A program made the translations under genes and the position numbers. A stretch of DNA of 64,000 nucleotides from assembly GCA_002269645.1 (NCBI GenBank), contig NIVC01003365.1, positions 37,608-101,607 on the forward strand, in the 5' to 3' direction. This document shows, piece after piece, positions 1-64,000 of the stretch; position 1 is the first letter of the stretch, and each line of letters starts with the position of its first letter. This DNA comes from Macrostomum lignano. Taxonomy: Eukaryota. The notes beneath the pieces were generated by a model, which did no database searches, was not told the origin of the DNA, and worked only from the letters and a program-made list of their open reading frames with translations.

Positions 1-330
1 GGGAGCACAGCTTCACGAAACTGTTAAAAGATTGAGTCACTCCCGTCTCCAACATTATCACAAATTGAGTCACTTCCTACTCCAATACTGTCACAAATTG
101 AGTCACTCTCTACTCGAACACTGTCACAAATTGAGTCACCCCCTACTCCAATCCTGTCACAAATTGAGTCACTCCCTACTCCAATCCTGTCACAAATTGA
201 GTCCCTACTTCAACACTGTCACAAATTGAGTCACTCCCTACTCCAATCCTGTCACAAATTGAGTCCCTACTTCAACACTGTCACAAATTGAGTCACTCCC
301 TATTCCAATCCTGTCACAAATTGAGTCACT
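1..330. repeat. Intronic minisatellite, ~33-bp unit (ctgtcacaaattgagtcactccctactccaatc) with shorter variants
   Basis: About 9-10 directly visible tandem copies. Confidence 0.9.
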
Positions 331-490
331 GCTACACACAATCTTTAGAATATAGTGACCTACCCATACGCAGTTTTGAATTTGAGTAACATCACAAACA
401 CACAGTCACAATTTCAGTCACATCTTGGGTTTTGTATACAATAAGGCAATAAAATTATTTAAAATTTCTTCTCTTCAATCCCGAACGCAG

Positions 491-586
491 CGTACAATTG
501 TCCCGAGGGCACCGCCTACACCAGCTGCGGCCAGCTCCAAAGCCCATTTGTCTTCGCTAACGGACCCGACGTGCAGTGCCTGGAAG
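491..586 (+). CDS. ap2: ap2 exon, TIL-like Cys-rich (YNCPEGTAYTSCGQ...QCLE)
   Basis: cgcag| acceptor and G|gtgag donor; phase 1-1; Cys pattern continues into the next exon. Confidence 0.8.
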
Positions 587-3500
587 GTGAGAAAAGAGTT
601 CGCTTTGAGTCTCTGAGCAGCTCAGCGGTTAGCATCAGACTGCTCACAAGGGCCGGCCAGTCCCTGAGCCTGTGTACATGCCTGAAAATGGTAGATTGTT
701 TGACTGATTGACTTCAGTGGTCCTTGTAGATTGTATAGAATTTTTACCCAACACACCGGCCATTTTAACACACTTTTGAGCGGCCATTATTTCACACTTT
801 TAAATTTGATTTGATTTGACGAGAGATGGGGTGGGTGAACTGCTTGGCTTATCAGATTATCAGATTAGATAATAGGCGAGTCTATAAATGAGTCATAAAA
901 TTTTAATTAGTATACCTTTTCAACAACGGATTCGTCAAAAGTGAGTTCAAATTCGTCAGCGTATGCAAAACTATATAGCGCTCAAGGGGAAGAGAATGAG
1001 TGTCTATGGTAAATTTTTAGAGAAAGTGACTTCGAATTTGTCTAAGTAAGTGAAATTCGTCAGTACAAATACAGCCTGACCAGAAAAAGTGTTTGCTTTG
1101 TCCATGGTAAGAAAAGAAGGTGTCTATGGTAAATTTAAGTAAGAAAGTGAGTGAAGTTCGTCTGTGGAAAAGTAGCCCGATTTCTTGAAATCTTCATTTC
1201 ATGCTTTCATGCTTTGATGCTTTGAAAAGCTTGTTGCAGATTTTCCTGCTGCTCCTGCTGTGACAACGCAGGCAATCAGTCGTCGGCTTGACGGGACTTT
1301 GTGCGTTACATTGGCTGTTTGTTGTCATGTAGGGCATCTCTGACAACAATCAAAGCATGAAATGAAGATTTCAAGAAATCGGGCTACTTTTCCACAGACG
1401 AACTTCACTCACTTTCTTACTTAAATTTACCATAGACACTCATTCTCTTCCCCTTGAGCGCTATATAGTTTTGCATACGCTGACGAATTTGAACTCACTT
1501 TTGACGAATCCGAAGTTGAAAAGGTATATTATAAAATTAGTATGCCTGCTCTTATCAATTTGAAAAATCTGCCGCTGGAGTCGCTGAATGGTGTAACAAT
1601 GCCCGCTTTGACTTGTAAAATTGTGTCTGGGTAAAAGTTCTTTACAATGATAAACTCTAACTAGGCTGTTTTACCGTTTCACTGCAGACTGCCGATGCCG
1701 CATGGGTGGCCAGTGGACCCAGGCCGCCGGCAGCTGCACCGAGGCCAGCCATGTGTGCCGCTACAGAGCCGCCGTTTATCAGACTGGCGACTCAGCCAAA
1801 CTTGGCTGCCGTCAGTGGTGAGCTAAGCTTTGAGTTCATTGCGAAATTCTCAAGTATACGCATTCTGTTTAACAGAATATTAAATGCCAAATTAAATTCT
1901 TTTATCTACTCGTTCATCAAGCACCTGTCGAGAAGGCAAATGGATTCGATGCGACAACAAGGATTGTTATAGAAACACAACAATTGAGCTGAACAATTTG
2001 AGCACAGTTGGTAAGTCAAATTGAATGTTAGTTATTTGTAAAGCCTCATAGTACCTATTTAGAGAGTGAGCTATTGTATTGAATTGTCTATGGTAGAGAG
2101 TGAGCTACTGAATTGTCTATGGTAGAGAGTGAGCTATTGAATTGTCTATGGTAGAAAGTGAGCTATTGAATTGTCTATGGTACAGAGTGAGCTTTTAAAT
2201 TGTCTATGGTAGAGAGTGAGCTATTGAATTGTCTATGGTAGAGAGTGAGCTATTGAATTGTCTATGGTACAGAGTGAGCTACTGAATTGTCTATGGTAGA
2301 GAGTAGACCTTGAGTGTCTATGGTAGAGAGTGAGCTATTGAATTGTCTATGGTAGAGAGTGAGCTATTGAATTGTCTATGGTAGAGAGTGAGCTATTGAA
2401 TTGTCTATGGTAGAGAGTGAGCTATTGAATTGTCTATGGTACAGAGTGAGCTACTGAATTGTCTATGGTAGAGAGTAGACTTTGAGTGTCTATGGTAGAG
2501 AGTGAGCTATTGAATTGTCTATGGTAGAGAGTGAGCTATTGAATTGTCTATGGTAGAGAGTGAGCTACTGAATTGTCTATGGTAGAGAGTGAGCTATTGA
2601 ATTGTCTATGGTAGAAAGTGAGCTATTGAATTGTCTATGGTAGAGAGTGAGCTATTGAATTGTCTATGGTAGAGAGTGAGCTACTGAATTGTCTATGGTA
2701 GAGAGTAACCCTTGAGTGTCTATGGTAGAGAGTGAGCTATTGAATTTTCTATGGTAGAGAGTGAGCTTTTGAATTGTCTATGGTACAGAGTGAGCTACTG
2801 AATTGTCTATGGTAGAGAGTAGACCTTGAGTGTCTATGGTTGAGAGTGAGCTATTGAATTGTCTATGGTAGAGAGTGAGCTACTGAATTGTCTATGGTAG
2901 AGAGTGAGCTATTGAATTGTCTATGGTAGAGAGTAGACCTTGAGTGTCTATGATTGAGAGGATGGTTGCGAGTTTGAGTTGATTGATAGGGAGCACAATC
3001 ATTATCAATGTTTATATTATAGATCTATTGATAATAATGCGTGGGCGTATTCTTTCAGCGCCATGCACTGGACATTCGTTTGCTTGCCGAAATTCGGACG
3101 CCTGCCTGCACAGATCGAAGGTGTGCGATGGAGTCCCCGACTGTAGCGATGGTTCGGACGAGATGTCCTGCGGTAGGCTCTGCGATTAGTATCTTTACTA
3201 TTTTTAGAAACCAAAAAATAACCCTGGTATTATTTGAATCACCCAATTTGCAGAGGGCTGTCCCGCATTCAAGCTGAAGTGCCGCCGGTCCAATCTGTGT
3301 ATTGCCAAGTCGGAGGTCTGCGATGGCAAGCACCAGTGCCGCCTGGGCAACTCTACGGACGATTCGGACGAAGAGAACTGCGCAACCGGCGCTACAACAA
3401 GCGCGCCTCAGAAGAAGCCCATTGAAGGCACTGACAGCTGCTATCGGCCTCTGCTTCAGTCTGGACTAATCAAGGAGAGTCAGGTAAGAATTACTGAGAA

Positions 3501-6500
3501 CTTTGCGCCAACTCACGGCTACAGACGGGCCGAACTGCTGGACTCGCGTAAGCGGCCGTATTTGCTTAGCAAAGGCAGAACAGTGTTCGAGTTGCGACTC
3601 TCGCCAGCCGGCTCCGCTGTCCGCGTCAGCTCAGTGCTGCTGCAAATCCAGTCCAACCATCGTAGAGGACTGAAGGCGATTCGCTTGTACGCCAACTCCA
3701 ACAAGACCTGGCAGCTTCTGGAGGCAAAAGAGAGCAACATAGCCTGCACCCGCTGTCTTATTAAGCTCAACAAGCTACCATTCGCCGCTGAAAAGCTGAA
3801 GTTCAAAATCCAATCAAGGAGCTCGATGAAGATCCAATTGGAAATAAATGGTTGTCCAGGCCAAAATCTGGAATCGGGAAGGTGCCGCAGACTTCCAGCC
3901 ACTGCCTGCAATGTGAAGGTGTACAAGAGCATTACCTACAACAGAGAGTATTCGGGAGAGGAAAAAAGTCGTTTGGTTTTGCCACGGACGGAGTACTCAC
4001 TGCTCAAGCAGGGATCGAGTGAAATCGTCATTGGAGTCCCAGAAATGGTGCGAATCTGTGCAGTAATTATCAAGAGCAAACTGCCAAGCGATGGCAAGCC
4101 AACCGCTAATGTGGTTTCGTTTGTGTACGACAAGAAACTGAGCGAATTGACTCTTGTTTCTAAGCTTCCAGTTAGTACAAACACGACAACAATTACGATC
4201 AGCAAACCAACAAACGAGTATAAGGCCGTGCTGTACTCAAAAGATCCAATTAGAATATCAATTGAAATCCAGGTTAAAAAGCAACCAGTTACAAAGAACG
4301 AACCGAAGCAGCAGAAAATTGCTTGCAAAGGCTCCTTGCCGGACTCTGAAGTTAGTGGCAAAGTTCGAGTTCTAAGAATGACAGCGCTGGATTCACGTCA
4401 GGAATACACACAATCGGATCGAAGACAGCTTCTGCGCAAGGGCGCCGCGCTGAGTTCAGGAAGAACGGACGTACTTGTGCAGTTTAGTCTAAAGCAAACT
4501 GACGTCATTGAGGCGCTTCAAGTACTGACAACCACTCCAGGAGCCGACGCGAAAGTTACCGCTAGAGAACTGCAGCTTTGCACTCGAGACCGATGCTCAA
4601 AGGTCAAAATGTCTGCACCATCAGTCCAACAAACCAACATGGTCATTCGCGCGCGAGCCAGGTTTTTGAAAATCATTCTTGATTCTCCAACTAGCCACTA
4701 TGCAAAAAATGCAAAGCTGAAGTTTCACTTTTGTAGCAGGAATAAGCCGCACGTCTGCAAGGAAAGATACCTGGAGCGCTGCAATGTGCCACTAATGAAG
4801 AGCATTACATTTGGAAAGCGATATGACGCGTACACGGTAAAAGCACTGCTGCAAGGCCGGCCAGTAAGACTACTCAGAGGATATACAAAAATTACACTCA
4901 TCAATTTAAACCTTGCTGAGTCAGTAATATTAAAAAAAACCGGTGGTAGAAGACCTCTAAAACTAATAATTTCGCTCACCACTACTAATGAAAGGAAACG
5001 AAAAACTACGATAACAAAATTTGACACTGTCTACAGCGCCAAGCTTCCAACCGGCTACACAAAAATGATCATCACGATAAAATCAAAAGAACCGTCTAAA
5101 CTAGCACTCTTTAAAAAGGAATGCCAAAAACCCAACAAAATACCCAACCGAGAGCCAAAAACCGCTGCACACACAACCACTATCGCACCTGCAACGACAA
5201 CACTCGAACCGACAAAACGGCCAACAACGGCGAGCACTGCGGCCGCAAAGACAACCAAGGCCCCTGTGCTGACTACAACCACCAAGCGACGACGAGTGTG
5301 CAAGAAGAAGATGGCGTTCGACAGTAACGTGCTTCGTCCTGAGGATGTTGTGGAGGTGAAGCGCGTGCCGCAGAATGAGCCCTACGACGAGCCAGAGAAG
5401 AAGTCGCTGCTTCCAGGTAGACGCGGCCTGCCACTCAGAAAGGGTGACACGCTGGTCCGCATTGACCTGAGCAGGCTGCCGGAGGGAAGCCGGGTCGCCG
5501 AGATCAAGGTGAGCGCCGACAAGCCGAAGCGAATCACAAAGGTGTCTGTGACAGAAGTGACCAACAACGAGAGAACTCCGGTTGGCAAGGCTGAACAGCC
5601 AGGCGACGAGCCGTTGAGTCGCGACGACCTGGAATCGATCCCACTGACGCCGACCAGACGAACTCCCGACCTGATCGAGGTGCGAATCAGAAGAGGCTCC
5701 AAGCGACCCGTCAGGGTGACGCTGGAGGTCAAGGTGTGTCTCAAGAAGAAGCCGGCGACTACAACAACGCAGAGTACTACGACATCGGCAACGACAACGA
5801 GAAGACCGAGCACTGCCGGATTGACAACAGAAACAACGCGCACTACACGGGGCACACCGGCCGGCGAAAAGGTGACCTTCCCGATGCCGTCCATCACGAG
5901 CAGGAAATCGACCGGTAGAACTACGCGCCAGAAGAAGTCGACAACAACGGCTGGCAGATCGACAACGAGCACGTCGACGAAACGGCCAACGACGGCGAGC
6001 ACTGCGGCCGCAAAGACAACCAAGGCCCCTGTGCTGACTACAACCACCAAGCGACGACGAGTGTGCAAGAAGAAGATGGCGTTCGACAGTAACGTGCTTC
6101 GTCCTGAGGATGTTGTGGAGGTGAAGCGCGTGCCGCAGAATGAGCCCTACGACGAGCCAGAGAAGAAGTCGCTGCTTCCAGGTAGACGCGGCCTGCCACT
6201 CAGAAAGGGTGACACGCTGGTCCGCATTGACCTGAGCAGGCTGCCGGAGGGAAGCCGGGTCGCCGAGATCAAGGTGAGCGCCGACAAGCCGAAGCGAATC
6301 ACAAAGGTGTCTGTGACAGAAGTGACCAACAACGAGAGAACTCCGGTTGGCAAGGCTGAACAGCCAGGCGACGAGCCGTTGAGTCGCGACGACCTGGAAT
6401 CGATCCCACTGACGCCGACCAGACGAACTCCCGACCTGATCGAGGTGCGAATCAGAAGAGGCTCCAAGCGACCGTCAGGGTGACGCTGGAGGTCAAGGTG

Positions 6501-9500
6501 TGTCTCAAGAAGAAGCCGGCGACTACAACAACGCAGAGTACTACGACATCGGCAACGACAACGAGAAGACCGAGCACTGCCGGATTGACAACAGAAACAA
6601 CGCGCACTACACGGGGCACACCGGCCGGCGAAAAGGTGACCTTCCCGATGCCGTCCATCACGAGCAGGAAATCGACCGGTAGAACTACGCGCCAGAAGAA
6701 GTCGACAACAACGGCTGGCAGATCGACAACGAGCACGTCGACGAAACGGCCAACGACGGCGAGCACTGCGGCCGCAAAGACAACCAAGGCCCCTGTGCTG
6801 ACTACAACCACCAAGCGACGACGAGTGTGCAAGAAGAAGATGGCGTTCGACAGTAACGTGCTTCGTCCTGAGGATGTTGTGGAGGTGAAGCGCGTGCCGC
6901 AGAATGAGCCCTACGACGAGCCAGAGAAGAAGTCGCTGCTTCCAGGTAGACGCGGCCTGCCACTCAGAAAGGGTGACACGCTGGTCCGCATTGACCTGAG
7001 CAGGCTGCCGGAGGGAAGCCGGGTCGCCGAGATCAAGGTGAGCGCCGACAAGCCGAAGCGAATCACAAAGGTGTCTGTGACAGAAGTGACCAACAACGAG
7101 AGAACTCCGGTTGGCAAGGCTGAACAGCCAGGCGACGAGCCGTTGAGTCGCGACGACCTGGAATCGATCCCACTGACGCCGACCAGACGAACTCCCGACC
7201 TGATCGAGGTGCGAATCAGAAGAGGCTCCAAGCGACCGTCAGGGTGACGCTGGAGGTCAAGGTGTGTCTCAAGAAGAAGCCGGCGACTACAACAACGCAG
7301 AGTACTACGACATCGGCAACGACAACGAGAAGACCGAGCACTGCCGGATTGACAACAGAAACAACGCGCACTACACGGGGCACACCGGCCGGCGAAAAGG
7401 TGACCTTCCCGATGCCGTCCATCACGAGCAGGAAATCGACCGGTAGAACTACGCGCCAGAAGAAGTCGACAACAACGGCTGGCAGATCGACAACGAGCAC
7501 GTCGACGAAACGGCCAACGACGGCGAGCACTGCGGCCGCAAAGACAACCAAGGCCCCTGTGCTGACTACAACCACCAAGCGACGACGAGTGTGCAAGAAG
7601 AAGATGGCGTTCGACAGTAACGTGCTTCGTCCTGAGGATGTTGTGGAGGTGAAGCGCGTGCCGCAGAATGAGCCCTACGACGAGCCAGAGAAGAAGTCGC
7701 TGCTTCCAGGTAGACGCGGCCTGCCACTCAGAAAGGGTGACACGCTGGTCCGCATTGACCTGAGCAGGCTGCCGGAGGGAAGCCGGGTCGCCGAGATCAA
7801 GGTGAGCGCCGACAAGCCGAAGCGAATCACAAAGGTGTCTGTGACAGAAGTGACCAACAACGAGAGAACTCCGGTTGGCAAGGCTGAACAGCCAGGCGAC
7901 GAGCCGTTGAGTCGCGACGACCTGGAATCGATCCCACTGACGCCGACCAGACGAACTCCCGACCTGATCGAGGTGCGAATCAGAAGAGGCTCCAAGCGAC
8001 CGTCAGGGTGACGCTGGAGGTCAAGGTGTGTCTCAAGAAGAAGCCGGCGACTACAACAACGCAGAGTACTACGACATCGGCAACGACAACGAGAAGACCG
8101 AGCACTGCCGGATTGACAACAGAAACAACGCGCACTACACGGGGCACACCGGCCGGCGAAAAGGTGACCTTCCCGATGCCGTCCATCACGAGCAGGAAAT
8201 CGACCGGTAGAACTACGCGCCAGAAGAAGTCGACAACAACGGCTGGCAGATCGACAACGAGCACGTCGACGAAACGGCCAACGACGGCGAGCACTGCGGC
8301 CGCAAAGACAACCAAGGCCCCTGTGCTGACTACAACCACCAAGCGACGACGAGTGTGCAAGAAGAAGATGGCGTTCGACAGTAACGTGCTTCGTCCTGAG
8401 GATGTTGTGGAGGTGAAGCGCGTGCCGCAGAATGAGCCCTACGACGAGCCAGAGAAGAAGTCGCTGCTTCCAGGTAGACGCGGCCTGCCACTCAGAAAGG
8501 GTGACACGCTGGTCCGCATTGACCTGAGCAGGCTGCCGGAGGGAAGCCGGGTCGCCGAGATCAAGGTGAGCGCCGACAAGCCGAAGCGAATCACAAAGGT
8601 GTCTGTGACAGAAGTGACCAACAACGAGAGAACTCCGGTTGGCAAGGCTGAACAGCCAGGCGACGAGCCGTTGAGTCGCGACGACCTGGAATCGATCCCA
8701 CTGACGCCGACCAGACGAACTCCCGACCTGATCGAGGTGCGAATCAGAAGAGGCTCCAAGCGACCGTCAGGGTGACGCTGGAGGTCAAGGTGTGTCTCAA
8801 GAAGAAGCCGGCGACTACAACAACGCAGAGTACTACGACATCGGCAACGACAACGAGAAGACCGAGCACTGCCGGATTGACAACAGAAACAACGCGCACT
8901 ACACGGGGCACACCGGCCGGCGAAAAGGTGACCTTCCCGATGCCGTCCATCACGAGCAGGAAATCGACCGGTAGAACTACGCGCCAGAAGAAGTCGACAA
9001 CAACGGCTGGCAGATCGACAACGAGCACGTCGACGAAACGGCCAACGACGGCGAGCACTGCGGCCGCAAAGACAACCAAGGCCCCTGTGCTGACTACAAC
9101 CACCAAGCGACGACGAGTGTGCAAGAAGAAGATGGCGTTCGACAGTAACGTGCTTCGTCCTGAGGATGTTGTGGAGGTGAAGCGCGTGCCGCAGAATGAG
9201 CCCTACGACGAGCCAGAGAAGAAGTCGCTGCTTCCAGGTAGACGCGGCCTGCCACTCAGAAAGGGTGACACGCTGGTCCGCATTGACCTGAGCAGGCTGC
9301 CGGAGGGAAGCCGGGTCGCCGAGATCAAGGTGAGCGCCGACAAGCCGAAGCGAATCACAAAGGTGTCTGTGACAGAAGTGACCAACAACGAGAGAACTCC
9401 GGTTGGCAAGGCTGAACAGCCAGGCGACGAGCCGTTGAGTCGCGACGACCTGGAATCGATCCCACTGACGCCGACCAGACGAACTCCCGACCTGATCGAG

Positions 9501-12500
9501 GTGCGAATCAGAAGAGGCTCCAAGCGACCGTCAGGGTGACGCTGGAGGTCAAGGTGTGTCTCAAGAAGAAGCCGGCGACTACAACAACGCAGAGTACTAC
9601 GACATCGGCAACGACAACGAGAAGACCGAGCACTGCCGGATTGACAACAGAAACAACGCGCACTACACGGGGCACACCGGCCGGCGAAAAGGTGACCTTC
9701 CCGATGCCGTCCATCACGAGCAGGAAATCGACCGGTAGAACTACGCGCCAGAAGAAGTCGACAACAACGGCTGGCAGATCGACAACGAGCACGTCGACGA
9801 AACGGCCAACGACGGCGAGCACTGCGGCCGCAAAGACAACCAAGGCCCCTGTGCTGACTACAACCACCAAGCGACGACGAGTGTGCAAGAAGAAGATGGC
9901 GTTCGACAGTAACGTGCTTCGTCCTGAGGATGTTGTGGAGGTGAAGCGCGTGCCGCAGAATGAGCCCTACGACGAGCCAGAGAAGAAGTCGCTGCTTCCA
10001 GGTAGACGCGGCCTGCCACTCAGAAAGGGTGACACGCTGGTCCGCATTGACCTGAGCAGGCTGCCGGAGGGAAGCCGGGTCGCCGAGATCAAGGTGAGCG
10101 CCGACAAGCCGAAGCGAATCACAAAGGTGTCTGTGACAGAAGTGACCAACAACGAGAGAACTCCGGTTGGCAAGGCTGAACAGCCAGGCGACGAGCCGTT
10201 GAGTCGCGACGACCTGGAATCGATCCCACTGACGCCGACCAGACGAACTCCCGACCTGATCGAGGTGCGAATCAGAAGAGGCTCCAAGCGACCGTCAGGG
10301 TGACGCTGGAGGTCAAGGTGTGTCTCAAGAAGAAGCCGGCGACTACAACAACGCAGAGTACTACGACATCGGCAACGACAACGAGAAGACCGAGCACTGC
10401 CGGATTGACAACAGAAACAACGCGCACTACACGGGGCACACCGGCCGGCGAAAAGGTGACCTTCCCGATGCCGTCCATCACGAGCAGGAAATCGACCGGT
10501 AGAACTACGCGCCAGAAGAAGTCGACAACAACGGCTGGCAGATCGACAACGAGCACGTCGACGAAACGGCCAACGACGGCGAGCACTGCGGCCGCAAAGA
10601 CAACCAAGGCCCCTGTGCTGACTACAACCACCAAGCGACGACGAGTGTGCAAGAAGAAGATGGCGTTCGACAGTAACGTGCTTCGTCCTGAGGATGTTGT
10701 GGAGGTGAAGCGCGTGCCGCAGAATGAGCCCTACGACGAGCCAGAGAAGAAGTCGCTGCTTCCAGGTAGACGCGGCCTGCCACTCAGAAAGGGTGACACG
10801 CTGGTCCGCATTGACCTGAGCAGGCTGCCGGAGGGAAGCCGGGTCGCCGAGATCAAGGTGAGCGCCGACAAGCCGAAGCGAATCACAAAGGTGTCTGTGA
10901 CAGAAGTGACCAACAACGAGAGAACTCCGGTTGGCAAGGCTGAACAGCCAGGCGACGAGCCGTTGAGTCGCGACGACCTGGAATCGATCCCACTGACGCC
11001 GACCAGACGAACTCCCGACCTGATCGAGGTGCGAATCAGAAGAGGCTCCAAGCGACCGTCAGGGTGACGCTGGAGGTCAAGGTGTGTCTCAAGAAGAAGC
11101 CGGCGACTACAACAACGCAGAGTACTACGACATCGGCAACGACAACGAGAAGACCGAGCACTGCCGGATTGACAACAGAAACAACGCGCACTACACGGGG
11201 CACACCGGCCGGCGAAAAGGTGACCTTCCCGATGCCGTCCATCACGAGCAGGAAATCGACCGGTAGAACTACGCGCCAGAAGAAGTCGACAACAACGGCT
11301 GGCAGATCGACAACGAGCACGTCGACGAAACGGCCAACGACGGCGAGCACTGCGGCCGCAAAGACAACCAAGGCCCCTGTGCTGACTACAACCACCAAGC
11401 GACGACGAGTGTGCAAGAAGAAGATGGCGTTCGACAGTAACGTGCTTCGTCCTGAGGATGTTGTGGAGGTGAAGCGCGTGCCGCAGAATGAGCCCTACGA
11501 CGAGCCAGAGAAGAAGTCGCTGCTTCCAGGTAGACGCGGCCTGCCACTCAGAAAGGGTGACACGCTGGTCCGCATTGACCTGAGCAGGCTGCCGGAGGGA
11601 AGCCGGGTCGCCGAGATCAAGGTGAGCGCCGACAAGCCGAAGCGAATCACAAAGGTGTCTGTGACAGAAGTGACCAACAACGAGAGAACTCCGGTTGGCA
11701 AGGCTGAACAGCCAGGCGACGAGCCGTTGAGTCGCGACGACCTGGAATCGATCCCACTGACGCCGACCAGACGAACTCCCGACCTGATCGAGGTGCGAAT
11801 CAGAAGAGGCTCCAAGCGACCGTCAGGGTGACGCTGGAGGTCAAGGTGTGTCTCAAGAAGAAGCCGGCGACTACAACAACGCAGAGTACTACGACATCGG
11901 CAACGACAACGAGAAGACCGAGCACTGCCGGATTGACAACAGAAACAACGCGCACTACACGGGGCACACCGGCCGGCGAAAAGGTGACCTTCCCGATGCC
12001 GTCCATCACGAGCAGGAAATCGACCGGTAGAACTACGCGCCAGAAGAAGTCGACAACAACGGCTGGCAGATCGACAACGAGCACGTCGACGAAACGGCCA
12101 ACGACGGCGAGCACTGCGGCCGCAAAGACAACCAAGGCCCCTGTGCTGACTACAACCACCAAGCGACGACGAGTGTGCAAGAAGAAGATGGCGTTCGACA
12201 GTAACGTGCTTCGTCCTGAGGATGTTGTGGAGGTGAAGCGCGTGCCGCAGAATGAGCCCTACGACGAGCCAGAGAAGAAGTCGCTGCTTCCAGGTAGACG
12301 CGGCCTGCCACTCAGAAAGGGTGACACGCTGGTCCGCATTGACCTGAGCAGGCTGCCGGAGGGAAGCCGGGTCGCCGAGATCAAGGTGAGCGCCGACAAG
12401 CCGAAGCGAATCACAAAGGTGTCTGTGACAGAAGTGACCAACAACGAGAGAACTCCGGTTGGCAAGGCTGAACAGCCAGGCGACGAGCCGTTGAGTCGCG

Positions 12501-15500
12501 ACGACCTGGAATCGATCCCACTGACGCCGACCAGACGAACTCCCGACCTGATCGAGGTGCGAATCAGAAGAGGCTCCAAGCGACCGTCAGGGTGACGCTG
12601 GAGGTCAAGGTGTGTCTCAAGAAGAAGCCGGCGACTACAACAACGCAGAGTACTACGACATCGGCAACGACAACGAGAAGACCGAGCACTGCCGGATTGA
12701 CAACAGAAACAACGCGCACTACACGGGGCACACCGGCCGGCGAAAAGGTGACCTTCCCGATGCCGTCCATCACGAGCAGGAAATCGACCGGTAGAACTAC
12801 GCGCCAGAAGAAGTCGACAACAACGGCTGGCAGATCGACAACGAGCACGTCGACGAAACGGCCAACGACGGCGAGCACTGCGGCCGCAAAGACAACCAAG
12901 GCCCCTGTGCTGACTACAACCACCAAGCGACGACGAGTGTGCAAGAAGAAGATGGCGTTCGACAGTAACGTGCTTCGTCCTGAGGATGTTGTGGAGGTGA
13001 AGCGCGTGCCGCAGAATGAGCCCTACGACGAGCCAGAGAAGAAGTCGCTGCTTCCAGGTAGACGCGGCCTGCCACTCAGAAAGGGTGACACGCTGGTCCG
13101 CATTGACCTGAGCAGGCTGCCGGAGGGAAGCCGGGTCGCCGAGATCAAGGTGAGCGCCGACAAGCCGAAGCGAATCACAAAGGTGTCTGTGACAGAAGTG
13201 ACCAACAACGAGAGAACTCCGGTTGGCAAGGCTGAACAGCCAGGCGACGAGCCGTTGAGTCGCGACGACCTGGAATCGATCCCACTGACGCCGACCAGAC
13301 GAACTCCCGACCTGATCGAGGTGCGAATCAGAAGAGGCTCCAAGCGACCGTCAGGGTGACGCTGGAGGTCAAGGTGTGTCTCAAGAAGAAGCCGGCGACT
13401 ACAACAACGCAGAGTACTACGACATCGGCAACGACAACGAGAAGACCGAGCACTGCCGGATTGACAACAGAAACAACGCGCACTACACGGGGCACACCGG
13501 CCGGCGAAAAGGTGACCTTCCCGATGCCGTCCATCACGAGCAGGAAATCGACCGGTAGAACTACGCGCCAGAAGAAGTCGACAACAACGGCTGGCAGATC
13601 GACAACGAGCACGTCGACGAAACGGCCAACGACGGCGAGCACTGCGGCCGCAAAGACAACCAAGGCCCCTGTGCTGACTACAACCACCAAGCGACGACGA
13701 GTGTGCAAGAAGAAGATGGCGTTCGACAGTAACGTGCTTCGTCCTGAGGATGTTGTGGAGGTGAAGCGCGTGCCGCAGAATGAGCCCTACGACGAGCCAG
13801 AGAAGAAGTCGCTGCTTCCAGGTAGACGCGGCCTGCCACTCAGAAAGGGTGACACGCTGGTCCGCATTGACCTGAGCAGGCTGCCGGAGGGAAGCCGGGT
13901 CGCCGAGATCAAGGTGAGCGCCGACAAGCCGAAGCGAATCACAAAGGTGTCTGTGACAGAAGTGACCAACAACGAGAGAACTCCGGTTGGCAAGGCTGAA
14001 CAGCCAGGCGACGAGCCGTTGAGTCGCGACGACCTGGAATCGATCCCACTGACGCCGACCAGACGAACTCCCGACCTGATCGAGGTGCGAATCAGAAGAG
14101 GCTCCAAGCGACCGTCAGGGTGACGCTGGAGGTCAAGGTGTGTCTCAAGAAGAAGCCGGCGACTACAACAACGCAGAGTACTACGACATCGGCAACGACA
14201 ACGAGAAGACCGAGCACTGCCGGATTGACAACAGAAACAACGCGCACTACACGGGGCACACCGGCCGGCGAAAAGGTGACCTTCCCGATGCCGTCCATCA
14301 CGAGCAGGAAATCGACCGGTAGAACTACGCGCCAGAAGAAGTCGACAACAACGGCTGGCAGATCGACAACGAGCACGTCGACGAAACGGCCAACGACGGC
14401 GAGCACTGCGGCCGCAAAGACAACCAAGGCCCCTGTGCTGACTACAACCACCAAGCGACGACGAGTGTGCAAGAAGAAGATGGCGTTCGACAGTAACGTG
14501 CTTCGTCCTGAGGATGTTGTGGAGGTGAAGCGCGTGCCGCAGAATGAGCCCTACGACGAGCCAGAGAAGAAGTCGCTGCTTCCAGGTAGACGCGGCCTGC
14601 CACTCAGAAAGGGTGACACGCTGGTCCGCATTGACCTGAGCAGGCTGCCGGAGGGAAGCCGGGTCGCCGAGATCAAGGTGAGCGCCGACAAGCCGAAGCG
14701 AATCACAAAGGTGTCTGTGACAGAAGTGACCAACAACGAGAGAACTCCGGTTGGCAAGGCTGAACAGCCAGGCGACGAGCCGTTGAGTCGCGACGACCTG
14801 GAATCGATCCCACTGACGCCGACCAGACGAACTCCCGACCTGATCGAGGTGCGAATCAGAAGAGGCTCCAAGCGACCGTCAGGGTGACGCTGGAGGTCAA
14901 GGTGTGTCTCAAGAAGAAGCCGGCGACTACAACAACGCAGAGTACTACGACATCGGCAACGACAACGAGAAGACCGAGCACTGCCGGATTGACAACAGAA
15001 ACAACGCGCACTACACGGGGCACACCGGCCGGCGAAAAGGTGACCTTCCCGATGCCGTCCATCACGAGCAGGAAATCGACCGGTAGAACTACGCGCCAGA
15101 AGAAGTCGACAACAACGGCTGGCAGATCGACAACGAGCACGTCGACGAAACGGCCAACGACGGCGAGCACTGCGGCCGCAAAGACAACCAAGGCCCCTGT
15201 GCTGACTACAACCACCAAGCGACGACGAGTGTGCAAGAAGAAGATGGCGTTCGACAGTAACGTGCTTCGTCCTGAGGATGTTGTGGAGGTGAAGCGCGTG
15301 CCGCAGAATGAGCCCTACGACGAGCCAGAGAAGAAGTCGCTGCTTCCAGGTAGACGCGGCCTGCCACTCAGAAAGGGTGACACGCTGGTCCGCATTGACC
15401 TGAGCAGGCTGCCGGAGGGAAGCCGGGTCGCCGAGATCAAGGTGAGCGCCGACAAGCCGAAGCGAATCACAAAGGTGTCTGTGACAGAAGTGACCAACAA

Positions 15501-18500
15501 CGAGAGAACTCCGGTTGGCAAGGCTGAACAGCCAGGCGACGAGCCGTTGAGTCGCGACGACCTGGAATCGATCCCACTGACGCCGACCAGACGAACTCCC
15601 GACCTGATCGAGGTGCGAATCAGAAGAGGCTCCAAGCGACCGTCAGGGTGACGCTGGAGGTCAAGGTGTGTCTCAAGAAGAAGCCGGCGACTACAACAAC
15701 GCAGAGTACTACGACATCGGCAACGACAACGAGAAGACCGAGCACTGCCGGATTGACAACAGAAACAACGCGCACTACACGGGGCACACCGGCCGGCGAA
15801 AAGGTGACCTTCCCGATGCCGTCCATCACGAGCAGGAAATCGACCGGTAGAACTACGCGCCAGAAGAAGTCGACAACAACGGCTGGCAGATCGACAACGA
15901 GCACGTCGACGAAACGGCCAACGACGGCGAGCACTGCGGCCGCAAAGACAACCAAGGCCCCTGTGCTGACTACAACCACCAAGCGACGACGAGTGTGCAA
16001 GAAGAAGATGGCGTTCGACAGTAACGTGCTTCGTCCTGAGGATGTTGTGGAGGTGAAGCGCGTGCCGCAGAATGAGCCCTACGACGAGCCAGAGAAGAAG
16101 TCGCTGCTTCCAGGTAGACGCGGCCTGCCACTCAGAAAGGGTGACACGCTGGTCCGCATTGACCTGAGCAGGCTGCCGGAGGGAAGCCGGGTCGCCGAGA
16201 TCAAGGTGAGCGCCGACAAGCCGAAGCGAATCACAAAGGTGTCTGTGACAGAAGTGACCAACAACGAGAGAACTCCGGTTGGCAAGGCTGAACAGCCAGG
16301 CGACGAGCCGTTGAGTCGCGACGACCTGGAATCGATCCCACTGACGCCGACCAGACGAACTCCCGACCTGATCGAGGTGCGAATCAGAAGAGGCTCCAAG
16401 CGACCGTCAGGGTGACGCTGGAGGTCAAGGTGTGTCTCAAGAAGAAGCCGGCGACTACAACAACGCAGAGTACTACGACATCGGCAACGACAACGAGAAG
16501 ACCGAGCACTGCCGGATTGACAACAGAAACAACGCGCACTACACGGGGCACACCGGCCGGCGAAAAGGTGACCTTCCCGATGCCGTCCATCACGAGCAGG
16601 AAATCGACCGGTAGAACTACGCGCCAGAAGAAGTCGACAACAACGGCTGGCAGATCGACAACGAGCACGTCGACGAAACGGCCAACGACGGCGAGCACTG
16701 CGGCCGCAAAGACAACCAAGGCCCCTGTGCTGACTACAACCACCAAGCGACGACGAGTGTGCAAGAAGAAGATGGCGTTCGACAGTAACGTGCTTCGTCC
16801 TGAGGATGTTGTGGAGGTGAAGCGCGTGCCGCAGAATGAGCCCTACGACGAGCCAGAGAAGAAGTCGCTGCTTCCAGGTAGACGCGGCCTGCCACTCAGA
16901 AAGGGTGACACGCTGGTCCGCATTGACCTGAGCAGGCTGCCGGAGGGAAGCCGGGTCGCCGAGATCAAGGTGAGCGCCGACAAGCCGAAGCGAATCACAA
17001 AGGTGTCTGTGACAGAAGTGACCAACAACGAGAGAACTCCGGTTGGCAAGGCTGAACAGCCAGGCGACGAGCCGTTGAGTCGCGACGACCTGGAATCGAT
17101 CCCACTGACGCCGACCAGACGAACTCCCGACCTGATCGAGGTGCGAATCAGAAGAGGCTCCAAGCGACCGTCAGGGTGACGCTGGAGGTCAAGGTGTGTC
17201 TCAAGAAGAAGCCGGCGACTACAACAACGCAGAGTACTACGACATCGGCAACGACAACGAGAAGACCGAGCACTGCCGGATTGACAACAGAAACAACGCG
17301 CACTACACGGGGCACACCGGCCGGCGAAAAGGTGACCTTCCCGATGCCGTCCATCACGAGCAGGAAATCGACCGGTAGAACTACGCGCCAGAAGAAGTCG
17401 ACAACAACGGCTGGCAGATCGACAACGAGCACGTCGACGAAACGGCCAACGACGGCGAGCACTGCGGCCGCAAAGACAACCAAGGCCCCTGTGCTGACTA
17501 CAACCACCAAGCGACGACGAGTGTGCAAGAAGAAGATGGCGTTCGACAGTAACGTGCTTCGTCCTGAGGATGTTGTGGAGGTGAAGCGCGTGCCGCAGAA
17601 TGAGCCCTACGACGAGCCAGAGAAGAAGTCGCTGCTTCCAGGTAGACGCGGCCTGCCACTCAGAAAGGGTGACACGCTGGTCCGCATTGACCTGAGCAGG
17701 CTGCCGGAGGGAAGCCGGGTCGCCGAGATCAAGGTGAGCGCCGACAAGCCGAAGCGAATCACAAAGGTGTCTGTGACAGAAGTGACCAACAACGAGAGAA
17801 CTCCGGTTGGCAAGGCTGAACAGCCAGGCGACGAGCCGTTGAGTCGCGACGACCTGGAATCGATCCCACTGACGCCGACCAGACGAACTCCCGACCTGAT
17901 CGAGGTGCGAATCAGAAGAGGCTCCAAGCGACCGTCAGGGTGACGCTGGAGGTCAAGGTGTGTCTCAAGAAGAAGCCGGCGACTACAACAACGCAGAGTA
18001 CTACGACATCGGCAACGACAACGAGAAGACCGAGCACTGCCGGATTGACAACAGAAACAACGCGCACTACACGGGGCACACCGGCCGGCGAAAAGGTGAC
18101 CTTCCCGATGCCGTCCATCACGAGCAGGAAATCGACCGGTAGAACTACGCGCCAGAAGAAGTCGACAACAACGGCTGGCAGATCGACAACGAGCACGTCG
18201 ACGAAACGGCCAACGACGGCGAGCACTGCGGCCGCAAAGACAACCAAGGCCCCTGTGCTGACTACAACCACCAAGCGACGACGAGTGTGCAAGAAGAAGA
18301 TGGCGTTCGACAGTAACGTGCTTCGTCCTGAGGATGTTGTGGAGGTGAAGCGCGTGCCGCAGAATGAGCCCTACGACGAGCCAGAGAAGAAGTCGCTGCT
18401 TCCAGGTAGACGCGGCCTGCCACTCAGAAAGGGTGACACGCTGGTCCGCATTGACCTGAGCAGGCTGCCGGAGGGAAGCCGGGTCGCCGAGATCAAGGTG

Positions 18501-21500
18501 AGCGCCGACAAGCCGAAGCGAATCACAAAGGTGTCTGTGACAGAAGTGACCAACAACGAGAGAACTCCGGTTGGCAAGGCTGAACAGCCAGGCGACGAGC
18601 CGTTGAGTCGCGACGACCTGGAATCGATCCCACTGACGCCGACCAGACGAACTCCCGACCTGATCGAGGTGCGAATCAGAAGAGGCTCCAAGCGACCGTC
18701 AGGGTGACGCTGGAGGTCAAGGTGTGTCTCAAGAAGAAGCCGGCGACTACAACAACGCAGAGTACTACGACATCGGCAACGACAACGAGAAGACCGAGCA
18801 CTGCCGGATTGACAACAGAAACAACGCGCACTACACGGGGCACACCGGCCGGCGAAAAGGTGACCTTCCCGATGCCGTCCATCACGAGCAGGAAATCGAC
18901 CGGTAGAACTACGCGCCAGAAGAAGTCGACAACAACGGCTGGCAGATCGACAACGAGCACGTCGACGAAACGGCCAACGACGGCGAGCACTGCGGCCGCA
19001 AAGACAACCAAGGCCCCTGTGCTGACTACAACCACCAAGCGACGACGAGTGTGCAAGAAGAAGATGGCGTTCGACAGTAACGTGCTTCGTCCTGAGGATG
19101 TTGTGGAGGTGAAGCGCGTGCCGCAGAATGAGCCCTACGACGAGCCAGAGAAGAAGTCGCTGCTTCCAGGTAGACGCGGCCTGCCACTCAGAAAGGGTGA
19201 CACGCTGGTCCGCATTGACCTGAGCAGGCTGCCGGAGGGAAGCCGGGTCGCCGAGATCAAGGTGAGCGCCGACAAGCCGAAGCGAATCACAAAGGTGTCT
19301 GTGACAGAAGTGACCAACAACGAGAGAACTCCGGTTGGCAAGGCTGAACAGCCAGGCGACGAGCCGTTGAGTCGCGACGACCTGGAATCGATCCCACTGA
19401 CGCCGACCAGACGAACTCCCGACCTGATCGAGGTGCGAATCAGAAGAGGCTCCAAGCGACCCGTCAGGGTGACGCTGGAGGTCAAGGTGTGTCTCAAGAA
19501 GAAGCCGGCGACTACAACAACGCAGAGTACTACGACATCGGCAACGACAACGAGAAGACCGAGCACTGCCGGATTGACAACAGAAACAACGCGCACTACA
19601 CGGGGCACACCGGCCGGCGAAAAGGTGACCTTCCCGATGCCGTCCATCACGAGCAGGAAATCGACCGGTAGAACTACGCGCCAGAAGAAGTCGACAACAA
19701 CGGCTGGCAGATCGACAACGAGCACGTCGACGAAACGGCCAACGACGGCGAGCACTGCGGCCGCAAAGACAACCAAGGCCCCTGTGCTGACTACAACCAC
19801 CAAGCGACGACGAGTGTGCAAGAAGAAGATGGCGTTCGACAGTAACGTGCTTCGTCCTGAGGATGTTGTGGAGGTGAAGCGCGTGCCGCAGAATGAGCCC
19901 TACGACGAGCCAGAGAAGAAGTCGCTGCTTCCAGGTAGACGCGGCCTGCCACTCAGAAAGGGTGACACGCTGGTCCGCATTGACCTGAGCAGGCTGCCGG
20001 AGGGAAGCCGGGTCGCCGAGATCAAGGTGAGCGCCGACAAGCCGAAGCGAATCACAAAGGTGTCTGTGACAGAAGTGACCAACAACGAGAGAACTCCGGT
20101 TGGCAAGGCTGAACAGCCAGGCGACGAGCCGTTGAGTCGCGACGACCTGGAATCGATCCCACTGACGCCGACCAGACGAACTCCCGACCTGATCGAGGTG
20201 CGAATCAGAAGAGGCTCCAAGCGACCCGTCAGGGTGACGCTGGAGGTCAAGGTGTGTCTCAAGAAGAAGCCGGCGACTACAACAACGCAGAGTACTACGA
20301 CATCGGCAACGACAACGAGAAGACCGAGCACTGCCGGATTGACAACAGAAACAACGCGCACTACACGGGGCACACCGGCCGGCGAAAAGGTGACCTTCCC
20401 GATGCCGTCCATCACGAGCAGGAAATCGACCGGTAGAACTACGCGCCAGAAGAAGTCGACAACAACGGCTGGCAGATCGACAACGAGCACGTCGACAAAA
20501 CGGCCAACACGGCGAGCACTGCGGCCGCAAAGACAACCAAGGCCCCTGTGCTGACTACAACCACCAAGCGACGACGAGTGTGCAAGAAGAAGATGGCGTT
20601 CGACAGTAACGTGCTTCGTCCTGAGGATGTTGTGGAGGTGAAGCGCGTGCCGCAGAATGAGCCCTACGACGAGCCAGAGAAGAAGTCGCTGCTTCCAGGT
20701 AGACGCGGCCTGCCACTCAGAAAGGGTGACACGCTGGTCCGCATTGACCTGAGCAGGCTGCCGGAGGGAAGCCGGGTCGCCGAGATCAAGGTGAGCGCCG
20801 ACAAGCCGAAGCGAATCACAAAGGTGTCTGTGACAGAAGTGACCAACAACGAGAGAACTCCGGTTGGCAAGGCTGAACAGCCAGGCGACGAGCCGTTGAG
20901 TCGCGACGACCTGGAATCGATCCCACTGACGCCGACCAGACGAACTCCCGACCTGATCGAGGTGCGAATCAGAAGAGGCTCCAAGCGACCCGTCAGGGTG
21001 ACGCTGGAGGTCAAGGTGTGTCTCAAGAAGAAGCCGGCGACTACAACAACGCAGAGTACTACGACATCGGCAACGACAACGAGAAGACCGAGCACTGCCG
21101 GATTGACAACAGAAACAACGCGCACTACACGGGGCACACCGGCCGGCGAAAAGGTGACCTTCCCGATGCCGTCCATCACGAGCAGGAAATCGACCGGTAG
21201 AACTACGCGCCAGAAGAAGTCGACAACAACGGCTGGCAGATCGACAACGAGCACGTCGACGAAACGGCCAACGACGGCGAGCACTGCGGCCGCAAGGACA
21301 ACCAATGCATCTCTGCTAACCATGAAAACGACAAAGATATTGCCATCTATTAGAGTTTCTAGTCGAAGAAAAACAACGACAACCCCGGCGCCTACTACAA
21401 CAACAAGACGCCCGGCCGTGTGCCTGCGCAAGAGCGTGAAACTGTTTGAGAGCGGCGAGCTGCCCAGCGACGCGCTGACCAAGGCGGAGAAGCTCCCAGA

Positions 21501-24500
21501 GAAGAAGGAGTTCACACCCAAGGAGCGAAAGGAGGCCCTGCTGCCTAGCGGTAGTGGACTGCCAGTGAAGCGAGGCGGTTCCACCCAGCTCACCTTCCAG
21601 GTGGACCGTCTGCCAAAGACTGCCAGCCTGATGAAGGTGGTGCTCAAGAGCAGCACGCCGGACAGTGTTCGCGAGGTGACCGTGTTTGTGGCCGACGAGG
21701 ACAAGCCAGAGAAGTACGTGCAAGTGAACAGGGAGACGCCGAAGGAGCCTAAGAAGGCGCTGAGCCCAAGCCAACTAGAGAATGTGGAATTCCCCGAGCT
21801 GCCGAAGCTGCCCAAGTTTGTGCGCGTCGTGCTGAAGACGCTGCCAGGCAAGGCGACTAGCGTCAGAGCCGAGTTGAAGGCTTGCCACAAGCCGAAGACT
21901 ACCGTTAGGACGACACAACAGACGACGACCACGACGGGACGCACAACACCGAGCACGACAAGCAGGAAGCCGGGATCGCCAGCCGCCGAGAAGCTCACCT
22001 TCCCGATGCCGTCGATGCCAGGAGCGACAGGAAAGACAACGACAACGCCGGCGCCTACTACAACAACAAGACGCCCGGCCGTGTGCCTGCGCAAGAGCGT
22101 GAAACTGTTTGAGAGCGGCGAGCTGCCCAGCGACGCGCTGACCAAGGCGGAGAAGCTCCCAGAGAAGAAGGAGTTCACACCCAAGGAGCGAAAGGAGGCC
22201 CTGCTGCCTAGCGGTAGTGGACTGCCAGTGAAGCGAGGCGGTTCCACCCAGCTCACCTTCCAGGTGGACCGTCTGCCAAAGACTGCCAGCCTGATGAAGG
22301 TGGTGCTCAAGAGCAGCACGCCGGACAGTGTTCGCGAGGTGACCGTGTTTGTGGCCGACGAGGACAAGCCAGAGAAGTACGTGCAAGTGAACAGGGAGAC
22401 GCCGAAGGAGCCTAAGAAGGCGCTGAGCCCAAGCCAACTAGAGAATGTGGAATTCCCCGAGCTGCCGAAGCTGCCCAAGTTTGTGCGCGTCGTGCTGAAG
22501 ACGCTGCCAGGCAAGGCGACTAGCGTCAGAGCCGAGTTGAAGGCTTGCCACAAGCCGAAGACTACCGTTAGGACGACACAACAGACGACGACCACGACGG
22601 GACGCACAACACCGAGCACGACAAGCAGGAAGCCGGGATCGCCAGCCGCCGAGAAGCTCACCTTCCCGATGCCGTCGATGCCAGGAGCGACAGGAAAGAC
22701 AACGACAACGCCGGCGCCTACTACAACAACAAGACGCCCGGCCGTGTGCCTGCGCAAGAGCGTGAAACTGTTTGAGAGCGGCGAGCTGCCCAGCGACGCG
22801 CTGACCAAGGCGGAGAAGCTCCCAGAGAAGAAGGAGTTCACACCCAAGGAGCGAAAGGAGGCCCTGCTGCCTAGCGGTAGTGGACTGCCAGTGAAGCGAG
22901 GCGGTTCCACCCAGCTCACCTTCCAGGTGGACCGTCTGCCAAAGACTGCCAGCCTGATGAAGGTGGTGCTCAAGAGCAGCACGCCGGACAGTGTTCGCGA
23001 GGTGACCGTGTTTGTGGCCGACGAGGACAAGCCAGAGAAGTACGTGCAAGTGAACAGGGAGACGCCGAAGGAGCCTAAGAAGGCGCTGAGCCCAAGCCAA
23101 CTAGAGAATGTGGAATTCCCCGAGCTGCCGAAGCTGCCCAAGTTTGTGCGCGTCGTGCTGAAGACGCTGCCAGGCAAGGCGACTAGCGTCAGAGCCGAGT
23201 TGAAGGCTTGCCACAAGCCGAAGACTACCGTTAGGACGACACAACAGACGACGACCACGACGGGACGCACAACACCGAGCACGACAAGCAGGAAGCCGGG
23301 ATCGCCAGCCGCCGAGAAGCTCACCTTCCCGATGCCGTCGATGCCAGGAGCGACAGGAAAGACAACGACAACGCCGGCGCCTACTACAACAACAAGACGC
23401 CCGGCCGTGTGCCTGCGCAAGAGCGTGAAACTGTTTGAGAGCGGCGAGCTGCCCAGCGACGCGCTGACCAAGGCGGAGAAGCTCCCAGAGAAGAAGGAGT
23501 TCACACCCAAGGAGCGAAAGGAGGCCCTGCTGCCTAGCGGTAGTGGACTGCCAGTGAAGCGAGGCGGTTCCACCCAGCTCACCTTCCAGGTGGACCGTCT
23601 GCCAAAGACTGCCAGCCTGATGAAGGTGGTGCTCAAGAGCAGCACGCCGGACAGTGTTCGCGAGGTGACCGTGTTTGTGGCCGACGAGGACAAGCCAGAG
23701 AAGTACGTGCAAGTGAACAGGGAGACGCCGAAGGAGCCTAAGAAGGCGCTGAGCCCAAGCCAACTAGAGAATGTGGAATTCCCCGAGCTGCCGAAGCTGC
23801 CCAAGTTTGTGCGCGTCGTGCTGAAGACGCTGCCAGGCAAGGCGACTAGCGTCAGAGCCGAGTTGAAGGCTTGCCACAAGCCGAAGACTACCGTTAGGAC
23901 GACACAACAGACGACGACCACGACGGGACGCACAACACCGAGCACGACAAGCAGGAAGCCGGGATCGCCAGCCGCCGAGAAGCTCACCTTCCCGATGCCG
24001 TCGATGCCAGGAGCGACAGGAAAGACAACGACAACGCCGGCGCCTACTACAACAACAAGACGCCCGGCCGTGTGCCTGCGCAAGAGCGTGAAACTGTTTG
24101 AGAGCGGCGAGCTGCCCAGCGACGCGCTGACCAAGGCGGAGAAGCTCCCAGAGAAGAAGGAGTTCACACCCAAGGAGCGAAAGGAGGCCCTGCTGCCTAG
24201 CGGTAGTGGACTGCCAGTGAAGCGAGGCGGTTCCACCCAGCTCACCTTCCAGGTGGACCGTCTGCCAAAGACTGCCAGCCTGATGAAGGTGGTGCTCAAG
24301 AGCAGCACGCCGGACAGTGTTCGCGAGGTGACCGTGTTTGTGGCCGACGAGGACAAGCCAGAGAAGTACGTGCAAGTGAACAGGGAGACGCCGAAGGAGC
24401 CTAAGAAGGCGCTGAGCCCAAGCCAACTAGAGAATGTGGAATTCCCCGAGCTGCCGAAGCTGCCCAAGTTTGTGCGCGTCGTGCTGAAGACGCTGCCAGG

Positions 24501-27500
24501 CAAGGCGACTAGCGTCAGAGCCGAGTTGAAGGCTTGCCACAAGCCGAAGACTACCGTTAGGACGACACAACAGACGACGACCACGACGGGACGCACAACA
24601 CCGAGCACGACAAGCAGGAAGCCGGGATCGCCAGCCGCCGAGAAGCTCACCTTCCCGATGCCGTCGATGCCAGGAGCGACAGGAAAGACAACGACAACGC
24701 CGGCGCCTACTACAACAACAAGACGCCCGGCCGTGTGCCTGCGCAAGAGCGTGAAACTGTTTGAGAGCGGCGAGCTGCCCAGCGACGCGCTGACCAAGGC
24801 GGAGAAGCTCCCAGAGAAGAAGGAGTTCACACCCAAGGAGCGAAAGGAGGCCCTGCTGCCTAGCGGTAGTGGACTGCCAGTGAAGCGAGGCGGTTCCACC
24901 CAGCTCACCTTCCAGGTGGACCGTCTGCCAAAGACTGCCAGCCTGATGAAGGTGGTGCTCAAGAGCAGCACGCCGGACAGTGTTCGCGAGGTGACCGTGT
25001 TTGTGGCCGACGAGGACAAGCCAGAGAAGTACGTGCAAGTGAACAGGGAGACGCCGAAGGAGCCTAAGAAGGCGCTGAGCCCAAGCCAACTAGAGAATGT
25101 GGAATTCCCCGAGCTGCCGAAGCTGCCCAAGTTTGTGCGCGTCGTGCTGAAGACGCTGCCAGGCAAGGCGACTAGCGTCAGAGCCGAGTTGAAGGCTTGC
25201 CACAAGCCGAAGACTACCGTTAGGACGACACAACAGACGACGACCACGACGGGACGCACAACACCGAGCACGACAAGCAGGAAGCCGGGATCGCCAGCCG
25301 CCGAGAAGCTCACCTTCCCGATGCCGTCGATGCCAGGAGCGACAGGAAAGACAACGACAACGCCGGCGCCTACTACAACAACAAGACGCCCGGCCGTGTG
25401 CCTGCGCAAGAGCGTGAAACTGTTTGAGAGCGGCGAGCTGCCCAGCGACGCGCTGACCAAGGCGGAGAAGCTCCCAGAGAAGAAGGAGTTCACACCCAAG
25501 GAGCGAAAGGAGGCCCTGCTGCCTAGCGGTAGTGGACTGCCAGTGAAGCGAGGCGGTTCCACCCAGCTCACCTTCCAGGTGGACCGTCTGCCAAAGACTG
25601 CCAGCCTGATGAAGGTGGTGCTCAAGAGCAGCACGCCGGACAGTGTTCGCGAGGTGACCGTGTTTGTGGCCGACGAGGACAAGCCAGAGAAGTACGTGCA
25701 AGTGAACAGGGAGACGCCGAAGGAGCCTAAGAAGGCGCTGAGCCCAAGCCAACTAGAGAATGTGGAATTCCCCGAGCTGCCGAAGCTGCCCAAGTTTGTG
25801 CGCGTCGTGCTGAAGACGCTGCCAGGCAAGGCGACTAGCGTCAGAGCCGAGTTGAAGGCTTGCCACAAGCCGAAGACTACCGTTAGGACGACACAACAGA
25901 CGACGACCACGACGGGACGCACAACACCGAGCACGACAAGCAGGAAGCCGGGATCGCCAGCCGCCGAGAAGCTCACCTTCCCGATGCCGTCGATGCCAGG
26001 AGCGACAGGAAAGACAACGACAACGCCGGCGCCTACTACAACAACAAGACGCCCGGCCGTGTGCCTGCGCAAGAGCGTGAAACTGTTTGAGAGCGGCGAG
26101 CTGCCCAGCGACGCGCTGACCAAGGCGGAGAAGCTCCCAGAGAAGAAGGAGTTCACACCCAAGGAGCGAAAGGAGGCCCTGCTGCCTAGCGGTAGTGGAC
26201 TGCCAGTGAAGCGAGGCGGTTCCACCCAGCTCACCTTCCAGGTGGACCGTCTGCCAAAGACTGCCAGCCTGATGAAGGTGGTGCTCAAGAGCAGCACGCC
26301 GGACAGTGTTCGCGAGGTGACCGTGTTTGTGGCCGACGAGGACAAGCCAGAGAAGTACGTGCAAGTGAACAGGGAGACGCCGAAGGAGCCTAAGAAGGCG
26401 CTGAGCCCAAGCCAACTAGAGAATGTGGAATTCCCCGAGCTGCCGAAGCTGCCCAAGTTTGTGCGCGTCGTGCTGAAGACGCTGCCAGGCAAGGCGACTA
26501 GCGTCAGAGCCGAGTTGAAGGCTTGCCACAAGCCGAAGACTACCGTTAGGACGACACAACAGACGACGACCACGACGGGACGCACAACACCGAGCACGAC
26601 AAGCAGGAAGCCGGGATCGCCAGCCGCCGAGAAGCTCACCTTCCCGATGCCGTCGATGCCAGGAGCGACAGGAAAGACAACGACAACGCCGGCGCCTACT
26701 ACAACAACAAGACGCCCGGCCGTGTGCCTGCGCAAGAGCGTGAAACTGTTTGAGAGCGGCGAGCTGCCCAGCGACGCGCTGACCAAGGCGGAGAAGCTCC
26801 CAGAGAAGAAGGAGTTCACACCCAAGGAGCGAAAGGAGGCCCTGCTGCCTAGCGGTAGTGGACTGCCAGTGAAGCGAGGCGGTTCCACCCAGCTCACCTT
26901 CCAGGTGGACCGTCTGCCAAAGACTGCCAGCCTGATGAAGGTGGTGCTCAAGAGCAGCACGCCGGACAGTGTTCGCGAGGTGACCGTGTTTGTGGCCGAC
27001 GAGGACAAGCCAGAGAAGTACGTGCAAGTGAACAGGGAGACGCCGAAGGAGCCTAAGAAGGCGCTGAGCCCAAGCCAACTAGAGAATGTGGAATTCCCCG
27101 AGCTGCCGAAGCTGCCCAAGTTTGTGCGCGTCGTGCTGAAGACGCTGCCAGGCAAGGCGACTAGCGTCAGAGCCGAGTTGAAGGCTTGCCACAAGCCGAA
27201 GACTACCGTTAGGACGACACAACAGACGACGACCACGACGGGACGCACAACACCGAGCACGACAAGCAGGAAGCCGGGATCGCCAGCCGCCGAGAAGCTC
27301 ACCTTCCCGATGCCGTCGATGCCAGGAGCGACAGGAAAGACAACGACAACGCCGGCGCCTACTACAACAACAAGACGCCCGGCCGTGTGCCTGCGCAAGA
27401 GCGTGAAACTGTTTGAGAGCGGCGAGCTGCCCAGCGACGCGCTGACCAAGGCGGAGAAGCTCCCAGAGAAGAAGGAGTTCACACCCAAGGAGCGAAAGGA

Positions 27501-30500
27501 GGCCCTGCTGCCTAGCGGTAGTGGACTGCCAGTGAAGCGAGGCGGTTCCACCCAGCTCACCTTCCAGGTGGACCGTCTGCCAAAGACTGCCAGCCTGATG
27601 AAGGTGGTGCTCAAGAGCAGCACGCCGGACAGTGTTCGCGAGGTGACCGTGTTTGTGGCCGACGAGGACAAGCCAGAGAAGTACGTGCAAGTGAACAGGG
27701 AGACGCCGAAGGAGCCTAAGAAGGCGCTGAGCCCAAGCCAACTAGAGAATGTGGAATTCCCCGAGCTGCCGAAGCTGCCCAAGTTTGTGCGCGTCGTGCT
27801 GAAGACGCTGCCAGGCAAGGCGACTAGCGTCAGAGCCGAGTTGAAGGCTTGCCACAAGCCGAAGACTACCGTTAGGACGACACAACAGACGACGACCACG
27901 ACGGGACGCACAACACCGAGCACGACAAGCAGGAAGCCGGGATCGCCAGCCGCCGAGAAGCTCACCTTCCCGATGCCGTCGATGCCAGGAGCGACAGGAA
28001 AGACAACGACAACGCCGGCGCCTACTACAACAACAAGACGCCCGGCCGTGTGCCTGCGCAAGAGCGTGAAACTGTTTGAGAGCGGCGAGCTGCCCAGCGA
28101 CGCGCTGACCAAGGCGGAGAAGCTCCCAGAGAAGAAGGAGTTCACACCCAAGGAGCGAAAGGAGGCCCTGCTGCCTAGCGGTAGTGGACTGCCAGTGAAG
28201 CGAGGCGGTTCCACCCAGCTCACCTTCCAGGTGGACCGTCTGCCAAAGACTGCCAGCCTGATGAAGGTGGTGCTCAAGAGCAGCACGCCGGACAGTGTTC
28301 GCGAGGTGACCGTGTTTGTGGCCGACGAGGACAAGCCAGAGAAGTACGTGCAAGTGAACAGGGAGACGCCGAAGGAGCCTAAGAAGGCGCTGAGCCCAAG
28401 CCAACTAGAGAATGTGGAATTCCCCGAGCTGCCGAAGCTGCCCAAGTTTGTGCGCGTCGTGCTGAAGACGCTGCCAGGCAAGGCGACTAGCGTCAGAGCC
28501 GAGTTGAAGGCTTGCCACAAGCCGAAGACTACCGTTAGGACGACACAACAGACGACGACCACGACGGGACGCACAACACCGAGCACGACAAGCAGGAAGC
28601 CGGGATCGCCAGCCGCCGAGAAGCTCACCTTCCCGATGCCGTCGATGCCAGGAGCGACAGGAAAGACAACGACAACGCCGGCGCCTACTACAACAACAAG
28701 ACGCCCGGCCGTGTGCCTGCGCAAGAGCGTGAAACTGTTTGAGAGCGGCGAGCTGCCCAGCGACGCGCTGACCAAGGCGGAGAAGCTCCCAGAGAAGAAG
28801 GAGTTCACACCCAAGGAGCGAAAGGAGGCCCTGCTGCCTAGCGGTAGTGGACTGCCAGTGAAGCGAGGCGGTTCCACCCAGCTCACCTTCCAGGTGGACC
28901 GTCTGCCAAAGACTGCCAGCCTGATGAAGGTGGTGCTCAAGAGCAGCACGCCGGACAGTGTTCGCGAGGTGACCGTGTTTGTGGCCGACGAGGACAAGCC
29001 AGAGAAGTACGTGCAAGTGAACAGGGAGACGCCGAAGGAGCCTAAGAAGGCGCTGAGCCCAAGCCAACTAGAGAATGTGGAATTCCCCGAGCTGCCGAAG
29101 CTGCCCAAGTTTGTGCGCGTCGTGCTGAAGACGCTGCCAGGCAAGGCGACTAGCGTCAGAGCCGAGTTGAAGGCTTGCCACAAGCCGAAGACTACCGTTA
29201 GGACGACACAACAGACGACGACCACGACGGGACGCACAACACCGAGCACGACAAGCAGGAAGCCGGGATCGCCAGCCGCCGAGAAGCTCACCTTCCCGAT
29301 GCCGTCGATGCCAGGAGCGACAGGAAAGACAACGACAACGCCGGCGCCTACTACAACAACAAGACGCCCGGCCGTGTGCCTGCGCAAGAGCGTGAAACTG
29401 TTTGAGAGCGGCGAGCTGCCCAGCGACGCGCTGACCAAGGCGGAGAAGCTCCCAGAGAAGAAGGAGTTCACACCCAAGGAGCGAAAGGAGGCCCTGCTGC
29501 CTAGCGGTAGTGGACTGCCAGTGAAGCGAGGCGGTTCCACCCAGCTCACCTTCCAGGTGGACCGTCTGCCAAAGACTGCCAGCCTGATGAAGGTGGTGCT
29601 CAAGAGCAGCACGCCGGACAGTGTTCGCGAGGTGACCGTGTTTGTGGCCGACGAGGACAAGCCAGAGAAGTACGTGCAAGTGAACAGGGAGACGCCGAAG
29701 GAGCCTAAGAAGGCGCTGAGCCCAAGCCAACTAGAGAATGTGGAATTCCCCGAGCTGCCGAAGCTGCCCAAGTTTGTGCGCGTCGTGCTGAAGACGCTGC
29801 CAGGCAAGGCGACTAGCGTCAGAGCCGAGTTGAAGGCTTGCCACAAGCCGAAGACTACCGTTAGGACGACACAACAGACGACGACCACGACGGGACGCAC
29901 AACACCGAGCACGACAAGCAGGAAGCCGGGATCGCCAGCCGCCGAGAAGCTCACCTTCCCGATGCCGTCGATGCCAGGAGCGACAGGAAAGACAACGACA
30001 ACGCCGGCGCCTACTACAACAACAAGACGCCCGGCCGTGTGCCTGCGCAAGAGCGTGAAACTGTTTGAGAGCGGCGAGCTGCCCAGCGACGCGCTGACCA
30101 AGGCGGAGAAGCTCCCAGAGAAGAAGGAGTTCACACCCAAGGAGCGAAAGGAGGCCCTGCTGCCTAGCGGTAGTGGACTGCCAGTGAAGCGAGGCGGTTC
30201 CACCCAGCTCACCTTCCAGGTGGACCGTCTGCCAAAGACTGCCAGCCTGATGAAGGTGGTGCTCAAGAGCAGCACGCCGGACAGTGTTCGCGAGGTGACC
30301 GTGTTTGTGGCCGACGAGGACAAGCCAGAGAAGTACGTGCAAGTGAACAGGGAGACGCCGAAGGAGCCTAAGAAGGCGCTGAGCCCAAGCCAACTAGAGA
30401 ATGTGGAATTCCCCGAGCTGCCGAAGCTGCCCAAGTTTGTGCGCGTCGTGCTGAAGACGCTGCCAGGCAAGGCGACTAGCGTCAGAGCCGAGTTGAAGGC

Positions 30501-33500
30501 TTGCCACAAGCCGAAGACTACCGTTAGGACGACACAACAGACGACGACCACGACGGGACGCACAACACCGAGCACGACAAGCAGGAAGCCGGGATCGCCA
30601 GCCGCCGAGAAGCTCACCTTCCCGATGCCGTCGATGCCAGGAGCGACAGGAAAGACAACGACAACGCCGGCGCCTACTACAACAACAAGACGCCCGGCCG
30701 TGTGCCTGCGCAAGAGCGTGAAACTGTTTGAGAGCGGCGAGCTGCCCAGCGACGCGCTGACCAAGGCGGAGAAGCTCCCAGAGAAGAAGGAGTTCACACC
30801 CAAGGAGCGAAAGGAGGCCCTGCTGCCTAGCGGTAGTGGACTGCCAGTGAAGCGAGGCGGTTCCACCCAGCTCACCTTCCAGGTGGACCGTCTGCCAAAG
30901 ACTGCCAGCCTGATGAAGGTGGTGCTCAAGAGCAGCACGCCGGACAGTGTTCGCGAGGTGACCGTGTTTGTGGCCGACGAGGACAAGCCAGAGAAGTACG
31001 TGCAAGTGAACAGGGAGACGCCGAAGGAGCCTAAGAAGGCGCTGAGCCCAAGCCAACTAGAGAATGTGGAATTCCCCGAGCTGCCGAAGCTGCCCAAGTT
31101 TGTGCGCGTCGTGCTGAAGACGCTGCCAGGCAAGGCGACTAGCGTCAGAGCCGAGTTGAAGGCTTGCCACAAGCCGAAGACTACCGTTAGGACGACACAA
31201 CAGACGACGACCACGACGGGACGCACAACACCGAGCACGACAAGCAGGAAGCCGGGATCGCCAGCCGCCGAGAAGCTCACCTTCCCGATGCCGTCGATGC
31301 CAGGAGCGACAGGAAAGACAACGACAACGCCGGCGCCTACTACAACAACAAGACGCCCGGCCGTGTGCCTGCGCAAGAGCGTGAAACTGTTTGAGAGCGG
31401 CGAGCTGCCCAGCGACGCGCTGACCAAGGCGGAGAAGCTCCCAGAGAAGAAGGAGTTCACACCCAAGGAGCGAAAGGAGGCCCTGCTGCCTAGCGGTAGT
31501 GGACTGCCAGTGAAGCGAGGCGGTTCCACCCAGCTCACCTTCCAGGTGGACCGTCTGCCAAAGACTGCCAGCCTGATGAAGGTGGTGCTCAAGAGCAGCA
31601 CGCCGGACAGTGTTCGCGAGGTGACCGTGTTTGTGGCCGACGAGGACAAGCCAGAGAAGTACGTGCAAGTGAACAGGGAGACGCCGAAGGAGCCTAAGAA
31701 GGCGCTGAGCCCAAGCCAACTAGAGAATGTGGAATTCCCCGAGCTGCCGAAGCTGCCCAAGTTTGTGCGCGTCGTGCTGAAGACGCTGCCAGGCAAGGCG
31801 ACTAGCGTCAGAGCCGAGTTGAAGGCTTGCCACAAGCCGAAGACTACCGTTAGGACGACACAACAGACGACGACCACGACGGGACGCACAACACCGAGCA
31901 CGACAAGCAGGAAGCCGGGATCGCCAGCCGCCGAGAAGCTCACCTTCCCGATGCCGTCGATGCCAGGAGCGACAGGAAAGACAACGACAACGCCGGCGCC
32001 TACTACAACAACAAGACGCCCGGCCGTGTGCCTGCGCAAGAGCGTGAAACTGTTTGAGAGCGGCGAGCTGCCCAGCGACGCGCTGACCAAGGCGGAGAAG
32101 CTCCCAGAGAAGAAGGAGTTCACACCCAAGGAGCGAAAGGAGGCCCTGCTGCCTAGCGGTAGTGGACTGCCAGTGAAGCGAGGCGGTTCCACCCAGCTCA
32201 CCTTCCAGGTGGACCGTCTGCCAAAGACTGCCAGCCTGATGAAGGTGGTGCTCAAGAGCAGCACGCCGGACAGTGTTCGCGAGGTGACCGTGTTTGTGGC
32301 CGACGAGGACAAGCCAGAGAAGTACGTGCAAGTGAACAGGGAGACGCCGAAGGAGCCTAAGAAGGCGCTGAGCCCAAGCCAACTAGAGAATGTGGAATTC
32401 CCCGAGCTGCCGAAGCTGCCCAAGTTTGTGCGCGTCGTGCTGAAGACGCTGCCAGGCAAGGCGACTAGCGTCAGAGCCGAGTTGAAGGCTTGCCACAAGC
32501 CGAAGACTACCGTTAGGACGACACAACAGACGACGACCACGACGGGACGCACAACACCGAGCACGACAAGCAGGAAGCCGGGATCGCCAGCCGCCGAGAA
32601 GCTCACCTTCCCGATGCCGTCGATGCCAGGAGCGACAGGAAAGACAACGACAACGCCGGCGCCTACTACAACAACAAGACGCCCGGCCGTGTGCCTGCGC
32701 AAGAGCGTGAAACTGTTTGAGAGCGGCGAGCTGCCCAGCGACGCGCTGACCAAGGCGGAGAAGCTCCCAGAGAAGAAGGAGTTCACACCCAAGGAGCGAA
32801 AGGAGGCCCTGCTGCCTAGCGGTAGTGGACTGCCAGTGAAGCGAGGCGGTTCCACCCAGCTCACCTTCCAGGTGGACCGTCTGCCAAAGACTGCCAGCCT
32901 GATGAAGGTGGTGCTCAAGAGCAGCACGCCGGACAGTGTTCGCGAGGTGACCGTGTTTGTGGCCGACGAGGACAAGCCAGAGAAGTACGTGCAAGTGAAC
33001 AGGGAGACGCCGAAGGAGCCTAAGAAGGCGCTGAGCCCAAGCCAACTAGAGAATGTGGAATTCCCCGAGCTGCCGAAGCTGCCCAAGTTTGTGCGCGTCG
33101 TGCTGAAGACGCTGCCAGGCAAGGCGACTAGCGTCAGAGCCGAGTTGAAGGCTTGCCACAAGCCGAAGACTACCGTTAGGACGACACAACAGACGACGAC
33201 CACGACGGGACGCACAACACCGAGCACGACAAGCAGGAAGCCGGGATCGCCAGCCGCCGAGAAGCTCACCTTCCCGATGCCGTCGATGCCAGGAGCGACA
33301 GGAAAGACAACGACAACGCCGGCGCCTACTACAACAACAAGACGCCCGGCCGTGTGCCTGCGCAAGAGCGTGAAACTGTTTGAGAGCGGCGAGCTGCCCA
33401 GCGACGCGCTGACCAAGGCGGAGAAGCTCCCAGAGAAGAAGGAGTTCACACCCAAGGAGCGAAAGGAGGCCCTGCTGCCTAGCGGTAGTGGACTGCCAGT

Positions 33501-36500
33501 GAAGCGAGGCGGTTCCACCCAGCTCACCTTCCAGGTGGACCGTCTGCCAAAGACTGCCAGCCTGATGAAGGTGGTGCTCAAGAGCAGCACGCCGGACAGT
33601 GTTCGCGAGGTGACCGTGTTTGTGGCCGACGAGGACAAGCCAGAGAAGTACGTGCAAGTGAACAGGGAGACGCCGAAGGAGCCTAAGAAGGCGCTGAGCC
33701 CAAGCCAACTAGAGAATGTGGAATTCCCCGAGCTGCCGAAGCTGCCCAAGTTTGTGCGCGTCGTGCTGAAGACGCTGCCAGGCAAGGCGACTAGCGTCAG
33801 AGCCGAGTTGAAGGCTTGCCACAAGCCGAAGACTACCGTTAGGACGACACAACAGACGACGACCACGACGGGACGCACAACACCGAGCACGACAAGCAGG
33901 AAGCCGGGATCGCCAGCCGCCGAGAAGCTCACCTTCCCGATGCCGTCGATGCCAGGAGCGACAGGAAAGACAACGACAACGCCGGCGCCTACTACAACAA
34001 CAAGACGCCCGGCCGTGTGCCTGCGCAAGAGCGTGAAACTGTTTGAGAGCGGCGAGCTGCCCAGCGACGCGCTGACCAAGGCGGAGAAGCTCCCAGAGAA
34101 GAAGGAGTTCACACCCAAGGAGCGAAAGGAGGCCCTGCTGCCTAGCGGTAGTGGACTGCCAGTGAAGCGAGGCGGTTCCACCCAGCTCACCTTCCAGGTG
34201 GACCGTCTGCCAAAGACTGCCAGCCTGATGAAGGTGGTGCTCAAGAGCAGCACGCCGGACAGTGTTCGCGAGGTGACCGTGTTTGTGGCCGACGAGGACA
34301 AGCCAGAGAAGTACGTGCAAGTGAACAGGGAGACGCCGAAGGAGCCTAAGAAGGCGCTGAGCCCAAGCCAACTAGAGAATGTGGAATTCCCCGAGCTGCC
34401 GAAGCTGCCCAAGTTTGTGCGCGTCGTGCTGAAGACGCTGCCAGGCAAGGCGACTAGCGTCAGAGCCGAGTTGAAGGCTTGCCACAAGCCGAAGACTACC
34501 GTTAGGACGACACAACAGACGACGACCACGACGGGACGCACAACACCGAGCACGACAAGCAGGAAGCCGGGATCGCCAGCCGCCGAGAAGCTCACCTTCC
34601 CGATGCCGTCGATGCCAGGAGCGACAGGAAAGACAACGACAACGCCGGCGCCTACTACAACAACAAGACGCCCGGCCGTGTGCCTGCGCAAGAGCGTGAA
34701 ACTGTTTGAGAGCGGCGAGCTGCCCAGCGACGCGCTGACCAAGGCGGAGAAGCTCCCAGAGAAGAAGGAGTTCACACCCAAGGAGCGAAAGGAGGCCCTG
34801 CTGCCTAGCGGTAGTGGACTGCCAGTGAAGCGAGGCGGTTCCACCCAGCTCACCTTCCAGGTGGACCGTCTGCCAAAGACTGCCAGCCTGATGAAGGTGG
34901 TGCTCAAGAGCAGCACGCCGGACAGTGTTCGCGAGGTGACCGTGTTTGTGGCCGACGAGGACAAGCCAGAGAAGTACGTGCAAGTGAACAGGGAGACGCC
35001 GAAGGAGCCTAAGAAGGCGCTGAGCCCAAGCCAACTAGAGAATGTGGAATTCCCCGAGCTGCCGAAGCTGCCCAAGTTTGTGCGCGTCGTGCTGAAGACG
35101 CTGCCAGGCAAGGCGACTAGCGTCAGAGCCGAGTTGAAGGCTTGCCACAAGCCGAAGACTACCGTTAGGACGACACAACAGACGACGACCACGACGGGAC
35201 GCACAACACCGAGCACGACAAGCAGGAAGCCGGGATCGCCAGCCGCCGAGAAGCTCACCTTCCCGATGCCGTCGATGCCAGGAGCGACAGGAAAGACAAC
35301 GACAACGCCGGCGCCTACTACAACAACAAGACGCCCGGCCGTGTGCCTGCGCAAGAGCGTGAAACTGTTTGAGAGCGGCGAGCTGCCCAGCGACGCGCTG
35401 ACCAAGGCGGAGAAGCTCCCAGAGAAGAAGGAGTTCACACCCAAGGAGCGAAAGGAGGCCCTGCTGCCTAGCGGTAGTGGACTGCCAGTGAAGCGAGGCG
35501 GTTCCACCCAGCTCACCTTCCAGGTGGACCGTCTGCCAAAGACTGCCAGCCTGATGAAGGTGGTGCTCAAGAGCAGCACGCCGGACAGTGTTCGCGAGGT
35601 GACCGTGTTTGTGGCCGACGAGGACAAGCCAGAGAAGTACGTGCAAGTGAACAGGGAGACGCCGAAGGAGCCTAAGAAGGCGCTGAGCCCAAGCCAACTA
35701 GAGAATGTGGAATTCCCCGAGCTGCCGAAGCTGCCCAAGTTTGTGCGCGTCGTGCTGAAGACGCTGCCAGGCAAGGCGACTAGCGTCAGAGCCGAGTTGA
35801 AGGCTTGCCACAAGCCGAAGACTACCGTTAGGACGACACAACAGACGACGACCACGACGGGACGCACAACACCGAGCACGACAAGCAGGAAGCCGGGATC
35901 GCCAGCCGCCGAGAAGCTCACCTTCCCGATGCCGTCGATGCCAGGAGCGACAGGAAAGACAACGACAACGCCGGCGCCTACTACAACAACAAGACGCCCG
36001 GCCGTGTGCCTGCGCAAGAGCGTGAAACTGTTTGAGAGCGGCGAGCTGCCCAGCGACGCGCTGACCAAGGCGGAGAAGCTCCCAGAGAAGAAGGAGTTCA
36101 CACCCAAGGAGCGAAAGGAGGCCCTGCTGCCTAGCGGTAGTGGACTGCCAGTGAAGCGAGGCGGTTCCACCCAGCTCACCTTCCAGGTGGACCGTCTGCC
36201 AAAGACTGCCAGCCTGATGAAGGTGGTGCTCAAGAGCAGCACGCCGGACAGTGTTCGCGAGGTGACCGTGTTTGTGGCCGACGAGGACAAGCCAGAGAAG
36301 TACGTGCAAGTGAACAGGGAGACGCCGAAGGAGCCTAAGAAGGCGCTGAGCCCAAGCCAACTAGAGAATGTGGAATTCCCCGAGCTGCCGAAGCTGCCCA
36401 AGTTTGTGCGCGTCGTGCTGAAGACGCTGCCAGGCAAGGCGACTAGCGTCAGAGCCGAGTTGAAGGCTTGCCACAAGCCGAAGACTACCGTTAGGACGAC

Positions 36501-39500
36501 ACAACAGACGACGACCACGACGGGACGCACAACACCGAGCACGACAAGCAGGAAGCCGGGATCGCCAGCCGCCGAGAAGCTCACCTTCCCGATGCCGTCG
36601 ATGCCAGGAGCGACAGGAAAGACAACGACAACGCCGGCGCCTACTACAACAACAAGACGCCCGGCCGTGTGCCTGCGCAAGAGCGTGAAACTGTTTGAGA
36701 GCGGCGAGCTGCCCAGCGACGCGCTGACCAAGGCGGAGAAGCTCCCAGAGAAGAAGGAGTTCACACCCAAGGAGCGAAAGGAGGCCCTGCTGCCTAGCGG
36801 TAGTGGACTGCCAGTGAAGCGAGGCGGTTCCACCCAGCTCACCTTCCAGGTGGACCGTCTGCCAAAGACTGCCAGCCTGATGAAGGTGGTGCTCAAGAGC
36901 AGCACGCCGGACAGTGTTCGCGAGGTGACCGTGTTTGTGGCCGACGAGGACAAGCCAGAGAAGTACGTGCAAGTGAACAGGGAGACGCCGAAGGAGCCTA
37001 AGAAGGCGCTGAGCCCAAGCCAACTAGAGAATGTGGAATTCCCCGAGCTGCCGAAGCTGCCCAAGTTTGTGCGCGTCGTGCTGAAGACGCTGCCAGGCAA
37101 GGCGACTAGCGTCAGAGCCGAGTTGAAGGCTTGCCACAAGCCGAAGACTACCGTTAGGACGACACAACAGACGACGACCACGACGGGACGCACAACACCG
37201 AGCACGACAAGCAGGAAGCCGGGATCGCCAGCCGCCGAGAAGCTCACCTTCCCGATGCCGTCGATGCCAGGAGCGACAGGAAAGACAACGACAACGCCGG
37301 CGCCTACTACAACAACAAGACGCCCGGCCGTGTGCCTGCGCAAGAGCGTGAAACTGTTTGAGAGCGGCGAGCTGCCCAGCGACGCGCTGACCAAGGCGGA
37401 GAAGCTCCCAGAGAAGAAGGAGTTCACACCCAAGGAGCGAAAGGAGGCCCTGCTGCCTAGCGGTAGTGGACTGCCAGTGAAGCGAGGCGGTTCCACCCAG
37501 CTCACCTTCCAGGTGGACCGTCTGCCAAAGACTGCCAGCCTGATGAAGGTGGTGCTCAAGAGCAGCACGCCGGACAGTGTTCGCGAGGTGACCGTGTTTG
37601 TGGCCGACGAGGACAAGCCAGAGAAGTACGTGCAAGTGAACAGGGAGACGCCGAAGGAGCCTAAGAAGGCGCTGAGCCCAAGCCAACTAGAGAATGTGGA
37701 ATTCCCCGAGCTGCCGAAGCTGCCCAAGTTTGTGCGCGTCGTGCTGAAGACGCTGCCAGGCAAGGCGACTAGCGTCAGAGCCGAGTTGAAGGCTTGCCAC
37801 AAGCCGAAGACTACCGTTAGGACGACACAACAGACGACGACCACGACGGGACGCACAACACCGAGCACGACAAGCAGGAAGCCGGGATCGCCAGCCGCCG
37901 AGAAGCTCACCTTCCCGATGCCGTCGATGCCAGGAGCGACAGGAAAGACAACGACAACGCCGGCGCCTACTACAACAACAAGACGCCCGGCCGTGTGCCT
38001 GCGCAAGAGCGTGAAACTGTTTGAGAGCGGCGAGCTGCCCAGCGACGCGCTGACCAAGGCGGAGAAGCTCCCAGAGAAGAAGGAGTTCACACCCAAGGAG
38101 CGAAAGGAGGCCCTGCTGCCTAGCGGTAGTGGACTGCCAGTGAAGCGAGGCGGTTCCACCCAGCTCACCTTCCAGGTGGACCGTCTGCCAAAGACTGCCA
38201 GCCTGATGAAGGTGGTGCTCAAGAGCAGCACGCCGGACAGTGTTCGCGAGGTGACCGTGTTTGTGGCCGACGAGGACAAGCCAGAGAAGTACGTGCAAGT
38301 GAACAGGGAGACGCCGAAGGAGCCTAAGAAGGCGCTGAGCCCAAGCCAACTAGAGAATGTGGAATTCCCCGAGCTGCCGAAGCTGCCCAAGTTTGTGCGC
38401 GTAATAGTTCAAGTTTTGGCTGAGATGTCACGATGTCTCTTTGGATCTATTTTCGTGTCAGGATGATTTTTATCCATGTATGAATTGCACACACAACGGG
38501 ACTTCGTACATTGAAGGCTCGATTGTATCGCTTAATGGAGTCAAATGTGATCATCAGTAAGTGTTTAACGCGACTTGTAGTTTTTGGAGTTAAAGTTTTT
38601 GTTTATTGTGAATTTCTTCGTTTTTAGTGTGTGCCGGAAACGATCGTGGGAGCCTCTTTATGACTGCTCGTCATGGAGTTCCTGGTCAAACTGCTCGTCG
38701 GAATGCGATGCCGGATTCAAGACTAGGATGAAGATCTGTCGGTCTAGTTTCCGGGATCTGATTGCAAGGCAAAATCTGACGTCGTTGGAAAAGTGCTTTA
38801 ACCAGGTCGAGCGAGAACCGTGTTTTAACAGAAGATGCTCTAGTATGTATTTTTTGCAATGCTCTTCTTCGTCACTTGAATTTTCGTTAATCTACTGCAA
38901 TTTTGTTTTTTTTTCAGAAACTGAGTGCAACCCTGCAGAATGGGGTCCCTGGAGCCCGTGCTCTGGAGAGTGCAGCACTTTGCTTTCAGAGCGGAAGCGG
39001 CAGCCGGGCAGCGCTGTGTTGTCAGAATTTTGCAAGAAAGTTCAACTGCCAGAATCGCGCATGTGCCCGAAAACGGAAAAGTGCCGTAAGTTTAGAATCT
39101 GCTTTTTTATTAGTAATTCCTTCTTTGTATACCGAGACGCATTCCATTGTGCTTTACTATTCTTTATTTAGTCTTGCTCTTTTAAAGTAGGATTTAAATC
39201 ATTTTCCTCTTTCAGTGTGCAAGGATCCCAATGCAGCGTGGAACAACTGCTCAAACCAATGTCCTTTCACATGCGGCCACCTCTCCGAGCAATCTGCGTG
39301 TGTCATGACCTCTGCCTGCGTGCCTGGGTGCGCGTGCAAGCCAGGCTATTACCTGCAGGACGGCCGCTGCGTACCGCAGTCGCAGTGCCGCTGCCCAGGT
39401 CTCACACCAACTACATTGGCGATTAGTACAACTGCACTGACGACTCCCAGTACTGGAGCCGCTGCCGCCTTGTTTGTGTCTTACTCAAGTCCAAAGGCTC

Positions 39501-42500
39501 GAATTCGCGGAACCGCCGCTCCTGACAAAATCTCAATGCTGATTCCGGATCTCAACCTATTGATCCCCGCACTGCCAACTATCGTAGGAGGTGGAGCTTC
39601 AAAGCCAGCCGATGCGCTGACTTGAAATCAACGTCAGTTAGCGTTGGCGCTAAAACCAATCCGCCTGCGACTTCCAGTTCGCAAGCGCCACGCATCCGGG
39701 GCACGGCAGCGCCGGATCGTGCGTCAATGCTCATCCCCATGCTTCCTGGCAAACCAGCTGCTACCCCTGTGAAGCCGGCTACGACTGCGACAGCACCGAC
39801 TCCTACAACACCGGTCAGGATTCGAGGCACTGCAGCGCCAGACGGAGTAAACCTGCTGATCCCTACGCTATCACTGGGCTCAGCTGCTAATACCACAACT
39901 ATGGCTCCCAGTACAACTGTTCCAACGACAACTGCGGCGGCATCTGTTAGCACAGTTGCATCCGTGAATGGAATTCCCGCCGCACCTTCTAACGCTGCAA
40001 CGCCAGGCGCTTTTGCTCCGGGAGTAACGAGCGGGTCGTCAGGCAGCTTCACAGTGAAGGGCTTTGTTTCTCCGGCTCAAGGACTTGGTAAAGCCAACAC
40101 AATGGGTGCGTTCCGAGTAACGTCTCTGCTTAACATGAAACGGCCGCCTCCACCGCCCCCACCGAGGCCCGGAGGCAACCACGGACGGTTCCAACATTCA
40201 GCATTCCGACTGCCGCCCAAGTTCCACCTACCTGCACCATCGGGAGGCAGGCCGGCTTTCAGGCTGCCGGGCCAGTTTAAACCGCCTCCGGCGTTCCGTC
40301 CACCCGGCGGTGGCAGCTTTGGAAAGTTTAATCCTGGCAAGCCAGTTTTCCGCCTGCCTGGAGCTGGCTCTTTCAATCCGCCGGGAAAGCCAGGCACAAA
40401 GAATTCGAGTCCGTCTGTGCCTCACACTCCGGCCGCGGCTAGCCCTGCCCAACCGGTGACTCCTAAGTCATCAGCATCGACCCCGGCTCCCCCACCAGGC
40501 CTAAAGCCAGTCCCATCAGGCCAGCAGGCTTCAGTTGCGCCCACTAAACCGACTACAAAGGCGCCAGTGCCGATGTCGAGCCAGGGAACCAGAATTCGTG
40601 GCACTGCTGCCGACGATCGCGTGGACCTACGAATTCCAACTCTGCCGAACTTGCTGCCTCTGCCAACTTCTCCAAGGACTAAGCTGTTTACAAAGCGCTC
40701 AACGCCGTCAACTAGATCCATGCCGAGCATTGGTCCCCATACAAGCGCTACCGCTAAGCGAAAACTTACTTCGGCCGCTCCAGTCACTAGCAAGCCTCTA
40801 CGCCCATCTTTCCCGGGTATTCCGCCAGCGGGACCGCACGCGCCGCCCGGTGGACAAGGTTCCAGCCCGGCAACGCCTAAGAAGCCGACAACAGTTGCGA
40901 CAACAACATCGATGGGTACTCGAGCTACTAACAGTTGGGTGATGATTGGTGGCAGCAACTGTACATGCACATCAGGCAAGACCACCTGCGTTGGAGGGCA
41001 CGAGGACTCGCTAGCTGCCTGGTCTACGTGGACAGCGTGGTCCAACTGCAGCGCCCACTGTGGCCAGGGCAAGCAGTACAGGTTCCGCCAGTGTTCTGGC
41101 CCAGCCTGCGTTGGAAACGGTCACGCCAATGAGTCCAGAGCTTGCACCGGAGTGGACTGCTACTGCGTCTTCAGCCGAGCCAAACTACAGTGGCTGCTAA
41201 CTGATGATTACTATCACGCCGAGATGTGGGTCGAACGTGACGGAAAACCAGGCCTGAGCAGTCCTCTGGAAACAGTGAACGACGGCGATAGACTCGAAAG
41301 CGGCTCGGTGCTGCAGGTCGGCTGCCTTCGTTGCACCTGCAAGGACGGCGGATTTGCCTGCAAACTGCAGCGCTGCGCCAGCGACTGTCAATGGAGCGCC
41401 TGGCAGCCGTGGGCCACGTGCAGTGCCACCTGCGGAGGCGGCTTGCAGACAAGACTACGGACGATTCACAAGCCAGCTGTAGCCGACGGTGCGCCTTGCC
41501 AGGCGAGCGGCTTCACGGACACGCAGGCCTGCAACCTGGATCCATGCCCTGGCTGCTCCTGGTCCAGCTGGTCACAGTGGAGCAACTGCACCGGCAGCGC
41601 TACCAGCGACATCGGAGTGCGAGAACGGCGACGCCAGCCGATCGGCAGCTGCAAAGAAGCCGACCGCGACCTGCAGCCGTGCCAACTGCGCCCGGCACAG
41701 TCCAAATGCAAGCCCGGCCAGCTGCACAGCGCCTGTCACAACGTTACAGGCTGCGAGGTGGCTTGCTCTGCCGGCGCTAACGCTAGGACCCTCTGCTCAC
41801 AGACTGACGCGTGCCTAAGTGGCTGCCTGTGCCCCAAGGGTCAAGTGATGGGCCCGAATGGACAGTGCGTTGCCACTGACAAGTGCAGATGCTTGCCAAA
41901 ATCAATCAACTGTTCAAACTGGTAAGTTTCGAGGTCAGTCTTGAGTAATACACACTGAAAACTTCTTGCAGAATAGATGAGGGGCAACATCCCGCACGCC
42001 TAGACTAGTCAAGGAGCACTAGTAATATATATTCTGGAAGTCCTTGGCTGTAGTTTTTACAACGTTTTTAGACACTGCACTTCCTAGGAATGGAAATTTT
42101 CAGCTCAAAAGCGTTCTCGAACGACATCGGAGTGCGAGAACGACGACGCCAACTGATCGGCAGCTGCAACGAAGCCGACCTTTTCGACATGTTTTGATTA
42201 GTTCTCGGTCCAGAGTTATAAAGTCGCCCTTCTAATCAAACTTTGCCCATCCAATCGAGTAGAAAGTATTTTGAATTATCGCAACTTGAACACCAAGAAA
42301 TTCCACTCCGCAGCTTCAAGCCAGTCTGCCTGAACGGCCAGCCGACCTGCCTGCCGGACATGAACTGCCAGCGTCTCTACACCGAGTGGTCGGCCTGGTC
42401 GGCTTGCTCAGCCGCCTGCGGCGAGGGTCTCAGCCACCGAACTCGCCAGCTGCTGCAGGAGGGCCGCCGGCCAGCCGGCTGCGGCAAGTCGGACCTGATC

Positions 42501-45500
42501 GAGACGCGCCACTGCAACGCCCGGCCGTGCGGCTACGCTTGCAAAGATCGGAATGGCGACTTGTACACCGAGGGACAGGCTATGCCGGCGCTGGACCAGT
42601 GCTCCATGTGGTGAGCTCAAGCTCTTCATGCATGTACACCCGTGCATCTCCTACATGCGTGTCTAATAGTGAGATTCGATCTGGCCTGGACCTCAGCATG
42701 CAGTTAGATACAGACGTTCGAAATCATATTTAATCAACTACAAGCCTCACCCTTTTAATGTCGGTGGTGACTTTTAATGTCGGTTGGTGACTTTTAATGT
42801 CGGTTGGTGACTTTTAATGTCGGTGGTGACTTCTAATGTTGTCAAGCATTCCGCAACCTTTATTGCACGCATTATATTGGAGATTACACTATTTATTTTT
42901 TAATACTGTACGCGTATGCGTAATTCCAAACTGTTTCTCGCACAGACAGCATTATTAACATCCTCAACCAACTGCAGCTTCTGCCGCGCCAATCGCACCG
43001 AGTGTGTCAGCAAGGCGAAGGTAGGCGAGCCGGTGCCCACCCCGGTCTGGTCGGCCTGGTCAACCTGGAGCTCCTGCGTCAGCGCGGCTGCCAACAACCG
43101 ACGCCAGGAGCGGCGCCGCCGGTGCGTGCGCATCTGTCCAGACGACCCCAGGAAGTGCGGAGAGTTCTTCGACAAGGAGGAATCGGTCGAATGGAAGGCT
43201 TGCCTTCCCAAAACACCGCGTAAGCACTTTGAAATGACAGTGTTGGGACGGGTGGGGGTCGCAACTCTCCCATTTCTACCGCAGCTCAGCGCTGCTTCAA
43301 GCGTACTAACCGATATCAACTCAGCTTAACTTGCATGTTCTGGCGACCTCTCTTCTCCCCAGTTCTGAAACGAGACTGCATTGTGTCGCCGGATTGGATC
43401 GAGGGCACCTGCTACGCCAACTGCATGGTCCGCTCCGCTGTGGCCAGAGGATTCCGCACTCTCTACCGGCGAATCCTTCAGCTGCCGGCGAACGGAGGCG
43501 CTCCGTGCCCCGAGCTGCGCCGCGAAGACGTGCCGTGCACGAAGACCTGCCCAGTCGACTGCTCGCAGACCGCCTGGTCTGCCTGGGGCGCCTGCGTCCG
43601 CGCCTCCAACTCCGGCTGCTCCGGCCTGCAAGTGCGGTCGCGCGGCGTCTTAGTGCCGCCCGCCAACGGAGGCCGCGCCTGCGAGGACGCCAAGCAGCTT
43701 CGGTCCTGTCTGGCGCCCGGCTGCCAGACCAGCGCCTGTCGGGCTCCAATGACGAAGCAGCCGCTACAGCAGAGCCGATGCATCGTCCGCTGCTCTGATC
43801 TGGCCAGCGAAGACAAGTGCGCGCCAGTCCAGGCTGCCAACGCTGCGGCCGTCAATGCAACAGTGTGTGCCTGTCCTGCTGGCCAGTACGAACAGGACGG
43901 TCGCTGCGTGGCCAAGCAGGCCTGCCGATGCCGCTGGAACGAGGAACTGATGGGCCAGCGAAGTCCCGGCACCAGGGAGGAGTTCGCAGCCGGGGAGCGG
44001 CTTGTCATGGGCTGCAAGAACTGGTGAGCGGCGGTGAACTCTTCTGCACTTACTAAATACCCATTGAAGCACATGTACTACTGTTCAAACAACCAATGTA
44101 CTGACTGCATAGTGGCCTATCCTGCAATCAGAGAATACAGATGATTGTAAGGTGGCTTAGACCACTGCCACAAATCAAGACGACATGACAGTCGACCCCT
44201 GAACACCCCACCCGGATGCGTATGCGGGCTCACACAGGGTGTACAGTAGGGGGCGTAGCCTAGCGGTCTAACGCAGCGCTCTGATGTTTCAGCGGCCCAG
44301 GCTCGATTCCAAGTCCAGTCATAATAATTTGGGGTTAAATTGGAATCTCGGCTTGGCTCTGCTCGTGCAATTAACGGCCAGCTTGAGGGCCAACCTCCAA
44401 GGCACAGTGAAGTGTATATGCCTAACGATAAATAAAGTCAGGGCCGCTGTACACTCCTGTGTGAGTGTGTGCCTGTGCGTATGACTGCGTACGTATCCTT
44501 GCGCTTGTGTGCCTGCTCAGGGGATGCTCAGTGCATACTACTAGCACACAGCCACCTTCCTCTGCCTCTAATACAGGGTGTACTGCACCCCTGACATTCT
44601 TATCGTCAGGAGTGTACACTTTTTGTAGCTTTTGTGGGTTGCCCTTTATTGGCCAGAATAGTGCAGAAAACTCTGGGCCAATATTCGTGCACTAAAGCCC
44701 CAAGTTGAGTGTGGCTCACTCACGGAATTTAACCCATGGGGCCGTATGGCGCGAGGGTCGGACGCGTTTACCGCTGAGCAGCCCCCACCCATGTAAAGGT
44801 GGCTACCTGATTGCTAATTATCGTTACTCTGCCGGTATTTAACAGCACCTGCCAGGACGGAGTGTTCAAGTGCAACCGGCTGTCGAGCTGCTCGGACGAG
44901 TGCCACTGGTCCAACTGGCGTCCCGAAGGCAAATGCACCGCCGGCTGCCGGCTCAAGCCGGGCCTGCAGAAGTTTGTGCGCTCGCCGAGAAACTCGGACT
45001 ACCTGCCGACTAAGGCCTGCCAGGGACCGTCGGTGAAATACGAGCTGTGCAGCTCAACTCGAAGCTGCGGTAAGTGTGCAAAAAATATGAAACTTTTGTC
45101 TAAATGTCAATCTACAAATGAGTACTAAGTCTCTCTAAACTTTCCGATCTCTAAGTTGTGTACCGCACAAAATGCAATAAGCATCAGCCCGGTAGCAGAC
45201 CCTAAATTTCAGCTGCCGTCATCCAGATTCATAAGCCCTAATCTTTCCAATTCCTAACTGACAACGCCTTGAAAGCTCAATAAAACAGTTAAGGGTTCAG
45301 GGGGGTTCTAGTTTAGTGGTGAGAGTGTCGGACTCGCGACTTGAAGGTCGGGGGTTCGATTCCCGATCCCACTAGGAACAATTTGTGTCCTTAAGCAAGG
45401 CATTTAACTCTGATTGCTTCAGTTCACCAGCTTAAAATGGTGCCAGCATTAGCTGGGGTAATTGAGGGTGCGTGGCGACCCCCAGTCCTTGGACTGAACA

Positions 45501-47151
45501 GCCTTCAGATGCGCCGCGCAATAGCTGCGGCTGAGCTGTGGTTGCACATCTGGCCCAATTGGGGCAGGTGTAATCAAGTACGATTATTTATGGTTATTAT
45601 TAATTGGTTTATAAAACGCTTAGGCGCTGGGAAGTGTTGCCTCATAGGCGTCGCCCTTCATCCTCACTTCCCCTTCCCGTCCATCCAGACTCGCTGTGCC
45701 CCAGCGGACAGCGCTACAACGAATTTGGCGAGTGCGATGAGCAGTGCTACTCAGCGGGCAGCCTCGGACAGCCGCAGCGTCAGCGCTGCCCAGAGCAGGC
45801 CTGCGTCTGCGCGCGCGGTCTGGTGAAACGTGGCGACTCGTGCGTGCCCAAATCCGAGTGCTACAAGTGCTCCAGCGGCAATACTACTCTGCCGGTGAGT
45901 AGTTAAGTGGTACACGTGTAGGATTTTAATAATTTTGCTTTCGGAAGTTTGACCCGCTGCTTATATATACTACTAGGAATATCAGCATGTAGCCTGTAGG
46001 CCAAGCGTCATTCAGAACAAACAATTCATTCGCATTTTTCATTTAAACAGGACGGCGGCTACTCCGTGGACTTGGCAGCCTGCCAGATTGTCACCTGCGA
46101 CAAGGGCAGAACAAGCGCTGTGCCGCTCAGCGTCGACCAGATGCCGGCCTGCAGTCTGGAGGACGAACGGATCGCCCAGTCAGCGCCAGTAAGCACCTGT
46201 TTAGCTGCTTTTCTGCTCGCGTGAATGTTGCAGTCTGGCTTAGGAGGCAAGTCTTAGTCTCACTCAGGGTGGTACAGTCTCACTCAGGGAGGTACAGTCT
46301 CACTCAGGGAGGTACAGTCTCACTCAGGGAGGCACGGTCTCACTCAGGGAGGCACAGTCTCACTCAGGGAGGCACAGTCTCACTCAGGGAGGTACAGTCT
46401 CACTCAGGGAGGTACAGTCTCACTCAGGGAGGCACAGTCTCACTCAGGGAGGCACAGTCTCACTCAGGGAGGTACAGTCTCACTCAGGGAGGCACAGTCT
46501 CACTCAGGGAGGCACAGTCTCACTCAGGGAGGCACAGTCTCACTCAGGGGGTACAATCTCATTCAGGGAGGTACAATCTCACTCAGGGAGGTACAGTCTC
46601 ACTCAATGAGGCAGGGTTCCGAGATTTTGTCGATGGTCAAAACCATCCACATATGTGACACTTTATCACAAAATGTTAGTAATGTGCACTCCATATGCCC
46701 AAACAGAAAGTAGCATAGTATGCATAGAATCTATTTAATGCAACACGACCGTTCGCACCGCCAGAAGGCGAAGGACCCCAACCGCTGCTGCTACCGGGCT
46801 TCGGCTTCCGCCTGCTCGCGCGAGGAGGTGTCAATCTCGAAGTTGGACGACTCCTGCCTGCTGACTTCGCCAATCCGGGTGCCGCACTGCCGCGGCCAGT
46901 GTCCGCAGGCGTCGCCGCTGATCGCGCCGCGACGTTCCGACGTTGTCGCCGCCGAGGTCGCAGCCGCCGACAGCAGCCAGGTGTACCTGTTGAAGCTGCC
47001 AGGCGCTCACTGCACCGGCTGCCTGCCTGACAGGGTGCAGTACTCGCCCACTACGCTGACAGTGAAGTGCAAATCTGGCGAGAGTCGCCAGCTTCGGATG
47101 CCGATCGTGGGCGCGTGCCACTGCAAGCAGGTGCCGTGCCCATCCACCTGA
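491..47151 (+). CDS. ap2: Giant adhesive/mucin-like secreted protein gene (span of coding exons visible; 5' end upstream of window), matching Macrostomum adhesive protein 2
   Basis: Chain of GT-AG exons with compatible phases: 491-586, 1688-1817, 1922-2010, 3059-3172, 3254-38400, 38462-38556, 38628-38842, 38918-39085, 39216-41921, 42314-42610, 42978-43219, 43363-44023, 44846-45069, 45689-45894, 46051-46188, 46765-47151. Encodes TIL/VWC-like, LDLa, 21x255-aa and 25x221-aa repeats, TSP1, TIL and cystine-knot modules. Repeat sizes and counts match what I recall for Mlig-ap2 (recognition from memory, not a search). Confidence 0.88.
911..1528. mobile_element. Foldback/MITE-like element with long imperfect terminal inverted repeats
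   Basis: 911-1016 plus 1121-1206 are the reverse complement of 1354-1528. The left arm has ~100 bp of extra internal sequence. No coding capacity; TSD not resolved. Confidence 0.65.
1688..1817 (+). CDS. ap2: ap2 exon (DCRCRMGGQW...CRYRAAVYQTGDSAKLGCRQC), TIL end plus VWC-like start
   Basis: ctgcag| acceptor and TG|gtgag donor; phase 1-2. Confidence 0.8.
1922..2010 (+). CDS. ap2: ap2 exon (CTCREGKWIRCDNKDCY...)
   Basis: tcaag| acceptor and G|gtaag donor; phase 2-1; completes the CxCxxG motif. Confidence 0.8.
2053..2955. repeat. Intronic minisatellite, 29-bp unit gagctattgaattgtctatggtagagagt with a 27-bp variant
   Basis: About 30 tandem copies visible. Confidence 0.95.
3059..3172 (+). CDS. 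ap2: ap2 exon, LDL-receptor class A module ([36 protein letters not shown])
   Basis: Six Cys with the DCxDGSDE signature; tttcag| acceptor and G|gtagg donor; phase 1-1. Confidence 0.92.
3254..38400 (+). CDS. ap2: ap2 giant exon (~35 kb): second LDLa, four unique ~125-140-aa modules, repeat array 1 and repeat array 2; contains 18 one-base deletions in this assembly
   Basis: ttgcag| acceptor at 3253 opens in the same frame as ORF 3562 (GCPAFKLKCRRSNLC...DDSDEENC). No intron-like sequence appears until 38401. ORFs 3562 and 20548 are in the same frame. Confidence 0.8.
5212..21296 (+). repeat. Coding tandem repeat 1: 21 units of 765 bp/255 aa (17 units read 764 bp)
   Basis: VCKKKMAF motif occurs 21 times (5296, 6061, 6825 ... 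19814, 20578); the units are essentially identical. Confidence 0.95.
21376..38400 (+). repeat. Coding tandem repeat 2: 25 full units of 663 bp/221 aa plus a truncated 26th
   Basis: VCLRKSV recurs every 663 bp from 21418 to 37993, in frame throughout. The last unit stops at ...PKFVR. Confidence 0.95.
38462..38556 (+). CDS. ap2: ap2 small exon missed by the ORF track (DDFYPCMNCTHNGTSYIEGSIVSLNGVKCDH), VWC-like start
   Basis: gtgtcag| acceptor and CA|gtaagt donor. Phase 0-2 bridges the giant exon (phase 0) to the 38628 exon (phase 2). The CxHNGxxYxEG pattern resembles other VWC-like starts. Confidence 0.75.
38628..38842 (+). CDS. ap2: ap2 exon, TSP1 repeat (WSSWSNCSSECDAGFKTRMKIC)
   Basis: WxxWxxCS...R motif; ttttag| acceptor and A|gtatgt donor. 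Confidence 0.88.
38918..39085 (+). CDS. ap2: ap2 exon, TSP1 repeat (WGPWSPCSGEC)
   Basis: tttcag| acceptor and C|gtaag donor; phase 1-1. Confidence 0.88.
39216..41921 (+). CDS. ap2: ap2 exon: TIL, Thr/Ala/Pro-rich region, Pro/Gly/Phe-rich region, three TSP1 repeats, TIL; one frameshift near 39620
   Basis: ORFs 39215-39625 and 39622-41925 overlap in different frames; tttcag| acceptor and TG|gtaag donor. Confidence 0.85.
42122..42180 (+). pseudogene. Intronic 59-bp diverged copy of ap2 exon sequence 41607-41665
   Basis: 55 of 59 nt identical by hand alignment. Confidence 0.85.
42314..42610 (+). CDS. ap2: ap2 exon, TSP1 plus VWC-like start
   Basis: ccgcag| acceptor and TG|gtgag donor; WSAWSACSAACGEG. 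Confidence 0.88.
42760..42840. repeat. Short tandem repeat, 21-22-bp unit ttttaatgtcgg(t)tggtgac x4
   Basis: Directly visible; duplicate at ~54290-54375. Confidence 0.85.
42978..43219 (+). CDS. ap2: ap2 exon, TSP1-like (WSAWSTWSSC)
   Basis: ctgcag| acceptor and C|gtaag donor; phase 2-1. Confidence 0.85.
43363..44023 (+). CDS. ap2: ap2 exon, two TSP1-like repeats, TIL and VWC-like start
   Basis: ccccag| acceptor and TG|gtgag donor; phase 1-2; Cys-rich ORF 43335-44027. Confidence 0.88.
44249..44572 (+). mobile_element. tRNA-derived SINE-like element (family A); duplicate at ~55786-56110
   Basis: Pol III A-box-like TAGCCTAGCGG (44256) and B-box-like GCTCGATTCC (44301). An 11-bp direct repeat ACAGGGTGTAC at 44234-44244 and 44573-44583 may be a TSD. 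Confidence 0.55.
44846..45069 (+). CDS. ap2: ap2 exon, VWC-like end plus TSP1-like repeat
   Basis: taacag| acceptor and G|gtaag donor; phase 2-1. Confidence 0.85.
45300..45605 (+). mobile_element. tRNA-derived SINE with CORE/MIR-like central domain (family B); duplicate at ~56839-57150
   Basis: A box TAGTTTAGTGG (45309) and B box GGTTCGATTCC (45353), then tgtgtccttaagcaaggca(c/t)ttaactc...cttcagtt...taaaatgg resembling the MIR core; (TTA)-like tail. Confidence 0.7.
45689..45894 (+). CDS. ap2: ap2 exon, TIL domain
   Basis: atccag| acceptor and CCG|gtgagt donor; CPSGQRY...C...C...CVCARG...C pattern. Confidence 0.88.
46051..46188 (+). CDS. ap2: ap2 penultimate exon (DGGYSVDLAACQIVTCDKG...)
   Basis: aaacag| acceptor and CCA|gtaag donor; phase 0-0; open for 46 codons. 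Confidence 0.8.
46254..46610. repeat. Intronic minisatellite, 20-bp unit cagtctcactcagggagg(t/c)a; duplicate ~57800-58152
   Basis: About 17 tandem copies. Confidence 0.95.
46765..47151 (+). CDS. ap2: ap2 last exon, C-terminal cystine-knot (CTCK)-like domain, stop TGA
   Basis: cgccag| acceptor; C..C..CxGxC..CxxC..C..CxC spacing as in mucin/VWF C-termini. Confidence 0.85.
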   Translation, partial: KAKDPNRCCYRASASACSREEVSISKLDDSCLLTSPIRVPHCRGQCPQASPLIAPRRSDVVAAEVAAADSSQVYLLKLPGAHCTGCLPDRVQYSPTTLTVKCKSGESRQLRMPIVGACHCKQVPCPST

Positions 47152-47795
47152 ACCACCCAGCTGACAACATTAGATTGAGGATACTAATCAGATTTATTAA
47201 CTCTCTAGAGAACCTGAATCCGGTGGTTGGTTTGACAAAAACTTATCTCATAGATTATTAATCTAAAGCAGAGATTAATGTCTCAATGCTGTTTTGTTAA
47301 AACTTTTCCCTACTACTTCTAGTAATATTGTTTGGTATTAACTGCAATCCATCAGGCTAATGTGTAGAAAAAAAGACGTTAAAATGAATTGGGAATAGCA
47401 TTTGTTTAAACAAAAAGTGCTTAGCACAAGACACAGAATCACACAACATCAATAGACAAGCTGTGAAGGACTGCGTGATACCAAACTAAACTATAGCTGT
47501 GTTCCATCGAACGAAACCTAATCTAAACTCTAAACTATTCAATACTGCGGATATTTAACATTTGACAGGCAAAACTTTGGTTGAAGAGATCCCCGAAAAA
47601 AATTCATCGATTTTTGTTGTGCTACTGTCGAAAGAAAGATTTTTATTTTGATTGGGCTGAAAAATAGTAATTAAAATTAAAGGTTATTACTCTGTCATCC
47701 ACAAATATACTTTAAAATATTTTATCAAGTGCGACGATTAAACAACAAGTAATATAATCTGTCTTTTAACAAAAAATTTTTCTCAAAAAACAAGG

Positions 47796-48000
47796 GACAC
47801 TCACCTCACGCTTCGCCTAACTATGAACCTTATCTCCTCCTGACACCCACTTACGCTTCGCCTAACTATGAACCTTATCTCCTCCTGACACCCACTTACG
47901 CTTCGCCTAACTATGAACCTTACCCCCTCCTGACACCCACCTCACGCTTCGCCTAGCTCAGACCCTACTCCCTCCTGACACCCACCTCACGCTTCGCCTC
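47796..48000. repeat. 46-bp tandem repeat x~4.4 (cacctcacgcttcgcctaactatgaacc...); duplicate ~59340-59545
   Basis: Unit starts at 47802, 47848 and onward. Confidence 0.9.
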
Positions 48001-48592
48001 TAAGACCCTAGAGTTATAAAACGTCGCGAAAATAAAAATTCCACTCGGGCTTAAAATCCTGTCCCTGGTAGGGACGGCAACTGTTGAGACAAGGAACACT
48101 AGAAGTTACCGTACAACGGAAATCGCTTGCTTGTGTTGAGACTTGAGATTTAGGTGCTATCAGTAATCGGAACGAAACACGTCAGCAAGGCTATAAATAC
48201 GAGGAATGGAACAATTATTTAACCGAACTGAGAGCAGAGAATTGAATACAGTGTCTGCGCGTAATTAAAAGTGCCTGCAAAGGGCGACCGAGTGTGATCG
48301 GGAACGGAGAGCTATTATTAGCATGCTGCAATTATGAGAAATGAAGTTGCTCTGACGAGCTGGATTCTATTTTTAACTTAACTACAACTCGGTTCACTTA
48401 AACAGTAAAGTAATTAATTGCCGCGTAAATATTTGTAATAGAAGAATAAAAATATTTTGTATTTGTCATTTACTCACACTAGACGCGAGTAGAGGGGCGC
48501 TACACTTCTTAAATAATGTAAATAAAAATAATGTCTTTAGATGTAGTGTCTACAGATGTTACCATATCGTTCAGTCAAAAACATTTTTATGG

Positions 48593-49445
48593 TAGAACGC
48601 TATCTATCGAGTGTCTATGGTACAGCTATCTATCGAGTGTCTATGGTAAAGCTATCTATCGAGTGTCTATGGTACAGCTATCTATCGAGTGTCTATGGTA
48701 AAGCTATCTATCGAGTGTCTATGGTACAGCTATCTATCGAGTGTCTATGGTAAAGCTATCTATCGAGTGTCTATGGTAAAGCTATCTATCGAGTGTCTAT
48801 GGTACAGCTATCTATCGAGTGTCTATGGTAAAGCTATCTATCGAGTGTCTATGGTACAGCTATCTATCGAGTGTCTATGGTACAGCTATCTATTGAGCGT
48901 CTATGGTACAGCTATCTATCGAGTGTCTATGGTACAGCTATCTATCGAGTGTCTATGGTACAGCTATCTATCGAGTGTCTATGGTAAAGCTATCTATCGA
49001 GTGTCTATGGTACAGCTATCTATTGAGCGTCTATGGTACAGCTATCTATCGAGTGTCTATGGTACAGCTATCTATCGAGTGTCTATGGTAAAGCTATCTA
49101 TCGAGTGTCTATGGTAAAGCTATCTATCGAGTGTCTATGGTAAAGCTATCTATCGAGTGTCTATGGTAAAGCTATCTATCGAGTGTCTATGGTAAAGCTA
49201 GTGTCTATCTATCTATCGAGTGTCTATGGTAAAGCTATCTATCGAGTGTCTATCTATCTATCGAGTGTCTATGGTAAAGCTATCTATCGAGTGTCTATGG
49301 TAAAGCTATCTATCGAGTGTCTATGGTAAAGCTATCTATCGAGTGTTTATGGTAAAGCTATCTATCGAGTGTCTATGGTAAAGCTATCTATCGAGTGTCT
49401 ATGGTACAGCTATCTATCGAGTGTCCATGGTAAAGCTATCTATGG
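48593..49445. repeat. Minisatellite, 26-bp unit agctatctatcgagtgtctatggta(c/a); duplicate ~60140-60960
   Basis: More than 30 tandem copies. Confidence 0.95.
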
Positions 49446-49508
49446 AGTGTCATTGTTGATGGACTATCAACAGGAGTTGCATTCGCTTAATCACCGCTCA
49501 ATGAAAAT

Positions 49509-50308
49509 TTATTCAGCAGAGCCGCCAGGAGCTCGTGCCTTGCTAGACTCAGCCAGGTGCTGGCCCCTGTCAATCTTGATCATCGGGCTCACGTATTCCG
49601 TCAGATCGGCAGCCACGTGAATCTCGTCGTCCTTCTTATCGGTCGAAGCGGTCGGATTTTTTTCGATCTTTTCTGTTTTAGCTGAAGAAGATGCGGCCGC
49701 AGCAGCCGCAGCCGCTGCTGTCACATCCTCGGAGGCCGCGCCGCTGAGAGCCATGTCCAAGGGGTTCGAGTACAGAGTGACATCGGCCGCGATCATGAAG
49801 TCTGGGGAGTAGAACAGTTGCTTTTGTATTGGAGTGCTTAGAAAGGAGTGCTCAGTCTGTATGGTAAGGAGTTATGATACAAGCCATGAAATATTAGTAC
49901 AACAGTTGGGATGGAATGCTCGGAATAGAGTACTTAGAGAGGAGAGTGCCCAGGAAGGATGGAATGCTCAGAATAGAGTGCTTAGAGAGGAGAGTGCTCA
50001 GGCAGGATGAGATGCTTGGAATAGAGTGCTTAGAGAGGAGAGTGCTCAGGCAGGATGAGATGCTTGGAATAGAGTGCTTAGAGAGGAGAGTGCTCAGGCA
50101 GGATGAGATGCTTGGAATAGAGTGCTTAGAGAGGAGAGTGCTCAGGCAGGATGAGATGCTTGGAATAGAGCTCTTAAACATCCTTTCGTGGTCAGCAATC
50201 TTAATAAGATATAAAAAATGTAGTCAACCTTGACAACAAAAAAAGAGTTTACTTAGGCAAGTCCCGCAAAGCAAACACAAAACTACAAGGAAAGCACTCA
50301 CCGTCCAT
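49509..50308 (-). CDS. Candidate small spliced gene, ~99-aa protein of unknown function (MDDFMIAADVTLYSNPLDM...GGSAE)
   Basis: Minus-strand micro-exon 50326-50302 (tttatag| ... G|gtgagt) contains an ATG at 50308 and splices in phase to exon 49801-49509 (ccccag|). AATAAA overlaps the TAA stop. Further minus-strand donors at ~50471 and ~50704 may be UTR exons. Confidence 0.55.
49910..50172. repeat. 48-bp minisatellite x~5 in the intron of the small gene; duplicate ~61424-61686
   Basis: cttagagaggagagtgctcaggcaggatgagatgcttggaatagagtg unit. Confidence 0.9.
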
Positions 50309-50997
50309 TGCAACAGCTGCTAGCGCCTATAAAAACTACGCTGATTTTCAGGTATACGAGCTAGACAGCGTCTCGGGTAGCAACTAAATTTTGTCTCTTT
50401 ATATGCGATGGAGAGCGAGGCTGCGAAGAGACGTCAGGTAGGTGGACGGAACGCTTCTAGATTCCTCTCACCTTGCGTCCTCGTCTTCCCTAACCTCCGC
50501 CCGACCCTCCGGCCGATCATTTCTCCCCCCATCGGAGCGTGTTATTTTCGAAGCGGCCCGGGCGTTGCTAGGGGCAACGTCCCCTTGGACTCGGTACTCG
50601 AGTTCAGGCGAGGCAAGACAGGTGCAAAAGAGATGAGAAGAAGCGAGAGGCAGGCCAGGAAGACTGGAACTGTCTACCCGAATCCCATGGAATATTTGAC
50701 TCACCTGTCGTGTCTTGGCTTGATTAGGCCGGCTCTACAAGGCGATTCGAGAGGAACTTCTAATTAACAAAATCCCTAGGGGCCAAAATTCGGCTGGAGC
50801 TTTCGAGTGACGAATTTCTGTTTTGGCGCCTTACCGGCCCCTAGCCGGTATATACTTTATACGGCCCCTAAATTTACATAATTTACAAAAATTATGTAAA
50901 TTTATCTCTGCTCCCTTCTGGATCGCTTTTACAAGCTCGAATCAGTAGCTTCAGTTTTGCGCTAGCGGAAGTGACTAACTAGCAAGAGCTTTCGACG

Positions 50998-51192
50998 CTG
51001 TGAAGTTTGGAGCTTGTGAAGTTTGGAGTTTGTGGAGTTTGAAGTTTGTGGAGTTTGGAGCTTGTGAAGTTTGGAGTTTGTGGAGTTTGGAGTTTGTGGA
51101 GTTTGGAGCTTGTGAAGTTTGGAGTTTGTGGAGTTTGGAGTTTGTGGAGTCTCAATCTTGGGAAGTCTCAATCTTGGGAAGTCTCAATCTTG
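50998..51192. repeat. Low-complexity (tgtg(a/g)agtttggag) repeat plus 16-bp gtctcaatcttgggaa x3; duplicate ~62510-62705
   Basis: Directly visible. Confidence 0.85.
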
Positions 51193-51894
51193 TGAAACGA
51201 CCGTTCCTTATCTACTACACTTCATCGCCCCATAGTCCCAACCTAAGCCTAAACTGCAGTGTACGCTCATAAATTCACTTTGCCCCTGGTCCTTTCTCTC
51301 TAACCATTTCATTCTCCATTGCAAGTATTACGAGCGTAATTGCAGATTTCGCGTCCTGACAAATAAATAAAATTTATGAAAAATCACTGCCAATCATTTC
51401 GATTGTTAAAATATGAGCGCAGTCTGCTCACTCCGATTCAGCAGAGTTTAAATTAGATCGACATGTCGAAGTGATGTAATAAGGAATCATATAGTTTATT
51501 TCTGTGTTGCATCACAATAAAGCCATTAAACAATAGAAAAAGCACAATACTAACAAAGATTCGAATTGGTTTGTTCAATTAGCTGAGTAGCATCAGTAGG
51601 AATTACGTGCGTGTACGAGAATTGATAAAGACTGACAAAACAATAGTATAGTTACCACAATCAATGCCTGCGTTGAAAAAACTATTTTGATTGCCTAATT
51701 CTCAGGAAAGCTATCAGAATCACGTGACGCAGCCAAGATTTCAAGTCAGTTACAGCAAACAACCTAAAAACCCTGGCCAACTTTGCGCCCCTTAAGTTTT
51801 TTAACTAAATTTTATTGCCCAAATGCTGACGCACACTAGGTCTACGAAACAATAAAGTTATCTGTCACATTGATAAACTTAAGATGAGTTTGTC

Positions 51895-52300
51895 CCCGTG
51901 CCCTGCCTCTTCTCTACCCCATTTTATTGTCCTACAGTCACACCCTTAAGTCTAAACCGCAATGTACATTATCTGCCGTCTCCCGCCTTGATAAATGTAC
52001 GCTCGTACATCAAATCAGTCCTGTCCCAGTCTCTTCTCTATCCAATTTTATTGCCCTACAGTCACACCCCTAAGTCTAAACCGCAATGTACATTACCTGC
52101 CGTCTCCCGCCTTGATAAATGTACGCTCGTACATCAAATCAGTCCTGTCCCAGTCTCTTCTCTATCCAATTTTATTGCCCTACAGTCACACCCCTAAGTC
52201 TAAAACGCAAAGTACATTACCTGCCGCCTTGATCGATTTACATCAAATCGGTTCTGGCCCTGTCTTTTCTCTACCCTATATTATTGCTCTATAGTCACAC
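51895..52300. repeat. 124-bp tandem repeat (~3.3 units here; one unit fewer in copy 2 at ~63405-63690)
   Basis: cctacagtcacacc at 51931, 52055 and 52179, but only at 63444 and 63567 in copy 2. Confidence 0.85.
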
Positions 52301-53290
52301 ACTATAGTCATCTCCTGGTTGCCTCAATTGCGATCTAGAAGGGGTAGGTTTTAATGGTCAGCTGACTCTCCATGATAAAACTATAATTTGTGTCACATGA
52401 GCTCTGGAAACGAAAAAATCTATAATTAGACCTTTTGAGTAGCTAGATTGCCCTAAAAGTGTCGAAAACGTGCAATTAATTCACGACGTATTATTTACTG
52501 CTTTTGGCAGTAGCAGATCTGGGAGTGTAAAGGGGGTGTCAGCTGACCCGTTTTAAGGAGAGCAAACCTTAGCAGCCAATTTGACAGAAACTGTATACAG
52601 CAATTCAGTAACAGCTGGTTAATTGTAACAAAAAAGCATCGACTAGAATCAGGAATGAGCAGTCAACAATAGAGATTGCATGATAAAAAAATGAGTGTTG
52701 AAATAAAAAACGGCAATCAAGGTCTCCGCACATTCGTATGGGAAATGAATCAGAGCCGGTAGACGCATGGCTTTGGTGGAATTATTCGCATTCTTGGAAA
52801 TCAAAACAGTGTTAATCCGTTTTTATCAACAAGTAGACAGATGCAAGCAGCGGAAAAGAGGGATGAGAAGTGCGGAACAGCAGAAGAAAATGCGATATTA
52901 AAAAACACTAGAAGAAAAGTAAGACGTTGATACTAACGATTTACATAGGAGAAAAAAGCAATTAAAAAACGCGAGCTCAATACTATAAGTACTTGTAAAG
53001 CAAAACAGCAACGAAAAGCGATAAAAGGAGTGTTCGAAAAACAGATTCAATTACTCCGTCTTGAGTAACAACAACGCTCAACAGGAACAAGAGAGAGAGA
53101 CAGAGAAAATATGCATCGTTTTGACTTGAATACTATCGTTATAGTGCAAAAGTGTGTGCGTGCCAGATTACACTACTTATAGTAGGCAAGTAGCACATTT
53201 TAGATGTTTATTAGAAGATTACGAAAATACGACAATATGTTTTTGTGTACTTTTTTAGGCCAAAAAAGCATTTTGTTCGAAAACTTCGAA

Positions 53291-53587
<297 letters not shown>

Positions 53588-53619
53588 TCAATCCCTCACT
53601 CCCGGAATCCCTCCTTCAG

Positions 53620-53822
53620 CCCTCAGATCTACCCTTAGGCCCTCAAGTCTACACTTTAGCCATCAAATCTACCCTTCGGCCCTCAAATCTACCCTTTGGC
53701 CCCAAAGCTACCCTTTAACCATCAAATCTACCCTTCAGCCCTCAAATCTACCCTTTGGCCCCAAAGCTACCCTTTAACCATCAAATCTACCCTTCAGCCC
53801 TCAAATCTACCCTTTGTCCATC
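53620..53822. repeat. ~20-bp caaatctaccctt repeat with 59-bp higher-order period, abutting the duplication breakpoint
   Basis: Directly visible; the two ORFs starting at 53696 and 53755 reflect the 59-bp period. Confidence 0.85.
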
Positions 53823-53850
53823 AAATTGTCCAAGAAATTCCACTCCGCAG

Positions 53851-56800
53851 CTTCAAGCCAGTCTGCCTGAACGGCCAGCCGACCTGCCTGCCGGACATGA
53901 ACTGCCAGCGTCTCTACACCGAGTGGTCGGCCTGGTCGGCTTGCTCAGCCGCCTGCGGCGAGGGTCTCAGCCACCGAACTCGCCAGCTGCTGCAGGAGGG
54001 CCGCCGGCCAGCCGGCTGCGGCAAGTCGGACCTGATCGAGACGCGCCACTGCAACGCCCGGCCGTGCGGCTACGCTTGCAAAGATCGGAATGGCGACTTG
54101 TACACCGAGGGACAGGCTATGCCGGCGCTGGACCAGTGCTCCATGTGGTGAGCTCAAGCTCTTCATGCATGTACACCCGTGCATCTCCTACATGCGTGTC
54201 TAATAGTGAGATTCGATCTGGCCTGGACCTCAGCATGCAGTTAGATACAGACGTTCGAAATCATATTTAATCAACTACAAGCCTCACCCTTTTAATGTCG
54301 GTGGTGACTTTTAATGTCGGTTGGTGACTTTTAATGTCGGTTGGTGACTTTTAATGTCGGTGGTGACTTCTAATGTTGTCAAGCATTCCGCAACCTTTAT
54401 TGCACGCATTATATTGGAGATTACACTATTTATTTTTTAATACTGTACGCGTATGCGTAATTCCAAACTGTTTCTCGCACAGACAGCATTATTAACATCC
54501 TCAACCAACTGCAGCTTCTGCCGCGCCAATCGCACCGAGTGTGTCAGCAAGGCGAAGGTAGGCGAGCCGGTGCCCACCCCGGTCTGGTCGGCCTGGTCAA
54601 CCTGGAGCTCCTGCGTCAGCGCGGCTGCCAACAACCGACGCCAGGAGCGGCGCCGCCGGTGCGTGCGCATCTGTCCAGACGACCCCAGGAAGTGCGGAGA
54701 GTTCTTCGACAAGGAGGAATCGGTCGAATGGAAGGCTTGCCTTCCCAAAACACCGCGTAAGCACTTTGAAATGACAGTGTTGGGACGGGTGGGGGTCGCA
54801 ACTCTCCCATTTCTACCGCAGCTCAGCGCTGCTTCAAGCGTACTAACCGATATCAACTCAGCTTAACTTGCATGTTCTGGCGACCTCTCTTCTCCCCAGT
54901 TCTGAAACGAGACTGCATTGTGTCGCCGGATTGGATCGAGGGCACCTGCTACGCCAACTGCATGGTCCGCTCCGCTGTGGCCAGAGGATTCCGCACTCTC
55001 TACCGGCGAATCCTTCAGCTGCCGGCGAACGGAGGCGCTCCGTGCCCCGAGCTGCGCCGCGAAGACGTGCCGTGCACGAAGACCTGCCCAGTCGACTGCT
55101 CGCAGACCGCCTGGTCTGCCTGGGGCGCCTGCGTCCGCGCCTCCAACTCCGGCTGCTCCGGCCTGCAAGTGCGGTCGCGCGGCGTCTTAGTGCCGCCCGC
55201 CAACGGAGGCCGCGCCTGCGAGGACGCCAAGCAGCTTCGGTCCTGTCTGGCGCCCGGCTGCCAGACCAGCGCCTGTCGGGCTCCAATGACGAAGCAGCCG
55301 CTACAGCAGAGCCGATGCATCGTCCGCTGCTCTGATCTGGCCAGCGAAGACAAGTGCGCGCCAGTCCAGGCTGCCAACGCTGCGGCCGTCAATGCAACAG
55401 TGTGTGCCTGTCCTGCTGGCCAGTACGAACAGGACGGTCGCTGCGTGGCCAAGCAGGCCTGCCGATGCCGCTGGAACGAGGAACTGATGGGCCAGCGAAG
55501 TCCCGGCACCAGGGAGGAGTTCGCAGCCGGGGAGCGGCTTGTCATGGGCTGCAAGAACTGGTGAGCGGCGGTGAACTCTTCTGCACTTACTAAATACCCA
55601 TTGAAGCACATGTACTACTGTTCAAACAACCAATGTACTGACTGCATAGTGGCCTATCCTGCAATCAGAGAATACAGATGATTGTAAGGTGGCTTAGACC
55701 ACTGCCACAAATCAAGACGACATGACAGTCGACCCCTGAACACCCCACCCGGATGCGTATGCGGGCTCACACAGGGTGTACAGTAGGGGGCGTAGCCTAG
55801 CGGTCTAACGCAGCGCTCTGATGTTTCAGCGGCCCAGGCTCGATTCCAAGTCCAGTCATAATAATTTGGGGTTAAATTGGAATCTCGGCTTGGCTCTGCT
55901 CGTGCAATTAACGGCCAGCTTGAGGGCCAACCTCCAAGGCACAGTGAAGTGTATATGCCTAACGATAAATAAAGTCAGGGCCGCTGTACACTCCTGTGTG
56001 AGTGTGTGCCTGTGCGTATGACTGCGTACGTATCCTTGCGCTTGTGTGCCTGCTCAGGGGATGCTCAGTGCATACTACTAGCACACAGCCTACCTTCCTC
56101 TGCCTCTAATACAGGGTGTACTGCACCCCTGACATTCTTATCGTCAGGAGTGTACACTTTTTGTAGCTTTTGTGGGTTGCCCTTTATTGGCCAGAATAGT
56201 GCAGAAAACTCTGGGCCAATATTCGTGCACTAAAGCCCCAAGTTGAGTGTGGCTCACTCACGGAATTTAACCCATGGGGCCGTATGGCGCGAGGGTCGGA
56301 CGCGTTTACCGCTGAGCAGCCCCCCACCCATGTAAAGGTGGCTACCTGATTGCTAATTATCGTTACTCTGCCGGTATTTAACAGCACCTGCCAGGACGGA
56401 GTGTTCAAGTGCAACCGGCTGTCGAGCTGCTCGGACGAGTGCCACTGGTCCAACTGGCGTCCCGAAGGCAAATGCACCGCCGGCTGCCGGCTCAAGCCGG
56501 GCCTGCAGAAGTTTGTGCGCTCGCCGAGAAACTCGGACTACCTGCCGACTAAGGCCTGCCAGGGACCGTCGGTGAAATACGAGCTGTGCAGCTCAACTCG
56601 AAGCTGCGGTAAGTGTGCAAAAAATATGAAACTTTTGTCTAAATGTCAATCTACAAATGAGTACTAAGTCTCTCTAAACTTTCCGATCTCTAAGTTGTGT
56701 ACCGCACAAAATGCAATAAGCATCAGCCCGGTAGCAGACCCTAAATTTCAGCTGCCGTCATCCAGATTCATAAGCCCTAATCTTTCCAATTCCTAACTGA

Positions 56801-58695
56801 CAACGCCTTGAAAGCTCAATAAAACAGTTAAGGGTTCAGGGGGGTTCTAGTTTAGTGGTGAGAGTGTCGGACTCGCGACTTGAAGGTCGGGGGTTCGATT
56901 CCCGATCCCACTGGGAACAATTTGTGTCCTTAAGCAAGGCACTTAACTCTGCATTGCTTCAGTTCACCCAGCTTTAAAATGGGTGCCAGCATTAGCTGGG
57001 GTAATTGAGGGTGCGTGGCGACCCCCCAGTCCTTGGACTGAACAGCCTTCAGATGCGCCGCGCAATAGCTGCGGCTGAGCTGTAGGTTGCACATCTGGCC
57101 CAATTGGGGCAGGTGTAATCAAGTACGATTATTTATGGTTATTATTAATTGGTTTATAAAACGCTTAGGCGCTGGGAAGTGTTGCCTCATAGGCGTCGCC
57201 CTTCATCCTCACTTCCCCTTCCCGTCCATCCAGACTCGCTGTGCCCCAGCGGACAGCGCTACAACGAATTTGGCGAGTGCGATGAGCAGTGCTACTCAGC
57301 GGGCAGCCTCGGACAGCCGCAGCGTCAGCGCTGCCCAGAGCAGGCCTGCGTCTGCGCGCGCGGTCTGGTGAAACGTGGCGACTCGTGCGTGCCCAAATCC
57401 GAGTGCTACAAGTGCTCCAGCGGCAATACTACTCTGCCGGTGAGTAGTTAAGTGGTACACGTGTAGGATTTTAATAATTTTGCTTTCGGAAGTTTGACCC
57501 GCTGCTTATATATACTACTAGGAATATCAGCATGTAGCCTGTAGGCCAAGCGTCATTCAGAACAAACAATTCATTCGCATTTTTCATTTAAACAGGACGG
57601 CGGCTACTCCGTGGACTTGGCAGCCTGCCAGATTGTCACCTGCGACAAGGGCAGAACAAGCGCTGTGCCGCTCAGCGTCGACCAGATGCCGGCCTGCAGT
57701 CTGGAGGACGAACGGATCGCCCAGTCAGCGCCAGTAAGCACCTGTTTAGCTGCTTTTCTGCTCGCGTGAATGTTGCAGTCTGGCTTAGGAGGCAAGTCTT
57801 AGTCTCACTCAGGGTGGTACAGTCTCACTCAGGGAGGTACAGTCTCACTCAGGGAGGTACAGTCTCACTCAGGGAGGCACGGTCTCACTCAGGGAGGCAC
57901 AGTCTCACTCAGGGAGGCACAGTCTCACTCAGGGAGGTACAGTCTCACTCAGGGAGGTACAGTCTCACTCAGGGAGGCACAGTCTCACTCAGGGAGGCAC
58001 AGTCTCACTCAGGGAGGTACAGTCTCACTCAGGGAGGCACAGTCTCACTCAGGGAGGCACAGTCTCACTCAGGGAGGCACAGTCTCACTCAGGGGTACAA
58101 TCTCATTCAGGGAGGTACAATCTCACTCAGGGAGGTACAGTCTCACTCAATGAGGCAGGGTTCCGAGATTTTGTCGATGGTCAAAACCATCCACATATGT
58201 GACACTTTATCACAAAATGTTAGTAATGTGCACTCCATATGCCCAAACAGAAAGTAGCATAGTATGCATAGAATCTATTTAATGCAACACGACCGTTCGC
58301 ACCGCCAGAAGGCGAAGGACCCCAACCGCTGCTGCTACCGGGCTTCGGCTTCCGCCTGCTCGCGCGAGGAGGTGTCAATCTCGAAGTTGGACGACTCCTG
58401 CCTGCTGACTTCGCCAATCCGGGTGCCGCACTGCCGCGGCCAGTGTCCGCAGGCGTCGCCGCTGATCGCGCCGCGACGTTCCGACGTTGTCGCCGCCGAG
58501 GTCGCAGCCGCCGACAGCAGCCAGGTGTACCTGTTGAAGCTGCCAGGCGCTCACTGCACCGGCTGCCTGCCTGACAGGGTGCAGTACTCGCCCACTACGC
58601 TGACAGTGAAGTGCAAATCTGGCGAGAGTCGCCAGCTTCGGATGCCGATCGTGGGCGCGTGCCACTGCAAGCAGGTGCCGTGCCCATCCACCTGA
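53851..58695 (+). pseudogene. ap2: Duplicate set of ap2 3' exons without their own 5' part (53851-54147, 54515-54756, 54900-55560, 56385-56608, 57234-57439, 57596-57733, 58309-58695)
   Basis: Same translations and splice sites as copy 1. It is preceded by a PHTF intron satellite rather than by ap2 exons. Confidence 0.75.
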
Positions 58696-61022
58696 ACCAC
58701 CCAGCTGACAACATTAGATTGAGGATACTAATCAGATTTATTAACTCTCTAGAGAACCTGAATCCGGTGGTTGGTTTGACAAAAACTTATCTCATAGATT
58801 ATTAATCTAAAGCAGAGATTAATGTCTCAATGCTGTTTTGTTAAAACTTTTCCCTACTACTTCTAGTAATATTGTTTGGTATTAACTGCAATCCATCAGG
58901 CTAATGTGTAGAAAAAAAGACGTTAAAATGAATTGGGAATAGCATTTGTTTAAACAAAAAGTGCTTAGCACAAGACACAGAATCACACAACATCAATAGA
59001 CAAGCTGTGAAGGACTGCGTGATACCAAACTAAACTATAGCTGTGTTCCATCGAACGAAACCTAATCTAAACTCTAAACTATTCAATACTGCGGATATTT
59101 AACATTTGACAGGCAAAACTTTGGTTGAAGAGATCCCCGAAAAAAATTCATCGATTTTTGTTGTGCTACTGTCGAAAGAAAGATTTTTATTTTGATTGGG
59201 CTGAAAAATAGTAATTAAAATTAAAGGTTATTACTCTGTCATCCACAAATATACTTTAAAATATTTTATCAAGTGCGACGATTAAACAACAAGTAATATA
59301 ATCTGTCTTTTAACAAAAAATTTTTCTCAAAAAACAAGGGACACTCACCTCACGCTTCGCCTAACTATGAACCTTATCTCCTCCTGACACCCACTTACGC
59401 TTCGCCTAACTATGAACCTTATCTCCTCCTGACACCCACTTACGCTTCGCCTAACTATGAACCTTACCCCCTCCTGACACCCACCTCACGCTTCGCCTAG
59501 CTCAGACCCTACTCCCTCCTGACACCCACCTCACGCTTCGCCTCTAAGACCCTAGAGTTATAAAACGTCGCGAAAATAAAAATTCCACTCGGGCTTAAAA
59601 TCCTGTCCCTGGTAGGGACGGCAACTGTTGAGACAAGGAACACTAGAAGTTACCGTACAACGGAAATCGCTTGCTTGTGTTGAGACTTGAGATTTAGGTG
59701 CTATCAGTAATCGGAACGAAACACGTCAGCAAGGCTATAAATACGAGGAATGGAACAATTATTTAACCGAACTGAGAGCAGAGAATTGAATACAGTGTCT
59801 GCGCGTAATTAAAAGTGCCTGCAAAGGGCGACCGAGTGTGATCGGGAACGGAGAGCTATTATTAGCATGCTGCAATTATGAGAAATGAAGTTGCTCTGAC
59901 GAGCTGGATTCTATTTTTAACTTAACTACAACTCGGTTCACTTAAACAGTAAAGTAATTAATTGCCGCGTAAATATTTGTAATAGAAGAATAAAAATATT
60001 TTGTATTTGTCATTTACTCACACTAGACGCGAGTAGAGGGGCGCTACACTTCTTAAATAATGTAAATAAAAATAATGTCTTTAGATGTAGTGTCTACAGA
60101 TGTTACCATATCGTTCAGTCAAAAACATTTTTATGGTAGAACGCTATCTATCGAGTGTCTATGGTACAGCTATCTATCGAGTGTCTATGGTAAAGCTATC
60201 TATCGAGTGTCTATGGTACAGCTATCTATCGAGTGTCTATGGTAAAGCTATCTATCGAGTGTCTATGGTACAGCTATCTATCGAGTGTCTATGGTAAAGC
60301 TATCTATCGAGTGTCTATGGTAAAGCTATCTATCGAGTGTCTATGGTACAGCTATCTATCGAGTGTCTATGGTAAAGCTATCTATCGAGTGTCTATGGTA
60401 CAGCTATCTATCGAGTGTCTATGGTACAGCTATCTATTGAGCGTCTATGGTACAGCTATCTATCGAGTGTCTATGGTACAGCTATCTATCGAGTGTCTAT
60501 GGTACAGCTATCTATCGAGTGTCTATGGTAAAGCTATCTATCGAGTGTCTATGGTACAGCTATCTATTGAGCGTCTATGGTACAGCTATCTATCGAGTGT
60601 CTATGGTACAGCTATCTATCGAGTGTCTATGGTAAAGCTATCTATCGAGTGTCTATGGTAAAGCTATCTATCGAGTGTCTATGGTAAAGCTATCTATCGA
60701 GTGTCTATGGTAAAGCTATCTATCGAGTGTCTATGGTAAAGCTATCTATCGAGTGTCTATGGTACAGCTATCTATCGAGTGTCTATGGTAAAGCTATCTA
60801 TCGAGTGTCTATGGTAAAGCTATCTATCGAGTGTCTATGGTAAAGCTATCTATCGAGTGTTTATGGTAAAGCTATCTATCGAGTGTCTATGGTAAAGCTA
60901 TCTATCGAGTGTCTATGGTACAGCTATCTATCGAGTGTCCATGGTAAAGCTATCTATGGAGTGTCATTGTTGATGGACTATCAACAGGAGTTGCATTCGC
61001 TTAATCACCGCTCAATGAAAAT

Positions 61023-61822
61023 TTATTCAGCAGAGCCGCCAGGAGCTCGTGCCTTGCTAGACTCAGCCAGGTGCTGGCCCCTGTCAATCTTGATCATCGG
61101 GCTCACGTATTCCGTCAGATCGGCAGCCACGTGAATCTCGTCGTCCTTCTTATCGGTCGAAGCGGTCGGATTTTTTTCGATCTTTTCTGTTTTAGCTGAA
61201 GAAGATGCGGCCGCAGCAGCCGCAGCCGCTGCTGTCACATCCTCGGAGGCCGCGCCGCTGAGAGCCATGTCCAAGGGGTTCGAGTACAGAGTGACATCGG
61301 CCGCGATCATGAAGTCTGGGGAGTAGAACAGTTGCTTTTGTATTGGAGTGCTTAGAAAGGAGTGCTCAGTCTGTATGGTAAGGAGTTATGATACAAGCCA
61401 TGAAATATTAGTACAACAGTTGGGATGGAATGCTCGGAATAGAGTACTTAGAGAGGAGAGTGCCCAGGAAGGATGGAATGCTCAGAATAGAGTGCTTAGA
61501 GAGGAGAGTGCTCAGGCAGGATGAGATGCTTGGAATAGAGTGCTTAGAGAGGAGAGTGCTCAGGCAGGATGAGATGCTTGGAATAGAGTGCTTAGAGAGG
61601 AGAGTGCTCAGGCAGGATGAGATGCTTGGAATAGAGTGCTTAGAGAGGAGAGTGCTCAGGCAGGATGAGATGCTTGGAATAGAGCTCTTAAACATCCTTT
61701 CGTGGTCAGCAATCTTAATAAGATATAAAAAATGTAGTCAACCTTGACAACAAAAAAAGAGTTTACTTAGGCAAGTCCCGCAAAGCAAACACAAAACTAC
61801 AAGGAAAGCACTCACCGTCCAT
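61023..61822 (-). CDS. Second copy of the candidate ~99-aa small gene
   Basis: Offset 11514 from 49509-50308; micro-exon 61840-61816 and exon 61315-61023 are intact. Confidence 0.5.
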
Positions 61823-64000
61823 TGCAACAGCTGCTAGCGCCTATAAAAACTACGCTGATTTTCAGGTATACGAGCTAGACAGCGTCTCGGGTAGCAACTA
61901 AATTTTGTCTCTTTATATGCGATGGAGAGCGAGGCTGCGAAGAGACGTCAGGTAGGTGGACGGAACGCTTCTAGATTCCTCTCACCTTGCGTCCTCGTCT
62001 TCCCTAACCTCCGCCCGACCCTCCGGCCGATCATTTCTCCCCCCATCGGAGCGTGTTATTTTCGAAGCGGCCCGGGCGTTGCTAGGGGCAACGTCCCCTT
62101 GGACTCGTACTCGAGTTCAGGCGAGGCAAGACAGGTGCAAAAGAGATGAGAAGAAGCGAGAGGCAGGCCAGGAAGACTGGAACTGTCTACCCGAATCCCA
62201 TGGAATATTTGACTCACCTGTCGTGTCTTGGCTTGATTAGGCCGGCTCTACAAGGCGATTCGAGAGGAACTTCTAATTAACAAAATCCCTAGGGGCCAAA
62301 ATTCGGCTGGAGCTTTCGAGTGACGAATTTCTGTTTTGGCGCCTTACCGGCCCCTAGCCGGTATATACTTTATACGGCCCCTAAATTTACATAATTTACA
62401 AAAATTATGTAAATTTATCTCTGCTCCCTTCTGGATCGCTTTTACAAGCTCGAATCAGTAGCTTCAGTTTTGCGCTAGCGGAAGTGACTAACTAGCAAGA
62501 GCTTTCGACGCTGTGAAGTTTGGAGCTTGTGAAGTTTGGAGTTTGTGGAGTTTGAAGTTTGTGGAGTTTGGAGCTTGTGAAGTTTGGAGTTTGTGGAGTT
62601 TGGAGTTTGTGGAGTTTGGAGCTTGTGAAGTTTGGAGTTTGTGGAGTTTGGAGTTTGTGGAGTCTCAATCTTGGGAAGTCTCAATCTTGGGAAGTCTCAA
62701 TCTTGTGAAACGACCGTTCCTTATCTACTACACTTCATCGCCCCATAGTCCCAACCTAAGCCTAAACTGCAGTGTACGCTCATAAATTCACTTTGCCCCT
62801 GGTCCTTTCTCTCTAACCATTTCATTCTCCATTGCAAGTATTACGAGCGTAATTGCAGATTTCGCGTCCTGACAAATAAATAAAATTTATGAAAAATCAC
62901 TGCCAATCATTTCGATTGTTAAAATATGAGCGCAGTCTGCTCACTCCGATTCAGCAGAGTTTAAATTAGATCGACATGTCGAAGTGATGTAATAAGGAAT
63001 CATATAGTTTATTTCTGTGTTGCATCACAATAAAGCCATTAAACAATAGAAAAAGCACAATACTAACAAAGATTCGAATTGGTTTGTTCAATTAGCTGAG
63101 TAGCATCAGTAGGAATTACGTGCGTGTACGAGAATTGATAAAGACTGACAAAACAATAGTATAGTTACCACAATCAATGCCTGCGTTGAAAAAACTATTT
63201 TGATTGCCTAATTCTCAGGAAAGCTATCAGAATCACGTGACGCAGCCAAGATTTCAAGTCAGTTACAGCAAACAACCTAAAAACCCTGGCCAACTTTGCG
63301 CCCCTTAAGTTTTTTAACTAAATTTTATTGCCCAAATGCTGACGCACACTAGGTCTACGAAACAATAAAGTTATCTGTCACATTGATAAACTTAAGATGA
63401 GTTTGTCCCCGTGCCCTGCCTCTTCTCTACCCCATTTTATTGTCCTACAGTCACACCCTAAGTCTAAACCGCAATGTACATTACCTGCCGTCTCCCGCCT
63501 TGATAAATGTACGCTCGTACATCAAATCAGTCCTGTCCCAGTCTCTTCTCTATCCAATTTTATTGCCCTACAGTCACACCCTAAGTCTAAAACGCAAAGT
63601 ACATTACCTGCCGCCTTGATCGATTTACATCAAATCGGTTCTGGCCCTGTCTTTTCTCTACCCTATATTATTGCTCTATAGTCACACACTATAGTCATCT
63701 CCTGGTTGCCTCAATTGCGATCTAGAAGGGTAGGTTTTAATGGTCAGCTGACTCTCCATGATAAAACTATAATTTGTGTCACATGAGCTCTGGAAACGAA
63801 AAAATCTATAATTAGACCTTTTGAGTAGCTAGATTGCCCTAAAAGTGTCGAAAACGTGCAATTAATTCACGACGTATTATTTACTGCTTTTGGCAGTAGC
63901 AGATCTGGAGTGTAAAGGGGGTTCAGCTGACCCGTTTTAAGGAGAGCAAACCTTAGCAGCCAATTTGACAGAAACTGTATACAGCAATTCAGTAACAGCT

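Follow-up and report, generated by a model that had tools for sequence, protein, structure and literature searches.

We wanted to know what the long repeats are that form the bulk of Mlig-ap2 (Macrostomum lignano adhesion protein 2), a flatworm glue protein. This protein touches the substrate and is labelled by the PNA lectin; after its RNAi knockdown, attachment is lost (PMC6410801, PMC8621496). It was published by Wunderer et al. 2019 (PMC6410801), and its repeats were named RP-1 and RP-2 (PMC8621496). The Mlig-ap2 papers present the repeats as 'of unknown function' and without a domain, as an earlier note on this DNA had rightly stated, and the word 'discoidin' is missing from them (PMC6410801, PMC8621496). 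That note had read the repeats as about 50 homologous, Cys-bracketed and highly diverged discoidin (FA58C) domains, not as a disordered repeat. Reading them as folded leads to a testable idea of how a reversible underwater glue grips surfaces.

Judged by its sequence, the window (the whole stretch of DNA analysed, 64,000 nucleotides) carries most of the Mlig-ap2 gene. Its repeats, 21 x 765 nt and 25 x 663 nt, agree with the 21 x 255 aa and 25 x 221 aa published for Mlig-ap2; gene, repeat numbers and repeat lengths are the same. The arrays have LDL domains on the N side and TSP1/TIL domains on the C side, which is the published arrangement as well. Four unique modules, M1-M4, located here between the LDLa domains and RP-1, do not appear in the Mlig-ap2 papers. 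Close database matches to the window protein were M. lignano fragments only. The features were as follows:

3055-3171, plus strand: exon with LDL-receptor class A domain 1 (Pfam PF00057, E 2.6e-12), with intron sequence on both sides.
3253-38400, plus strand: giant Mlig-ap2 exon of 35,148 nt with LDLa-2, M1-M4, the repeat-1 array and the repeat-2 array.
3253-3385, plus strand: LDL-receptor class A domain 2 (Pfam PF00057, E 1.1e-5, 25.9 bits, cut-off 24.1).
3439-3855, plus strand: module M1, 139 aa, Cys to Cys, predicted discoidin-like jelly roll (AF2 model, Foldseek).
3883-4275, plus strand: module M2, 131 aa, with an N-terminal Cys and without a closing Cys at this boundary (shuffle z).
4324-4734, plus strand: module M3, 137 aa, Cys to Cys (shuffle z).
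4756-5124, plus strand: module M4, 123 aa, Cys to Cys (shuffle z).
5296-21417, plus strand: repeat-1 (R1) array, 21 units of 765 nt (255 aa), from anchor count and periods; published as 21 x 255 aa.
6466-6483, plus strand: first of 17 identical single-C deletions (CGACCCGTC to CGACCGTC), in copies 2-18, every 764 nt up to 18690.
21418-38400, plus strand: repeat-2 (R2) array, 25 identical units of 663 nt (221 aa) and an incomplete 26th; published as 25 x 221 aa.
38462-47151, plus strand: downstream Mlig-ap2 exons with TSP1 repeats, TIL domains, a Pro/Thr-rich region and a cystine-knot-like C-terminus (Pfam, reconstructed splice junctions).

The giant exon follows an acceptor (...ttgcag, then AGGGC at 3253) and ends before a donor (GCGC, then GTAATAG after 38400). 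Its reading frame is unbroken apart from the 17 single-base deletions. In the downstream exons, Pfam detected TSP_1 / TSP1_spondin (E down to 6e-17) and TIL (2.2e-11), with Cys_knot under its cut-off (3.5e-4).

The central exon holds 50 full modules and one partial (M1-M4, 21 R1 and 25 R2, the 26th R2 being incomplete). The repeat-1 anchor occurred 21 times (5296 to 20578, period 765/764 nt) and the repeat-2 anchor 26 times (21418 to 37993, period 663 nt). The donor at 38400 interrupts the last of these repeat-2 units, so that 25 are complete. These counts bear out the array of about 50 modules proposed earlier. The coordinates, lengths and motifs of that proposal were also correct: translation gave 147 aa for R1 and 155 aa for R2, both Cys to Cys, and M1 begins CYRPLLQSGLIKESQVRIT, includes IRLYANSNKTWQ and terminates MKIQLEINGC. 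In each repeat-1 unit the module (first at 5299-5739) is followed by a 108-aa Thr-rich basic linker, and in each repeat-2 unit (first module at 21421-21885) by a 66-aa Thr/Pro-rich linker. All full repeat-2 units were identical (25/25, 100%). Module size ranges over approximately 125-155 aa, with conserved Cys at both ends in almost all; Cys brackets were found in R1, R2, M1, M3 and M4, but M2 lacks the closing Cys; the first Cys downstream of it is the one that the earlier note assigned to M3. The modules are basic (pI 9.5-10.4, net charge +8 to +20), and R1 and R2 contain zero Trp and few aromatic residues. The linkers (66-108 aa) are Thr/Ser/Pro-rich and strongly basic (pI 12), with S+T of 46% in repeat-1 and 41% in repeat-2, where P reaches 15%. 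The motif EK[VL]TFPMPS is conserved in both types.

Sequence comparison indicates that the modules are homologous above chance, M1 being joined mainly through newly found environmental homologues. R1 and R2 aligned in BLASTP with 24% identity across 152 aa (E 8e-9; shuffle z 11.4). Shuffle z was 6.2 for M2 with M4, 5.9 for M3 with R1, 5.5 for M4 with R1 and 5.0 for M2 with R1. The mutual alignment claimed earlier thus stands for R1 with R2 and for M2-M4 with R1, but M1 was weak against the other window modules (z <= 2.5; hhalign probability 42%). It scored higher against two environmental homologues (z 6.0 and 5.1), and hhalign placed it against the family profile with E 2.7e-4 over 129 columns.

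The environmental homologues were found when 1.84 billion proteins were searched with a profile, which gave full-length single-module matches. They are arranged in tandem on eukaryote-like contigs of marine metagenomes, whereas the Mlig-ap2 papers had reported no homologue in NCBI. The environmental modules also run from Cys to Cys, with a TTT-rich linker after each. One of them matched R1 end to end (28% identity, E 5e-11), module L003d matched M2 (shuffle z 8.2) and module L004 matched M3 (z 8.7). In an alignment of 17 sequences with 14-30% identity, the first Cys was invariant and the last was present in 16/17; hydrophobic/polar strand alternation, an invariant Gly, Tyr/Leu positions and the Cys pair were all kept.

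Modelling predicts that each modelled module is an eight-stranded jelly-roll beta-sandwich of the galactose-binding-domain-like class. AlphaFold2 gave pLDDT 91.3 and pTM 0.87 for R1, with eight strands and all five models at 87 or above, and pLDDT 82.7 and pTM 0.77 for M1. Both are compact beta-sandwiches, in line with the earlier view that the repeats are not disordered; neither low pLDDT, nor a non-beta-sandwich model, nor a confident hit to an unrelated fold occurred. When mapped by sequence alignment, 54/63 R1 strand residues coincided with M1 strands, an agreement that is not independent, as the two models were built from shallow alignments of 6 and 13 sequences with rows in common. The top Foldseek matches of M1 were factor V/VIII C domains, neuropilin b1b2, the discoidin domains of CASPR2 and DDR1, and many CBM32 (E approximately 1e-6 to 1e-4, TM 0.6-0.68; 105 matches at E <= 1e-3), among them factor V with E 9.6e-7 and neuropilin-1 b1b2 with TM 0.68. 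The matches of R1 were weak (best E 9e-4, only one match at E <= 1e-3, TM 0.4-0.53). The best were BT0459, PHM, the HECTD3 DOC domain, SUN2, the furin P domain and CBM6, with CBM32 at rank 43, and matches to FA58C/CBM32 were no better than those to DOC, PHM and SUN domains. Entries 6q63, 2v72 and 8auw were common to both lists. On its model, M1 is structurally a discoidin (FA58C-like) domain; its fold recurs, in more derived form, in the 46 repeat modules (R1, R2).

Sequence searches did not link the modules to the Pfam family. PF00754 gave zero matches even at E <= 10 with any of 17 family members, and the family profile had no match among PDB sequences. Against six verified FA58C domains hhalign reported a probability of 2-8%, matching only 48 N-terminal columns, and the PROSITE-type FA58C signatures, the conserved Trp and Gln-Gly are absent from the modules. 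The discoidin reading of the earlier note therefore stood in part: M1 finds genuine FA58C domains in Foldseek, but R1 is weak and unspecific, and Pfam, hhalign and signatures failed. We conclude that the modules form a new and strongly diverged family with a discoidin / galactose-binding-like fold, and are not detectable members of Pfam F5_F8_type_C. As a separate observation, hhalign singled out an N-terminal GM[DE]S-type motif, at a level without significance.

With FA58C/discoidin domains (PF00754, including CBM32; factor V/VIII, neuropilin b1/b2, DDR1, CASPR2, retinoschisin) the modules share a size of approximately 140-155 aa, Cys first and last, the eight-strand jelly-roll sandwich, the best structural matches of M1 and an echo of the N-terminal C..[LV]GM[ED]S..I...[QK]I. 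They differ in that the conserved Trp, TQG, GN and P...LRxExxGC are missing, and the TM of R1 to CBM32 is just 0.47. The same fold class includes DOC/APC10 (HECTD3, HERC2), IFT25, CBM6, furin P, SUN and PHM, which were among the top matches of both models; the HECTD3 DOC domain gave the best TM of R1 (0.53/0.56). Unlike the Mlig-ap2 modules, these are intracellular or enzymatic, lack the terminal Cys pair, form no tandem arrays with mucin linkers, and have zero sequence similarity to the modules.

Our main reading, to which we assign a probability of approximately 0.6, is that the central exon of Mlig-ap2 encodes about 50 homologous discoidin/galactose-binding-like modules with mucin-like linkers, which adhere through avidity. 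The terminal Cys pair would form an N-to-C disulfide, as it typically does in discoidin domains. Every module would thereby be a stapled bead hanging off the chain, with tension running through the disulfide while the sandwich stays folded. The linkers may bear the known Gal-beta1,3-GalNAc O-glycans of Mlig-ap2 and serve as stiff hydrated spacers. Adhesion would come from the loop faces of the modules, about 50 per chain, which would be positively charged and each bind weakly. Their targets could be surfaces with a negative charge or a glycan coat (biofilm), and perhaps the O-glycans of Mlig-ap2 itself. We infer that the modules may bind glycan, lipid or collagen. The flanking VWD/C8/TIL and cystine-knot-like ends may link the chains into polymers, as happens in mucins, VWF and SCO-spondin.

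The models could be AlphaFold over-predictions from tiny paralogue alignments, with the repeats largely disordered or of another fold. The 6 and 13 sequences behind the models, the absence of a close structural neighbour of R1, and the richness of the modules in charged residues and proline agree with this, but the five models are concordant (pLDDT 87-91), strand patterns, invariant Gly, Tyr/Leu and Cys pair persist at 14-30% identity in 17 sequences, and M1, separately modelled, reaches a known fold at E 1e-6. We regard over-prediction as extremely improbable. The modules might also be folded jelly rolls from another galactose-binding-like branch or from convergence (DOC/APC10-, CBM6-, SUN-, PHM-like), with the likeness of M1 to FA58C a fold-level analogy. 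The best matches of R1, with CBM32 only at rank 43, and the negative outcome of every sequence test against FA58C speak for such an origin. We think it unlikely, given that the top matches of M1 are mostly bona fide FA58C/CBM32 (E 1e-6 to 1e-4), that M1 comes immediately after the two LDLa domains, which is the position of FA5/8C in SCO-spondin-type architectures, and that the family keeps the terminal Cys pair together with an N-terminal C-x3-[VL]-G-M-[DE]-S..[FI]...[KQ]-I (compare FA58C C..PLGMES..I...QI).

Even if folded, the modules might be mainly inert mechanical or spacing beads (compare mucin CysD, titin Ig/FN3), with binding by O-glycosylated basic linkers and charge instead of a discoidin-type site. 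This is a tentative alternative that we find somewhat doubtful. Linkers with pI 12, 41-46% Ser+Thr and EK[VL]TFPMPS in both types fit it, as do the known glycosylation of Mlig-ap2 and the lack of Trp and scarcity of aromatics in R1 and R2, unlike the ligand-binding loops of many discoidin/CBM32 domains. However, distant environmental homologues conserve the module family with much shorter linkers, the modules are basic themselves (+8 to +20), and the galactose-binding-like fold class is overwhelmingly a binding fold. The locus itself was also considered, as a non-functional copy or a mis-assembly whose frameshifts and identical copies reflect degeneration or collapse and whose module count is unreliable. 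The 17 internal repeat-1 copies (17/21) are 100% identical, each one C short in a CCC run (first at approximately 6470). The deletion shifts the frame 10 codons upstream of the closing Cys and leads to TGA, leaving only copies 1, 19, 20 and 21 in frame, and public gene models are interrupted there (PAA86063.1 stops at the frameshift-derived ...GSKRPSG). The CCC-to-CC change is missing from the four copies adjoining unique sequence, the repeat-2 copies are identical, and the 3' end of the gene is tandemly duplicated at 99.25%. Unit number and sizes are nevertheless those of the published protein, and the older M. lignano model P0006 has an intact internal repeat-1 unit, with other errors elsewhere; a consensus homopolymer error therefore fits better than a pseudogene. 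The shared 1-nt deletion is probably an assembly error, and a defective or mis-assembled locus is very unlikely.

An array of discoidin-like modules with mucin-like linkers, as we propose for Mlig-ap2, resembles several known systems. In MUC2/MUC5AC, PTS regions are broken up by small folded Cys-containing CysD domains; mucins and Mlig-ap2 are alike in this interspersion, but CysD has a different, 10-Cys fold. Gel-forming mucins/VWF and SCO-spondin have the flanks VWD-C8-TIL ... LDLa ... (FA5/8C) ... TSP1/TIL ... cystine knot as in Mlig-ap2, a likeness of architecture. SCO-spondin combines VWD, LDLrA, one FA5/8C, TSR, TIL and CTCK (PMC8487547), and its single FA5/8C contrasts with the PTS-spaced array of Mlig-ap2. 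The sea-urchin adhesive Nectin consists of six tandem FA58C domains, and both Nectin and sea-star Sfp1 are, like Mlig-ap2, secreted reversible-adhesion footprint proteins with tandem discoidin-type domains (PMC10057474). The six domains of Nectin are canonical FA58C (47-55% mutual identity), back to back without long PTS linkers, whereas the roughly 50 modules of Mlig-ap2 are highly divergent, and an O-glycosylation-type linker comes after each.

The locus is eukaryotic, with introns present in the window, and we identified its gene as Mlig-ap2, M. lignano adhesion protein 2. This PNA-positive glue protein contacts the substrate and its knockdown abolishes attachment (PMC6410801, PMC8621496). 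It was described as having 21 repeats of 255 aa and, after them, 25 of 221 aa (PMC6410801). We found the same 21 + 25 repeats, with LDLa domains on the N-terminal side and TSP1 and TIL domains on the C-terminal side, as in PMC6410801. The repeat-1 anchor occurred 21 times within the giant exon (period 765/764 nt) and the repeat-2 anchor 26 times (period 663 nt; 25 complete units). UniRef and NCBI fragments of M. lignano carried the module sequences exactly as in the window, and the only close database matches were gene-model fragments of this species. The VWD domain of Mlig-ap2 is known solely through PMC6410801 and the name that the source gave to the upstream gene model. The parts of the gene are as follows.

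3055-3171 and start of the giant exon (3253 onward), plus strand: two LDL-receptor class A domains (Pfam)
3253 to the GTAATAG donor after 38400, plus strand: giant exon (sequence)
Repeat-1 unit: 147-aa Cys-to-Cys module and 108-aa linker
Repeat-2 unit: 155-aa Cys-to-Cys module and 66-aa linker
Within 38401-38627: splice junction joining the truncated 26th repeat-2 module (end ...PKFVR) to a small exon, 38462-38556
Downstream exons, plus strand: TSP1 repeats, TIL domains, a Pro/Thr-rich stretch and a weak cystine-knot match, below threshold (Pfam)

The small exon encodes DDFYPCMNCTHNGTSYIEGSIVSLNGVKCDH and is followed by the first TSP1 exon; it is skipped in some public models, and others read through the intron.

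An earlier note, made from the sequence alone, had proposed that the repeats form an array of about 50 homologous, Cys-bracketed discoidin/F5-8 type C-like (FA58C) domains. The coordinates and motifs that it quoted were all correct on check. Together with the four unique modules ahead of the repeats (M1-M4), we counted 50 complete modules and one cut by a splice site. The repeat-1 and repeat-2 modules (R1 and R2) were related (24% identity, E 8e-9, shuffle z 11.4), and M2, M3 and M4 matched R1 or one another with shuffle z of 5.0-6.2. M2 had no closing Cys at its proposed boundary, and M1 was the outlier. The shuffle z of M1 was at most 2.5 against the other window modules; against two environmental homologues it was 6.0 and 5.1 (P about 3e-3 corrected for 11 tests). 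Against a family profile built without M1, hhalign gave E 2.7e-4 and a probability of 42% over 129 columns, end to end. The tie of M1 to the family is moderate, not strong. In the alignment of the whole family (17 sequences) the first Cys (17/17) and one Gly were invariant, the last Cys was found at the domain end in 16/17, and a Tyr and two Leu were nearly invariant.

The environmental relatives were retrieved by profile. Word-indexed homologue searches gave no match with M1-M4, M. lignano fragments only with R1 and R2, and two environmental fragments only with a 12-sequence profile. When 1.84 billion protein representatives were searched exhaustively by profile, five short proteins matched over the entire module (E 3e-6 to 4e-4). 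Their source contigs were marine metagenome assemblies, one of them (L003) from a sample of a marine-biofilm study. Three ENA metagenome contigs (L001, L002 and L003), from marine eukaryotes, carried tandem arrays of homologous modules. In L001 (12.6 kb, 40% GC; array 1-11044) two module types alternated with a period of 1,422 nt. Here each module had an exon to itself and Thr-rich mini-exons lay in between, whereas the M. lignano array lies in a single 35-kb exon. All 11 distinct environmental modules ran from Cys to Cys over 146-154 aa and were followed by TTT-rich sequence. R1 was closer to one of them (28% identity, full length, E 5e-11) than to R2. Beta-strand repeat proteins of Flavobacteriia (P0007-P0014, e.g. 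from Aurantibacter and Cellulophaga) also scored against the module profile (E 1e-27 to 1e-7). We rejected them as homologues: many short repeated stretches (e.g. ...GTTEITVDLSAL...) matched profile columns ~36-100 only, and we judged that the scores probably reflect compositional or repeat inflation.

The modules are predicted to be folded rather than disordered, as the earlier note had argued. The AlphaFold2 model of R1, based on an alignment of the six window modules only, had pLDDT 91.3 and pTM 0.87, with all five models at 87 or more and eight main strands; that of M1 (13 rows) had pLDDT 82.7 and pTM 0.77. When M1 was compared with PDB structures by Foldseek, 105 matches were obtained at E <= 1e-3, with the C domains of factor V at 9.6e-7. 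TM values were 0.68 for neuropilin-1 b1b2, 0.66 for the CASPR2 discoidin domain, 0.65 for DDR1 and 0.63 for FV C2; APC10, neuropilin-2, IFT25, factor VIII and many CBM32 modules were also among the top matches. The predicted model of M1 was an eight-stranded jelly roll superposable on solved discoidin domains. R1 was less specific (best E 9e-4, TM 0.36-0.53). Its matches were BT0459, a protein with GH20 activity at the top of the list, peptidylglycine monooxygenase, the HECTD3 DOC domain, SUN2, the furin P domain, CBM6, CBM32 and CBM51, and the CBM32 structure 2v72 (TM 0.47, E 9e-3) scored no better than jelly rolls outside FA58C. Both models retrieved CBM6, CBM32, DOC/APC10 and the furin P domain (R1: E 9e-4 to 1e-2, TM 0.36-0.53; M1: E 1e-6 to 1e-4, TM 0.53-0.70). 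Therefore both models belong to the galactose-binding-domain-like jelly-roll class. Going by the models, M1 looks specifically discoidin-like, and R1 is a derived form to which no solved structure comes close.

Kinship with FA58C at the level of sequence was not found. At E <= 10, hmmscan gave no match to PF00754 (F5_F8_type_C) for the six window modules or any of the 17 family members, and returned noise only (SsgA, DYW, PDZ_Tricorn and similar). Neither hmmsearch of all PDB sequences with the family profile, which gave no discoidin match, nor phmmer of M1 against PDB sequences found anything relevant. We built an FA58C reference alignment of six domains checked against PDB chains; against this small profile (Neff 3.1) hhalign probabilities were 5.3% (family), 7.8% (family without M1) and 2.2% (M1 alone), and the aligned segment was solely the N-terminal C..LGM.S..I...QI region, to which the earlier note had also drawn attention. 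With so small a reference, deep HHpred comparison might give another outcome. FA58C domains carry two PROSITE-type signatures, [GASP]-W-...-[FYW]-[LIV]-x-[LIVFA]-[GSTDEN]-...-[QKMT]-G and P-x(8,10)-[LM]-R-x-[GE]-[LIVP]-x-G-C. The controls, factor VIII C2 and factor V C2, contained both, and 6/6 modules had neither. R1 and R2 had no Trp.

A serious alternative is that the fold is convergent, or that it comes from another branch of jelly rolls. These sequence searches and the nonspecific matches of R1 are what this alternative would lead one to expect, and the ranking of FA58C structures at the top for M1 speaks for a discoidin relationship. The AlphaFold2 models may also be over-confident. In the R1 and M1 models 54/63 strand residues of R1 coincided through the sequence alignment; the two input alignments share rows, and the agreement is therefore not an independent one. 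The proposal of a highly diverged discoidin fold holds at the level of predicted fold, best for M1, and membership of the FA58C family does not hold at the sensitivity reached here.

Mlig-ap2 has about 50 basic modules, predicted jelly rolls, in a chain with Ser/Thr-rich linkers between them, and its ends are of mucin/VWF/SCO-spondin type. The terminal Cys pair may form an N-to-C disulfide as in discoidin domains; each module would then be a pendant stapled bead, and load would bypass the sandwich. The linkers would carry the known Gal-beta1,3-GalNAc glycans and serve as extended spacers, and many weak contacts of the loop faces could sum to strong, reversible surface binding. Lectin-like binding to glycans of biofilm-coated surfaces, or of adjacent ap2 chains, may add to this. 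Both linker types share a non-mucin motif, EK[VL]TFPMPS, in Thr-rich sequence (46 sites, one per unit, first at 5875); it may serve in docking or processing, or be a short structural element.

The gene may also have the architecture of SCO-spondin, a secreted giant protein which combines VWD, LDLrA, one FA5/8C, TSR, TIL and CTCK (PMC8487547). The window holds two LDLa domains, TSP1, TIL and the sub-threshold Cys_knot, and M1, FA58C-like by structure only, stands directly past the LDLa domains, as does the single FA5/8C of SCO-spondin. This position suggests that duplication and divergence of that domain gave rise to the array. On a bolder reading, the ap2 module may be an ancient, unrecognised family that goes back to the one discoidin domain of an ancestor like SCO-spondin. 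Temporary glues across flatworm orders and other marine biofilm meiofauna would share it as their surface-binding unit, and it would be a lectin for O-glycans of Gal-beta1,3-GalNAc type, those of its own linkers included. We give this joint reading about one chance in five. If it is true, the "non-conserved" proteins Mlig-ap2, Mile-ap2 and Tmed-ap2 are homologous at the domain level, and the glue is a lectin-mucin network that crosslinks itself, with disulfide-stapled beads that withstand load without unfolding.

It is also a serious possibility that the modules are inert spacers and that the linkers carry adhesion. The linkers were 41-46% Ser+Thr with pI 12; the modules were themselves basic (pI 9.5-10.4, net charge +8 to +20). 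The sea-urchin adhesive Nectin, the nearest functional analogue, has six tandem FA58C domains (PMC10057474). A lesser possibility is that this copy of the gene is mis-assembled or non-functional. All 17 internal repeat-1 copies, 100% identical to each other, were short of one C in a CCC run (6466-18707, every 764 nt), and this loss shifts the frame 10 codons ahead of the closing Cys and leads at once to a TGA. Copies 1, 19, 20 and 21, which adjoin unique sequence, were intact. Public gene models stop exactly at the frameshift (P0005 = PAA86063.1, end ...GSKRPSG), and the internal repeat-1 unit was intact in an older M. lignano model (P0006). Since the public models break at this point and the P0006 unit is intact, the frameshift is probably a homopolymer error of the long-read consensus. 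All 25 complete repeat-2 units (25/25) were also identical in DNA (663 nt each, 21418-37992), which reflects either very recent homogenisation or assembler consensus.

The gene and its repeat structure are already known. The literature, as far as it was searchable, describes the repeats as being "of unknown function", with no domain assigned, as the earlier note said, and reports "no homologue of Mlig-ap2". New are the fold assignment, the unique modules M1-M4, the homologous arrays in marine metagenomes and the assembly frameshift, flagged here, which truncates public gene models. Mlig-ap2 is the sole flatworm protein proposed to touch the substrate, and some two-thirds to three-quarters of it consists of the repeats. 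A recognised fold would reduce a problem of 14,794 aa to an expressible unit of 147 aa for tests of fold, disulfide, and glycan, lipid and surface binding. It would link flatworm glue to echinoderm glue, because Nectin consists of six discoidin domains, and it points to descent from a SCO-spondin-like scaffold. With the family profile, related arrays have already been recovered from marine biofilm metagenomes. As the binding question becomes directly testable, these results should be of solid interest to bioadhesion research.

We also observed several other features of the window. An antisense ORF of 5,908 aa (20664-38390, minus strand) and a ladder of minus-strand ORFs of 220 aa were rejected as genes; their sole cause is that the repeat has no stop codons on that strand. 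The motif RIRGTAA[PD]D-x4-[LM][LR]IP occurred four times (39500, 39691, 39817, 40591) in the Pro/Thr-rich region past the first TIL domain. Its first copy was in another frame than the remaining three, and this points to a small intron, or a further frameshift, near 39600. A tandem segmental duplication of ~10.3 kb (42293-52616 vs 53830-64000; 99.25% identity, period ~11.5 kb) took in the last TSP1 and cystine-knot-like exons and the downstream satellites; it may be real, or an artefact of assembly or haplotype. Dense minisatellites were present in introns and flanks (31-330, 2077-2934, 46256-46605, 48588-49451 and 49909-50170; periods 20-48 nt, up to 33 copies), and the one directly upstream of the LDLa exon extended over 858 nt with a 29-nt unit.
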